Source of the DNA: Diplonema japonicum
Lineage: Eukaryota > Protista > Euglenozoa: Diplonemea
Assembly (NCBI GenBank): GCA_964019335.1
Contig: OZ025689.1
Span: forward strand, 248,001-312,000
DNA length: 64,000 bases
Direction of reading: 5' to 3'
Below the pieces are notes generated by a model. That model did no database searches, was not told the origin of the DNA, and was given only the letters and a program-made list of their open reading frames with translations. Below, in pieces: positions 1 to 64,000 of this stretch. The position numbers and the translations under genes were made by a program. Numbering within the stretch: position 1 is the stretch's first letter; the number at the start of each line of letters is the position of its first letter.

Positions 1-856
1 TGTTGTACCTTCGGGCGTCAGGTGGGGTTGCAGGGATGGAGGCCACTTCTTCTTCTACCTTTAAGCTGACAGGTGTGTTGGTTGCTTCTTCTTCGATTCG
101 AACCTGCAGCTCGTCGTTTCGTCTTGAGGTCTCCACTACTGTCTTCTCCATCACAGAACACATTTCCTTCAGCGATGAAATCTTGGCCCGTGCGGCAACA
201 AGTTCCCTCCGCAGCTGGTCCTGCGACACGTCGTTCTCAGGAAAAATCGATGATGGTTTCCGAGGGGGAGGGATGATAGACCTCCGCCCTTTGGGAGCGC
301 TCCTTGATCTGCGATTTGGGCACGCTTCACGCATCCATAGAGAGTGATGTGTCCATCGCTGAAGCTTTTCATAATATTTCCTGCACAGCGCACGGCACTG
401 GCCCAGCCTCATGGCGAGGCCCACCTTTTTCTTCAGAAATTGAAACTGCTCTGTTCGCTTCGTGCTGATCTTTTTATGCCGATCGATAGCGCATGTTAGT
501 ACTTTCCCTTGCGCTTCCAACTCTCTCTTAAGTACCTTATTCTCGTGCATGCTGCTAAAAAGCTCATCAGAATATGCTTGTTCCTCCACCAAGTACGCCT
601 CATTCAACACAGTGCCGTCATACATATCATCAGGATACACTATAGTCTCTGTGATCGGAACAGCAGGCGTACACGCCACACTCATAACAGGGATACCCGG
701 TGACACTGCTGCTGCAGGGGGGCTGTGGTTGCCCTCGGGTGGCGGCGACAAACGCGTGTTGCGCCCTCCTGAAAGCCGCCCCGACAGCCTCATACGAGGC
801 TGGTACTGGGGTTGCAACACTGGACTGCCGTCAGCATCGAAACTCCACCGAGGCAT
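1..856 (-). CDS. Hypothetical coiled-coil protein, 3' end runs off window
   Basis: Read manually: ATG at 856 (MPRWSFDADG...) open to the window edge, preceded by a pyrimidine tract and CAG at 858-860. Absent from the ORF track because it has no stop. Confidence 0.65.
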   Translation of the reverse strand, partial: MPRWSFDADGSPVLQPQYQPRMRLSGRLSGGRNTRLSPPPEGNHSPPAAAVSPGIPVMSVACTPAVPITETIVYPDDMYDGTVLNEAYLVEEQAYSDELFSSMHENKVLKRELEAQGKVLTCAIDRHKKISTKRTEQFQFLKKKVGLAMRLGQCRALCRKYYEKLQRWTHHSLWMREACPNRRSRSAPKGRRSIIPPPRKPSSIFPENDVSQDQLRRELVAARAKISSLKEMCSVMEKTVVETSRRNDELQVRIEEEATNTPVSLKVEEEVASIPATPPDARRYN

Positions 857-946
857 CCTGTAGGGAGTGGAAGGGCACAGTAAAAAAATCATGACAAAGT
901 ATCTATTAGAACATTACAAGCGAAACAAGGGGGAAAATCTAAACTT

Positions 947-1999
947 CTACACCCGCCGCATGTACCCGTCATGGGCGTTGCGGTCCCACACAGCGTTGAC
1001 GTCGTACTGCGGCGGCGGGTCGGCATACTCTTCGGACGGTTCCCGCTGCTTGGGGATGTACTGGTCCCAACCACGGTAGGTGTAGTGGTGCCCGTTGACA
1101 GGGGGCGAGGGCGTGTCCTGACGGCTAGGAGATCGGTGTGAGTAATGTGCAGGACGGGGGCGGTGGGCATCCTGAAACTGTTGAGGCGGTGGGGGGAGGG
1201 GTTGTTCGTAAAAGAGAGGCCCAGGGGAAGGGGGTGTCATAGCTCGCTCCTTCCCACGCAATCGCTGAGGAGATTGTGAAGCATCGATTGCTTTCTCGTA
1301 TTTGTCGTAGTAGCTATGCAAGCCGTTTTGTTCATCATATTCTTCGTTCTCCCCGTGCCCCTCGTACCTGTGCCCCTCGTACCCGTGTCCCTCGTACCTG
1401 TCGTGGGGGTAGGGGTCATGCGAGGGTGGGTACTCCTGTTCGTACTGTCCTGTCTCCTGACCCCACTCGCGGTCGTATGTAATCTGAGTGGCAACAAGAT
1501 CGGGTTCTACAGTGCACGTGTCCCTCTGCCCTGCTACAGGGGATGGGAGGGTAGGTTTCTGACGGAGTTGAATAGGTGCATGAGTGGAACCGGTTGCGCT
1601 TCCCCCCATTGCTCGGCGGCTTCTACTCGAGCTCCGGCTCTTGCTCGGCTGCTCACTGAAACCTTTAAGCCGTGTCTTTTCGACTTGCGTCGTACCAGAG
1701 CTGCCGCTCCCTTCCCTCGTCCCTCTCACTTTTACTCTGCAGATCGGGCACTTTCTTGTGTTCCCCGAAGCTGAGTAATATTTCACATCACATTCCTCGC
1801 ACGTACTGTTGCACTGTGCTGTCCCGGCCCTCTCTTTCATCTCATGCCTGCAGTTGTGGCATATGTTCGTCTGTCCGCTTTGTGAATAATACTTAACCCC
1901 GCACCTCCCACAGTTCATGTACACCATCTGCCTGTTTTGCTTGTAAAAAGGGTACGTTGGGAAAACCGATAACAGAATTAAGAAGATCAAAGGAAACAT
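947..1999 (-). CDS. Hypothetical protein with two CxxC...CxxC zinc-ribbon-like repeats and Pro/Tyr-rich tail
   Basis: CGRCGVKYYSQSGQTNICHNC and CEECDVKYYSASGNTRKCPIC; GH(G/R)YE repeats. True start probably the internal MVYMN. Confidence 0.6.
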   Translation of the reverse strand: MFPLIFLILLSVFPTYPFYKQNRQMVYMNCGRCGVKYYSQSGQTNICHNCRHEMKERAGTAQCNSTCEECDVKYYSASGNTRKCPICRVKVRGTREGSGSSGTTQVEKTRLKGFSEQPSKSRSSSRSRRAMGGSATGSTHAPIQLRQKPTLPSPVAGQRDTCTVEPDLVATQITYDREWGQETGQYEQEYPPSHDPYPHDRYEGHGYEGHRYEGHGENEEYDEQNGLHSYYDKYEKAIDASQSPQRLRGKERAMTPPSPGPLFYEQPLPPPPQQFQDAHRPRPAHYSHRSPSRQDTPSPPVNGHHYTYRGWDQYIPKQREPSEEYADPPPQYDVNAVWDRNAHDGYMRRV

Positions 2000-2209
2000 G
2001 ATCCCTTTACTACTAAGGGGTGCTTCTGACTTGGGCTGGGGAAGGAGAAGGGGTATAATATCCTTAGTTGAGAGCTAGGTATCACTAGGATGGCCAAGGA
2101 GAGGAATTACAATTAGAATTAGAAGGATAAAAATGGGAAATATGGAAGTGTAAATGGTTTGAGTAAAACGGCATACAAAAAAGGCAACAGTGAATCTTAA
2201 TGCATGACC

Positions 2210-5200
2210 TTAACCCACAAGGGGTTCCCCGTCTGGGCCAACAATTGGAGTGCCTGAGGCGTAGACAACAGCGAAGAAGATGGCGATGAGGAGGGCGGGG
2301 AGGATGACGGCAACGAGGCGGACACGGAGGGTCTTCTTGAAGGGACGGGGGCCCAGAACCAGGAGAAGCGGGACGAAGAGGAAGACCGAGAAGACGATGG
2401 AGACCCCGATGCTGATCACCATGATCTGCCCGAACTGCACCAGCGGTCGGATCGTGCAGAACAGAAGCGGAACTGTGGACAGGATCGTCGTCGCCGCCGC
2501 GTTCACAAGAGGAGGCCCCATGTCCCCAACCACCTTGCGCAGCACCTCCTCAGAGGAGAAGGGTATCCCCTCCCGCCTCACATACGCACACACCTCCGTG
2601 TACGCCTCCGCGAAGTGCAAACAATAGTCCACGCTCAGACCGATCACAACGCTCAGTGACACTGCCTCCACAGCCCCTACCTTCCATCCCATCATCCAGA
2701 ACACAGAGAAGGTCCCGCTGATGATAGATCCCATCGTCACAAGGATCAGCGTCGTGATCCACACGTGACACGTGAACATCAGCACAATCACAAACGAGGT
2801 GATCATCTGTTTAGTTTAATAAAATAACTCAAGCTAGCACATACCGAAATGGCGATGGAGTAGACAAGACCCCGCACGGCGATCACTTGTATGAATGCCT
2901 TTGGCCACTGATGCGCCGTCTGGTAGCCACGACACGTAGGCGGGGCATTGCTGTTGATGTCGTTCATGACGCCCTCCCAGAAGGAGAACTCGTCGTGGAT
3001 ACTGAAGGCTGAGCTATAGGCGTTGGCAGTTGTTCTGTAGATGTGGCGGATGTACTTCAGATCAGGTTCGTCAGGCAATTGGCCGTACCAGCCTGTGTAC
3101 TCCAGTTTGTCGCGTGTTTCGCTAGAAGGTGTGATCATGAAGTCTGTAAGTGCGGCTTGGAAAGACGCCTCTGGTAGCGGAAGCCCTTGCGACGAGGCGT
3201 TTTGCAATATTTCGTACTTAGCATACTGTCCAGGGGAGAGTGTCCTGAGCCACGTGTCGAAGTCTTGTATGACACACAGACCAGGGACTTGCACTTTCTC
3301 TAAGAACTGCCTGTTTCGGCAGACATGGAGCATGTGTGTCTGGCACGCTGGGTCGGCAGCATTGAAGTGCTTGTCATAAACAACGTGCCAGCCGTTCTCG
3401 TCTTCCCAGCTGCGCTCTGCATCGACACCCCACAGTAGGTACACCACTATCGTGTTGGTGTCGATGGTATCCACAATCTGGCAAGCATTGTTCCCACCAC
3501 ACACGCCACACGAATCAATTACTGCACCTGAACCAGGAACACCATCGCACCCCAAGCACGACTTGTTAAATGCATGGACGTCGCTGCACTGCCTGCAAGC
3601 GTCGATGCGGTGAGTGAGGTTCAATTGAGTCGTCACCTCGCCACTGCACATACGACAGCCTTGAGGTGTGCATGTGCCGCCTTCACTGACACATGACGCG
3701 GAACAGAGACACGTCGGGCCTATGTAATGCTCAGGACATGGAGATGGGCCTTTAGGAAGAGGGCTGCTTGTAGATAACTGCGGGGCTTCCGTCAGAGGAG
3801 GGCAGTCTTCATCCTTGCCGCCGCACACGCCGCAGATGCTTGATCGCACACCAGAGTGCAGCACACCATCGCAACCAACGCAGCTGTTGTTCCCTCCACA
3901 CTCACCACACCTGTCCACAACGGCGTCACTGAATAAAACGTTGTCACACCCCAAGAACAGCCCCATGTCGGTATTGCCCCAGAACGGTGCACATGCGCTG
4001 TCCTTTTGGATGCAATCGCCTGGCTTTGTAAACAGCTCGTTTCTGTGCCTGTAGATGTAAATGTGATGGTCGGAGTCGTAGAAAGAGGGCGAGTCGTCGC
4101 GGTGCGTGAGGCGGGTTGCGGCATAGATGAACACTCCAGTCGAGACGAGCATCACCCCTAAAAACACAAACCGCATCCTGTAGATAAAAGGGTACACGTA
4201 ACCTACGAAGACCCGCTTCAGAACGGGAATGCCGTCCCCTTCAATAAGGTGGCATTCGTCAGCCTCCGTCACCACCGTCTGCGTGTCGGGGACAGTTTCC
4301 ACTTCTATGCTTAAAGGGTTCACGATGATGTCGTCCATTTGCAAACACTCCACTTCAGGTGTAAGTCTTCCATCTCCAACCCTCTGTTGCACCCACCCTT
4401 CTTCCACCTGCAAGAACCCGTCACACCTCCCAACACACGCCACCACCTCGCCATCGCTTAGCCGGGAAACAACGTGTCCCTCGAACGGTGCCTTGTACAC
4501 AGGGCACCCTTCTTTGCCCCATCCTGTTACATGGTATGTGTCATGAGGCAGCTCGGCTACTATATTTTCGCCCTCCATTACATGCACAGGGGTTCCCTTC
4601 ATAGGGGAACCCTTCCAGCAGAGCCTTCTGATGTACGTCATCCACACACACAGGATTGTGGGATAGAGAGACATGACGAGGAGGTAGTTCACAATGACGA
4701 GGATGCCCATGAGGAGGCCGAAGCTGCGGACAGCTGGGATGGAGGAGATCATGTTGGCCATGAAGGCGGCAGCGCTTGTCGTACTTGTGACGAGCATCGG
4801 AGGCCCTGCCTTGCGAAGGGCATACGCCGTGCGCTGCTCGAGGGGGACGCTGTCGCTTTGGAAGACGGGCTTTGTTATGCTCCAGCTGTCCCTCCTCGTA
4901 AAGACGGAGCTGCCTTTCCCGCCCTCCCCCAGAACAGACGGCTTCTCGCAGTAGAAGAACGCATTCGAGAAGACGAAGATGTCGTCAACCCCAATCCCGA
5001 CCATGATGTAGAAGGAGAGGATGTTCAGGGGACCGAGGTAGCTCTCCCGGAACACCACAGCATAGAAGAACAGCGACACGGGAAAGGTGACGAGGAGCTG
5101 TCCCATTGCACAGGTGGAGAGGAACAGAGACCGCAGGTGGAAGACCATGTACAGCAGCACCACCACGATGCTCGCCACCGCGATGCAGGAGTCGCGCTTC

Positions 5201-6294
5201 AGCGTCCGAAGGATCGCAGCCTCTGTCACGATGTCCCCGCCGTACACCAGGCGCACCCCCTCCACTGAGAAGGTGTCCAGCACCCTCGTCAGCTCTTCAA
5301 CCGAGGGCTCCACCGCCCCGTCCTGTCCCCCGGACCCCGCGTGCGCGAACCCAGGGAACGGAGCCCCGAGCACAATCTCGGACCGCAGCCTCGTCGTCGT
5401 CAGCTGGTGTGCGTTGAAGTCCTTCCCGAAGAACCACTGTGAATCATGTGCCTCCTGTGAACGCACGATGTACTGAAGTGTCATGAAAAGGTTGCCTGTG
5501 CTGTTCCCGTGCCCGTTATAGACGATGCCGCTGCGAGTGCCATGCACAGGCTTGAGCGCACACCGCGTGCAGTGGCTGCAGTCCTCACACACAGGACACC
5601 CTGCTGTGTTTGCTGCGCTCCAGGCCCAAGGACACTTCACAACAGAGTCGGAACAACAGCCTAGGCTGGCAGCTAGCTTGACTGCTCCGGTTTCATTATA
5701 GACAGTTGGGTAGAGATACTGCAAGAAGGAAGAAACCGGTGCAGGGGGGAAGGAAGAGATGCGGGCCTTCTGATCGGCGATGCTCCCGATGTTGTTGTTG
5801 CCGGAAGCAAGAGAAGGCGAGTGCGTGTCGCGCCACCCTGCACGCTGGTAAGGAGCAGATTCATAAATTCTGTTTTCGAAGGCATGGATGTCGGAGAGGG
5901 TGGCAGGGGTGAGAACACTACTTTCGGACATGTAGATCAATGTAATGTGCCACTTGGGGTAAGTGTAAGGGATGGTGTACCGGGCCAGCCCAGTCCCTGA
6001 CTCAGCAAGAGTGTGAACCTGCCTTCTTTCCAAGGTCTCCTTGTCATTCACAACACGGTTTGTCTCCGACCCGCGCCGCCCCGCTTCCCGAGAAGAGGTG
6101 TAGTGGTTGATATCTTCAAAGCCGTTCAGTGCGACATCAACACTGAGATGCTTACCTAATGGTAGCACCAACACAGAAAAGTTTACAACTATGAGCACCA
6201 TCGCGAAAACACAACATAAAGGCCTCTTTGAAATGGTACTGGGATACCACCAAGGGTCGTACTGGGTTGTTACTTTAGCGTCTTCTTCGGCCAT
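2210..6294 (-). CDS. Dispatched/Patched-family RND protein, paralog 1 (full 12-TM, 2 exons)
   Basis: SSD with MVGIGVDDIFV (GxxxDD) and C-terminal IGLSVDYCLH; CDG..S....D.CGVCGG Cys repeats. A 38-nt GT-AG intron at 2807-2844 joins ORFs 2803..6576 and 2210..2806 (SIAIS|MITSF, colinear with paralog 2 AIAISLLTSF). Start inferred at MAEEDAK. Confidence 0.9.
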
Positions 6295-7429
6295 TTTCTT
6301 GCGCAACCTGTTCCTGATAAAATAGAATGAAAGAAAAAAAAAAACAGACAAATATAAGAAGAAGGGAAAGAGAAAAAAAAAAAGAAAGATGAAGAAATGC
6401 GCGGAGACACATCTGCCTTGATAAAGGCCGTCGTGTCCAAGAAAAGAGAGGGAGAGAAATTGAAAGGGGGAGAAAAAAAAAAGGGAGGGGGAAACAAGCA
6501 TATTTATGGTTCTTTGGTGACAAGCCGGAGGGAGGGGGGAGGTTCCTTTTTTTTTTTCTATTTCCCTCGTCTTCACAAGTTGTGTTCGGTGTGGGGAAGA
6601 AAAGAAAATCGGTTAAAGCGTTCTTTTAATATTCTTTTCAGCCCTTCTTCGATGGCCGCAACCATCATCATTATGAGTGATGTGCAGGGACAGTGTAAAT
6701 GAAAGGGACGGGAGGGGGGAGAATGCAACGTAGTAAAAAAGTAAAAAAGTAAAGAATAACGTGTAACACCATGAAAATTGAAGAAAAAACAATTCTTTAT
6801 GACTATATGTCTTTGTTGTTCGCACGAGCAAAAAAGGTTTTTAAAAAGCTGCGAAAGTTTTTTGCTCGGCACAAGTTGCATATAGTTATAAAATCATTTT
6901 CTAAAAGATAAATATTTGTAACAAAAAAAAAAAGCCTGAAGTGCACTAAACACCTTCTACCTATCGCCCTCAACACTTGTTGCCATACGGGCGGGACTGC
7001 ATCGTACGAGGATCTGATGAAACAAGAAGTGAGGGAGGGGGAGGAGGTGGGGTAAAAAAAGGAGGGACAAAAAAGATACAGCCTCGGGTAGGTATAAGAA
7101 ACAAAAACCTCATTTGCATTCGAATCTTTCTTTCTTACCTTCCACTTGCTTGCAGATCCTTTTTTATTTCTATTTTATCGTTCTTCTTCTTCTTTTACAG
7201 CAGGGCCCAGTCCGCTTTCAATATAAAGGGGGGGGGGGGGGGGGGGTGATCGTGTAAAAAAAAAAAAAGCGCGAATACGCAATAACCACCCAAATAAAAT
7301 AGAAGAAAAGAAGAAAGAAGAACTGGCCATGTATGGAAGTAAGGGAGAAAGAAGAATATAGGCGCAAATCCCGCCCTTAAAAGATTTATTTCAAAAGAAA
7401 GTAGAAAAAGAAAAGGGGGAAATTAGTCT

Positions 7430-10400
7430 TTAACCCACAAGGGGTTCCCCGTCTGGGCCAACAATTGGAGTGCCTGAGGCGTAGACAACAGCGAAGAAGA
7501 TGGCGATGAGGAGGGCGGGGAGGATGACGGCAACGAGGCGGACACGGAGGGTCTTCTTGAAGGGACGGGGGCCCAGAACCAGGAGAAGCGGGACGAAGAG
7601 GAAGACCGAGAAGACGATGGAGACCCCGATGCTGATCACCATGATCTGCCCGAACTGCACCAGCGGTCGGATCGTGCAGAACAGAAGCGGAACTGTGGAC
7701 AGGATCGTCGTCGCCGCCGCGTTCACAAGAGGAGGCCCCATGTCCCCAACCACCTTGCGCAGCACCTCCTCAGAGGAGAAGGGTATCCCCTCCCGCCTCA
7801 CATACGCACACACCTCCGTGTACGCCTCCGCGAAGTGCAAACAATAGTCCACGCTCAGACCGATCACAACGCTCAGTGACACTGCCTCCACAGCCCCTAC
7901 CTTCCATCCCATCATCCAGAACACAGAGAAGGTCCCGCTGATGATAGATCCCATCGTCACAAGGATCAGCGTCGTGATCCACACGTGACACGTGAACATC
8001 AGCACAATCACAAACGAGGTGAGCAGCGATATCGCGATGGCGTACGCCAAGCCGTTTATGGCCGTCACCTGAACGAAGGCAGGGGGCCATTGTGGGGCTG
8101 TTTGGTAGCCAAGACAACCCCTTGCCTGGCCGTGGTTTAAGGCATCCATCGTCTCGTCCCATGCATTGTGCCGTTGGAGCAGAGAGTACGCTGACTCACC
8201 AATGTCGGTTGTGGTGCGCACAGGAAGCATGATAAACTTCAGCTTCCTTGTCACCCAAGGTCTACTCAGTGCCCCGTAGAACCCAAAGTAGCGCATCACA
8301 TCGCGACGGTCTTCGAACAACCAGTCCTGGATCGCTTCCTCGAACACCGAAGAGGGCAAAGGGAGACCTTCGGCGCAACTTCTGTTCTCGCAGTGGAGTG
8401 GGTACTTGGAAAGGCCTGCAGATGTAGTTCGTTTCTCGCGGACCCATGTCTCGAAGGACTGCAATAAGCACTCGAACTGTGCGGACTGGTCTGCGCCCTC
8501 TTGTGCGGGTGCGGGTACTCCACATTCGTTATCACTGCAGGCTACCTTTTCGGCAATGTGTCTGCAGCTGTCGAGCAGATGCTGCTGACACCGCACGTCG
8601 CTAGGGTTGAACTCCTTGTCGTACACAACGTGCTCTCCAAGGCGGTCCTTATAGCTCCTCGCACTGTCAATACCCCAAACGAAGGTGACCTCGACTGTGT
8701 TGGTGTCTACGAGTTCCGCAACCTTGCAGTCGTTGTTTCCACCACACACGCTGCACGAATCCATTCGCTTGTCGCTGTGGAGCCTCCCGTCGCAACCCAT
8801 GCAAGCCGAGTTTGGCTCTGCCTTGTTCGTATATTGGCTCACCGGCCACGGGGGTCTGGAGGAAAAATACACTTATTACAATACATACCCACACACACCA
8901 CAGCTGTCCACCCAGTGGTCCGTCGCATCGTAGGTCTCTTTGTTGTTGCACATCTTGCATGTACCAGATGGTGTGCATGAGCCTCCGATGTGCAGGCACA
9001 ACGGGCTGCACACAGTGCAGTTTGGCCCACTCAGAAAAGGGCCGCACGGGTCGGGCTCTGGGACAGCCTCCGCACCTTCAGTAACCGTGGTCTCCAAGAC
9101 GGGAAGACTGTCCACAGTGCCTAAAACAGAGAAGGTGCTGTCGTTGAACGACGCCCCTTGCAGTGCCATCTTCACAGCGCTGGTAGGCACCAGCAGGCTC
9201 TTCTCGCCAGTGAGGTAAAGATACACCTTCAAAGATCCACACCTAATGGCGGCCACTGACACAGCGTCGCTAGCCAGCCCTATCTGCGCAGCAACGACAT
9301 CTGCCACAGCTTTCTGCACCTCATGCTGCCGCTGTTTTCCAAGGGTGCGATACGCTGTGCAGTCAATGTCAAACCTTAGCATCACGGTCACAGTTATCGG
9401 CAAGTCACGGCACTCGCCCTTTGCACACATGCCTTGGAGGCTGGTGCTCGTGGTGCAGGTCGCCCCTTCGGGTCTAATAGGGTGGGAACACACCCCAGCA
9501 TTGCACAATCCCTTCAAGTGACACGTATCCTGCGCCACACAAACGACACCGGTACATAGGTCAGCTGCTTCGCAGCGACCCGACGAACACTGCCCTCCAT
9601 TGCAGGTTTTACCATCATGCACAGGTAACCACAAACACAACCCTATCACGCATTTCAAGTGTGTGCATTCGGACGACATGCCGCTCGGGAGTGACGTATG
9701 TTGGCAGTCGCACGTGACTGGGACTTCTGTAGGCGCAGCAGACGTCAGTACCACAGGGATTGCTGTCACTAAACGTGGCGGAGTCGTTTTAGGCACCCAA
9801 GTTATTGGCTGGGCCGTCGAAGGCTTTTTAGTTTGCGGAACATTTGACGGAAGTGGCACTTCTGTGGCTGGCATCCCGGTCACAGGCTCAGGTGTCAGAA
9901 GGGGTTGCACCGTTGGCTGTTCAGTTGCAGGCACCTTAGTTCTTGATTGTGTGGATGGTATGTCAGTACTTGTCGGAGGCAGGCCAGTCGTCACAGGCAG
10001 CCCTGTCACGGCCTCCTCGGTTGCTGGCAGTCCTGTTGTCGGCGGTGAGCCTGTCACAATTGGTTCGCTAGTTACTGGCTGCTCTATCACTGTTGCAGGT
10101 AATTCTGTGAGCGGTCCATGTGTCGCAACAGGCTCTTCAGTACGCGTAACTGTCATTTCTGTGTGTGGAACAGGCGACGGTGGCACTGTTACTGGTGTAG
10201 AAGTTTGTGTCCTAGTTTCCGGCGCACTCGTACCTGGGATCGCTGTTGCGTTGTCAGCGGGGCGTTTGATTCAGGTGTTGTAGTAGCAGGATCGGCTGTG
10301 CTTGGTGCTCCAGATGTCGGTGTTTCTGTAGTCGAACTATTCGTCTCTACCGTCGGTTCTGTAGTACTTGCTGGTACTACAGTATTGATAGTCTCCGTTG

Positions 10401-13400
10401 CAGGTAGCTGTGTAGCTAGAGCTTGTGTCACCGGTACTTCTGTGGATGGTTGTCCCGTGGATGGCTGTTCTGTGGATGGTTGTCCCGTGGATGGCTGTTC
10501 TGTGGATGGTTTCCCCGTAGTTGGTTGTCCTGTGGATGGCTGCCCTGTGGATGGCTGCCCTGTGGATGGTTGTCCTGTGGATGGTTGTCCTGTGGATGGC
10601 TGTCCTGTGGACGGCTGCTCTGTGGATGGTTTCCCTGTAGTTGGTTGTCCTGTAGACGGCTGCCCTGTGGGTGGCTGCTCTGTGGATAGCTGTCCTGTGG
10701 ATGGTTGTCCTGTAGACGGCTGTCCTGTGGTTGGTTGTCCTGTGGACGGCTGCCCTGTGGACGGCTGCCCCGTGGTTGGTTTCCCTGTAGTTGGTTGTCC
10801 TGTGGACGGCTTCCCTGTGGTTGGTTGTCCTGCGGATGGCTGCCCTGTGGAAGGTTGTCCTGTGGACGGCTGCCCTGTGGTTGGTTGTCCTGTGGACGGC
10901 TGTCCCGTGGATGGGGCGTCGGTGAACGGGGAACTTGTTTCGGTTGGAACCTCGCTTGAGGGCACCTTCGACGATGGGACATCTGTCGATAGCGCAGGTG
11001 CCGCTGAACCTTCTGGAGCGACAGATTCCGGCACGCTAGTTACGGGGGCGTCAGTAGCTAAGCTCGGCGTTGCTGTCACGGGCACATTTGTAGGTTCACT
11101 TGCATTTGTTCCTGACTCTGTGGGCTGCGCTGTCGGTGCAATTGTATCCGTCGGTGCAGCAGTGACTACTTCTGAGCCGGTAGGCGCGCTAGATGCTACC
11201 TGCGTGGTCGGGAAATCTGTTGGCACAGTTGTCGGCCCTCTAGTCACTGTCACATTTGTTGGTGTTACCGTCTCAGTCTTCGGTGCCATTGTGTCGGGCA
11301 CATCTGTCCCAGGTGCTGCCGTATTGATGGGTGTTTCACTCGTTGGGGTAGGGGATATCGGTCCTTCGACTACTGGTGCATTGGTGTCTGGTACATTGGT
11401 TTCCGGTAGAGATACCACAGGTGCCGGTGTAGAGGCCACCGGGACCATAGTTGTTGGAGATTCTGTTGTAAACACAGGCTCTGCTGTTACTGGCGCTCGC
11501 GAGGGTATTACTGTGGAAGACGAGAGCGTTGTGGGCACTGCTGTTATACCTGCATGTGTTTCGGGAAACGCTGTACTGGGACCCAATGACCTGGGTTGCA
11601 GTGTTGTTGGCAGACCGGTGGGGATGGGATTGGCAGATATCGGTGGGGACCACGTAAGGGGGCTGGGGGTATCGGGGGCCGTACTTCCATAAAAGTCAGT
11701 AATTTGTATGCTGCTGATCTGTGATCCAACAGCCCCGAAGGCAGTGCCGTCGAGGTACACGCTAGTAGCCTGCAGCACGTTGGTGGAGTGGTACAGCCTG
11801 TTCACCAATGCCTCTCTGGCTGATTCTAAGAGCAACTTCTTATCCCACACACGTACATTGACAACAAAGTAATTATTACCGGATAGAGTTCCGCCAACAG
11901 CACGGTCGTTGCAGCTCACAGTATGATATGCATCCTTGTAAGTGATCTCTGAAGTGCCAAGAGCTGTGATGAGGTCAGATGTAACTGCCTGCCAGAAAGG
12001 TTTTGTTGAGGTGTCAAGCTTTTCGGAGCCACAATAGAAGAAAGTAGAAAGCGACAGATCTGTGCCCATAGCACTGGGAGCAGCAGTCTCAGGAAGAGGC
12101 TGTGTTGGACAGTCTAGATCCGAACCACCACAGACACCACAGTTGCTCCAGACAAGGCCAGACCCCAGGACACCATCACATCCAACACAAGTACCGCCAT
12201 TGCCTTTGCACACCCCACACACGTCCTTCTTCGCACCGCTGTACAGCACACCATCGCACCCGTACACTCCCTTCACGGTGTGTTCTACCCACATAGCACC
12301 ACACGCTCTCGTCTCCTCCACGCAGTTCCCGCTCTTCAGGTAGACGGTGTCCTTCTGCTGGTAAATATGAATGCTGTGATCAGAGCTGAAGAACGAGGGC
12401 TGTGACGTCTGATGCGTGAGCCTCGTCGTGGCCACAAGGGATAGCCCGACAAGCACAACGAAAAAGATGAGAAACACAACGCGCCACTTGTAAATAAGTG
12501 GGTAGAGATGCTTCTTGATGATCTTCCGCAAGGTGGGCTTGCCCCCCTCGTCCAGTAGGTAGATATTGTCATCGAACTCCATGTGCATGTCAGGCAATTC
12601 CGTGCAAACGTCGGTGTTATCTAGATCTTGATCATCTTTCACCACCACCGACCTAGGAGTTGAGCACACGTCCTCTATTACAAGATCACTGTCGACTGAG
12701 TTAGCTTCCAGCGGCACCACCACGTGGCATGATGACAGTGTCACAATCGAGCTCTTCCTCACTAGTGTAGGGGCATAAGTGTCATGCTGTGAGTCTTCGC
12801 ATGCACTAGGGGCAGCCTGTGATGGCACATCTTCCGCGGTTGTCTCTTCTGCTTGAGGTTCTGGCAGCTCATAAGGTTCGCATGTGACGGACTCGACCTC
12901 AGTAATTTCCGTCATCTCGATCCCTCGGTTCGGCGACGCAATGCTTGGCGGCCCTTGCACAACAGTCTCAGTCCCCTTACCCACTTTATCACACAGAGTC
13001 GTATACAAAGGTTTCACCCTCATGACCCACAGACAGAGGACTGCCGGATAGAGAGACATGACGAGGAGGTAGTTCACAATGACGAGGATGCCCATGAGGA
13101 GGCCGAAGCTGCGGACAGCTGGGATGGAGGAGATCATGTTGGCCATGAAGGCGGCAGCGCTTGTCGTACTTGTGACGAGCATCGGAGGCCCTGCCTTGCG
13201 AAGGGCATACGCCGTGCGCTGCTCGAGGGGGACGCTGTCGCTTTGGAAGACGGGCTTTGTTATGCTCCAGCTGTCCCTCCTCGTAAAGACGGAGCTGCCT
13301 TTCCCGCCCTCCCCCAGAACAGACGGCTTCTCGCAGTAGAAGAACGCATTCGAGAAGACGAAGATGTCGTCAACCCCAATCCCGACCATGATGTAGAAGG

Positions 13401-14886
13401 AGAGGATGTTCAGGGGACCGAGGTAGCTCTCCCGGAACACCACAGCATAGAAGAACAGCGACACGGGAAAGGTGACGAGGAGCTGTCCCATTGCACAGGT
13501 GGAGAGGAACAGAGACCGCAGGTGGAAGACCATGTACAGCAGCACCACCACGATGCTCGCCACCGCGATGCAGGAGTCGCGCTTCAGCGTCCGAAGGATC
13601 GCAGCCTCTGTCACGATGTCCCCGCCGTACACCAGGCGCACCCCCTCCACTGAGAAGGTGTCCAGCACCCTCGTCAGCTCTTCAACCGAGGGCTCCACCG
13701 CCCCGTCCTGTCCCCCGGACCCCGCGTGCGCGAACCCAGGGAACGGAGCCCCGAGCACAATCTCGGACCGCAGCCTCGTCGTCGTCAGCTGGTGTGCGTT
13801 GAAGTCCTTCCCGAAGAACCACTGCGCCTCGACAGCGTGCTCCCCTTGTACCACGTAGCGCAGCGTCCTCGCCAGGCGGGCTCCATCATCGCCGCCACCG
13901 CCACCCTCACCGTCACCACCATCGTTGTCGTCGTCGTCGTCATCCTGATGATGAGGGTCAGCAGCGGTCTCACCCAGCCCGTCAAACACAACCCCATCCC
14001 CCGCAGTGTCGGGGAGGGCCAGCATCCCGCACCGCCTGCAGTCTGCACCGGAACACGTCTCGCACCGCGGGCAGCACTGCCTCCCTTCACGCACACACCG
14101 CTCGGGACGCCCGGTCCCCGCTTCTCCCCAAGACCCGTTCGAGGCGGCCGTTTCCTGTTGCCACATCCAAGGACAGTCCCCTCCTCCTCCTCCTTCCCCG
14201 CCTCCGTTGCTGCAGCACCGCATCCTTCGAGCCACCTCCACCGCCTCCTCTCCTTTGTGGAGGCTCGGGTACACGTACTGCAACAGGGACGACACAGGGG
14301 CGGGAGGCACCCTCTCGATCTGTTCCGCCACCTCCGCCGCAGTCGACCCCGTGTTCTCACCCGAGGCGAAGAACGGGCTGTGCGTGTCGCGCCACCCCGC
14401 TGCCTGGTAAGCCTTCGAGCGGTACACCTTCCTCTCGAAGGAACTGATCTGTGCCAGCACCCCTGCCTCCAGGAGGTTTCCCTTCCCTTCCGCTGCCATG
14501 TACAGGAGGGACAAGCGCCACTTGGGATAGGTGTACGGGACCTCATAGCCAGAAGGGCCGAGCACCCGCGCCCCCCTGCGCAAGGACCCCTTCCCCGTGT
14601 CGTCGTCCCTGTAGGCGTTGCGCTGCCCAGCCACGCGCCCCGCCTCCCTTCGCGACGTGTAGTGGTCCTTCGCCTCGAACCCCTCCAGCAGCACGTCCAC
14701 CTCCAGGTGCTCCCCGAGGGGGAGCGTCAGGCCGGAAAGCAGCGCTACCGCTGAGAACAGTGCGCAAGCGCTCGTCACAGGGCGCCCAGCGATCCCCCTC
14801 GAGTACCACGTCGACTTGAAATCGTCGGCAGTCGCTGTTGACGTCAGCACAGCGAGGCGGCCCTCACCTCTCACATACTCCTCCAT
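7430..14886 (-). CDS. Dispatched/Patched-family RND protein, paralog 2, with large mucin-like/Cys-rich second ectodomain; one apparent frameshift
   Basis: Same GxxxDD and GxxxDY motifs. 33-nt GT-AG intron at 8856-8888 (CGVCG|PPWP). Frame break at the G4 run 10259-10262: one extra base restores ESNAPADNATAIPGTSAPET. Start inferred at MEEYVRG. Confidence 0.85.
10432..10915 (-). repeat. 15-bp coding tandem repeat encoding G(Q/K)P(S/T)T, about 32 units
   Basis: tgtggatggttgtcc-type units on the + strand; PSTGQ repeats in the translation. Confidence 0.95.
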
Positions 14887-16436
14887 GGAACCTGTTGAGC
14901 CGTGAGATGCAAATACACATGGGGTGCAGTAAAATGAAAGGAAAAAGTTCAGTAGTGCCCTCCGCACCTGCCTGTGGCAGATGGGAAAGGCGTAAAAGAG
15001 CTAGGATAAGAAAAGTCAGATGCCTTGAAAAAGGCATGCACAAGGAAAACGGTGGGAAGGACTCTTGCTTGCTGCTTCTTTTTTTTTTCCCCGTCTTTTT
15101 CGTTGGTGGTGTACATTTCATTTTTCTTCTTTTTTTTTTGTTTTTTTGTTATTTGCAGCAAACCTGTCCTGATGTAAGGGGGTGAAGCTTGTTACTGGAG
15201 AACTGCGTGGAAATGGCGGACCATTGCAGACTCGTGGAGTGACTAAGAAAAGCTGAAGAAACAATACCCCGATTGATGAAGGAACACAATGAGATTTAAA
15301 AAGGCTCTTTTATTCTGTCCATACTTTCCTTAATTTCTTAAGAAAAGAGGAGAAGAGGAAAACAAACAGCAGAATCAGTTTAATTGCTTACTTCTGCTGG
15401 TGGGGAGGGAGGTATTTATTTTGAATTCGTGATACGGGGCAAAGAAGATAAGATGGAGTTTTGCCAGAAGGGTGGGCTTTTTTTGTGTTCGACAGTCGAA
15501 CAATACACCCCTACCCTTGAAAAGCAAGACAAGTAAGGGAAGGGAAGAAAATAATTTAAAGAAGAGAGAGAGAGGGAGAGAGAACGGTATGAGAAAGAAG
15601 GAGAGAGTGATGAAACGAGGACCCACAGAAAGCTATACAAAAAGAGTCAAAAGGTGTGGTGCAAAACACACATAAAAAGGAAAATTTATTTTTCCTTCCT
15701 TTTTCCCTCTTCTTTTATTTGTTGGGGACTCCTCTATTTTCAAAATAAGAAAAAAAGCTCTTTTTTTCCTATGGAACCTCCTTGTTTCTCTTTGCTGTTG
15801 TTGTTAGTAATAGGGGGGGGGGGGTTTCTTTTTTTTCTTTTTTTCTTTTTCTTTTTTCGCTTGTTTAAAACATCATTCTCAAGGCAAAGCGAGCGTGAAA
15901 CTAATATGGCATCCCCCATGAGTGAAATAATGAACATTACGTTCACCGTGAGAGTGTTTTCATATCTTCTTCACATATACTAACCTTAAGATACATACTA
16001 AATAGGAGTACATCGCCCCAAGAATCCGTGTAACAAGCATCATTCTAACAGTCGTCCCATATATACTGCATTACAGTATACATAAAAACTTGAGCCAATT
16101 TCACTTTGCGAGGACGTGAAATCTGATTTTTACTTGATACATTAGTATAGTGTTCTTCTTTTTTTTCTTCTTTTTTTTTTTTTTTTTTTTCTTTTGTTTG
16201 TTGATTTTTTTTTTCTTGTTCTTTTTCTTTCGTGGGAGAACGGCAGATACTAAAGAATTTATATATGAGTTAAAGGATGCCGGTGTTGGCGGCGCCCTTA
16301 AAAGAATTTAAATTGAAACGATAAAAAAAAGGGAGGGCAATGAATTAATAAAAAAATGAAAATAAAAAAATATGTAAGATACAGCTCCAATACTACAATA
16401 CAAATATCCATTTTTCCAATACCCTCACCTGTAGTG

Positions 16437-19400
16437 TCACAGGCCTGGTGTATCATTGTCAGTAAATTCGTCAGGTGTACCTCTAGCTGTCCTTGTCATT
16501 CTTTCAGCCTCGGTGAGTGTACCTGTTGCTGTCCTTGTCATTCTTTCAGGCTCGGTAGGTGTACCTGTCGCTGTCCTTGTCATTCCTTCAGGCTCGGTAA
16601 GTGTACCTGTTGCTGTCCTTGTCATTCTTTCAGCCTCGGTAGGTGTACCTGTCGCTGTCCTTGTCATTCTTTCAGCCTCGGTAAGTGTACCTGTCGCTGT
16701 CCTTGTCATTCTTTCAGGCTCGGTAAGTGTACCTGTCGATGTCCTTGTCATTCCTTCAGGCTCGGTAGGTGTACCTGTTGCTGTCCTTGTCATTCTTTCA
16801 GCCTCGGTAGGTGTACCTGTCGCTGTCCTTGTCATTCTTTCAGCCTCGGTGAGTGTACCTGTTGCTGTCCTTGTCATTCTTTCAGCCTCGGTAGGTGTAC
16901 CTGTTGCTGTCCTTGTCATTCTTTCAGGCTCGGTAGGTGTACCTGTCGCTGTCCTTGTCATTCTTTCAGCCTCGGTAAGTGTACCTGTTGCTGTCCTTGT
17001 CATTCTTTCAGCCTCGGTAGGTGTACCTGTTGCTGTCCTTGTCATTCTTTCAGCCTCGGTAGGTGTACCTGTCGCTGTCCTTGTCATTCTTTCAGCCTCG
17101 GTAGGTGTACCTGTTGCTGTCCTTGTCATTCTTTCAGGCTCGGTAAGTGTACCTGTCGATGTCCTTGTCATTCCTTCAGGCTCGGTAGGTGTACCTGTTG
17201 CTGTCCTTGTCATTCTTTCAGCCTCGGTAAGTGTACCTGTCGATGTCCTTGTCATTCTTCCAGCCTCGGTAGGTGTACCTGTTGCTGTCCTTGTCATTCT
17301 TTCAGCCTCGGTAAGTGTACCTGTTGCTGTCCTTGTCATTCTTTCAGGCTCGGTAGGTGTACCTGTCGCTGTCCTTGTCATTCTTTCAGGCTCGGTAAGT
17401 GTACCTGTCGATGTCCTTGTCATTCCTTCAGGCTCGGTAGGTGTACCTGTTGCTGTCCTTGTCATTCTTCCAGCCTCGGTAAGTGTACCTGTTGCTGTCC
17501 TTGTCATTCTTCCAGCCTCGGTAAGTGTACCTGTTGCTGTCCTTGTCATTCTTTCAGGCTCGGTAGGTGTACCTGTTGCTGTCCTTGTCATTCTTTCAGG
17601 CTCGGTAAGTGTACCTGTCGATGTCCTTGTCATTCCTTCAGGCTCGGTAGGTGTACCTGTTGCTGTCCTTGTCATTCTTTCAGCCTCGGTAGGTGTACCT
17701 GTCGCTGTCCTTGTCATTCTTTCAGCCTCGGTGAGTGTACCTGTTGCTGTCCTTGTCATTCTTTCAGGCTCGGTAGGTGTACCTGTTGCTGTCCTTGTCA
17801 TTCTTTCAGCCTCGGTAAGTGTACCTGTCGATGTCCTTGTCATTCCTTCAGGCTCGGTAGGTGTACCTGTTGCTGTCCTTGTCATTCTTTCAGCCTCGGT
17901 AGGTGTACCTGTCGCTGTCCTTGTCATTCTTTCAGCCTCGGTAAGTGTACCTGTTGCTGTCCTTGTCATTCTTTCAGGCTCGGTAGGTGTACCTGTCGCT
18001 GTCCTTGTCATTCTTTCAGGCTCGGTAAGTGTACCTGTCGATGTCCTTGTCATTCCTTCAGGCTCGGTAGGTGTACCTGTTGCTGTCCTTGTCATTCTTC
18101 CAGCCTCGGTAAGTGTACCTGTTGCTGTCCTTGTCATTCTTCCAGCCTCGGTAAGTGTACCTGTTGCTGTCCTTGTCATTCTTTCAGGCTCGGTAGGTGT
18201 ACCTGTTGCTGTCCTTGTCATTCTTTCAGGCTCGGTAAGTGTACCTGTCGATGTCCTTGTCATTCCTTCAGGCTCGGTAGGTGTACCTGTTGCTGTCCTT
18301 GTCATTCTTTCAGCCTCGGTAGGTGTACCTGTCGCTGTCCTTGTCATTCTTTCAGCCTCGGTGAGTGTACCTGTTGCTGTCCTTGTCATTCTTTCAGGCT
18401 CGGTAGGTGTACCTGTTGCTGTCCTTGTCATTCTTTCAGCCTCGGTAAGTGTACCTGTCGATGTCCTTGTCATTCTTCCAGCCTCGGTAGGTGTACCTGT
18501 TGCTGTCCTTGTCATTCTTTCAGCCTTGGTAAGTGTACCTGTTGCTGTCCTTGTCATTCTTTCAGGCTCGGTAGGTGTACCTGTCGCTGTCCTTGTCATT
18601 CTTTCAGGCTCGGTAAGTGTACCTGTCGATGTCCTTGTCATTCCTTCAGGCTCGATAGGTGTACCTGTTGCTGTCCTTGTCATTCTTTCAGCCTCGGTAA
18701 GTGTACCTGTTGCTGTCCTTGTCATTCTTCCAGCCTCGGTAAGTGTACCTGTTGCTGTCCTTGTCATTCTTTCAGGCTCGGCAGGTGTACCTGTTGCTGT
18801 CCTTGTCATTCTTTCAGGCTCGGTAAGTGTACCTGTCGATGTCCTTGTCATTCCTTCAGGCTCGGTAGGTGTACCTGTTGCTGTCCTTGTCATTCTTTCA
18901 GCCTCGGTAGGTGTACCTGTTGCTGTCCTTGTCATTCTTCCAGCCTCGGTAAGTGTACCTGTTGCTGTCCTTGTCATTCTTTCAGGCTCGGTAGGTGTAC
19001 CTGTTGCTGTCCTTGTCATTCTTCCAGCCTCGGTAGGTGTACCTGTTGCTGTCCTTGTCATTCTTTCAGCCTCGGTAAGTGTACCTGTCGATGTCCTTGT
19101 CATTCCTTCAGGCTCGGTAGGTGTACCTGTCGCTGTCCTTGTCATTCTTTCAGCCTCGGTAAGTGTACCTGTTGCTGTCCTTGTCATTCTTTCAGCCTCG
19201 GTAGGTGTACCTGTCGCTGTCCTTGTCATTCTTTCAGCCTCGGTAAGTGTACCTGTCACTGTACTTGTCATTCTTTCAGCCTCGGTGAGTGTACCTGTCG
19301 CTGTCCTTGTCATTCTTTCAGCTTCGGTAAGTGTACCTGTTGCTGTTCTTGTCATTCTTTCAACCTCGGTAAGGGTACTTGTTGCTGTCCTTGTCATGCT

Positions 19401-22400
19401 TTTAGCCGTGATAAGATCCTTTGTAGCAATTGTTTCTGTGACCATTTGTGTCATGGTTGCAGTTGTCTCTGGTACAGTCCAAGTAGCGGTCCCTGATGGA
19501 GTACTTGTGTGAGAAATTGTGGGGGTAGTTGAGTCAGTAGTTAGGAGAGTACTTGTGGGAGGTATTGTAGTAGTCTGAGTTCTACTATGCAGTCCGTCGG
19601 CACCAAGCGAATTGCTCACTGTCCTTGTCCTACTTTGTAGGTCATCAACGTTAAGCGTTGTTGTATCAACGGGTGTCTTGGGTTCTTCTTTTAGTGTCGA
19701 GTTCACGAAGCATGTTCCTGCAAAGGGAGTTGCCACGACTTTAACCACAGTGCTGTCACCACTCGAGAGCTCCTTAATAATGAGTTGAGACATCCCAGAC
19801 TCAGAGAATACAGCTAGCACTACAAGTGTTTCTGTTTGTGAAATAACAGTCTTCCATGAACTACTTGATAAAGGAACAAGTGTTTTTGTTGCGGTAAAGT
19901 TGCTTACCTCCGGTACCTCTGTTTCGGGCTTATCAGAAACATTGCCTGAAGGAACTGTCTCAAGTGTTGTAACGGTGATAAATGGCTCACTTCCTTCGGG
20001 TTCGCCTGAAGTGTTCGTGTTGAGTGGTGTGGTCACACTGTGCATTCTTTCCTTAGGTGCCTCCGGATCTGGTACGATAACAAAAGTCGCACTTGCATTG
20101 TTGCGAGCCGCATCACTCAAATTACTACTCATGGGCTCATCCGAAACATAGCTTGAGGGAGCTGTCGTAACAGTGATAAGTGGCTCACTGCCATTACCTT
20201 CTGACCCGCCTGAAGTGTTCGTGTTGAGTGGTGTGGTTACACTGTGCATTCTTTCCTCAGGTGCCTCCGGATCTGGTACGATAACAAAAGTCGCACTTGC
20301 ATTGTGGTGAGCTGCATCAGTTTCAAGTGGTGCACTCAAATTACTCCTCATGGGCTCATCCGAAGCATTGCTTGAGGGGACTCTCGTAATCGTAGTCGTC
20401 AGTGTGATGGTGATAAATGGCTCACTTCCATTACCTTGATCAGTTTCACCCGGTGATTCTGCGTCTGATGCATTTGCGTTGAGTGGTGTGGTCACATTGT
20501 GCATTCTTTCCTCAGGTGCCTCCGGATCTGGTACGATAACAAAAGTCGCACTTGCATTGTTGTGAGCCGCATCACTCAAATTACTACTCATGGGCTCATC
20601 CGAAACATAGCTTGAGGGAGCTGTCGTAACAGTGATAAGTGGCTCACTGCCATTACCTTCTGACCCGCCTGAAGTGTTCGTGTTGAGTGGTGTGGTTACA
20701 CTGTGCATTCTTTCCTCAGGTGCCTCCGGATCTGGTACGATAACAAAAGTCGCACTTGCATTGTGGTGAGCTGCATCAGTTTCAAGTGGTGCACTCAAAT
20801 TACTTGTTATGAGATCTGTGACATTACGCATTCCTTCCTCTGGTGCTTCGGGCTCAAGAAGAGGCACGCTAGTGTTAAATGCTCCGGTCACATTCTCGGA
20901 ATGGAGCGTGTCCGCTGCCAGTGCCCTAGTACGTGTCCTCAGCTCAAGCAACCTTCTCGACAGATGTTGTTCTGCAGAAAGAAGTTCGGTTGAGTTACCA
21001 ACACAAGTACCGCCATTGCCTTTGCACACCCCACACACGTCCTTCTTCGCACCGCTGTACAGCACACCATCGCACCCGTACACTCCCTTCACGGTGTGTT
21101 CTACCCACATAGCACCACACGCTCTCGTCTCCTCCACGCAGTTCCCGCTCTTTAGATAATCTGACTCTTTCTTCGGCAGCAATTGAGGAACATGGAACAC
21201 AGCGACAACCACCAAGATGTACAACAACAATCGGTATTCATAGATAGAAGGGAGTAAGCCGGCTACCTTAACAGCTGGTAATACAGCTTCCCTCGCCACC
21301 GCACTCTCTTCATCGTCCGCTTGACAGCATTCGCTCTCAGACATTTGCAGGTGTCCTTCGTACCACAAAGCATGCAAACGAGCACGCAAAGGCTCTACCA
21401 TCGTGGCAAACAAGCAGAAGAAGAAGACGAAGAAGTAATTCACAACGACGGAAATCCCTATGAAGAGGCCGAAGCTGCGGACAGCTGGGATTGAAGAGTG
21501 TGCGTACACTGCGAACGCGACTGTACTCGTAGCAGTGACAACTATCGGTGGTCCGACTTTGTAAAGAGCATGTGCGGTGTGTTGCCTGGGAGGTACGTCC
21601 TTGCAGCTGAACAAAGCATTCGAGAAGACGAAGATGTCGTCAACCCCAATCCCGACCATGATGTAGAAGGAGAGGATGTTCAGGGGACCGAGGTAGCTCT
21701 CCCGGAACACCACAGCATAGAAGAACAGCGACACGGGAAAGGTGACGAGGAGCTGTCCCATTGCACAGGTGGAGAGGAACAGAGACCGCAGGTGGAAGAC
21801 CATGTACAGCAGCACCACCACGATGCTCGCCACCGCGATGCAGGAGTCGCGCTTCAGCGTCCGAAGGATCGCAGCCTCTGTCACGATGTCCCCGCCGTAC
21901 ACCAGGCGCACCCCCTCCACTGAGAAGGTGTCCAGCACCCTCGTCAGCTCTTCAACCGAGGGCTCCACCGCCCCGTCCTGTCCCCCGGACCCCGCGTGCG
22001 CGAACCCAGGGAACGGAGCCCCGAGCACAATCTCGGACCGCAGCCTCGTCGTCGTCAGCTGGTGTGCGTTGAAGTCCTTCCCGAAGAACCACTGCGCCTC
22101 GACAGCGTGCTCCCCTTGTACCACGTAGCGCAGCGTCCTCGCCAGGCGGGCTCCATCATCGCCGCCACCGCCACCCTCACCGTCACCACCATCGTTGTCG
22201 TCGTCGTCGTCATCCTGATGATGAGGGTCAGCAGCGGTCTCACCCAGCCCGTCAAACACAACCCCATCCCCCGCAGTGTCGGGGAGGGCCAGCATCCCGC
22301 ACCGCCTGCAGTCTGCACCGGAACACGTCTCGCACCGCGGGCAGCACTGCCTCCCTTCACGCACACACCGCTCGGGACGCCCGGTCCCCGCTTCTCCCCA

Positions 22401-23132
22401 AGACCCGTTCGAGGCGGCCGTTTCCTGTTGCCACATCCAAGGACAGTCCCCTCCTCCTCCTCCTTCCCCGCCTCCGTTGCTGCAGCACCGCATCCTTCGA
22501 GCCACCTCCACCGCCTCCTCTCCTTTGTGGAGGCTCGGGTACACGTACTGCAACAGGGACGACACAGGGGCGGGAGGCACCCTCTCGATCTGTTCCGCCA
22601 CCTCCGCCGCAGTCGACCCCGTGTTCTCACCCGAGGCGAAGAACGGGCTGTGCGTGTCGCGCCACCCCGCTGCCTGGTAAGCCTTCGAGCGGTACACCTT
22701 CCTCTCGAAGGAACTGATCTGTGCCAGCACCCCTGCCTCCAGGAGGTTTCCCTTCCCTTCCGCTGCCATGTACAGGAGGGACAAGCGCCACTTGGGATAG
22801 GTGTACGGGACCTCATAGCCAGAAGGGCCGAGCACCCGCGCCCCCCTGCGCAAGGACCCCTTCCCCGTGTCGTCGTCCCTGTAGGCGTTGCGCTGCCCAG
22901 CCACGCGCCCCGCCTCCCTTCGCGACGTGTAGTGGTCCTTCGCCTCGAACCCCTCCAGCAGCACGTCCACCTCCAGGTGCTCCCCGAGGGGGAGCGTCAG
23001 GCCGGAAAGCAGCGCTACCGCTGAGAACAGTGCGCAAGCGCTCGTCACAGGGCGCCCAGCGATCCCCCTCGAGTACCACGTCGACTTGAAATCGTCGGCA
23101 GTCGCTGTTGACATTGCTTTGGACTCGCCCAT
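16437..23132 (-). CDS. Dispatched-like half RND (TM1, SSD, TM7 only) fused to a ~1500-aa Thr-rich mucin-like tail, paralog 3
   Basis: 2249-aa ORF. N-terminal ~1.5 kb identical to paralog 2, GxxxDD present, no C-terminal TM8-12/GxxxDY block before the TGA. Start inferred at MGESKAM. Confidence 0.85.
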   Translation of the reverse strand: MGESKAMSTATADDFKSTWYSRGIAGRPVTSACALFSAVALLSGLTLPLGEHLEVDVLLEGFEAKDHYTSRREAGRVAGQRNAYRDDDTGKGSLRRGARVLGPSGYEVPYTYPKWRLSLLYMAAEGKGNLLEAGVLAQISSFERKVYRSKAYQAAGWRDTHSPFFASGENTGSTAAEVAEQIERVPPAPVSSLLQYVYPSLHKGEEAVEVARRMRCCSNGGGEGGGGGDCPWMWQQETAASNGSWGEAGTGRPERCVREGRQCCPRCETCSGADCRRCGMLALPDTAGDGVVFDGLGETAADPHHQDDDDDDNDGGDGEGGGGGDDGARLARTLRYVVQGEHAVEAQWFFGKDFNAHQLTTTRLRSEIVLGAPFPGFAHAGSGGQDGAVEPSVEELTRVLDTFSVEGVRLVYGGDIVTEAAILRTLKRDSCIAVASIVVVLLYMVFHLRSLFLSTCAMGQLLVTFPVSLFFYAVVFRESYLGPLNILSFYIMVGIGVDDIFVFSNALFSCKDVPPRQHTAHALYKVGPPIVVTATSTVAFAVYAHSSIPAVRSFGLFIGISVVVNYFFVFFFCLFATMVEPLRARLHALWYEGHLQMSESECCQADDEESAVAREAVLPAVKVAGLLPSIYEYRLLLYILVVVAVFHVPQLLPKKESDYLKSGNCVEETRACGAMWVEHTVKGVYGCDGVLYSGAKKDVCGVCKGNGGTCVGNSTELLSAEQHLSRRLLELRTRTRALAADTLHSENVTGAFNTSVPLLEPEAPEEGMRNVTDLITSNLSAPLETDAAHHNASATFVIVPDPEAPEERMHSVTTPLNTNTSGGSEGNGSEPLITVTTAPSSYVSDEPMSSNLSDAAHNNASATFVIVPDPEAPEERMHNVTTPLNANASDAESPGETDQGNGSEPFITITLTTTITRVPSSNASDEPMRSNLSAPLETDAAHHNASATFVIVPDPEAPEERMHSVTTPLNTNTSGGSEGNGSEPLITVTTAPSSYVSDEPMSSNLSDAARNNASATFVIVPDPEAPKERMHSVTTPLNTNTSGEPEGSEPFITVTTLETVPSGNVSDKPETEVPEVSNFTATKTLVPLSSSSWKTVISQTETLVVLAVFSESGMSQLIIKELSSGDSTVVKVVATPFAGTCFVNSTLKEEPKTPVDTTTLNVDDLQSRTRTVSNSLGADGLHSRTQTTTIPPTSTLLTTDSTTPTISHTSTPSGTATWTVPETTATMTQMVTETIATKDLITAKSMTRTATSTLTEVERMTRTATGTLTEAERMTRTATGTLTEAERMTSTVTGTLTEAERMTRTATGTPTEAERMTRTATGTLTEAERMTRTATGTPTEPEGMTRTSTGTLTEAERMTRTATGTPTEAGRMTRTATGTPTEPERMTRTATGTLTEAGRMTRTATGTPTEAERMTRTATGTPTEPEGMTRTSTGTLTEPERMTRTATGTPAEPERMTRTATGTLTEAGRMTRTATGTLTEAERMTRTATGTPIEPEGMTRTSTGTLTEPERMTRTATGTPTEPERMTRTATGTLTKAERMTRTATGTPTEAGRMTRTSTGTLTEAERMTRTATGTPTEPERMTRTATGTLTEAERMTRTATGTPTEAERMTRTATGTPTEPEGMTRTSTGTLTEPERMTRTATGTPTEPERMTRTATGTLTEAGRMTRTATGTLTEAGRMTRTATGTPTEPEGMTRTSTGTLTEPERMTRTATGTPTEPERMTRTATGTLTEAERMTRTATGTPTEAERMTRTATGTPTEPEGMTRTSTGTLTEAERMTRTATGTPTEPERMTRTATGTLTEAERMTRTATGTPTEAERMTRTATGTPTEPEGMTRTSTGTLTEPERMTRTATGTPTEPERMTRTATGTLTEAGRMTRTATGTLTEAGRMTRTATGTPTEPEGMTRTSTGTLTEPERMTRTATGTPTEPERMTRTATGTLTEAERMTRTATGTPTEAGRMTRTSTGTLTEAERMTRTATGTPTEPEGMTRTSTGTLTEPERMTRTATGTPTEAERMTRTATGTPTEAERMTRTATGTPTEAERMTRTATGTLTEAERMTRTATGTPTEPERMTRTATGTPTEAERMTRTATGTLTEAERMTRTATGTPTEAERMTRTATGTPTEPEGMTRTSTGTLTEPERMTRTATGTLTEAERMTRTATGTPTEAERMTRTATGTLTEPEGMTRTATGTPTEPERMTRTATGTLTEAERMTRTARGTPDEFTDNDTPGL
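16488..19397 (-). repeat. 42-bp coding minisatellite (MTRT(A/S)TGT(P/L)TE(A/P)(E/G)(R/G)), about 69 units, with ~630-bp higher-order period
   Basis: Directly visible. The paired AGR-variant units recur at 17461 and 18091 (630 bp = 15 units). Confidence 0.97.
19965..20810 (-). repeat. Four longer internal coding repeats (NASATFVIVPDPEAPEERMHSVTTPLN...) rich in N-glycosylation sequons
   Basis: Motif occurs four times in the translation of paralog 3. Confidence 0.9.
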
Positions 23133-23630
23133 TGCCGCAGAGGCTACGGCGGAATCTGAGATGGCAGTGTGCACAGTGGACAACAATAGATGGAGAAAAG
23201 AAAAGCAAGGGGGAAAAAAAACTTTAAAAAACAGAGAGGAAACCAGCGGAGGGAGAATCGAAAGTAAAAAGAAAGACAGTGCTCCTTCTTGTTTTGGTTT
23301 TTTCCCACATCACCTTTTTTTTTTCGTGCCAGCAAGCAATCGAAAAAAAAAGGGGGGGGAGGTGGGAACGAAAAGAAATTGATAACATAGCGCAAACACA
23401 TCACACACCCGTTCTGGTATTTTACTGTATTCTGGTGTTTAATAAGGTCAAAAGGATAATTTGTGATTTACCTGTTTTGAAAAAAAAAAATGACCTTACG
23501 GTGAATGAAGCGTATGCTATGTTAAAAAAGGGAAATCTTTAAAAAAATTCGTGGTTGTGCGCAGCCTTCTGAATTCATGGTTACCCGCCACTAACTCCGG
23601 CGCGCAAGACTAAAGGGACACCATAGGGGT

Positions 23631-23679
23631 GGGAAAAGGGAAAAGGGAAAAGGGAAAAGGGAAAAGGGAAAAGGGAAAA
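23631..23679 (+). repeat. (GGGAAAA)7 perfect heptamer repeat
   Basis: Counted directly. Confidence 0.95.
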
Positions 23680-24037
23680 CATAACAGAAAAGGGGGGGAA
23701 CATAGGTAGAACACCAAGGGATAACAGAATGGGGAATGAAAAGCTAGTTAAAGGAAGTAAGGCGCCAAACATCGAGAAGAGTCTTTAGTCCACTCAAATC
23801 AATGCACAAAACAAAGAAAGGGGGGGGGGGGCATTCTTTTTTTTCTCTTTTAAATTGATTTCATTTATTTTACTTTTCTTTCTTTTTTTTTTTTTGCGGC
23901 GCACAGCATGTAACACCTCGTACGTGTTTCTCAAGGAGAAAACCAAAGATAGAAAAAGTAATAGAATGTGGGGTAGAGGGGGGGGTTATAAGGGGAGAAA
24001 CGACGATCGTCTTGTCATTTATTTTGCATAATACTTA

Positions 24038-24928
24038 TCAATTGTTGCTTGTCTGCCCCAATTTTCTCGCTTCAGCCGCCTGGTCAGCATCTTTGATGTG
24101 CTCGGTCACGAATGGGTTGAACTCCTTCTGGCTGATCGACGCAAACTCATGGTTCACATCCCTGTGGTGCATCTCGTCAGCACAGATCTGCTTCACAACT
24201 TCCAAGAAGCTGGCGTCCTTCGGAAGCCTCCAGTAGTCGATGGCGATTACAGGGGCCGGCAGGTCCTTCCACTCCTTGTTGATCTTTGACCCTGGAGTCT
24301 CAAGATGCTTGATGATGTTCAAGTAGGTCTGCACTGCGGTCTCCTCCAAGTACCCCACAAACCTGTGAACTAACTGGGGCCTGATGACGTAGACAGCTGT
24401 CAGCAACGCAACAAGCGTGTACTGCAGCCCCACCACCGCGAGACGTGTCGCCAGCCCGGGGGAGAACATGTTCATGAAGACAAGGAGGTGCATCCTCTCG
24501 TTCTCCGCCTCCTCCAGCAGGGTGTGGATCCAACCCCCGTCACGCTCCATCTTCCTCAGCGACCTGAAATGCCGGATCCCCGCCGCCACCATCCCAGGAC
24601 ACCCTGCAATGGACTCCAAGATGAGCACCCTGTAGATGAGGGACTTGGGAGAGGGGTCTTCCTTGTTGAACCCAGTGATGAAGTTGAAAGCATGGTAGCA
24701 CGCCATCACAGCCCCGTAGGTGAGGCGGTCCATGAAGCCCTGCGGTTTGAAGTGCACGGCAACCTTCGCTTCTTTCTCCAGTATTTTCGCCAGCTCCTGC
24801 TCTTCCCACACGTGGTTCTGGGTCGGGTTGGCCCACTTCTCCTGTTTCTTGAGAGGGTGCTGGTGGGGACTGAGGTTGAAATGGACCTGAGCCTGCATGA
24901 GCATCCTGGTTCTGGCAAGGCCGAGCAT
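24038..24928 (-). CDS. AOX: Alternative oxidase, copy 1
   Basis: Di-iron motifs LESIAGCPGMV, LLEEAENERMHL, HRFVGYLEETAV, ADEMHHRDVNH; Arg-containing presequence MLGLARTR. Confidence 0.95.
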   Translation of the reverse strand: MLGLARTRMLMQAQVHFNLSPHQHPLKKQEKWANPTQNHVWEEQELAKILEKEAKVAVHFKPQGFMDRLTYGAVMACYHAFNFITGFNKEDPSPKSLIYRVLILESIAGCPGMVAAGIRHFRSLRKMERDGGWIHTLLEEAENERMHLLVFMNMFSPGLATRLAVVGLQYTLVALLTAVYVIRPQLVHRFVGYLEETAVQTYLNIIKHLETPGSKINKEWKDLPAPVIAIDYWRLPKDASFLEVVKQICADEMHHRDVNHEFASISQKEFNPFVTEHIKDADQAAEARKLGQTSNN

Positions 24929-25326
24929 CTTCTTTTTCTTTTTTGTTGTTAAATTGAATCTAGAAATGGGTGTTATGTGTGGGAAAATTCGACTTAGCAT
25001 ATTCTCAGACGCTGCAGGGCTCGGACATGCTCATGGACATAGACGTACAGACAGCTAGCGGGACCTTGCTTGATTTCTGAGGTCTAGAATCTTGAAAGAA
25101 TAATGGTAATAAACAAAAATAATATTCTGGGATGGGGGTGTTTGCAACGACCCACCAAGGAAATATAAAGGGGGGATGGAGGAAGAAGCCGCTTTTTTTC
25201 GGTTTTCTTTTTCTTTTTTCTTTTATTGTCGGCAAGGCGACGATGTATGGAAGTGTTGAATAGTAAAAATACAAGTAAAAATAAATGGAAAAAAAAAGGG
25301 GGGGTACCTTATTTCTTTTTGATAAT

Positions 25327-25370
<44 letters not shown>

Positions 25371-26270
25371 GTAATGGGGAGAAAAAAAAGAAAAAAAGAA
25401 AAAAGAAAAAAAACTGGCGGGGGAAAATTCAATCGTCCAGTTTTGTTCCAAATCGTCCAGTTCTTTTTTTTTTTTTTTTAATTCCAGTATAAATCCCCAC
25501 CATTTTTTCTTTTCTTTTTTTCTTTTTTCTTTTTTTTTCCCTCGTTGCAGTACGAAAGGGCACATGGCCACCAATACCCCTTTGATAGCTTACGCATGTT
25601 GCAGGAGGCATCCTCTTGCTTTTGCTACGAAGCTAATCCGAAAAAGTGCCATGCTCTTTTTTTTTTTTTTTTTTTTTTTTTCTTGAAAATATCGAAAATA
25701 AAAGCTAGAACAAAAAAACGGATCAAAAAAAAAAAAAAAAAAAAAAAAATGGAGAAAAAAAATAATATCGTGGTGGTTGACGAGTCTTCGAAATTTCTTT
25801 TACAAGGAGAAAGGGGGTAAGATTGGTGAGACACCCGGTGCGTTAGAATATAGTCAACAATTGCGCACTATCAGAATATACTGTACAGTATAAATATATT
25901 GCAGTGATATGAGGGCTTTAAAGAACATACCAACCTTTAGAGACAGGGGAGAAAAATAAAAAAAATGGAAAACCCCAGGTAACTCCCGGCCTCTTATCGC
26001 TGAGATAGAAAACGGGTAGAAAGTGGAACAAAAAAAAAAAAAAAAAAAAAAAAGAAGAAGTCGGTAACAAAAAAAAAAAAGTCTTCTGCTCAGGGGAGGG
26101 GGGATATAAAAAAAAAAGAAATTCCTTCCCTTTTCGGAGTTAAAAACAAAGAAATACCCCCTCTATTTTTTTCGTCTTTTTGAAGCGTGCATCAGCAGCC
26201 CGACAGTGCGGAAAGACTTCAAGAGGGATGGGAAAGAAGAGCAAGAAGAACACAACAACAAAAAAAAGTC

Positions 26271-26313
<43 letters not shown>

Positions 26314-26486
26314 CATCTGTTTGTGCATAAATACTGCACGCTGCTCCTCAAGAAACTGAGCACTTGTTCAATACAAAAAAAAGAGTCGGCTGTTTGTGCA
26401 AGCCGGGGGAAGAAGAAAAAAAAAAAAGCAATATATGAGAAAACGTATAATAAGTGAATGAACCCTCAACACGTTCGGCTTCTCCA

Positions 26487-27377
26487 TCACATCTTGGCTT
26501 CTGGTTGTTTCCTTGCTTCAGCCGCCTGGTCAGCATCTTTGATGTGCTCGGTCACGAATGGGTTGAACTCCTTCTGGCTGATCGACGCAAACTCATGGTT
26601 CACATCCCTGTGGTGCATCTCGTCAGCACAGATCTGCTTCACAACTTCCAAGAAGCTGGCGTCCTTCGGAAGCCTCCAGTAGTCGATGGCGATTACAGGG
26701 GCCGGCAGGTCCTTCCACTCCTTGTTGATCTTTGACCCTGGAGTCTCAAGATGCTTGATGATGTTCAAGTAGGTCTGCACTGCGGTCTCCTCCAAGTACC
26801 CCACAAACCTGTGAACTAACTGGGGCCTGATGACGTAGACAGCTGTCAGCAACGCAACAAGCGTGTACTGCAGCCCCACCACCGCGAGACGTGTCGCCAG
26901 CCCGGGGGAGAACATGTTCATGAAGACAAGGAGGTGCATCCTCTCGTTCTCCGCCTCCTCCAGCAGGGTGTGGATCCAACCCCCGTCACGCTCCATCTTC
27001 CTCAGCGACCTGAAATGCCGGATCCCCGCCGCCACCATCCCAGGACACCCTGCAATGGACTCCAAGATGAGCACCCTGTAGATGAGGGACTTGGGAGAGG
27101 GGTCTTCCTTGTTGAACCCAGTGATGAAGTTGAAAGCATGGTAGCACGCCATCACAGCCCCGTAGGTGAGGCGGTCCATGAAGCCCTGCGGTTTGAAGTG
27201 CACGGCAACCTTCGCTTCTTTCTCCAGTATTTTCGCCAGCTCCTGCTCTTCCCACACGTGGTTCTGGGTCGGGTTGGCCCACTTCTTTTCCTTCCCAAGA
27301 GGGTGCTGCTGAGGTGTGAGCCTGAAATGGACCTGAGCCTGCATGAGCATCCTGGTTCTGGCAAGGCCGAGCATCAT
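26487..27377 (-). CDS. AOX: Alternative oxidase, copy 2
   Basis: Core identical to copy 1. Confidence 0.95.
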   Translation of the reverse strand: MMLGLARTRMLMQAQVHFRLTPQQHPLGKEKKWANPTQNHVWEEQELAKILEKEAKVAVHFKPQGFMDRLTYGAVMACYHAFNFITGFNKEDPSPKSLIYRVLILESIAGCPGMVAAGIRHFRSLRKMERDGGWIHTLLEEAENERMHLLVFMNMFSPGLATRLAVVGLQYTLVALLTAVYVIRPQLVHRFVGYLEETAVQTYLNIIKHLETPGSKINKEWKDLPAPVIAIDYWRLPKDASFLEVVKQICADEMHHRDVNHEFASISQKEFNPFVTEHIKDADQAAEARKQPEAKM

Positions 27378-28231
27378 GGTTGGTTTAAGGTAAAGTTGAA
27401 GTTAACTGTGGGGAAACACTGTTCACTGTAAGCAAAAAAAAAAAAACTTTTTCCCACCGTTTCGTTAAACCTACAATTCCGTTTTACCACCAAGTACGGT
27501 AACCTTCTTTCCACCATCCACAGTAACCACAACTTTTCTTTCTCGTCCCACCGTTACTGTAACCACCAAGAATCCCCCTTATGCAATCACAAAATTTTCT
27601 TCCACCATCCACGGTAACCCGTATCCTCCTCGCCGGCTTGCCTATCTGTGACTTGGTCACGATAGGTGGCCTGAGGCCATCCTTCATTTTTCACAGGCAG
27701 AAGGAGAGCGGTGGCGAAGTATAAACTGACAAGTAGAAACCCTTAGGTACCCAGAAAGGGTACGACCCCCTAAACCTTGCAGTTATCAGCAGGCGCACTG
27801 CCCGCCCAGTGGAACTTATTTCCTATGTCGAAAACGGCCTCTTCCAGGTCGCTGACGTGGGCCACCACCGCTCGGAGCGGTCGTACGCCATCCCACCTAC
27901 TCGCAGTAAAGGATGTCCAGGCCACTGGTGGGGAAAAAAGGTCTACCGAATAGAGGTTATAATTCTGCTTACAGACTTTGGGTGGAAAAAAAAAAAAAGC
28001 TTTTGCCTAGTGTGAAAGGTGTTTTTCTCGTAACCGTGATACTTAGAATAATACTCAAGCAAAGCAGAGAATAGCAAAGAGGAGGTCTTGTGCACGGCCT
28101 TACAGCACATGGGGACCCCCGATTGTGGAAAATGGGTCTTAAGAGAGATCATAAGGAACATAATTATAAAAAAAGCAACTAAAGCGGTGCCAACGTTGGT
28201 GGAGAAGGTATCATCGTTAGGTGTCACAGAA

Positions 28232-29098
28232 CTATTTCTTGTCCTGCTTTCTAGCTTCAGCCGCCTGGTCAGCATCTTTGATGTGCTCGGTCACGAATGG
28301 GCTGTATCCCTGCTGGCTGATCGACGCAAACTCATGGTTCACATCCCTGTGGTGCATCTCGTCAGCACAGATCTGCTTCACAACTTCCAAGAAGCTGGCG
28401 TCCTTCGGAAGCCTCCAGTAGTCGATGGCGATTACAGGGGCCGGCAGGTCCTTCCACTCCTTGTTGATCTTTGACCCTGGAGTCTCAAGATGCTTGATGA
28501 TGTTCAAGTAGGTCTGCACTGCGGTCTCCTCCAAGTACCCCACAAACCTGTGAACTAACTGGGGCCTGATGACGTAGACAGCTGTCAGCAACGCAACAAG
28601 CGTGTACTGCAGCCCCACCACCGCGAGACGTGTCGCCAGCCCGGGGGAGAACATGTTCATGAAGACAAGGAGGTGCATCCTCTCGTTCTCCGCCTCCTCC
28701 AGCAGGGTGTGGATCCAACCCCCGTCACGCTCCATCTTCCTCAGCGACCTGAAATGCCGGATCCCCGCCGCCACCATCCCAGGACACCCTGCAATGGACT
28801 CCAAGATGAGCACCCTGTAGATGAGGGACTTGGGAGAGGGGTCTTCCTTGTTGAACCCAGTGATGAAGTTGAAAGCATGGTAGCACGCCATCACAGCCCC
28901 GTAGGTGAGGCGGTCCATGAAGCCCTGCGGTTTGAAGTGCACGGCAACCTTCGCTTCTTTCTCCAGTATTTTCGCCAGCTCCTGCTCTTCCCACACGTGG
29001 TTCTGGGTCGGGTTGGCCCACTTCTTTTCCTTCCCAAGAGGGTGCCGACCGGGGGTCAGCCTGAAGTGTGTAAGAAGAACTCTGTGCCGACGGAGCAT
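28232..29098 (-). CDS. AOX: Alternative oxidase, copy 3 (short MLRRHRVLL presequence)
   Basis: Core identical except QGYSP vs KEFNP near the C-terminus. Confidence 0.95.
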   Translation of the reverse strand: MLRRHRVLLTHFRLTPGRHPLGKEKKWANPTQNHVWEEQELAKILEKEAKVAVHFKPQGFMDRLTYGAVMACYHAFNFITGFNKEDPSPKSLIYRVLILESIAGCPGMVAAGIRHFRSLRKMERDGGWIHTLLEEAENERMHLLVFMNMFSPGLATRLAVVGLQYTLVALLTAVYVIRPQLVHRFVGYLEETAVQTYLNIIKHLETPGSKINKEWKDLPAPVIAIDYWRLPKDASFLEVVKQICADEMHHRDVNHEFASISQQGYSPFVTEHIKDADQAAEARKQDKK

Positions 29099-29206
29099 CG
29101 TTAATTAATTATTTAACCCCCTTGTGTACACTGTCAGAACAAAAAAAAAACCCCCCCTCTCCGTATGTACAAAACCTCTCTTCAAAAAAAGCAGGGGGGG
29201 TAAACA

Positions 29207-30001
29207 CTACAAGCTAACGGTGCGGTAAGGGCGTGTAGAGGGGGGAGGAGAAGGTGTAGAAGGACCAGAAGTAAGCACAGAAGCGTGAGAAGGAGCGGGC
29301 AAAGAGGGAGAATCCTCCTGGTCTTGAAAAAAGTTTAAAGCGGCCGTGGCGGCCTCAATGCAACGAGAAGAGGAAGCAGCTAAAGAGGTGAACGGGTTCT
29401 GCAAGGTGGATATCCCCGACGAGACCATCCAAGAGAGCGCAAGCTCGGCAGCTGTTGGAACGTCGTACATCAGAGTGACACTCGTGACAGACTCAAGCAA
29501 GAGCGAGGGGGTGAGGTCTGTCCCCACAGATCTAATCAGAAGGTCGCCATAGAAAGCAAGCATAATGTCGTCTGCCTGTATTGACTCAGAGTACTGGAGG
29601 GGCTTTTGGATGTGATCTTTCAATGCGCTTTGCATAGCTATCCTCCGTTCGGAGTCAGGGGAAGCTTCCCATATAAAACGTAGCATTTTCACGGCCCACT
29701 TTACAAGGTCTTTTACCTCTGTGTCCATGCACTCCGTTTCGTGTAAAATCAGCCCCTGGAACTCTCCCCATGAACCGCACATTCTTAGGACGCCCCTTAG
29801 CACCGCAAAGGCTTCACCCAACTCCACTGGTGTAAGCTGTAGCCCCTGACGGATTGCGGCCTCTCCACAAGATTTTTCCAGCCTCAGACATAGCCCGTAC
29901 ATTGTGGTGCGAAAACCGTCATAAGATTTCAATTTGTCTCTAGGTATGGTCTCGACGGCCCCGTTTCTTCCCTTTTGGGCTGTTTGGATGATGCCGTTCA
30001 T
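29207..30001 (-). CDS. Hypothetical protein, 264 aa
   Basis: Long ORF with coding-like composition on the cluster strand; no motif recognised. Confidence 0.65.
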   Translation of the reverse strand: MNGIIQTAQKGRNGAVETIPRDKLKSYDGFRTTMYGLCLRLEKSCGEAAIRQGLQLTPVELGEAFAVLRGVLRMCGSWGEFQGLILHETECMDTEVKDLVKWAVKMLRFIWEASPDSERRIAMQSALKDHIQKPLQYSESIQADDIMLAFYGDLLIRSVGTDLTPSLLLESVTSVTLMYDVPTAAELALSWMVSSGISTLQNPFTSLAASSSRCIEAATAALNFFQDQEDSPSLPAPSHASVLTSGPSTPSPPPSTRPYRTVSL

Positions 30002-31010
30002 CCTTTTTCTTTTTCCTTTCTTTTTTTTCTCTTTACTATGTGACTAGGAACGAAGAGGGGGAGGGGGGAAATAAATGAGGGTAGAATAGTGAGGGAAATG
30101 GGAAAAGAAGACTTACCATATTTTCTTTTTTTTTTTTCTTTTTTTTTTTCTTTTTTTCTTCTTTTTTTTCTTCTCTATCCGGAGGGCGTAGGAGGAGGGG
30201 TTCTTCTATGTTTGCATGAGTTCTCTTTTTTTTCTTCTTTTTTTTCCTTTGTTTGTTCGCATGTGGCCATTTGTAAGCTACGTTTTTCAGGAACACATCA
30301 GGAACATCTCTGGACACACCCTGGGCTAAGCTAACCAAGGCACTGGTGAAACCAACACATTTTCGCTTATCCAAAAACCTTCGCAAAACGACTCGTATTT
30401 TTCGTATATTTTTGAACTTCTCCACTTTTAAGGTAGAAAACTGCATTTTTTTTTTTTTTTTTTTTTTTCTTGAAGGTTCCTTAGGTCGTCCGAAAATTTT
30501 GATGTGAAATATGAATTCCGTTTACTGCGAAAAAAAAAAAAAAAATTCGCACCACTACAATGCCCAGAAGGTGTTGTCACAACTCTTATTGAGTATTCGC
30601 CTTGTGCCACAAAAAAAAAGGGGGGGGAGAAGAAGAAAAAAAGGAAAAGGAAATGGGAGTCGACTCTTAAGTTAGGATAAGGCAAAAAGAAAGAAAGAAA
30701 GAAAAAAAAAACATTCATTTTGTTGTTGGTTTACCTAAGGTCGTAAAAGCGGATTTATTCTCTTCTTTTTTTTCCCGTTTTTTCATCCGCATCTCGTCTT
30801 TAAGGACGGGGAAATAGAAAAAAAGCATGGGTAGCGATCAAAGCAAGACACGTTGCTATAGTCAAGTTCGTGATAATCTTCCATTCATGTTGGCCATGAA
30901 CCAGGATTTTTTTTTTCTTTTTTCTTTTTCTTTTCTTGACAGATTCTGTGAAAACTTCTAGAGCGGATTCTTCAGTTCAAAAAAGAAAAAAAAAAAAAAA
31001 AAGAGACTAT

Positions 31011-31330
31011 TTAAGGGTGCCTGCAGTATGTGGCAGGGCGCCCTGCACAAGTATCGTCTACTTGATTACAGGGGGCGCCCCTCGGCCTAGTTGTAGCTTC
31101 TTCTGCGTTCCGCGTCGTGTCCTTAATGCGTGCGGTGTGCAACTCAACCGGCGCCCCTGGTAACCAAGATTCTGAGCCCGTGCAGTTTGCTGCCTGTTCG
31201 TCACCCTGAGCATCTGCGATACGTTCTTCCACTCGGGCGCTACCGGTGATGACCAACGTGGAGGTCAACAGCGAACAACAGATATGATGTACTTCTTTAT
31301 ATTTCCATATTTCTGTGTTATCCCCACCAC
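31011..31330. repeat. Dispersed ~270-320 bp element, copy 1
   Basis: Aligns with 31972-32282 (gtctacttgattacagggggcgc ... gttatccccaccacc). Confidence 0.85.
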
Positions 31331-31971
31331 CAAAAAAAAAAAAAAAAAAAAAAAGCAACCCCCGTTTTTTTTAGGAGTTAAAGGAAAGGGAAAAAAAAGG
31401 GGGGGGACGGAAAGTGACAAGAAGGATTTCTTTAAAAAAAAAAAAAAAAAAAAAAGACACAAACTCACTATATTCAGTATGATGATAAAGAGGGGGAACA
31501 GCCCAAAAGGCTGGGTCAAAAAGTGGGCCGTTGTTTTGCAGAAACCCGGAGATTTTTTTTTTCTTTTTTTAGATGCATATTGACCCGTAAAATAAAACAC
31601 ATTTGCCAACGTCCTGTTTTTGTTAGACAAGTTTTGTTAAGATTTGTTCTTGCAGGGGGGGGGGGGGGGGGTATTATTTTCATCATATAATCGTGCACAC
31701 TTTTTCTTTCGATTTTTCTTTTTCTATGCAAAGCATTAAAAATTACATTTGGAGGAGCCAAGAGGAGGATTGGACGCTGGGGGGGCTCAGGGAAGAAAGG
31801 AAGAAAGGAAAACAGCCTTTTTTTTTTTAAAAAAAAGAAAGAAACCTGTTTTCCCATACCACTATCACCCTGAAGGGGAGGCGTTACTTTAAAAAAAGAA
31901 AAGAGTTAAACAAATTATGGGGAGTGGGGGGAGTGAGAAAAATAAAATGGACAAATAAAAAAAAATATGAG

Positions 31972-32282
31972 TTAAAGGAGGCCGGTGTTGGCGGCGCAAG
32001 AACTGTCTACTTGATTACAGGGGGCGCACCGCGGCCGAGTTGTAGCTTCTTCTGCGTTCCGCGTCGTGTCCTTAATGCGGGCGGTGTGCAGCTCAACCCC
32101 AGCCGGGGCGTCCCGGGTAACCAAGACTCTGCGCTCGTGCAGTTTGCTGCCTGTTCGTCACCCTGAGCATCTGCTTTATGATCTTCCACTCGGGCGCTAC
32201 CGGTGATGACCGACGAGGAGGTCAACAGCGAACAACACATCTGATGTTTTTCTTATATTTTCATGTTATCCCCACCACCTTT
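31972..32282. repeat. Dispersed ~270-320 bp element, copy 2
   Basis: As above. Its left ~30 bp also occurs at 16263-16295. Confidence 0.85.
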
Positions 32283-32398
32283 GGAAAAAAAAAAAAAAAA
32301 AACCTCTTTTTTAAATTAAGGAGAGCCCACTAACCCTGGACTGCACCCACCGTCTCTCCCCCCCTATACACCCCCTTTGCAAAATCAACTTAAAGCAT

Positions 32399-32444
<46 letters not shown>

Positions 32445-33354
32445 CCTTCAAAATCATAACCCCCCTAGACGAGACTTCGCTAAGTACTTTAGGCCCCGGA
32501 CTTGATGCATGTCTGATCCCATCGAGGTCGCTTTGAACACCCGGGATTTTTTTCTTATTATTAATATTTTTTTTTTCTCTTAGCTCTCGTCCTTTAGAGG
32601 AAACTAAAGGGGGGAAAAAAAGAGGGGGGGGGGGGTAGAAAAAAATTATTCATAAAAGATCTTTCCTCACCACAGTGTCTTATGACCACCAGCCCTATGC
32701 CTAACCCTGCTGCTTTCATCTTGTCAAATTCAACGCCCACAGGATCCCTTGATGAAACGTCAATCTTTTTTGTATGGAAAATCAAAAGAGAAATGATACG
32801 CAATATATACCACCCCCCCACCCCCTCCCTTCCCGCCTTACAATTTTCTTTCTTTCTCCCTTACTATATCCCCTGTATATAACCTTTTCTCCTCCCCCCT
32901 TTTCTTTTTTTTGAGAAGTGATTTGTTGACTCCAAAACACAGAAAGCATCGGGTACTAAGCAAGTGTTACTGGGGGGGGGGGGGGAGATAGAAACAATAA
33001 AATATGGTAAAAAAGCCGACCGTCTTCGCTCTGTGCACACCATCCACAACAGATGGGAAGGGGGGGGGGGGGGGGGGGTTAAAGGATAGAGAAAAGGAGG
33101 TGGTGGGAAATTAGAAAACACTTCTCTTCTTTTCATATTCTTTTACTGGACATTGCTTCTTTTTTGTTGTGCTTTTAACGGAGTGGGAGTGGGGGGGGGG
33201 GGGGGGGGGGGGACCCCCCTTCATAACCTTTCGTACCATTATTGTTCGCATTAGTTTTAAAAAAAAATGCATAAGGTAATAAAATTATCCGAACATCATC
33301 TGGAACATGGAACCCGCGAGAAGGAAGGAAGGAAGGGTTTATTCTGACACGTGC

Positions 33355-33360
33355 ACTCTC

Positions 33361-33400
<40 letters not shown>

Positions 33401-33410
33401 TCTCTCTCCC
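33355..33410. repeat. (CT)n microsatellite
   Basis: Directly visible. Confidence 0.9.
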
Positions 33411-33508
33411 TTTTCTTTCTTTCTTTTGTCAGGTCCCCGCTGATAGATAAAGAAGAGAAGACAAAAGAGAGAAAGAAAAGGGACACCCCACTCAAACGAC
33501 AACTCTAC

Positions 33509-33731
33509 TTAAGTACAGGCATGATTCCCATCACCCTTGTGCGGCCCCGTAGGGGAAGTCCCCTCCACTGAGCAGTCCTCTGCCCGTTCGTCACTTAAAA
33601 AAAAAGGGGGGGGTGTCCTGTACCTCTCACCCAGCTAGTTTACTATTTTGGTGGGTTTCCGGGGATTTATCTTGTTTAATGGCCGAGGGTTGCATCGAGA
33701 ACTTGGTGAACGCCATGAAGCCGAGAAGCTG

Positions 33732-33779
<48 letters not shown>

Positions 33780-34183
33780 CGTTCTCCACACACCATGCCG
33801 AAATAACAGAACCACTCATTAGCAGGGACAGGCTCGTGGTACACAGTTGCACCCACAACAACAACGATGACGTTGCGCACGGTGCCGAGCACCTTCAACA
33901 TGGTGCTGGAGGTGGCTTGGATCACTGCAAAGGTCAGGTAGTTGACCGCTAGGCCCAACACCGCTGCTGCAAGAAACCTGTTGCTGTTTGCAGCGATGAT
34001 GGAATAGTCCCCTGTGAGCCCTATGGTGCGCCACTCTCCACCGAACGCGGCAAACAAGAAAAGGCAGAAGCACGACGGGGGCGCCAAGAAGCACTGGCTC
34101 TCAATGATCGACATCTTTTTCTTCTTCAAAAGGAATTGGGTGAGGACGAGGGCAAGCCCCTCCGTGCCTTGAGCCATCGCCTG

Positions 34184-34222
<39 letters not shown>

Positions 34223-34762
34223 AAAAGAAAATGGGAAATCACACCATCAGGAAGAGACCCACAGGCGTGGCGTGTGCCTCAACGACTGTTGTCGCTGCAG
34301 TGAAGAAGGCGATGGCAAGAACGCTCAACGTGACCGAGAGCTTGGGCCTCCCTTCCACACCTGTTATGACCAAGAGGAAGAGCATGAGGACAGGGGAGAA
34401 GGCTTTCAACATCTGGATGTAACCCATGTTGAGGTGCAGATAGACGGCGTTCCCGAAACTGAGCGTGAGCGCCTTGAAAAGACCGACGAGGAAGCAACTT
34501 TTTTTTTTTTTTTTTTTTTCTTTCCATACCTTATCGCGCCTGTTCCACTGACTTGCTCCCACGCCTCAGGGCTAATAGTTGCTTTCCCCGACTTGACCAG
34601 TGTCCACACTGCCACTGCGATGAAAACCTGTCCGAGACTGCTAAGTGTCACAGGGTAACTAAATTTCAAATCATGCAAGATGTGCTTGTTCAACACGATG
34701 AGGCTCGGGCCGACAATGATGTACAGCATCGACATCACGAAAGGTTTCATGAAACTTGCCAT
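33509..34762 (-). CDS. Triose-phosphate/nucleotide-sugar transporter family (DMT, SLC35-like), paralog 1, 5 exons
   Basis: LNKHILHDLKFSYPVTL, GNAVYLHLNMGYIQMLKAFSP, VNYLTFAVIQATSSTMLKVLGTVRN. GT-AG introns 34498-34529, 34181-34244, 33729-33793 and (tentative) 33594-33630 give a continuous frame. Confidence 0.85.
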
Positions 34763-36302
34763 GTCCTTCTCTTCTCGCATTGCGGACCCTTACCTGCGGG
34801 TGGGAATGTAGAATCGATGAATGGTTGGGGAAAAAAAAAGAGGGGGTTTTTTTGGGGGGATAAAAAAAAAAGAAAACGGCAAGCAGGGAAAAACGGCGAT
34901 GAAGAAGGCAAATAAAAAAAAATGAAATAAAAAAAAAAAGGAAGAAGAAAATTGGGGAGAGTGGAGTCGGGTGTGACAACAACAAAAAAGAAAAAAAAAG
35001 GGGGGGGGAAGAGGGTGAAAGGGGAAGGAAAGGAAATGGGCTTCATCTCTTTTTCTTTTTCTTCTTTCTTTTTTTTGTTGATCCAGAAAAACCATGTCCC
35101 TTTTTTTTTTGTTTGAATTTAAAAAAAGATTTTAAAAAAATAATAACAATAATAAAAAGGGGGGTCCCACCCTCCCGCTTTTCTGTTCTTTTTGAAAGCT
35201 CTCTTTGCAGCCTCTCCTTCTTTTTTTTCTTCTTTCTTTATCCTTCGGCGGCCGGGACACGTGAAGTAAGAGAGGAGAGCAAGAAGAGAGAAAAAAAAGA
35301 TTATTCCTGCCGCCTTCTTTGGGCTTGATAACTTCTCTTGCACTCATTTCCTGTTTCTTCTCTTGAAGCAGGTCAACACGGAACGGTATTTAAAAAAAAA
35401 ATTGAAAGAAAAGGGAAAGGGAGGGGGAAAAAAAAATTGTACAACCCGTGAAAAATAAAATTCGCATTGATGGGAGAGAAGCAGTTCGTGACCCCTCACC
35501 ACAAAACAGGGAATATCTACATTTTTTTTTTTTCTTTTGATTCTTTTTTATTTTTTTAACCTGGCGTGAAGTCCCATACTGGGAGGAAATGGGAGTGCAT
35601 TGAGAAACGAGATCAAATTTCTCCTCTTGTTCTCGTTCCTTACATACACCCCTCTCGCCCACTACCCGTCCTGGAAGAAAGAAAACAACTAAGGGGGAGA
35701 AGGGATGGAATAGAATAACATTAGAGTTATTATAATGGAAAAAAAAGGGGGGGAGGGGATGATTGGGGCCGGTGGTACGTGTCTTTGAAAAAAAAAAAGA
35801 TTCTGACTAGGCAACCAGAGGCTTGGCCCCCCTCCTCTCAATTATTATTTTGCCTGCACCATGTTCTGGTTAGGATGACGAAAAAGAACAAAAAAAATGT
35901 GGGAGCACCAAAATTCCCCCTTTAAACTACCAGTATGGCTAAATCATTGGTGGGTGGAGGGGGGGGGGGGGGGGGGGTGAGGGAAGGTTCCAGTTTTTAT
36001 ACATGATGCCGAGCCAAACATTTTCCAACACTTCCAAACGGTCTGCAAGGGTGGCAGCTTGACACTGTCATGTACAGAGATTAAAAATATTTTTACTGAA
36101 ACCTATTCACCACATCCCAGTCGCACTCCTTTTGGAATTTAGCTGGCGGGTAAGGTTAGCCAAAGACTTGTTGCCAACATTCTTTTTTTTTTTTTTTTTT
36201 CCCGATAACTACCATAACAAGTGTTTCATTGTTCATCAAGAAGAAGAAAAAAGAAAAGGAAAAAAAAAAATTGAGGAGGTAAAGGGTATCATCACTTCCT
36301 CT

Positions 36303-36340
<38 letters not shown>

Positions 36341-36823
36341 GAGGGCTGCAAATGCACAGAGAAAGTAAAGTTCGGAAAAAAAAAATAAAAAGTGGTGGTG
36401 AGGGGAGGGAGGTTCCTTAGGAGAGAGATTGTCCTACTATATCTCAAAAAAACTCCTAGCATACACACTCAAGGGGTGGGGTGGGGTGGGGTGGGGGGAT
36501 AGCACGATTGTTCTTGCATTCTTTCGTTCTTTTCCGTGGTATTGCCGTCTTTCCAGACCACGTCTGCAGCTTTCTTTTCAAGGTATGAACGGGGGAAAAC
36601 GGGGGGGGGGGGGGGGGGGGGGTAAATACGAAGGGGGCTTTCGGCATGATAAAAGAAAGTGTGAGTGAGTGTATAAAGTGCATGGTCCACCCTTATCATC
36701 TCTCTCTAGAGATTTTTGAAGGGAAAAAAAAATGAAAATGAGTTGAAGGTGAAAGATCTAAAAGCGAAAAAGAAAAAAGAAAAAAGAAATGAAATCAACA
36801 TGAAACTTCCTATCCCCAGGTTT

Positions 36824-36857
<34 letters not shown>

Positions 36858-36957
36858 TTGTTGCATCCGCGAGAACGAAACAGAACGGGAGGAGAAAGAA
36901 AGAAGAAAAACTATCTAAAATAAAAAGAAGGAAACTGATGATTTTTTTTTATATATA

Positions 36958-38541
36958 CTGTAAAACGAATAATGTCGGACAGAAAAACTCCCGGACACCA
37001 AAAAAACCCGGACATTTTTCCGTCCGGGAGTTTTTCTGGGAAGAAGTTTTTTTACTTAAGGGGGGTAGCAGCTCCCACCACGTTTGCCTGGAAGGGCTTT
37101 ATTCCTTGTGCAGAGCCAAAATGTCACCCTGCGTGGCAGTTTGAATTTTTCTTCCCCTTTCAATGCACCAACAAACAGCACCCACGGGATCTTTAACTTC
37201 TCATAAACCCGTACTTCTTTCGTCAGATTGACCAGTTCGACTACCCAAGGCACGTTGAGCAGCTGGCTTGTGAGGGACCCAACTTTGGTGCTGACACCCC
37301 CGGCCAGCCCACCGGGCCAGTACAAACCCCCGAAAGCAGCTTGGCGGCCTCTGCCTCGGTCAGAAGACGGCAGCAACAGGTTCAACAGAGCCCCCGGTTT
37401 CTTCCAGACGGAAATACTGGACGTTGCTATTCCACCCTACCACACCCTGGCCGCCGCGACGCCGTGATAGCAGCGTATCGCCCAATACGGGATTTAGCAT
37501 CCTTCGGGGGCTGAAAGATTTTTGCTTGAGTCGATAGGTAAACGGGCTTGGCGAGCCTATCCCAGCACAACAAATATGCACCTATGCAGAAGGGCTGCTG
37601 TGCGCCAATCCAGCCCGAAAGACAGACCTGGTAGACTTTGGTGGGGCACTGTCCTTTTCCACTGGCTAGGCTGACAAAATTTTGCAGCAAGAAAGACAAA
37701 AGCCGCAAGCCACCTCCGGAAAGCCCGGAAACGAGAAGGACAACGAGAAGGCACGCTGTTTCACCATGGAATTCAGGTCCATAATCGACACCCATAAAGT
37801 AAGGCCGGAATTGGTCTGGAATACGGGGTCAAAAACCAAAACAAAAAGGGGTGCTAAGGTCGTAAAAGTCCGTGGCTTGGGGGACAAAACGGGCTATAAC
37901 CGAACAGCTGGCTGTTTCCTTGGCTGGATGGCTAAATACAAAGGCAAAGCGGAAACGCAACCGGCAGGGATTATCCGTGCCCCGGTCAAGCACCCGCCCA
38001 CCGAATGGAGCCTAACGGCATCGCCCAATCATTGGGCTAATTATGATACTCGGTATCTGGGTTACGGAGCTGTTTCTTCCTTTTTGCTATAAATTATCGA
38101 TTCCCATGGTTTTGCCGAACGGGCCGATTCTGCTGCTTGTCGGCGACCACAACTCTCACACGACCTATGCCTATGGGTTCGTAGAGTGGTTCGCAGGCGC
38201 AAACGTGCACATTGCTTTTGTCCCCCTGGGCTCACCTACATGGTTCAACCGATGGATATTGGGTTGAACGCAGCTGTAAAGCATCTATTAAGAAAGGTAG
38301 TAGGCCACACGAAGGCTCGACAAGCTGATTGCCTCAGGGGCAGCAAGGGCGGACAAAGATGTAGAAAGGGAACCCTGGGGGTTTCTTCGCGCGGTTGCCG
38401 TTTGCAGCCCAGGCCAGTATGTAGGTGGTAGTGGACCAGGCCCCCTGACGGCCTTACCTAAAAAAAATTCCCGGACGGAAAAATTCCCGGACGCCAAAAA
38501 AACTCGGACATTTTTCCGTCCGGGAGTTTTTCGTTTTACAG
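36958..38541 (+). mobile_element. Degenerate Tc1/mariner-superfamily (pogo/Tigger-type) DNA transposon
   Basis: TIR CTGTAAAACGAA / TTCGTTTTACAG, TA on both flanks, subterminal CCGGAC/GTCCGG repeats, DDE_1-type transposase remnants inside. Confidence 0.88.
37682..38330 (+). pseudogene. Frameshifted DDE_1 (pogo-like) transposase remnant
   Basis: PELVWNT, SPNHWAN, ILLLVGDHNSH and PPGLTYMVQPMDIGLNAAVKH spread over three frames; they match the family motifs I(W/F)NxDET, LLLxDxHxSH and QPxDxG. Confidence 0.8.
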
Positions 38542-38759
38542 TATATCTTCTGGGATTCCCGAATGTCATTTCCTAGCCTTCTGATCAGATCTCTTTTTTT
38601 TTTAGTCTCCTCCTTCTAGTTTCTATTCTCTCTGCAATTTTTTTTTCTTCTTTTTATTTATATACTGATACGGAAGAGGAAGGAGAGAAATAAAAAAAGA
38701 GAAATAAAAGTAAAAATGGTTTTTCCCGCTGCGTTTCTTTTTTTTTTTTTTTCCCCTTT

Positions 38760-40084
38760 TTAACTTGAGGGTTTCAGAGGTTGCTTGTCCTCGTCACTGG
38801 GGGGCAAGTCGTTCTTTGGGGTCGCCGGGGGCGCCTCCTTTCCCTTATTGATGGATTGATATGTGTAGCTCATAAAGCCAAAAAGCTGTTTTTGGTTTTT
38901 CTTTTTTTTTTTTTCCCTTTAAATCTGCATACAGTCCCTCCGTAACACAACCACTCCTTCATGGGGATAGACTCATGATACATGGTAGCCCCCACGATGA
39001 CGACAATGATATTTCTCACAGTACCCAACACCTTAAGCATGGTCCCAGACGTCGCCTGGATCACAGCAAAAGTAAGATAGTTCACAACGGAACCCAAACT
39101 TGCCGCCGCCGCGAACAAAACCACGTTGTCTGACACAATCTTGTAGTCTTGCTGCACATATATCGTAGTCCATTCCCCACCGAACGCGGCAAAGGCAAAG
39201 AGGCAAGCGCATGTTGGCGGTGCCAAAAAGCACTGGCTCTCAATGATCGACATTTTCTTTTTCTTCAACAAGAACTGCGTCACCACCAGCGCAAAACACT
39301 CCGTAGATTGTGCCAGCGCCTATTTTTTTTTCCCCCCTTTGTTTTCAAATACAAAAAAAATTACACATGGTCGGGATTGAACCGACGATCTCTCGCGTGT
39401 GGGGCGAGCGTCCTAACCACTAGACGACACGTGCTTACGCACGATCGCGCCGTGGGTAAATTTAACCATACCATTAGCATCAAACCCATGGGGGTTGCGT
39501 GGGACTCGAGGGCTGTTGTTGCTGCAGTGAATAATGCAATTGCAAGAACACTAAGCATGATCATGAATTTGGGTCTTCCTTCCACGCCTGTTATGACCAA
39601 GAGGAAGAGCATGAGGACAGGGGAGAAGGCTTTCAACATCTGGATGTAACCCATGTTGAGGTGCAGATAGACGGCGTTCCCGAAACTGAGCGTGAGCGCC
39701 TTGAAAAGACCGACGAGGAAGCAACTTTTTTTTTTTTTTCTTTTTAAATTCTGCACCGCACATACCCAAGCATCCCCGTTCTCGAGGTAACTTGCTCCCA
39801 TGCTTCGGGGCTTATGCTTGCTTTTTCTGTCTTGACAAGCGTCCAACAGACCGCAGCAATGAAAACTTGGCCGAGACTGCTCAGGGTCACGGGATAACTG
39901 AAACCGAGATCATGCAGAATGTGCTGTTTTTTTTTTTTTTTTTCCCGAACTGGACCCACCATAATACCTTATTAACTACAATTAGACCAGGACCAACAGA
40001 GATGTAAGTGACACAAAGACCGAGTGCCTTGATCCACATCAATAGGTTGTCATTGTTTGGCTTTTGTTCGGGAAGCGCGGACAT
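38760..40084 (-). CDS. Triose-phosphate/nucleotide-sugar transporter family, paralog 2, 5 exons
   Basis: Colinear with paralog 1. GT-AG introns 39924-39967, 39725-39765, 39320-39471, 38886-38932. Confidence 0.87.
39362..39434 (-). tRNA. tRNA-Val(CAC), 73 nt, intronic, with non-canonical C33
   Basis: GCACGTG TC GTCT AGTGGTTA GGAC G CTCGC CCCACAC GCGAG AGATC GTCGG TTCAATC CCGAC CATGTGT A folds into a full cloverleaf and is followed by a T8 Pol III terminator. Confidence 0.9.
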
Positions 40085-40168
40085 CTTCTTAATTCACTTC
40101 CCCTGAGAAAAATAAAAAAAAATTTGCTCCCCCGAGAATGACAAAACAGGAAGAAAAAAAAAAAAAAA

Positions 40169-41434
40169 CTAAACTATCTTTCGTAATTTCAAGGGGAGGT
40201 GCTCCATAAGCGAAGCGATGTGTGCTTTGAAGGCAATAACCCCTTCCAGAATTTCGGTATTTACATTTTGACCATCGTGGGTGTGTATGGGAAGATCGGT
40301 AGGAGTCATTGTACCTTCATCAGTGAACAGATCAGATACGGAAGGCATCCAAGAGTAAGACGCAACCTCTTTCAATGTTCCTGGCCTTTCCCATGCAAGA
40401 GGCTCAGCTTCTTCGTCTTCTGTATCGCTCATCAGATCATCAGGTGAGGGACGGGACATCAGTGTCGGGATAGGTGCGTCGAGAACATCGATGCTCCTGA
40501 CCGTTCGCCTGAACACAGCTTGTTTCACATCCTGTGCAAACAGTAGGTCTCTGTGCCTTGGCTCAGTTACAGGTTCCTCCTGTTTTATCCCATATGAGAA
40601 GAATTCCATTTTCGGCCCCTTCAAAAACGTGCTCCCCACCTTAAGATGGCTTTCAAACGACGGGGGTGGATTGAAGTGATGCTCTTCCCACCCATCGTCT
40701 TTGCTCGGCGCTTCCGGCTCGCAAACCTCCCCTGGCTTATACATGTCGACAGGATCCGGTGGGTCGGAGTTCAGGTAAGGATGTTCCGGGATCGGGTGTG
40801 GGGTCAATTCCCTGACCTTGTACTCCATTGGTGTGTATAAAGGAAGTTGGTCTTGGAAATCCATATCACAGTGGACTTCGATCGGTTTGATTCCAGGTGC
40901 GAGTCGAACCACCGTCACGGCAGGCACGGGGATTCCGACAGAACTCACTTCAGGCATCTCGTTGAAGAAAGAGTCTCGCACTGCAGTCCGTGTCGTGCCT
41001 GCTCTGGAGGCCTGTGCTTTTCGGATCCGGTTTTCAACCCGATTTCTCTGCATCAATGTCCTTCCTGCCGACGTTATCGCAGACAACAATCTTGCCCTTG
41101 ATTTCAAGCGATCTGAAGGGGCGGGTTCAAAATCGGGGAGATCAACTTTATTTCTACTCGGATGGTCTTCGAATGAAACCGTAACCCGTTCACATGGATC
41201 CTTGTGTATTTCAGTCCTGCTGCACGCTTGCTGCATAGCTCTCTGTCGCAGGTCTTCTGCTTGCTGTGCTTCTTGTAAAATCACCTCCTCGATGCTCTCT
41301 TCCGAAGGTATCGGCCGGCCTTTGTTCACTTCCCATTTTATCTCTTTTCGCGCCTCCGCTGCGGTGAAGTTGATGATCATCCTCCGGAGCCGCTCCTCTT
41401 GCGCAGACATCTTCGGGCGCTCGGTGGATTTCAT
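40169..41434 (-). CDS. Protein resembling the C-terminal part of central-pair protein CFAP221/PCDP1
   Basis: Recalled similarity of EARKEIKWEVNKG, AGRTLMQRNRVENRI, LYTPMEYKV and DDLMSDTEDEE. Not verified by search. Confidence 0.5.
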   Translation of the reverse strand: MKSTERPKMSAQEERLRRMIINFTAAEARKEIKWEVNKGRPIPSEESIEEVILQEAQQAEDLRQRAMQQACSRTEIHKDPCERVTVSFEDHPSRNKVDLPDFEPAPSDRLKSRARLLSAITSAGRTLMQRNRVENRIRKAQASRAGTTRTAVRDSFFNEMPEVSSVGIPVPAVTVVRLAPGIKPIEVHCDMDFQDQLPLYTPMEYKVRELTPHPIPEHPYLNSDPPDPVDMYKPGEVCEPEAPSKDDGWEEHHFNPPPSFESHLKVGSTFLKGPKMEFFSYGIKQEEPVTEPRHRDLLFAQDVKQAVFRRTVRSIDVLDAPIPTLMSRPSPDDLMSDTEDEEAEPLAWERPGTLKEVASYSWMPSVSDLFTDEGTMTPTDLPIHTHDGQNVNTEILEGVIAFKAHIASLMEHLPLKLRKIV

Positions 41435-41627
41435 CTTTACTTCCCTGTTTGAAATGCATAATAATCCTTTTTTAACTCTGCTTTAGGAGGGGGGAAAAAA
41501 AATAGGAGAAAGAAAACAGAGGGGGATGAGGGAATGCATAAGCTCACACGAAAATGAGATAAAAAAAATAGCAATGAAGGTGTGTCTTGTTCCCTTTCTC
41601 CTCTTACTTTTTCTTTTTCTTTTCCAG

Positions 41628-43727
41628 TTAGTTGGTCAGATCGGGTACAAAAATGTCATCCTCGCCCACATCATCATCGCTGGAGGAATCTTTCTCTATA
41701 TCAAGGACATCTTGCGGTATTGGAGCCGAGGTGTCCATGAATTTATAGTACTCCTCTTCAGTGACGGGTTGGTTGGGGGTCTCAACGTCTATCATAACGT
41801 TGAGAGAGTCCCTACCACCGGAGGCTTTATAAACCTCATGTGCCCGGAATTGTTCCGGGCCTGCTGTGTCGGTCGTGTCCTCCATGAGGAGGGACTCGTG
41901 GCGGAAAATACGGCCCAAAGAGAAACCTCGTGACTTCATTTTTTCATCGAGATGGGGAAGCATTTCATCTTCTTTTAAAGCAAGCTTGCGCTCGCCTCTC
42001 CACAACTTGTCGTTTTCATCGTCCTCATTTGTGGGAGCACTGGGGTCGGCGAAGAGGTTGCTGTCTGCAAAGAGATGCCCTTTAACGTGCGCTCTGCTGG
42101 GTGTACCATGATCAACAACCTTCCTTCCAAGCCATTCTTTTGATATACAAGATTCGTAAACGGCAACCTCAGGCATCTTAGAAGTGATCAAACGATAGAT
42201 TCGAACTCGATGGGTTAAACCATATCGGTAGCATCTGAAAACAGCTTGTTGATCCACTGCAGGGTTGAAGGCGACGTCGAAAAGGACTGCACGATGTGCC
42301 GTGTTGAGGTTGATGCCCATGCCGCCTGCTGTGGTTGAGATGAGGAAGATGCTTGGACCGTCGTTGCGTTGAAAGGAGTTGATGGCTAATTTTCGTTTCG
42401 ATTGTCCCATGTCGCCTTTCAAACACCATATGTCCAGCTTTGGAGACATGATCTTCGCGAACTTTGTGATGAGCTCAAGTGTCATCGTCCACTGCGAGAA
42501 GATAAGCAGCTTCTCCTTGTGCGTCACACAGTATTCGATGATGTACAGTAACGCGGTCATCTTAGGGCTTCTCGATAACATCATGTGCTTGTATGACGGT
42601 GAGTTTATCACAACTCCCTCCGCCCATGACAGTTCGCTCGACCACCCGTACTCTGCGGTCTGCCGTCTCCCGGACGCAACTTCTTCCAACGTCATTTTTA
42701 AGAGGTCGGGATGCCCTGAAATTTTGTTGAGGACGTGAGTGTAGAGAAGTGTGTTATGTCCCCCTCGGACCAACCTCGCCCTCTTCATGAACCATGCTCG
42801 GAACCGTTTTTGCAGCCCTTCTTGAAAGTCGCTTTGCGGGCAGACAATGACGTATTCGTCTTTAGGAGGAAGCTCCTTTAAAAGGATAGATTGGTCCCTC
42901 CGGTGAACAAACACTTCAAGTTCCCTTTGCAACGTGTAAGCACGTTCTTTCATTTTCAGGATCGCTGCCCGCGATGATGACGCTTTCTGACCCAACTGGA
43001 TCGGATGTTGGAAGTATGATACAAATTCACGGCGGGGAAAGTGCCCGGGGCGTACGAATTCAACCATACCCCAAAGCTCCTCAAGGTGGTTCTGCATAGG
43101 CGTGCCTGTGAGCATGATACGACGCGAGGTTTGTAACATGTTCAACGAACATGCGATGCCCGATGATTGGTTTCTGATGGTGTGGCCTTCATCGCAGATT
43201 ACCATGTCCGGGCCTGGGTTTTGCAGGATACTGACGATATCGGTTGGGATGTGGTGGCTTTGGGTTCGGTTGTACGCACCAACCATGCTCCCGTACAGTT
43301 CGTACGACATCGCTAAAACCCCGCCTTCGCTGTGCCATTTATTGAGATTTTCTATTCTTTTGGACCATAAGTCATCACCTATGATAATCGGGGTCAGCTT
43401 CTGGAACTTCCCGTGAACTGACCATGCAGCGAATTCAGTTGACCAACCGGGCAGCGTCGATTTTGGTGTTACAAGGAGAATTTTTTTGACGCCTTTGTTT
43501 TTCATCATCAGGCATGTTACTAATATTGTTTGTGCGCTCTTTCCCAAGCCCATGCTGTGGGCCAGCATGCATCCTTTCCCCTCGGACATGTGCTTCCACA
43601 TGAACCTTATCCCCTCAATTTGGTGCTGCTTCAACATCGCTGCCACACCTTGGCACAGCTCCACACCGTCGGCAACTCGTTCGCGAGGGATGCCATCGAC
43701 CTCTTCGAGCTTTCTCTTCCGGCTCAT
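41628..43727 (-). CDS. SNF2-family ATPase, ATRX/RAD54L2(ARIP4)-like
   Basis: LAHSMGLGKS, GPDMVICDEGH, LTGTPMQNHL, LIFSQW, FLISTTAGGMGINL, QAVFRCYRYG. Confidence 0.92.
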   Translation of the reverse strand: MSRKRKLEEVDGIPRERVADGVELCQGVAAMLKQHQIEGIRFMWKHMSEGKGCMLAHSMGLGKSAQTILVTCLMMKNKGVKKILLVTPKSTLPGWSTEFAAWSVHGKFQKLTPIIIGDDLWSKRIENLNKWHSEGGVLAMSYELYGSMVGAYNRTQSHHIPTDIVSILQNPGPDMVICDEGHTIRNQSSGIACSLNMLQTSRRIMLTGTPMQNHLEELWGMVEFVRPGHFPRREFVSYFQHPIQLGQKASSSRAAILKMKERAYTLQRELEVFVHRRDQSILLKELPPKDEYVIVCPQSDFQEGLQKRFRAWFMKRARLVRGGHNTLLYTHVLNKISGHPDLLKMTLEEVASGRRQTAEYGWSSELSWAEGVVINSPSYKHMMLSRSPKMTALLYIIEYCVTHKEKLLIFSQWTMTLELITKFAKIMSPKLDIWCLKGDMGQSKRKLAINSFQRNDGPSIFLISTTAGGMGINLNTAHRAVLFDVAFNPAVDQQAVFRCYRYGLTHRVRIYRLITSKMPEVAVYESCISKEWLGRKVVDHGTPSRAHVKGHLFADSNLFADPSAPTNEDDENDKLWRGERKLALKEDEMLPHLDEKMKSRGFSLGRIFRHESLLMEDTTDTAGPEQFRAHEVYKASGGRDSLNVMIDVETPNQPVTEEEYYKFMDTSAPIPQDVLDIEKDSSSDDDVGEDDIFVPDLTN

Positions 43728-43994
43728 GACCCTAATAATGGAGAGTAAGGTAGCGGGGGGCAGAGGGTTATATAGAAAATAGGAATCACATATCTAAAAA
43801 GAGAAAGAAAGGAGGGGGGGAAAAAAGGGGTCCGACACCCCGAACGTATTTTGTACTGTTTTGTTGCACTGGAGAATAAGAAAAAAGAAAAAAGAACACA
43901 AAATAAAAAAAAAATAAAAAGGATATGATGGGAAGAAGTGTAGCAAACAACCCCCCATCAATATAAGGAGGAGGACTACACACTGGGTGATGCT

Positions 43995-44849
43995 TCAGAC
44001 GAAGCGCCTTGTCGTATCGATAGCGTCCCTCGTGAGCTTTGTTGCGGAAGAGAGCATGTCATTGAGCTGACGAAGGGGGTTGAGGTCAGTTATGTCACGG
44101 CGTGGAGGTGTCCGCAAGGGCTCGATTTTCAGGGCTCTGGAGTCTTCCCAAACTTGCTGCTGAAGACGGAGGATCGTCTCTTGGGATTTATCCAACTCCA
44201 TTTTAGAGTGAGCCTTTTCTTTCAGCAAGTGTTGGTTGAATTCTTCGGAAGCCTTGAGCCTTTCCCTCAAAAGTGCCACCTCCTCCTCTAAAGCCACGAT
44301 TTTATGGGCTTGCGGCAATACGTCAGAGGTGACAGCTGTTCGGAAAGCCCCTTCTTGCGCAAGAAGGGAAGGAGCGACTTTCTCCGCCCGACGCACCTCT
44401 ACAACCGGTCTATTCTCTTCCCGTGTTGCGAGTCGTTTATTTACGGGGGACAGCAGCCCGGCTGCGCTCTCTAGCTCTTTTACTTCCTTTAGCGTCTTTC
44501 GCAGTTCTATCGCGGCCTCCACCATCGATACCCGTTCTGCCTCCCGTGCCCTCTCGGCTTCCAGCTCTGTCTCCCTCTCCGACCATCCCATTGCAGGTGA
44601 TATCATGCACCCAGAAGGTGTCACCGTCCGCGACCTTACAGGCGAAGGTGACATTACATTCCCAAACCTCGGCGACTGCTTTAACACAGAATCGCCAGCG
44701 GGGCTCCGTGCCACAGGCAAACCACACGGCGGCGGCAAACCCATCTGACCAGCTCCCAGTGATGGTGTCGTCGCGAACACTGCCGGCGATCTCAAAGGCA
44801 CCGGCGACACCGGGCAGGGGAGTGCCCCTATCGGCGGTGCACTTTCCAT
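43995..44849 (-). CDS. Hypothetical Ser/Pro-rich and coiled-coil protein
   Basis: 286-aa ORF on the cluster strand. Confidence 0.7.
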   Translation of the reverse strand: MESAPPIGALPCPVSPVPLRSPAVFATTPSLGAGQMGLPPPCGLPVARSPAGDSVLKQSPRFGNVMSPSPVRSRTVTPSGCMISPAMGWSERETELEAERAREAERVSMVEAAIELRKTLKEVKELESAAGLLSPVNKRLATREENRPVVEVRRAEKVAPSLLAQEGAFRTAVTSDVLPQAHKIVALEEEVALLRERLKASEEFNQHLLKEKAHSKMELDKSQETILRLQQQVWEDSRALKIEPLRTPPRRDITDLNPLRQLNDMLSSATKLTRDAIDTTRRFV

Positions 44850-44951
44850 ACTCACCCCTCCTGTGGTTGTGTCGAATGTCGAATACTTAAATACACACTA
44901 AGAAAAAGAGGGTTGAACTAAACGTTTATACAGATACAATACAAAGCGCAG

Positions 44952-46247
44952 CTACCTGCGGATGCCGACGTAGGCCGGAGGTGTGATGGGACTCACCGAC
45001 GGTGAGCCCGACCTAGCGTACGTGGTGGGGGTGGTGGGAGATCTGACAGAACTAGGAAGGAGCTGCCTCGTGGGTGTCAGTGGGGTACGAGAGGGTGTGG
45101 GTGGTGCCCTGGCAGGGCTGGCAGAGACCGTCCGGACATGTTTGCGTTTCTCAGAAGCAAATGTAGACTGAGATGCCGTTGGTTGGTTGGGGCTTGTCCT
45201 GGAAGGGGAACCTCTGATAGGGTACAGTGGTGTTGATGTGGTCTGTTTCTCGACGTGCAGCGTGCTGTGCGAGATGTGCTTGTAACCAGGACCTCTCTCG
45301 TGCTTTGGTTTGTCTTCAATATTATCTGGGTAGCGGGTCCCATCGCTGCTGAAGATGACCGCTGGAGTGCGTGTCACTGTTGACCCAGCAGCTACCATGG
45401 GCACAGGTGGGACGCTATCCTTTTTTGAGAATCCTTTCTTGTCTACTGGTGTCAAGCACAACCGCTTCTTTGAGCACAGCTCTTCCTGCGACGTCATCTT
45501 TGTTGGTGTTGAAAAGACATCTAAAGACTTGCTCCTTTCAGCAGCATGCTTGGGAGACGAAGCGAGAGGTACTCCTCCCGGAGCGCACTTGTCGAGCCTC
45601 AGCTGGTCTTGCGAGGCATACAGATCGCCTTTCAAAGGTTTGTGAGTGGGTGTTGGGGACGGGAACTCTCGGCCATGCACCTTCTTCTCGTTAGCTAGAA
45701 GCTCTTGCGAGTCCTTGCCGAGGGGCGACCAGCAGGACCATTCATTGCCAGGTGCGGGTGGGGACGCAGGGATTTCAACACAGGGTTTTGAGTGCATCGG
45801 ACTTCCGAGGGCGCTCCTTGTCTGCATCGACGGCGAAGCTTCACTAGGCGAAGGGAAGATGGCCGTAGCGTGGTACTTCTTCATCCTTGTGAACTCATTG
45901 AGGGAATCGAACCTCGGCTGCATCGGGTCTTGGTGTTCCACCTTTGGCACAGTGACGGGGCACTCAGGGATGCAGACAGAGCCCAATCGCTTCTCGTGAT
46001 TCAGTTTTTGAAAAGAATTAAACCCGCTGCTCTTCCGCCCAACAGCGGCTTCGATCTGCTGCTGGGGGCTATACTTCCATTCCCTGTTGTCTTTACCAGC
46101 TACAAATGCTCCCCTCTCACAAGGGTGGTCCACCTTTTGCAGGGAAACGCTTCGCGACCTGCGCTCAGGTGCCGGGCTTACGGATATCGTGTGTACCCTC
46201 TTCGCCCTGGCGAGCTCTTTTTGGCTTCTGAACCTTGCTTCCGACAT
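44952..46247 (-). CDS. Hypothetical disordered Ser/Pro/Thr-rich protein with recurring SQxEL..K motif
   Basis: 431-aa ORF; SQKELARAK, SQELLANEK, SQDQLRLDK, SQEELCSKK. Confidence 0.7.
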   Translation of the reverse strand: MSEARFRSQKELARAKRVHTISVSPAPERRSRSVSLQKVDHPCERGAFVAGKDNREWKYSPQQQIEAAVGRKSSGFNSFQKLNHEKRLGSVCIPECPVTVPKVEHQDPMQPRFDSLNEFTRMKKYHATAIFPSPSEASPSMQTRSALGSPMHSKPCVEIPASPPAPGNEWSCWSPLGKDSQELLANEKKVHGREFPSPTPTHKPLKGDLYASQDQLRLDKCAPGGVPLASSPKHAAERSKSLDVFSTPTKMTSQEELCSKKRLCLTPVDKKGFSKKDSVPPVPMVAAGSTVTRTPAVIFSSDGTRYPDNIEDKPKHERGPGYKHISHSTLHVEKQTTSTPLYPIRGSPSRTSPNQPTASQSTFASEKRKHVRTVSASPARAPPTPSRTPLTPTRQLLPSSVRSPTTPTTYARSGSPSVSPITPPAYVGIRR

Positions 46248-46367
46248 GTCGTGTTTCTTGATTTCCCGCCCGTCCTTACTGTCAAGTTAAGCAATCGAAC
46301 TGTGTCTGTTTTTCTTTTCACTAATGCACTAATACACAAGTGCCAGAATAGCTTCTTCTTTTTTCTT

Positions 46368-46912
46368 GAGAAGACTGCTAACTAGACCCCTAGCTTGAGA
46401 AGTGCTCAAGGTCTGTCTTTTAGGGGGAAAAGTATCTGACCCGGCCCTGCGTTTTTAAAATGCTCAAATTCGGTCCCACTTTCCTAAATGCTCAGAGTAG
46501 ACCCCCTTGGTTCTCAAACCCTAGGTTTTGGAAAAGCCCAACCTGGCCCCCCTAGGTTCACAGTGGTTTCTGAAGATTTAGGCTCCTGGATTTACCACTT
46601 GCGGTAAACATCATGAATTTTCAAGCTTGACCGTGCCGTTGTAGTCACGTGGCCAAGAATGCCTGTAGCTGTTGGGGCATTCTTGGTCACAAAAGCACGA
46701 CTTGCACCAAAAGGTTTTTCTCTCTCCCTTGTGCATACCCCGCAACTTCGTTACCATTGGGCTTACTCTTTAAACCTCTTTAAATTTTTGAAAACCAAGG
46801 GGGCTGACCTTTGAGCATTTTTAAAAACCCCAGGGGTCTAATTTAGGCATTTAGAAACTTGGGGTTGACTTTGAGCATTTCTAAAACCTAGGGGTCTAGT
46901 TAGCACTCCACC
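46368..46912. mobile_element. ~545-bp MITE/foldback element with long imperfect TIRs (Mutator-like)
   Basis: TGCTAACTAGACCCCTAG...TGCTCAA at left is inverted at right; internal subrepeats aatgctca/ttgagcatt; central hairpin 46649-46690. TSD not resolvable in the T-rich flanks. Confidence 0.8.
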
Positions 46913-46971
46913 TTTTTTTATTTTTCATTTTTCTTTTTTTTTTTCCCCCCTCCCCTTCTTCCTTCTCTATA

Positions 46972-47850
46972 TTAAACAAAATCGTAATCGTTTTCCAAGT
47001 CCCGCGGGTGCGAGCACAACATGCTTGAGCAGTTCAGCACAAAATTCTTTTGGCGGAAAGGGTGGGTCTTTGTGTTGCTGCCACCGAAAATATACCGGTA
47101 CTTCTCGTACTCGCGCACAGTGAGGCCGATAGAGAGAAGCTTGCAATAGAACAGAGTGTGATGGAGGAGGAGAACCAGAGTCATAAACGCCATCACTATA
47201 ATGAAGAACCCCATGAGTTCTGCAGAGGCAACGAGAGAGGTAAGTTGGTGGAAGTTTCGTGTATAACTGTCTCTGCTGACAAAATAGTAGCCAACCCAAG
47301 CGATGATCCATGCTGAGAGGAAGAACCCAAACCAGATGAGAGAGACAAAATACCGTAAATTGAACCGCCCCACACATGTTCCAATAATGCCACAGTGGTG
47401 GTCAAACTTGTCAACGCAATGGTTGCAAAAGGAGCAGTGCGATCCTCGAGGAGTTCGCAAGAGGTTGCACGTGGTGCACCACCGTCTCACAACCTGCACA
47501 TTGTCGTCATACTCTACTATCTGATCGTATTCTTGCAGCTCAATTCCGTTGAATACCCGTTTTTCCTCGTGTCGTTCCGGTAATGGGGAGCTATGCGCCT
47601 TCAACACCCCTGGTTCCGTGAACACTGCCATCACCACATTGTACGTAAACGCTAGAACAGCACCCACGGTGACGCCCAGCACTACCCAGCTCCCGCTTGC
47701 GAAATAATAAATGAACACCCCCACGATCCCGTGGGCGTACAAAAGCACAAATATCATGCTGTTCCACCCGGAAGCAACTTCTCTCCCGCACGCTTGTGTC
47801 TTTCCAAATACCATGCTGCGACCTTCTGTTTCATCGTCGCTGTCTTGCAT
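46972..47850 (-). CDS. DHHC palmitoyltransferase
   Basis: WCTTCNLLRTPRGSHCSFCNHCVDKFDHHCGIIGTCVGRFN, 4 TM segments. Confidence 0.95.
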   Translation of the reverse strand: MQDSDDETEGRSMVFGKTQACGREVASGWNSMIFVLLYAHGIVGVFIYYFASGSWVVLGVTVGAVLAFTYNVVMAVFTEPGVLKAHSSPLPERHEEKRVFNGIELQEYDQIVEYDDNVQVVRRWCTTCNLLRTPRGSHCSFCNHCVDKFDHHCGIIGTCVGRFNLRYFVSLIWFGFFLSAWIIAWVGYYFVSRDSYTRNFHQLTSLVASAELMGFFIIVMAFMTLVLLLHHTLFYCKLLSIGLTVREYEKYRYIFGGSNTKTHPFRQKNFVLNCSSMLCSHPRDLENDYDFV

Positions 47851-48240
47851 TGTCCTGAAAGCGGTGGTGGGATGGGGGGGGGGTAGGTTTTCTTTTATAA
47901 AATAAGGTAAGAAGAAGAAAAGGCGATGTTTAAGGGCAAATCACTCTCACTTTGCTCTCTCAAACTGGAAAGGCTTTCTTTTTACCGTGCACCTCTCGTT
48001 AATCTTCTATGGAAAAAAAAGGGGGGGGGGGGGCGGAGCAGAACTAAACGAAAAACTTGGCAGCAAACAAAAAAAAAAAAAAAAAAAAAAAAAAAAACGT
48101 TCACATGGTGGAAAGGGGGAAATGTTTGGTAACAATCCCCCCTCCCCCCCACTGCACAAGGAACCCGGGGGAAGAAAAAAAAACTTAAACAAACTCACGC
48201 GGTTTTTCTTTTTTTTTTTTTGTTTTCTTTCCTTATCTCA

Positions 48241-49272
48241 TTACACGTTGCTTTCAATCAGCGGATACGAGGTGGCCCACGGGTCTTTTTTAACCGGAGA
48301 CTGAACCCGGCTGGAGAGAAGCGAAGCCGGGGGTTTGCAGAGCATTGCGAAGCAATTGTAGAAACAACAGGTGTCAAAGGGTGATGGAGAGCTTCCAAAG
48401 AGATAACCCCGCTTCTCCCATTCGCGTTGCGTGTGTGCGAAGATGGTGTACTTTACGTACAAGAGACCAAACCACCCAACAGACCACAAGACGAGCCCGC
48501 AGTAAACGAGAAGACAGATGGACACAATGTTCGCACCGTCGGGGAGATCTACGCCTGGGTCAACCAAGTGGTCCATGAAGGAATCTTTGTAGAAATGGTA
48601 GTAAGCGGACCAACTCGCCACCCAGAGCGCCATGGCGGTGCTTGTCCAGAGGAATCCTGCGAAGAATCTGAAGTTTCTCCCCCCGATGCAGGCCCCGAGC
48701 AGGCCGCAGTGATGGTCAAACATGTCAACACAATTATTGCAATACGAACAGTGTGAAGCTCTTGGCGGCCTTAACACTTTACATGTCGAGCACCATCTTC
48801 GGACTAACTCAGGCCCCATCTCCCCTACAGTACAGAGTTTGTCATAGTGCAGTAAGTACGTGTTTCCCCATGTGATGGTTGCCGCTTCGTTCTCTTTTGG
48901 ACACCCGCCTGTGAACCTTGGTATCACACCTGGTTCCGTGAACACTGTTAAAAACATGAAGATGTGCACAAACCCGACAAGCACCGCAAGGGGTATCCAG
49001 ACTACCTTCGACTCCCGTGCGATGAAGTTCACGAACAAAGCCATGGGGGGCAGGATGAACACCGCTGAAATGATTAAACACTTCCACCAACCCTCCGCCA
49101 CGTGCAGAATGCCGCAGAGCCACCGCGAGGAGGGCATCAGCACACCTTCCTCTTCCTCTTCGTCCTCTTCGCTTTCTATTTTGCTTATCCCATCGTCTTT
49201 GATCATTGTTTCTAAGAGATGCTGGTCGGAACCCGACAGGCCTTCCAAATCTCGCTCGTTGGGGGTTTCCAT
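48241..49272 (-). CDS. DHHC palmitoyltransferase, tandem paralog
   Basis: WCSTCKVLRPPRASHCSYCNNCVDMFDHHCGLLGACIGGRN; start inferred at METPNER. Confidence 0.95.
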   Translation of the reverse strand: METPNERDLEGLSGSDQHLLETMIKDDGISKIESEEDEEEEEGVLMPSSRWLCGILHVAEGWWKCLIISAVFILPPMALFVNFIARESKVVWIPLAVLVGFVHIFMFLTVFTEPGVIPRFTGGCPKENEAATITWGNTYLLHYDKLCTVGEMGPELVRRWCSTCKVLRPPRASHCSYCNNCVDMFDHHCGLLGACIGGRNFRFFAGFLWTSTAMALWVASWSAYYHFYKDSFMDHLVDPGVDLPDGANIVSICLLVYCGLVLWSVGWFGLLYVKYTIFAHTQREWEKRGYLFGSSPSPFDTCCFYNCFAMLCKPPASLLSSRVQSPVKKDPWATSYPLIESNV

Positions 49273-49401
49273 TATTTCCCTCCCTAGTATGGAGTGGGAC
49301 GGGGAGGCGGGGAAGAAAAAAGGAGGGGGGGTAAACTTTACTACAACTTTGGGCACAATAGAATAATATAAAAAAACAGGGATCTACATTCCCCGCGGTG
49401 T

Positions 49402-50970
49402 CTATAAAGCATTTGTCTCACGGCGCTTGCTTACAGCGTGCGTCGCGCTTGTCTGTTCGGCAGGCTGTGTTTCTTCCTCCTCCTCGTCTTCACGTTTCTC
49501 GCTGCTGGACCGTATTTGATGCCACAAGCCCGCAACGTACCCGGCAATGGCCAGCGTGAGCCGCAGCACGTTGACTGTTCTGAAAGTCTCGCTGCGTCCC
49601 TCAAGATTGATGTTTGTCTCCAAAGGCCGTCTGATGGTGGCGCATTCTGGTGTTTTTTGGTTCTTTTTTTTTTCTCTCTATTTTCAGTATATACTTTTAC
49701 AGCAGTACACAGTGTACCTTGCAGAACCCAAGACGGGGTTGAGAATGATGGAGCAAGATTGCACGAACCAGTTCCAGCCGTCGGAGATAGGCGCCTGTGC
49801 AGTGATACGACCGGTCGCACCGCACAATTCTGAAAAGGAACAAAGCTGGGAATTGTCGGCGGAGCAAATCTCAACCGCTTTTGAATAAGAAAAGGGTGTG
49901 GTGGGATCGCTTTCCACCACAAAGGAGGCCCGTCCCGTGCTGGGGTAGTCGCATTTTGTGGCGCAGTCTTCACACCAGCAGCATCCTTTATCCTCGCACC
50001 GTTGCACCGTGTTCGTGTTTATGTGACAATTGCTCTGCGCGACCTGAGCCGGCACAGGCACAGGGGTCGCGCCTGGCGACAAGGGACGGGGCATCCTTCC
50101 CATGACAACTTCAGAACGGGGTTTGTACTCGTGATCGATTTGTAACCGATGTTCCCAAAGCACATCGTCGAACGTAGCAGTGTAGACACAGCACAGCACG
50201 ATGCCACCGTATAGAATGGCTTGGAGGATGTGGTGGAGCACGAAAGGAGTCCATTTGTTTGTGTTGACGCAGCCCTTGCTTTCGTAGTGCTCGGGGTCCG
50301 GTTGCAAAACAACCGCCAGCGGGCACAACGCCGCAGCAAATGAGAGGTATGAGATGACGTTGAGCGTCTTCTGGAGCGGGTCGGAGTAGCTTTTGTAGTG
50401 CCATATAAAATCACTGTACTTCATGTTCGTCACGAAGAGAACCAACATGAACAGAACAAGCAACGCGGCGCGGAGGTGTGAGAAAGCGAGGTTTACCGTA
50501 ATGATGATGTTTCTGAAATCGAGGTCCGTCTGCGGCTTTTGCTTTTTCGACACGGTGGGGTCGTCTGGTGTAATGGCGGCGGGTGCATGGTTTGCATGTT
50601 TGAAGTCCCCAGTCAGCGCTGACTGAACATACTGCCCAACATACCCTTGCCCCGCAGGCTCAGGGGGAAGCGGGTATACGTTCAGAACGTTGTGCCTCAT
50701 TGGTTCTCTCTTCACAAAATCGGTTTCAAGGATGTTTATTTGAACAGATTCCCTTGGGCTCAGAGGGGGGCTGTCGAACTTTCCCCGTTTCCCTTGCTGC
50801 TTCACATCCCCGCCCAAATGTCTCGGCGTCAGGAGCACTTGCGGCCCGTGACCCGGTGTCAGCATGTTCCTTGGCTGTTCTATTTTCGCTTCCGCTTTTC
50901 TCTTCTTTTCTCGTCTGTGTTTCTTGTCTTTTCTGCGTCGCTCTTTACGGGGTTTTTCATCTTCCTCCAT
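49402..50970 (-). CDS. Hypothetical multi-pass membrane protein with Cys-rich loop (trefoil-like CEDKGCCW), 2 exons
   Basis: 3 TM segments, then a Cys-rich region. A tentative A-rich intron at 49647-49694 joins ORF 49402..49623, supplying a 4th TM. Confidence 0.65.
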
Positions 50971-51772
50971 TTTTTGTCGCTTCCTTTCCCCTCCCCCCTG
51001 CTTTTTTTCACCCCCCCCCCTCTGGATTTTCGCCTTTTCTCCCTCCTCTTTCCCGTTAAGACCAAGGAAGAAGAGAAAGAAAAAAAAGAAAAAAGAAACA
51101 CTGACGTGCACACACACAGAAAAGGAAAAGAGGAAAAAAAAAAAAAAAGTAAAGGGGGGTCCGAATAATCCCTTTATTTGGGCAGTGGAGGGGGGGTGTT
51201 TGGGCTCCAAAAAAAAAGAATTATTTGGAATGCACTTATTTGGGCTGGGGGCCTGCCACATAGAAAGCAGGGAGCGGGGCTTAGAGCACTTCAGAAATCT
51301 TAACATGTGTCAAGATTTTTTTCATGCCCTTTTTTTTTCCTAAGGGGAAATTTTAACAGTTTTTCTCCTAGGCTGTGGAGAACCCACAAACGTTGCAGAC
51401 AAACCGCCTGGTTTTGGCGTTAGGTGGTTGCTGGGAGATTACGGGGGTCTGAGAGGTTTGAGAAGCTGCAAGGGCTTGGGAGGCTGCTGGAGTCTCGTCA
51501 GGTGCAGTGTCCATTGTAACACCCGCAACAGCAGCAGAGCGCCGAATCAACGTGGCACTGTGGGTAGGCACATGAGAAAGGTCATGCAACTGCTCGGCAC
51601 CTTTAGCTGTATGCGGTCTCGCGGCTACCTTCCAGGTAGTTCCGAGGAGACCATACAGCTAAGGGCACTTAGCGAAGTAAGCACTTTGAAGGGGTCGGAC
51701 CCTTTAGACAGTGCAGCACAGAACGTTGTCCTTCCTCGGCTGCTTGGGCATGCCACAGCCCCCCCCCTAACC

Positions 51773-51872
51773 CTATGCTGGCAGGAAACGTGGAAACGTT
51801 TCCGTTTCCGTTCCCGTTTCCATTTCCATACTTTTCAAAATTCTTAAAAAACGCGTTTCCATGCCAGCATAG
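51773..51872. mobile_element. 100-bp MITE with 8-bp direct flanks CCCTAACC
   Basis: TIR CTATGCTGGCA(T)GGAAACG at both ends; CCCTAACC at 51765-51772 and 51873-51880. Confidence 0.8.
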
Positions 51873-53194
51873 CCCTAACCCTCAAAATGGCAGGAGGTCT
51901 GAATCGTGCCACACAGAAGCAGCCTCACAATACGTACTTTTCCTTTTCAATCGATTGTTACATATGTATTTATAAAATATAGCGTGCACTCGACGGCACT
52001 GATCAAGCGACTGGCACCTTCCGAAGAAGGGCCTCCCACGTCCGCCGGGTGAGGATGCCCCAGGGCAGCCGTTCCAGTCTGATCATGTCGAACTATAACT
52101 TCTAGAAGAAAATGGGGTTTTTGCCCTCGTAGCTCGCCGGGCCAGCACTCTTACTTGCGTAAGCAGCCTCACAATACCGCCAGTGGGCTACGGCACAGCT
52201 TCGGGATCTTGCTCAGGAATGGAATATTGACATTGCGGGCCATGAAAGAAAGCAAATACTGGATAAGTTGTCAACACATGAATCCACGTGCCCTTCCGGC
52301 AACGCAGAAGCACCCGGGCCCACAAAGCGCCTTCGAACTAAGTAGTTCCTTTGAACTGTTCATCACGAACCATCTAGCTTCTTGCGTTAAGAAAAATAGT
52401 CCCACAATAGCCCCCAGGTGCCAAACCCCGTGGCCCCTGTTCAAAAATGCAAAAGAATTGCTCGAAACCAGACGGAAATCGACTTTTTGGTCAAAAAAGG
52501 GGTTAGGCAGGCTAGTACCCTGCACAGGCGTAACTGAGAAAAACCCGTTGTACGACTACCATGTGACCCCCCACCCCCCCCGGTCCCCAAAAAAAAAAGA
52601 ATGAAAAATCCCCGAAAAAAAAAAAGAATTATTTGGGAAAAAACACATTATTTAGGAGGGAATTATTCGGACCCCCTTTATGTGGACGAGGTCGGATGGG
52701 AACAATGAAAAACGCATGCAGGGAAGTATTTGTTTTTGTAAAGCGGTAAAACAAAGGCCATGAGGGGAAAAAAAACAATGTGGGGGAGGGGAACTTATAA
52801 GAAGGCTAGCGGGTTTAGGATAGCCTGTGGGGAGGCCCTCCTGCAAAGAAATGGGACTGGGGGACAAGAAAAACCTAAAAACAAGGCCATCTTTAACACA
52901 CTATTGGAGGTGGTTGGTGGTGGGATAAAACAGAAATCTAGTTGCACCCATTATTTAGCAGTTTTTTGTATGGCCTGTCTCCCCCCCCCCCCCCCCCCAA
53001 ACGCTAAAACAACTAATCCTGCCAACAACTAGTCTTAGAACTGACAATACCATAATACGTCCAGAAAAGGAAGAATGGGGGGGGGGGGGGGGCTCAGACA
53101 AAAAAAAGGGACGTAGGTTAATTATAAAACACTCCCTTCCCCGTCCCCTTCCCCCCTTTTTTTTTTCCTTCTTCTTTCTTTGTTCATCTTGCTT

Positions 53195-54177
53195 TTAATT
53201 CCATCCGTACTTCTGTGCAGTTCTCTCGAAAGCGACCCTGGCCTCGCTCTCCTATGTAAAGTGTGTTTGTGAGGGGGGGGAAAAAAAAACTTGCAACAAA
53301 ACCATACCTGGTAGTCACCCGTGACGGAGAAGTCAAGCCTTGCCTTAGCTTCGGGGTCTGTTATCTCTGCCCTGATCGTTTCAATGATGGATTCAATATC
53401 GTTCACCGGCTTCCAGCCTTTGGTGGTAAGCAGTTCGTGGCAGATAGAACCGCCGATGGTGACCCTCCCAGTGTGGAACTGGAACCTTGGGCGGATAATA
53501 CGGAGAAATGGGGGTTTGAACGGGTAGTCAGGGGGGAAGGTTAGGGACATCTCTACGAAGTCTTTCTGAGTTTGCTGCTTGAGCTTTTGGAAGTCTGTGT
53601 AAAGAGGAGTGCCCTTCTCGAAATCGAACAAGCGGATCTCCCAGTGGTACAGGTCGCCTTGGTGAGGGGTCGCATCCCAGCCGAACTTCGTTTTGGAGAG
53701 GAAAATGCTCTTGTAGTCGGAAAGGATCCTGTCGGTCGAGGCTTTGTTTCCTTTTCCCATCTTGAGCTTCGTTAAGATCTCCTCGAACTGCCTTTCTTTT
53801 TCGATCATCTCCGGTGTTTTCTTTGTACTCACCGCTGCTACGATCGGGATATCCATGGGATCGTCGTCATCGTCATCGCAGTCGTCACCGCTCCCCTCAA
53901 GCTCATCCAGCTCATCACTCACTTCCGTATAACATTCCGTCGCCGCCTCTAGCAGTTTCACAACGTCGTCGTGCTGCCTCTCCCGCATCAGCTGCAACCA
54001 CTTCTTCACAGGCGCTCTCGGATCCTTGCACTCAATATATAAGGTCGTCAGTGCCACCGTGAAAGAGTACCTCCCCGCAACACTGATGAACACCTTCCCA
54101 TCCTTCTCTTCGTCTTCCTCGAGATAGAAGTACTCCTCGTTCTTATCAGACTCTGCCCATTCCCTGATAGCGTCCAT
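53195..54177 (-). CDS. Ubiquitin-conjugating enzyme E2, UBE2Q-like, 2 exons
   Basis: FPPDYPFKPPFLRIIRPRF..GGSICHELLT. Intron 53252-53306 gives the family-typical end DYQESEARVAFERTAQKYGWN*. Confidence 0.92.
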
Positions 54178-54367
54178 AGGATATATAGGTTCCCCCCCTT
54201 TTTTTTTCCGTGTGTATCGGTATATAAAAAAAAAGAAGAAAAAGAGGACCTTTTCTTTTTTTCTTTCACCCCTTTTCCGGTATTTCCTTAGAAACCCGCT
54301 TCCAGACGCAGGTTGAAACGTGAGAAACAAGGGATGTGAAGGGGGTAAAAAAAAAAAAAAAAAGACT

Positions 54368-56029
54368 CTAAAATACTCTATCTACTGTTCGCGGCGGGTA
54401 CCGGTCAGGGGGTGGGTTATAAGGAGGCCTCCTCGGCGGGCTCACCATCCGGTCCGCCATCGCCGCCGGGTTGTGGATTTGTAGAGGAGGGAGCACAGAA
54501 AAGTCACGGCCGATTGTCTCGCCGTGATCCCACAAGGGGCGCGAAGTGCGCCAAGGTATGCGGACTGTGATGAAGGAGACAGGCGGTTTAGACCGCACTC
54601 TGAATTCCTGCAGACCGCGCTTTTCCAGAGCAAGGGACAGAGCATCAATGGGCACGTGGTACTCAGCTTCGAACCAGCTCCCTTCCTTCCCCCTGAGGAT
54701 GTTGTCCATGACGGAATCAGCGCATCGTTCCGCATCCTCGCTCACTCCCTTCACCTCCACCTCGTACTTGAACACAACCCTGTCACGCCCTGCGCATTCT
54801 ACGATGACGTCTTCCATCCCACGCTCTTCAAGCAGACGGTTCACCTCCCGCAGTACATGCACTTCATGTGGATGCATGTCCTGTGCTTGTAGCATGTCAT
54901 TGTACGCTGTCCGACCCTGTAGTGTCCCTGCTTCGATTGTTTTAAGTATAGCGTCCAGTACGCCCGTCGCCAAGCTCACAATGAAGTCTTGTGTTGCGGG
55001 GTCTGCAGTGAGGAATTGCTGTATGTCGGTTTGCATCATCCGATACAGAATCCTCGAGACGCCTTGGAAACGGTGGCGTCTCACAGACATTCTTCCTGCT
55101 GCCCACTTCCCTGCCTTGTACATCAGCCACGCTCCGTGATGCGCGTCGGGCATCTTGGCACACTGACCCATCGTCGTCGCCCAACCAGACCCTGTGTCGG
55201 GGTCTCCTACCATCCACCCTGTCCCGTCGGCAGTGGAGAAGATAGATATTTGCGCAGCATCGGCCACCCACACCGGGCGTCCCTGGACCACCTTCTTATC
55301 GTGCAGCCTATACACGCCCTTCAAAGCAGGGTTGTCGTCGGCTTCGATCCACAGCTCGGGTGGAATATACGCCATGTTCACACCCGTGCACGCCTCCCAC
55401 TGAGTACCATTGTAGTACGACCAACGTGCAAGGGCGTGCGGCCAAGCGTTGCTTTCCTGACTGACCAACCACACGTCACTACCCACAGCGCTCCCGATGG
55501 CCCAATTCTGTTTCGACAAATGTAATATGTGCGCAGGTTCCGAAGTGCGCACCCACGTAGGGCTCCCCTCCGACTCCTCATACGCCATTCTATACCACCC
55601 GTTCAGGGCAGGATTTTTGGTGACGGATACCCAAAGGTCCAAAGGGTAGAGGTCAGGGGGGACATCTTTCTCAAAGGTGAGGGTGTAGGTGCCGCACTGT
55701 CCCTGCTGAGGATGCGGAACGTAGCCCCGTGCCTGCATTGTGGTCTGAATAGAATCTTTGAGCACCTCTGGTTGGTCGATCGGTGACTTCATGTTGAATG
55801 TTTTCAGTACGCCACGAGGCACGGCGATCATCAGTTCCACCAGCCGGTCGCACTCCCGTTGGATCGCTTCGCGCGCGTTGTGTGCAAATTGCTCTTCTAG
55901 GGTCTGGAGCTGCCCATGTTGCTCTTCATCCTCCTCTTCGGAAGGCTCCGCTGTGCCCCCTGCCTCCCCGTCATAAAACTCAGGAGGCATCTCAGGCTCA
56001 GGCGCCAGCCCATCTTCGATCTCGGACAT
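54368..56029 (-). CDS. Hypothetical protein with two Trp-rich beta repeats (GxYR...GxPxW)
   Basis: 553-aa ORF; NPALNGWYRM..GSPTW and NPALKGVYRL..GRPVW. Confidence 0.75.
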   Translation of the reverse strand: MSEIEDGLAPEPEMPPEFYDGEAGGTAEPSEEEDEEQHGQLQTLEEQFAHNAREAIQRECDRLVELMIAVPRGVLKTFNMKSPIDQPEVLKDSIQTTMQARGYVPHPQQGQCGTYTLTFEKDVPPDLYPLDLWVSVTKNPALNGWYRMAYEESEGSPTWVRTSEPAHILHLSKQNWAIGSAVGSDVWLVSQESNAWPHALARWSYYNGTQWEACTGVNMAYIPPELWIEADDNPALKGVYRLHDKKVVQGRPVWVADAAQISIFSTADGTGWMVGDPDTGSGWATTMGQCAKMPDAHHGAWLMYKAGKWAAGRMSVRRHRFQGVSRILYRMMQTDIQQFLTADPATQDFIVSLATGVLDAILKTIEAGTLQGRTAYNDMLQAQDMHPHEVHVLREVNRLLEERGMEDVIVECAGRDRVVFKYEVEVKGVSEDAERCADSVMDNILRGKEGSWFEAEYHVPIDALSLALEKRGLQEFRVRSKPPVSFITVRIPWRTSRPLWDHGETIGRDFSVLPPLQIHNPAAMADRMVSPPRRPPYNPPPDRYPPRTVDRVF

Positions 56030-56156
56030 TCCGCGACCTGATCATAATTATCAGAGACAAGTTCCGAGCCATAGTACAAAACACAAGGGGTAAAGAAATA
56101 CAGAGAAGAGAGAGGACAAAAAAGGATGAAGTGAGTACAAAGGGATGCGTTCTTTT

Positions 56157-56814
56157 CTACATAGACCACGAGCCACCAGGAGAGTAAGGGCCAGGTGGGA
56201 TATAAGTTGGGGGTGGCGGGGAAGTGGCCACCTGGTAAGCAATTGGGGTAGGCGCTACGTGGTGAGTAGGGACTTGATGGTGCAGTTGCTCGATCATATC
56301 CTTCAATCGCTGGGCTTCAGCTGTTGTTTTTTTTTTTTTTCTTTTTCTTCTTTTTTTCTTCTTCTCTTTTCCCTTTTCCATTTTTTTTTTTCGCTATACC
56401 ATAATCTTCCACAGCCACGGCTTGCTGCTTCCTCTGTTGAAGCTGACTGAGGTTCATTTGTTGGTCGTAGTTGACAGGAGGTTCCAGCTTTCCCACAGAT
56501 GAGTTTTCCAACACGGCCCGTGCTCCCGAGAGAGTGTACAAGATCCTGTTGTGGGGATTGCCCACAACGCTCCTCTGGTGATGTACGGCGCAGGCATGGC
56601 TGCAGAAGTACTTACCGCAATCAAGGCAGTGCACCTCCGCTTCCTTTCCGCATGACGTGAAGGAACATTTTGCCCTTAAGCCTCCACCTCTGTCTCCGTG
56701 CCTCTTGGAGGAGGCCCATCGCCGCGACCCATCATCGTATCCGTAGGTAGCAGTGAAGGATTGCTTGGGGTACGGCTTCCCGTCGGTCTCGTCGATTCTC
56801 TCTTCCACGTCCAT
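56157..56814 (-). CDS. B-box zinc finger plus UVR (UvrB/C) motif protein, 2 exons
   Basis: CSFTSC..AEVHCLDCGKYFCSHACAVHH..HNR. Removing intron 56321-56399 restores KQQAVAVEDYAEAQRLKDMI. Confidence 0.85.
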
Positions 56815-56912
56815 AGTGCCTGTGACAATAAACAAAAGGGCGGGAAGCGCAGAAAAATATTAACTTGGGGTACAACTTGGGAAATGGGCTTACAAAGGAA
56901 AAAAAGAGAGAG

Positions 56913-59900
56913 CTACATATCCTCAAATGCATCTACCTCTGACATCTCGCTCAGCATCTGCCGCGCCTGCACCTCACCCATCAGCCCGTCGGCTACATTC
57001 GCCGCAACGCCCGCCAATGCTGTGGCATCGACAGTTGGGTACGAAGCCCGGAAGCTCTCCTTAATGGCCTGGAGGTTTGGCGACGCAGGTGGTGGTGGTT
57101 GGAAGGTAGGTTTGTACGTGGGTGATGCTGAGGTGTACCTTTTAGGGGACTGCGACTGCGATGTTGCACGCCACTCGGCGGCAGTGGCCCTAGCCTCCGC
57201 TTCTTCGACACCTTTTCTAAAGACCTTGCTGCTGAACCAGTCAGGGATGTCCCCGATAATTTCTAATCTGAAGCCATTAGCACCCACCCAAAGCTCGCCC
57301 CTATTGTCCGACACCACTACTTCTTCAGGCCTATCCGCCCATCGCAACCTTAGTTCCAAGCCTTGTGGCCTGTCGTCTTTGCCATCTTGCTCAATGTCCA
57401 GCGCCCAGTACCCTTCCTTCTCCTCCATCACAAACGTCCCGTCATTGTTCAACGTGAGCGACGTCGCACTGCCCCATTCTTCGTGCTCCGCCTTAAAAGT
57501 CGCCTGCTGCCCGCTCTTGATGATCATGTCTTGGTTCTCCAACCTTGATTGGTACACAGCTGATGTCTCTTGTATCTGATGCTCCAGCTTTGCAATGTGC
57601 TTCTGTAGTCTCAACACCTCTTCACTGCTCTCTTGCGTTTGTTGTGATGCCACCCTCGCCTCGCGTAAGGCTGCTGTTGCGTTGTTCTCCAACACTGCCG
57701 CTGCGTTTTCCGCAGCGGTTGTCCTCTCAAGAAGTTTGGCGTGCTCATGACTTGTAGGGCGACCTTCAAGAGTCTTGCAGTGTGCGTCGGCCTCTGCGAC
57801 CATGGCCCTCAAGGACGCAGCTTCCATGTCAAGTCTCAAATTTGTTGCAAGAGCATCTTCGAGCTTTAACCTAGTGGCCTCCGCTTCAGCATTGGCATCT
57901 ACAGTGTCTGCTTGCATGCCCGACATGACCTCCTGCTGGAGCCTCCGTGCAGCTTGGTATACCTCGCACTGCTGGCAATCCTTTTCGACAGGCACCACCT
58001 TCAGGTTGAGCTCCTCTTGCAACGCTTCGCTCTTCGCCTTGTATTGCCCCAGCATTCGCATAGTCTCGATGTTCTTGGTCACTGACTCCTCAAGCTCCGT
58101 CTCCGCCCGCAGGTACCTGCTGCGTGCCTTGTCTACTTCTTCATGCAGGCTCATCACGTCGCTTTGCAAAGCTGCTTCCTGTTCTTCGGTTTTTCTCGTT
58201 TTCTCGTCAACCACCGCAAACCTGGCTTGCAGAGAGGTCACCTGACCCGAGAGGTTGTCCCGTTCGGTAATCAGTTTCTTCTGCAACAATGACGTGTGCA
58301 ATGCATCGCTTGAGAGCTCTTTTTTCAGTTCTTCAACCTCTTGCTGCAGTGTCTTTCGTGACGCCATCACTTCTTCCATTTCATTCTTTGCGATGAGGTT
58401 CGACTCTTTACTCGCCAGCATGTACTGCTCGAGGTCTTCGCGGCGCGCTCTCTCCTGACGCAGTTCCTTTTTCACCGAGTCAAGTTCTACCTGTGCCTGG
58501 AGCGCAGTGTTGTTCTTAGAAGCAGTTGTTTCGCGCAACTTGTGCATCTCTACCGCATAAAGTCTCTCAGTCTCGTGCCGTCTGTTCGCTTCAGCTGACT
58601 GCACTGACACAGCAGCCTCCAAGCTCGCCGCAGCTTGTTGCATCTGCGCACGAGACTTAGAAGCCTCTTCAGAGAGGCGCTCGATGCGTGTCTTGTTGTC
58701 TTGGATAGTGCTCTTTAACTTTTCACGTTCAATTTCATGGATTCTAGTGGCCTCCTCAAGCTGTACCTGTAGTTTCTGGGAGCTCTCTTTGAACCGGTAA
58801 GCCTCTGTTTCGTAGTGTTGCGCCTCGTGTTTGGCTACAGCAACTTCGTTCCGTGCCGCTTGCAGCTCTGTGTTGGCAGCCTCATGCTGCTCTTTGATCC
58901 ACGAGCTTTCATTATTTTGCAACTGCACATTTGCAACATCCGCTGTGAGGTCCTTCACCCTGTCCTCGAGTGTGTCGTTCAACTGTGTCTTCGCTTGAAG
59001 GGCTGCTTGTGTCGTGTGGCAAGCTTCTGAGAGTCTATCAAGCTCCAGACCAGATTTCCTCAAGGCATTTTTCAACTGTGTCTCCCTCTCCATGTAGATT
59101 TTGACCCTCTGTTCCAACTTCGACAGCTCGGTACTCTCGGTGCTTCTCAGAGTAGCTTCGTTCTTCCACAACGCTGCTTCTGCCGCTTTGGCATTGAGTT
59201 CCTGTTTCAGAGCTTCGAGCTCTCCTTGGCTGGCAGGGTCTTCTGTTGTGTTGCACTCGGCATCGAGAGTCTCAGGTATCTTCTTTGTGGTTCTCTTCAG
59301 TTCTTCAATCTCTACAGTGAGGCTGTCGGCAGTACTGCGCTGTGTCTCGTACAAGCCCTGCAAGTGCGCAACCTGCGACTGATACTTTGAGGTTTCTTCA
59401 ACGAGCGCATGTTTCTGTCAAGCATTGTCGTCGCTGGTGAATACATACTTGAAATTTGTAGTCCTCCACTTCTCGCTCTAAGTGGCCAATGGACCTTTCG
59501 TAATCCTTGTCCGCTGCTGCAGCTGCTTCTAGCTTCTCTTGGAGCTCTGCAAGCTCTGTACGAAGCGCTGCATTGCTTTCCTGCAGCTGCCCTCTCTATT
59601 GTATGTTGTGGTGGGCGATTAGACACACCTCTTGAAGCACGCTCTGTTGGGTCAGCTCAAGCTCCCGGACCCTCTCATCCTTCTCTGCCAATAGGTTGTC
59701 GGAAGTCTCCTTCGACGACACAAGATCATCAATTATCTTCTGCGAGATGGCAGACTGTTCATCCGTGTGGTCGGCTTCCTGCTGAGAGGTTGATTTGCCA
59801 AGACCCTCATACCTCTTTGTGCTTCTGGGTGAGTGTGTCGATTGTTGCCTTGTACTCTTCGAGTGTGCCTTCGACATGACAGTGTGACTCACGTTCTTCA

Positions 59901-59976
59901 CGCAGTGAGTTGTAATGCAACAGCGAGAGCTGCAATGCTGAATGGTGTTGTTCTGTCGTGGCTTCCAGTAGCTGTC

Positions 59977-60018
<42 letters not shown>

Positions 60019-60887
60019 CTTCCCCACTAAAATGAGTAGCCACTAAGACAGGTGAGGTTTTTTATTGTTGTTGTTGTCATTACCTCAGTGAATGTTTCAG
60101 ATTGCAGCTCGCTTCGTGCGCTAAGCTCGGAACGTTGAAGCCGTTCATTTTGAAGCCCAAAATCAAGAGCTGAACTCTGTGTCGCGACCTGGCTCCGCAC
60201 CCTCTCTAGTTCCATGACATGTGCTTGGTTTGCATTCTCTAGTTCAACGCTTGCCCGTTCCTGCTTTCTTTGAGCTTCCTCTTTCGCACTCTCACTGCTC
60301 TTGACACGCTCCCTCGCCTGCTGCAGCTGCTGCCGTGTAGACTGGATGATCTTCGCCGCCTCATTCAACTGCTCCTGTATGTCTGTTGTCGCTGCAACCT
60401 TTGTCGTTGCTGTGGACAGTTCTGCGGACCTGCTGTCGAGGTCTTGCTTGTATCTTTCTGCAGTTGATGTTTGCTCCTCCAGCTGCCTCATGAGCGAAGC
60501 CACTTGGAGCCGCTGCAGCAACGCATCAGCCTTATGCACTGGACCGTTCTTGTACATGTCCACAAGAGAAGCGTGAATGCCTTCCACTAACCTCCATGTG
60601 TGTCTATGTGACACAAGAAGCATGGTAGCTATGGTGCCGATACTGCCTGTAGCAGCTGTGCTAGTGCTGATAGACGGGGTTGAGATCTGCACGTTGTGGT
60701 TCAAGGCCCCCTGGTTCAGCTGCATGAGACACGCCGCCGCACGGGCCGAGTCCTCGCTCCTGAAAGATATGCGGGCCAACCCGTCCACCATTCTGATGTC
60801 AACATCGCGCACAGGTGCGAGCAACGCCTGCAGCTCACCCACACCCCATCCTTGTGGGAGGCTTATTTCCAACTGCGGGCCGTCCAT
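56913..60887 (-). CDS. Large coiled-coil protein with N-terminal RRM-like segment, 5 exons
   Basis: GT-AG introns 59972-60083, 59779-59812, 59596-59628 and 59415-59448 join four ORF-track fragments into one heptad-rich frame. Confidence 0.8.
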
Positions 60888-61174
60888 CTCATCTTACTCT
60901 TTAACACCTGTAGAGGTAATCAAGTCTTCACAAGCAAAAACAAGGTAGAAATGAGCTCAATGGGTTAGCTGGCACATAACTCTGATGAAAAAGCTGCGAC
61001 ATCACACATCGAGCCTTTCACAAATCTGATGACAAAGTGTGATGAGTTCCCTGCGAGTGGTTACAATGTCCTTTTTTTTTTAAGATACTTTCGCTTTGCA
61101 CGCACGGCGTCGGCTTCGGGTCCGTCAGCCTGGACAGAATCAAGAAAGATAAGTTGGCGAGTAACCTTCGTGTC

Positions 61175-62948
61175 TTACATTCGTTGTGGGCATACCATTT
61201 CGTTGATTCGCATCTTATCTGCAGATGCGGGTGCCTCAAGGTACTTTACCAAATCGTCTTGCAGGGTCATGATCTCAGACTCAGCCACTGCAAGCATTTG
61301 CATTGCCTCAGAGTCCATGCCATGGTCCTCGAAGACCTCGTCCCCATCTGCGTCTTCGTCGCCCACAAGCCCTTCAGCCATACCGCCTTCCTGCAGCCTC
61401 CTCATCATGTCTAGAAGCTCTTGCGGTATTTCTGCACCTGCACCTTCAATTCCCTCCACACCTTCATTCTCACCTTCCTCAAAGGCCTCCTGTGGCAGCA
61501 CCTCAACCCTGCCCATATGCGCTGAAGCATCACATTGCGCATGGTGGACGAATGCGGCACTCCTTGCAAGCGCGGGAAGCTCCGCCACCGGTACAAGTGA
61601 TCCGTCTTCGTGGGCATTCTTCACCTTCAATGCAATACCGATGAGCCATTTGATTGTCGGGCCTCCCCACAGTTCTGCACTTCGTGTCACATACAGGTTC
61701 ACAAGCCCTTCAACCGTGGGCGCCTGATCGGGAAGCGTTGTAGTCAGCAGCTCCTCTGCACCTGTCTCCCCCATGGCCTTCACAGCATTGATGATCTGCG
61801 GCACTGCATGGGGATACCACCTTACCGCATCTGTCAGCAGACGGTCAGCTCTTGCGTCTTTGTTGAACTTTGCCGACAGCGCGACACCGAACTTGAAACA
61901 AGGTATCTTCGAGGTGTGCTGCATCCACTCGCGGTGCTCCGCCATCTCCTTCTGCAGGTCCATGAACCACTGCCATTGCCCAGACTTCACGGCGCAGTAG
62001 TCAAGGAGCAATAGTGCATGGCAGGGGTCGTTCTCATTGAAGTTGAAGAGCATCTTAAGCCACTCCAGGGCGGTTCTGTGACAGCCTCTTTTGATCATGC
62101 TCTGCACTTTTACCTGAATGGTAAGGAAGAGGTCTTTATTGGCCCCTTCGAAGGGCATCGATCTGACGGAGAAAGGCGCCGTCCATGAGAAGTCGGGCGG
62201 GGCTGAAAGGGATGCGGTATACAAGGCCTGATCGATCATCGCGGCACCTTCGGAGAACTCGCCCATCTGGCAGACGATCTCGTTGTATTTGAGTAGAGTT
62301 GGAATGTAGTAAGGATATTTGTAGAGGAGGGCGTCAAAGGCTTGAAGGCGCATCGAGTTCACGGCTTGCTTCAGCAACGAAGCTGCTTTGAGGCAGTCAT
62401 CAGACTCCACGAGGTGCCACTTGGGCATCTCCCCGCCTGTCGACGTCATTGAATATCCATGGTTCTGATACCTAGGCCATGTGTCTTGATCAGGCTTTGC
62501 AAGAAGTGTTTCTCTGAAACGTAAAGCCTTCTTGGGCGCCTGGGGTCCGTAGCCGTGTTGCCTGTTGCGTTGTCTTCGGTTGTCGGCGTTCGCCTCGCGC
62601 CTCTCATGAGCAATGGCTGCTGTCCCGAACATTTTCTTCAACTCTTCGTCCGGATTCAAAGCACCTCCGGTGCACGTCATGAGCTTCGCTAGTTCGGAGT
62701 TCACCCTCTCTTCTTTTGCAAGTTCCTTCTTGTTTTTTCCTTTGTTCAGCTTCTTGGTATGCTCCATCAGTATTGCGTCAATGTCTTCTGACTCCGACGA
62801 CTCTTTTACTTCCTCCTTCACTTGCTGCTTCTTTTTTTTCTTTTTGCTTTGCCGTGTGGGCTGCGTGTTGACGTGTTTGGCGGCAACCTCCGGTTCATTG
62901 CCCTCTCGTGCTTTCTTCTGTTTCTTCTTCTCGTTTTTTCGATTTTCT

Positions 62949-62985
<37 letters not shown>

Positions 62986-63192
62986 TCTTCTTCCCTCTTC
63001 TTCTTCATCTTCTTATTTCACTATTCCTACATACGTGATGTCGCCTTGATCATCGAAGGCCCCGTCACACCATCTTCCTCGCTTTCGCTAGCCCTGCATG
63101 AAAGAAGGGTAAACAAGTGTTCTTTCCTGTTTTAGTACATACCTTCCTCCCAGCAGATCGTTTCCATGAAGTTTCTTGAGTAACCGTGACAT
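61175..63192 (-). CDS. TCF25: TCF25/Rqc1 ribosome quality-control factor
   Basis: KYPYYIPTLL, NKDLFL...KRGCHRTALEWLKMLFNFN.NDP..ALLLLDYCAVKS. Start MSRLLKKL. Introns 63094-63142 and (tentative) 62947-63034. Confidence 0.85.
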
Positions 63193-63313
63193 TTTTTTTT
63201 TTTTTTTTTTTTTTAGCCTTCCTATCGAAGTAACAAATGGGAAAGAAAGAATGGTCTTTCCTAGAGAAAACTGGAGCAGAAGCCCCCCTTTTCCGGTCTT
63301 TATACAAAATAAT

Positions 63314-64000
63314 TTAAACGCTCTTCTGGAAAGTAATGAGCTCGTGATACTCCTCGAAGAGGGTTACAGCTTCTTGGACGGAGAGGAGCGTCGACAAAGT
63401 GACGCCGTGTTGTTGCACTATAGGGATGAGGATACTTGGTTTGAGTTTGATGAGGGCGGTCTCATATGTCGCACTGAAAAGGGAACTAAAACTTGGCGGT
63501 TGACGGGAATCGAACACACGCATGATTTGCTTGATGATAGGAGTCGGTAAATTGAACTCCTTCCGCTTCTGGTCGTGGGTGCGTTGAGGAGCGGTGTAGA
63601 CCGAAGCAAGGCCCGCTTTAAGTGCTTTGAGGGAAAGAATGATACGGCCGCCTTCATGAGCCGGTCCTGCTGCCTCGAGCGTGGATTGAACCTCAAGAGC
63701 TCTGTTGATCATGTGAGTGAATTCGAAAGTGCTCAGTTCACGATCGTTGACCCTTATAAGATTGTAGTGGGGAGCAACAACCTTTTCTGTTTTGATACAT
63801 GCAGCTAGGGTGGTGTGGTTCGCTGCGATGGTGTTCTCCATATCGTTGTCCTTCTTCGAGTACGCTCTGATCTGGTTTGTCGTCTTGTAGTGCGGGTACA
63901 CGAAATTCAGAAACTCGTTGATGGAGATTGACTGATCCCGCTTCCCTTCCTCGCCGTCCATGTATTTGAACTTTTCGACAAGCGTCGCAGCGACTTGCGG
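63314..64000 (-). CDS. Hypothetical protein with EF-hand-like motif, 5' part outside window
   Basis: FKYMDGEEGKRDQSISINEFLNFV; frame open to the window end. Confidence 0.6.
   Translation of the reverse strand, partial: PQVAATLVEKFKYMDGEEGKRDQSISINEFLNFVYPHYKTTNQIRAYSKKDNDMENTIAANHTTLAACIKTEKVVAPHYNLIRVNDRELSTFEFTHMINRALEVQSTLEAAGPAHEGGRIILSLKALKAGLASVYTAPQRTHDQKRKEFNLPTPIIKQIMRVFDSRQPPSFSSLFSATYETALIKLKPSILIPIVQQHGVTLSTLLSVQEAVTLFEEYHELITFQKSV

What the first reader, a model, noticed from the sequence alone, without database searches (positions are those of the whole stretch)
33729..63034. Cis-introns with poly(A)/purine tracts in place of a polypyrimidine tract, while putative trans-splice acceptors are pyrimidine-rich
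Seen: of 19 GT-AG introns reconstructed by frame or motif restoration, 11 have A-runs next to the 3' AG: 34498-34529 (GTATGGAAAG-A21-G), 34181-34244, 33729-33793, 39924-39967, 39725-39765, 39320-39471, 38886-38932, 56321-56399 (almost all purine; removal restores the UVR motif), 59972-60083, and tentatively 49647-49694 and 62947-63034. Several others are C/A-rich. In contrast, AGs just upstream of start codons (858, 40103, ~41481, 47855, ~49286, 56820) follow T/C tracts. Established: U2AF65 normally reads a U-rich tract at 3' splice sites. Inference: this organism may tell cis from SL trans acceptors by A-tract vs Y-tract, which implies a non-standard 3' splice-site recognition system. A few cis-introns (8856-8888, 33594-33630, 63094-63142) are pyrimidine-rich, so the rule is not absolute.
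Basis: partly seen in the sequence, partly recalled or inferred. Interest (0 to 1): 0.8.

Follow-up and report, generated by a model that had tools for sequence, protein, structure and literature searches.

The report
Poly(A) introns versus pyrimidine leader acceptors
In the marine protist Diplonema japonicum about half of the short introns seen here end in a run of A instead of the usual U/C tract (already published), while the sites that receive the spliced leader keep U/C-rich tracts, which likely keeps leader addition and mRNA cleavage out of introns.

Summary
The window is Diplonema japonicum: three spliced gene models equal EukProt D. japonicum proteins letter for letter (346, 661, 1253 aa). 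All 11 listed A-tract introns are GT-AG at the given coordinates; 6 are proven by these mRNA-derived proteins. One listed exception (33594-33630) is not an intron. Three trans acceptors carry spliced-leader ends in RNA contigs.

In my set, 11 of 20 cis 3' ends are at least 60% A, against 0 of 21 trans acceptors (3 shown, 18 predicted) and 14 of 347 intergenic YAGs. A-runs sit at the 3' end (p about 1e-4) and are not strand-symmetric.

Limits: 7 of the 11 lie in one paralog pair, 9 of 20 introns lack a 3' A-tract, and trans-site pyrimidine enrichment over background is weak (p = 0.02).

The A-tract is already published for this species, with U2AF1/2 present (PMC12621601). I did not find the cis/trans contrast in print. 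Likely mechanism: short introns are defined without a pyrimidine tract, which is reserved for trans-splicing; a dedicated A-reader is possible but unshown.

The parts
33729..33793 (-). cis-intron, TPT1 intron 3, A46 ending 5 nt before the 3' end
   Evidence: ortholog P0121 and paralog position
34181..34244 (-). cis-intron, TPT1 intron 2, U-rich 5' half then A33
   Evidence: ortholog P0121 and paralog position
34498..34529 (-). cis-intron, TPT1 intron 1, 32 nt, A21, no pyrimidine between +7 and -4
   Evidence: ortholog P0121 and paralog position
33627..34780 (-). TPT1, sugar-phosphate transporter-like gene, 330 aa; stop lies inside the claimed 33594-33630 intron, which is rejected
38886..38932 (-). 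cis-intron, TPT2 intron 4, A-rich 3' end, AG at -17 skipped
   Evidence: spliced model = D. japonicum P0122
39320..39471 (-). cis-intron, TPT2 intron 3, holds tRNA-Val(CAC), T8, then A9 before TAG
   Evidence: P0122
39725..39765 (-). cis-intron, TPT2 intron 2, A14, ends AAG, AG at -17 skipped
   Evidence: P0122
39924..39967 (-). cis-intron, TPT2 intron 1, A17
   Evidence: P0122
40103..40125 (-). predicted trans acceptor of TPT2, U-rich
   Evidence: nearest-YAG rule; not shown by reads
49647..49694 (-). likely cis-intron, A-rich 3' end
   Evidence: frame restoration only
53252..53307 (-). likely cis-intron, T9C8 in the middle, C/A-rich 3' end
   Evidence: frame restoration only
56038..56060 (-). 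trans acceptor, spliced leader joined at 56038
   Evidence: loose end in run X1
56321..56399 (-). cis-intron, almost all purine, A14 near the 3' end
   Evidence: frame; contig lengths in X1 and X2 imply removal (indirect)
56820..56842 (-). trans acceptor, spliced leader joined at 56820, U-rich
   Evidence: loose ends in X1 and X2
59415..59448 (-). cis-intron without A-tract
   Evidence: P0162
59596..59628 (-). cis-intron, C/A-rich
   Evidence: P0162
59779..59812 (-). cis-intron without A-tract, distal AG of a tandem acceptor used
   Evidence: P0162
59972..60083 (-). cis-intron, A40
   Evidence: P0162
60908..60930 (-). trans acceptor, spliced leader joined at 60908
   Evidence: loose end in X2
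61051..61088 (-). cis-intron, A10 at the 5' side only
   Evidence: joint in X1; P0168
61166..61195 (-). cis-intron, 30 nt, C/A-rich
   Evidence: 30-nt gap in X1; P0168
62947..63034 (-). cis-intron, A35
   Evidence: P0147 and P0168
63094..63142 (-). cis-intron with a pyrimidine-rich 3' end (true exception)
   Evidence: joint in X2; P0147
8856..8888 (-). likely cis-intron with a pyrimidine-rich 3' end
   Evidence: frame only
2807..2844 (-). cis-intron, A/T-rich
   Evidence: frame (1348 vs 1163 aa); the paralog at about 8030 lacks it (by eye)

Best explanation
[quoted passage not shown] Shown: the introns, three leader sites, and the compositional contrast. Inferred: (1) a U/C tract next to an intron's AG would invite leader attack and premature cleavage of the polycistronic transcript, so it is selected against there; (2) the A-run is an unstructured, AG-free spacer that supplies the branch adenosine and, in some introns, the minimum length; (3) it grew by slippage from an older A/C-rich 3' end. 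No new A-binding factor is required.
For: Cis 3' ends average A 0.62, T 0.13; trans acceptors A 0.23, T 0.35. T-runs are tolerated inside introns but not at the 3' end: 34181-34244, 39320-39471 and 53252-53307 have U-tracts upstream of A- or CA-rich ends. A-runs are anchored at the 3' end (12 introns with a run of 8 or more, permutation p = 1.3e-4). The tract is optional (9 of 20 lack it) and its length varies from 9 to 46 nt, as expected of a spacer. 34498-34529 has no pyrimidine between +7 and -4, so U2AF2-type tract binding is impossible there and the branch A must lie among its purines. None of the 11 A-tract introns has YTRAY, and the nearest skipped AG is 17 nt or more upstream. Without the run, 4 of 11 would be 11-27 nt, under the shortest intron seen (30 nt). 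9 of 11 fold at -2 kcal/mol or weaker. Genome-predicted proteins close to R. humris read through three orthologous TPT introns whose last codons imply A+C of 0.79-1.0. In T. brucei the tract drives trans-splicing and upstream polyadenylation, purine insertions harm it, and there is no branch consensus (PMC9639853, passages). In S. mansoni trans acceptors are more U-rich than cis ones (PMC5832876, passages).
Against: Three of 20 introns have 60% or more pyrimidine in the last 20 nt, among them the proven 63094-63142, so a tract there is not fatal. For the 9 introns without an A-tract, T and C+T do not differ significantly from trans acceptors (p = 0.27 and 0.10). Only 3 trans sites are shown, from runs about 2-3% diverged from the window; two of them are just 55-60% pyrimidine in the last 20 nt. 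Strict 3' anchoring of pure A suggests a positive role that avoidance alone does not explain. Branch points and coupled polyadenylation were not mapped. 7 of 11 cases come from one paralog pair (7 of 7 vs 4 of 13, p = 0.005).
Confidence: 0.5

Rival explanations
1. The A-tract is a positive cis-acceptor signal read by a dedicated protein (a diverged U2AF2 paralog or a nuclear poly(A)-binding protein), so cis and trans acceptors use two different recognition routes.
For: 3' anchoring; 11 of 20 cis vs 14 of 347 background; all three paralogous TPT intron pairs keep the A-tract although the proteins are only 236/346 identical; A is the commonest tract base over 10,131 introns (PMC12621601). Poly(A)-binding Nab2 affects splicing in flies (search listing and abstracts only).
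Against: 9 of 20 introns splice or likely splice without it; lengths vary fivefold; U2AF1/2 are reported present (PMC12621601); relatives use CA-rich ends (PMC12621601). No splicing factor could be examined here.
Confidence: 0.22
2. The A-runs are neutral: diplonemid introns have an old A/C-rich 3' bias, and slippage in this homopolymer-rich genome expanded the A's, with no bearing on the cis/trans choice, which depends only on an upstream 5' splice site.
For: 115 intergenic A or T runs of 8 or more in 18.8 kb; the TPT pair lies in the most run-dense part (7.3 vs 4.4-4.5 runs per kb); trans-site pyrimidine content is close to the intergenic background (p = 0.02).
Against: On the same transcribed strand intergenic runs are mostly T (70 T, 45 A) but intronic ones are A (13 A, 2 T); the contrast holds outside the TPT pair (4 of 13 vs 0 of 21, p = 0.015; vs 14 of 347, p = 0.002); only 5 of 45 intergenic A-runs have a YAG within 7 nt.
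Confidence: 0.22
3. The A-runs are tails of retroposed elements inserted into, or creating, the introns.
For: Sense-strand poly(A) at a 3' end; one intron holds a tRNA gene.
Against: Three TPT intron positions are shared with a Rhynchopus-like genome, so they predate the A-runs; the introns show no common body upstream of the run (by eye); insertion would not favour one orientation and the 3' end.
Confidence: 0.04

Closest known systems
Atypical poly(A) tracts at the 3' splice site of Diplonema japonicum introns (Thakur et al. 2025, RNA, PMC12621601)
   Same: Same species, GT-AG introns, GTATG donor (12 of 20 here), CAG acceptor (14 of 20), A the commonest base in the last 20 nt, rare YTRAY.
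   Different: The paper's text (parts 1-4 of 8 read, plus a term search) does not analyse leader acceptors: 'spliced leader' and 'outron' occur 0 times. It offers no mechanism beyond a flexible spliceosome. Its supplements could not be read and may bear on this.
Kinetoplastid SL trans-splice acceptor (T. brucei; PMC9639853)
   Same: Leader joined at an AG after a U/C-rich stretch in a one-strand gene array.
   Different: Tracts here are weaker (55-75% pyrimidine in the last 20 nt at 3 shown sites) and coexist with many cis-introns; coupling to polyadenylation was not tested.
Euglena gracilis conventional introns and outrons (PMC11170887)
   Same: Euglenozoan with both cis- and SL trans-splicing and an unusual tract.
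   Different: In Euglena both classes share the same C-rich tract (passages); here they differ in kind, purine versus pyrimidine.
Trans- versus cis-acceptor bias in Schistosoma mansoni (PMC5832876) and Ciona (PMC11155486)
   Same: Trans-spliced acceptors or outrons are richer in U than cis ones (passages).
   Different: There it is a matter of degree; here half of the cis acceptors have lost pyrimidines almost entirely.
Noncanonical introns of hemistasiid diplonemids and euglenids
   Same: Same phylum, unusual intron signals.
   Different: Those lack GT-AG and pair their ends; these are GT-AG and mostly unstructured.

Membership tests
U2-type (major) spliceosomal intron | GT...AG ends, removed from mRNA | tested here: met
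   20 of 20 GT-AG; 12 of 20 proven by identical mRNA-derived proteins
U2-type (major) spliceosomal intron | 5' splice-site consensus | tested here: met
   GTATG in 12 of 20, GTGTG in 3 of 20, as in PMC12621601
U2-type (major) spliceosomal intron | polypyrimidine tract before the AG | tested here: not met
   11 of 20 are 60% or more A; 3 of 20 are 60% or more pyrimidine. The tract is typical, not universal, so this does not remove them from the class.
U2-type (major) spliceosomal intron | branch-point consensus and lariat | tested here: inconclusive
   YTRAY in 0 of 11 A-tract and 2 of 9 other introns; lariats not mappable
U2-type (major) spliceosomal intron | U1, U2 and U2AF present and used | not testable with these tools
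   no genome held; presence reported in PMC12621601
D. japonicum A-rich 3' splice-site class (PMC12621601) | species is D. japonicum | tested here: met
   three spliced models identical to EukProt D. japonicum proteins
D. japonicum A-rich 3' splice-site class (PMC12621601) | A is the commonest base in the tract region | tested here: met
   mean A 0.62 in 20 introns, 0.58 in the 12 proven
Euglenozoan SL trans-splice acceptor | leader joined at an AG upstream of the start codon | tested here: met
   loose ends at 56038, 56820, 60908; the motif occurs in an SL review (PMC3795323, search listing only)
Euglenozoan SL trans-splice acceptor | pyrimidine tract upstream | tested here: met
   55, 60, 75% in 20 nt and 62-71% in 80 nt at the 3 shown sites; only modestly above background
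Euglenozoan SL trans-splice acceptor | tract also sets upstream polyadenylation | not tested
   no poly(A) sites mapped; contigs only
Euglenozoan noncanonical intron | non-GT-AG ends brought together by base pairing | tested here: not met
   all GT-AG; 9 of 11 A-tract introns fold at -2 kcal/mol or weaker

The most novel reading that the evidence does not exclude
D. japonicum runs two acceptor codes in one nucleus: a U/C tract read by U2AF2 marks sites for spliced-leader addition and polyadenylation, while a poly(A) tract bound by a separate factor, and itself holding the branch adenosine, marks cis acceptors. This would be a sequence-level switch between cis- and trans-splicing.
Probability: 0.2. 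Interest if true: 0.78.

Novelty: new variant of a known kind. Interest (0 to 1): 0.42.

Why it matters
How one spliceosome chooses between cis- and leader trans-splicing at an AG is unsettled, and in the systems I read about the two acceptor types are alike (Euglena) or differ by degree (Schistosoma, Ciona). A species where many cis acceptors are almost pure A and trans acceptors are U/C-rich gives a sharp natural contrast for tract-swap tests. It also shows proven introns spliced with almost no pyrimidines near the AG. The A-tract itself is already in print, so the added value is the cis/trans comparison and the mechanism it points to. Practical use: gene finders for Diplonema need separate acceptor models.

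Tried and rejected
No whole genome was held, and the genome index did not complete. So there is no genome-wide logo, no DNA of orthologous introns and no look at U2AF or U2 snRNA.

No listed sequencing run is on record as RNA; X1 and X2 are taken as RNA because they carry leader ends and joints. Reads were laid only on 54400-63400, so the TPT introns and their acceptors have no read-level test. The read tool skips repeats, so no A-tract junction appears as a joint.

A metagenome scan with P0122 found no related locus. Two look-ups of earlier findings returned nothing. Supplements of PMC12621601 could not be read.

A nearest-AG rule for trans acceptors was dropped because it missed the shown site 60908 (it still gave A p = 3e-4, pyrimidine p = 0.03). 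The nearest-YAG rule recovers 3 of 3 shown sites and was used instead; it probably miscalls some (e.g. 54368, 50998), which were kept in the counts. Three ORFs with uncertain starts (947-2074, 10189-15000 and the gene cut at the window end) were left out of the 21.

Rejected: 33594-33630 as an intron; a possible intron near 10200-10230 (no GT-AG fixes the frame, by eye); my first boundary 59782-59812 (the mRNA uses 59779). Strand-symmetric expansion and retroposon tails were considered and disfavoured.
Full report
Organism. All long ORFs with Pfam hits lie on the minus strand. The SNF2 ORF's best hits are diplonemids (78% D. ambulator, 62% D. papillatum). Three spliced models equal EukProt Diplonema japonicum proteins letter for letter: the transporter TPT2 (P0122, 346 aa), TCF25 (P0168, 661 aa) and a coiled-coil protein (P0162, 1253 aa). 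The window is therefore D. japonicum.

Introns. I assembled 20 introns. Twelve are proven by the three identical mRNA-derived proteins; for the 8 in TPT2 and the coiled-coil gene a boundary scan showed GT-AG to be the only canonical solution. Five are supported by an ortholog, a paralog or contig lengths, and three by frame only. The claimed intron 33594-33630 is rejected: the TPT1 stop lies in it and the D. ambulator ortholog ends at the same place.

Trans acceptors. Two runs that differ from the window by about 2-3% carry the same non-genomic end at 56038, 56820 and 60908. The motif occurs in a spliced-leader review (search listing). These runs also show joints at 61051-61088, 61166-61195 and 63094-63142. 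For a larger set I took the nearest YAG upstream of 21 start codons; this rule ignores the tract and recovers 3 of 3 shown sites.

Is it more than chance? In the 20 nt before the final three bases, cis ends average A 0.62 and pyrimidine 0.29; trans acceptors A 0.23 and pyrimidine 0.63 (p = 1e-5 and 1e-4). A of 60% or more: 11 of 20 cis (6 of 12 proven), 0 of 21 trans, 14 of 347 other intergenic YAGs. Runs of 8 or more are 13 A to 2 T in introns but 45 A to 70 T between genes on the same strand (p = 6e-4). The A-runs sit at the 3' end (p = 1.3e-4).

Results against a strong reading. Seven of the 11 A-tract introns are in the TPT paralog pair, which lies in the most run-dense part of the window; outside it the share is 4 of 13, still above trans (p = 0.015) and background (p = 0.002). 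Nine of 20 introns have no 3' A-tract, and they do not differ significantly from trans acceptors in T or pyrimidine. Three introns are pyrimidine-rich. Trans acceptors exceed the intergenic background only modestly (14 of 21 vs 137 of 347, p = 0.02), and 18 of the 21 are predicted. The striking half of the contrast is thus the A-richness of cis ends, not the pyrimidines of trans ends.

Mechanism. The introns are 30-152 nt with a good donor (GTATG in 12 of 20). 34498-34529 has no pyrimidine between +7 and -4, so tract binding by U2AF2 cannot occur there; this intron is supported by ortholog and paralog, not by same-species mRNA. None of the 11 A-tract introns has YTRAY, and the nearest skipped AG lies 17 nt or more upstream. 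Under the usual scanning model (established knowledge) that puts the branch point in or at the A-run; this is inference. Four of 11 would fall below 30 nt without the run. U-tracts are tolerated in the 5' part of three introns but are followed by A- or CA-rich ends. In T. brucei the pyrimidine tract directs both leader addition and polyadenylation about 100 nt upstream, and purine insertions weaken it (PMC9639853, passages). If the same holds here, a tract next to an intron's AG would truncate mRNAs. I therefore think it most likely (0.5) that cis acceptors are defined without a tract, that the tract is kept for trans-splicing, and that the A-run is an unstructured spacer and branch site expanded by slippage. 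Genome-predicted proteins 89-98% identical to the R. humris transporter read through three introns at the same positions, with A/C-rich last codons. This suggests an older A/C-rich state, in line with the CA-rich motifs reported for relatives. A dedicated A-reader (0.22) and pure neutrality (0.22) remain open.

What is known. Thakur et al. 2025 (PMC12621601; parts 1-4 of 8 of the text read, plus a term search) analysed 10,131 D. japonicum introns. They report A as the most abundant base in the tract, call it atypical poly(A) tracts, and find U2AF1/2 present. The cis half of the finding is therefore published. The paper's text does not treat leader acceptors; its supplements could not be read. 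I did not find the cis/trans contrast for a diplonemid in searches, nor in passages of PMC10161547 and PMC11613528; the library lacks most subscription journals. In Euglena cis and trans acceptors share a C-rich tract (PMC11170887, passages). In Schistosoma and Ciona trans sites are more U-rich by degree (passages).

Verdict. A real feature, correctly seen. The A-tract is known; the contrast with leader acceptors is a likely new and testable addition, shown here on a small sample. Interest 0.42. The two-code reading has probability about 0.2 and would merit about 0.78.

Noticed in passing
window 39362-39434 (-): tRNA-Val(CAC) gene inside TPT2 intron 3, on the same strand as the host gene, followed by T8. 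The paralogous TPT1 intron lacks it.
   Followed up: partly
window 63193-63222 and other 5' UTRs: Sequence downstream of trans acceptors is A-rich (46% A over 341 nt), with A23 directly before the TCF25 start codon.
   Followed up: partly
window 61166-61195; 59779-59812 and 59596-59628: Short introns without an A-tract are retained in some transcripts (P0147; X1 record 7) whose upstream A-tract introns are removed. This fits faster splicing of A-tract introns or simple 5'-to-3' order; 2 cases only.
   Followed up: partly
window about 10230-10260 (-): Frame switch in the second Patched-like gene with no fitting intron: assembly error or frameshift (by eye).
   Followed up: no
window 2210-23132, 24038-29098, 46972-49272: Tandem paralogs: three sterol-sensing/Patched-like proteins, three alternative oxidases and two DHHC palmitoyltransferases.
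   Followed up: no
window about 36980-37030 and 38460-38530: Two similar, partly palindromic 60-70 nt motifs about 1.5 kb apart flank a segment between the TPT genes; possibly a mobile element (by eye).
   Followed up: no
window 60892 (-): An upstream ATG with a 9-codon ORF lies 5 nt before the main start (60887) of the coiled-coil gene.
   Followed up: no
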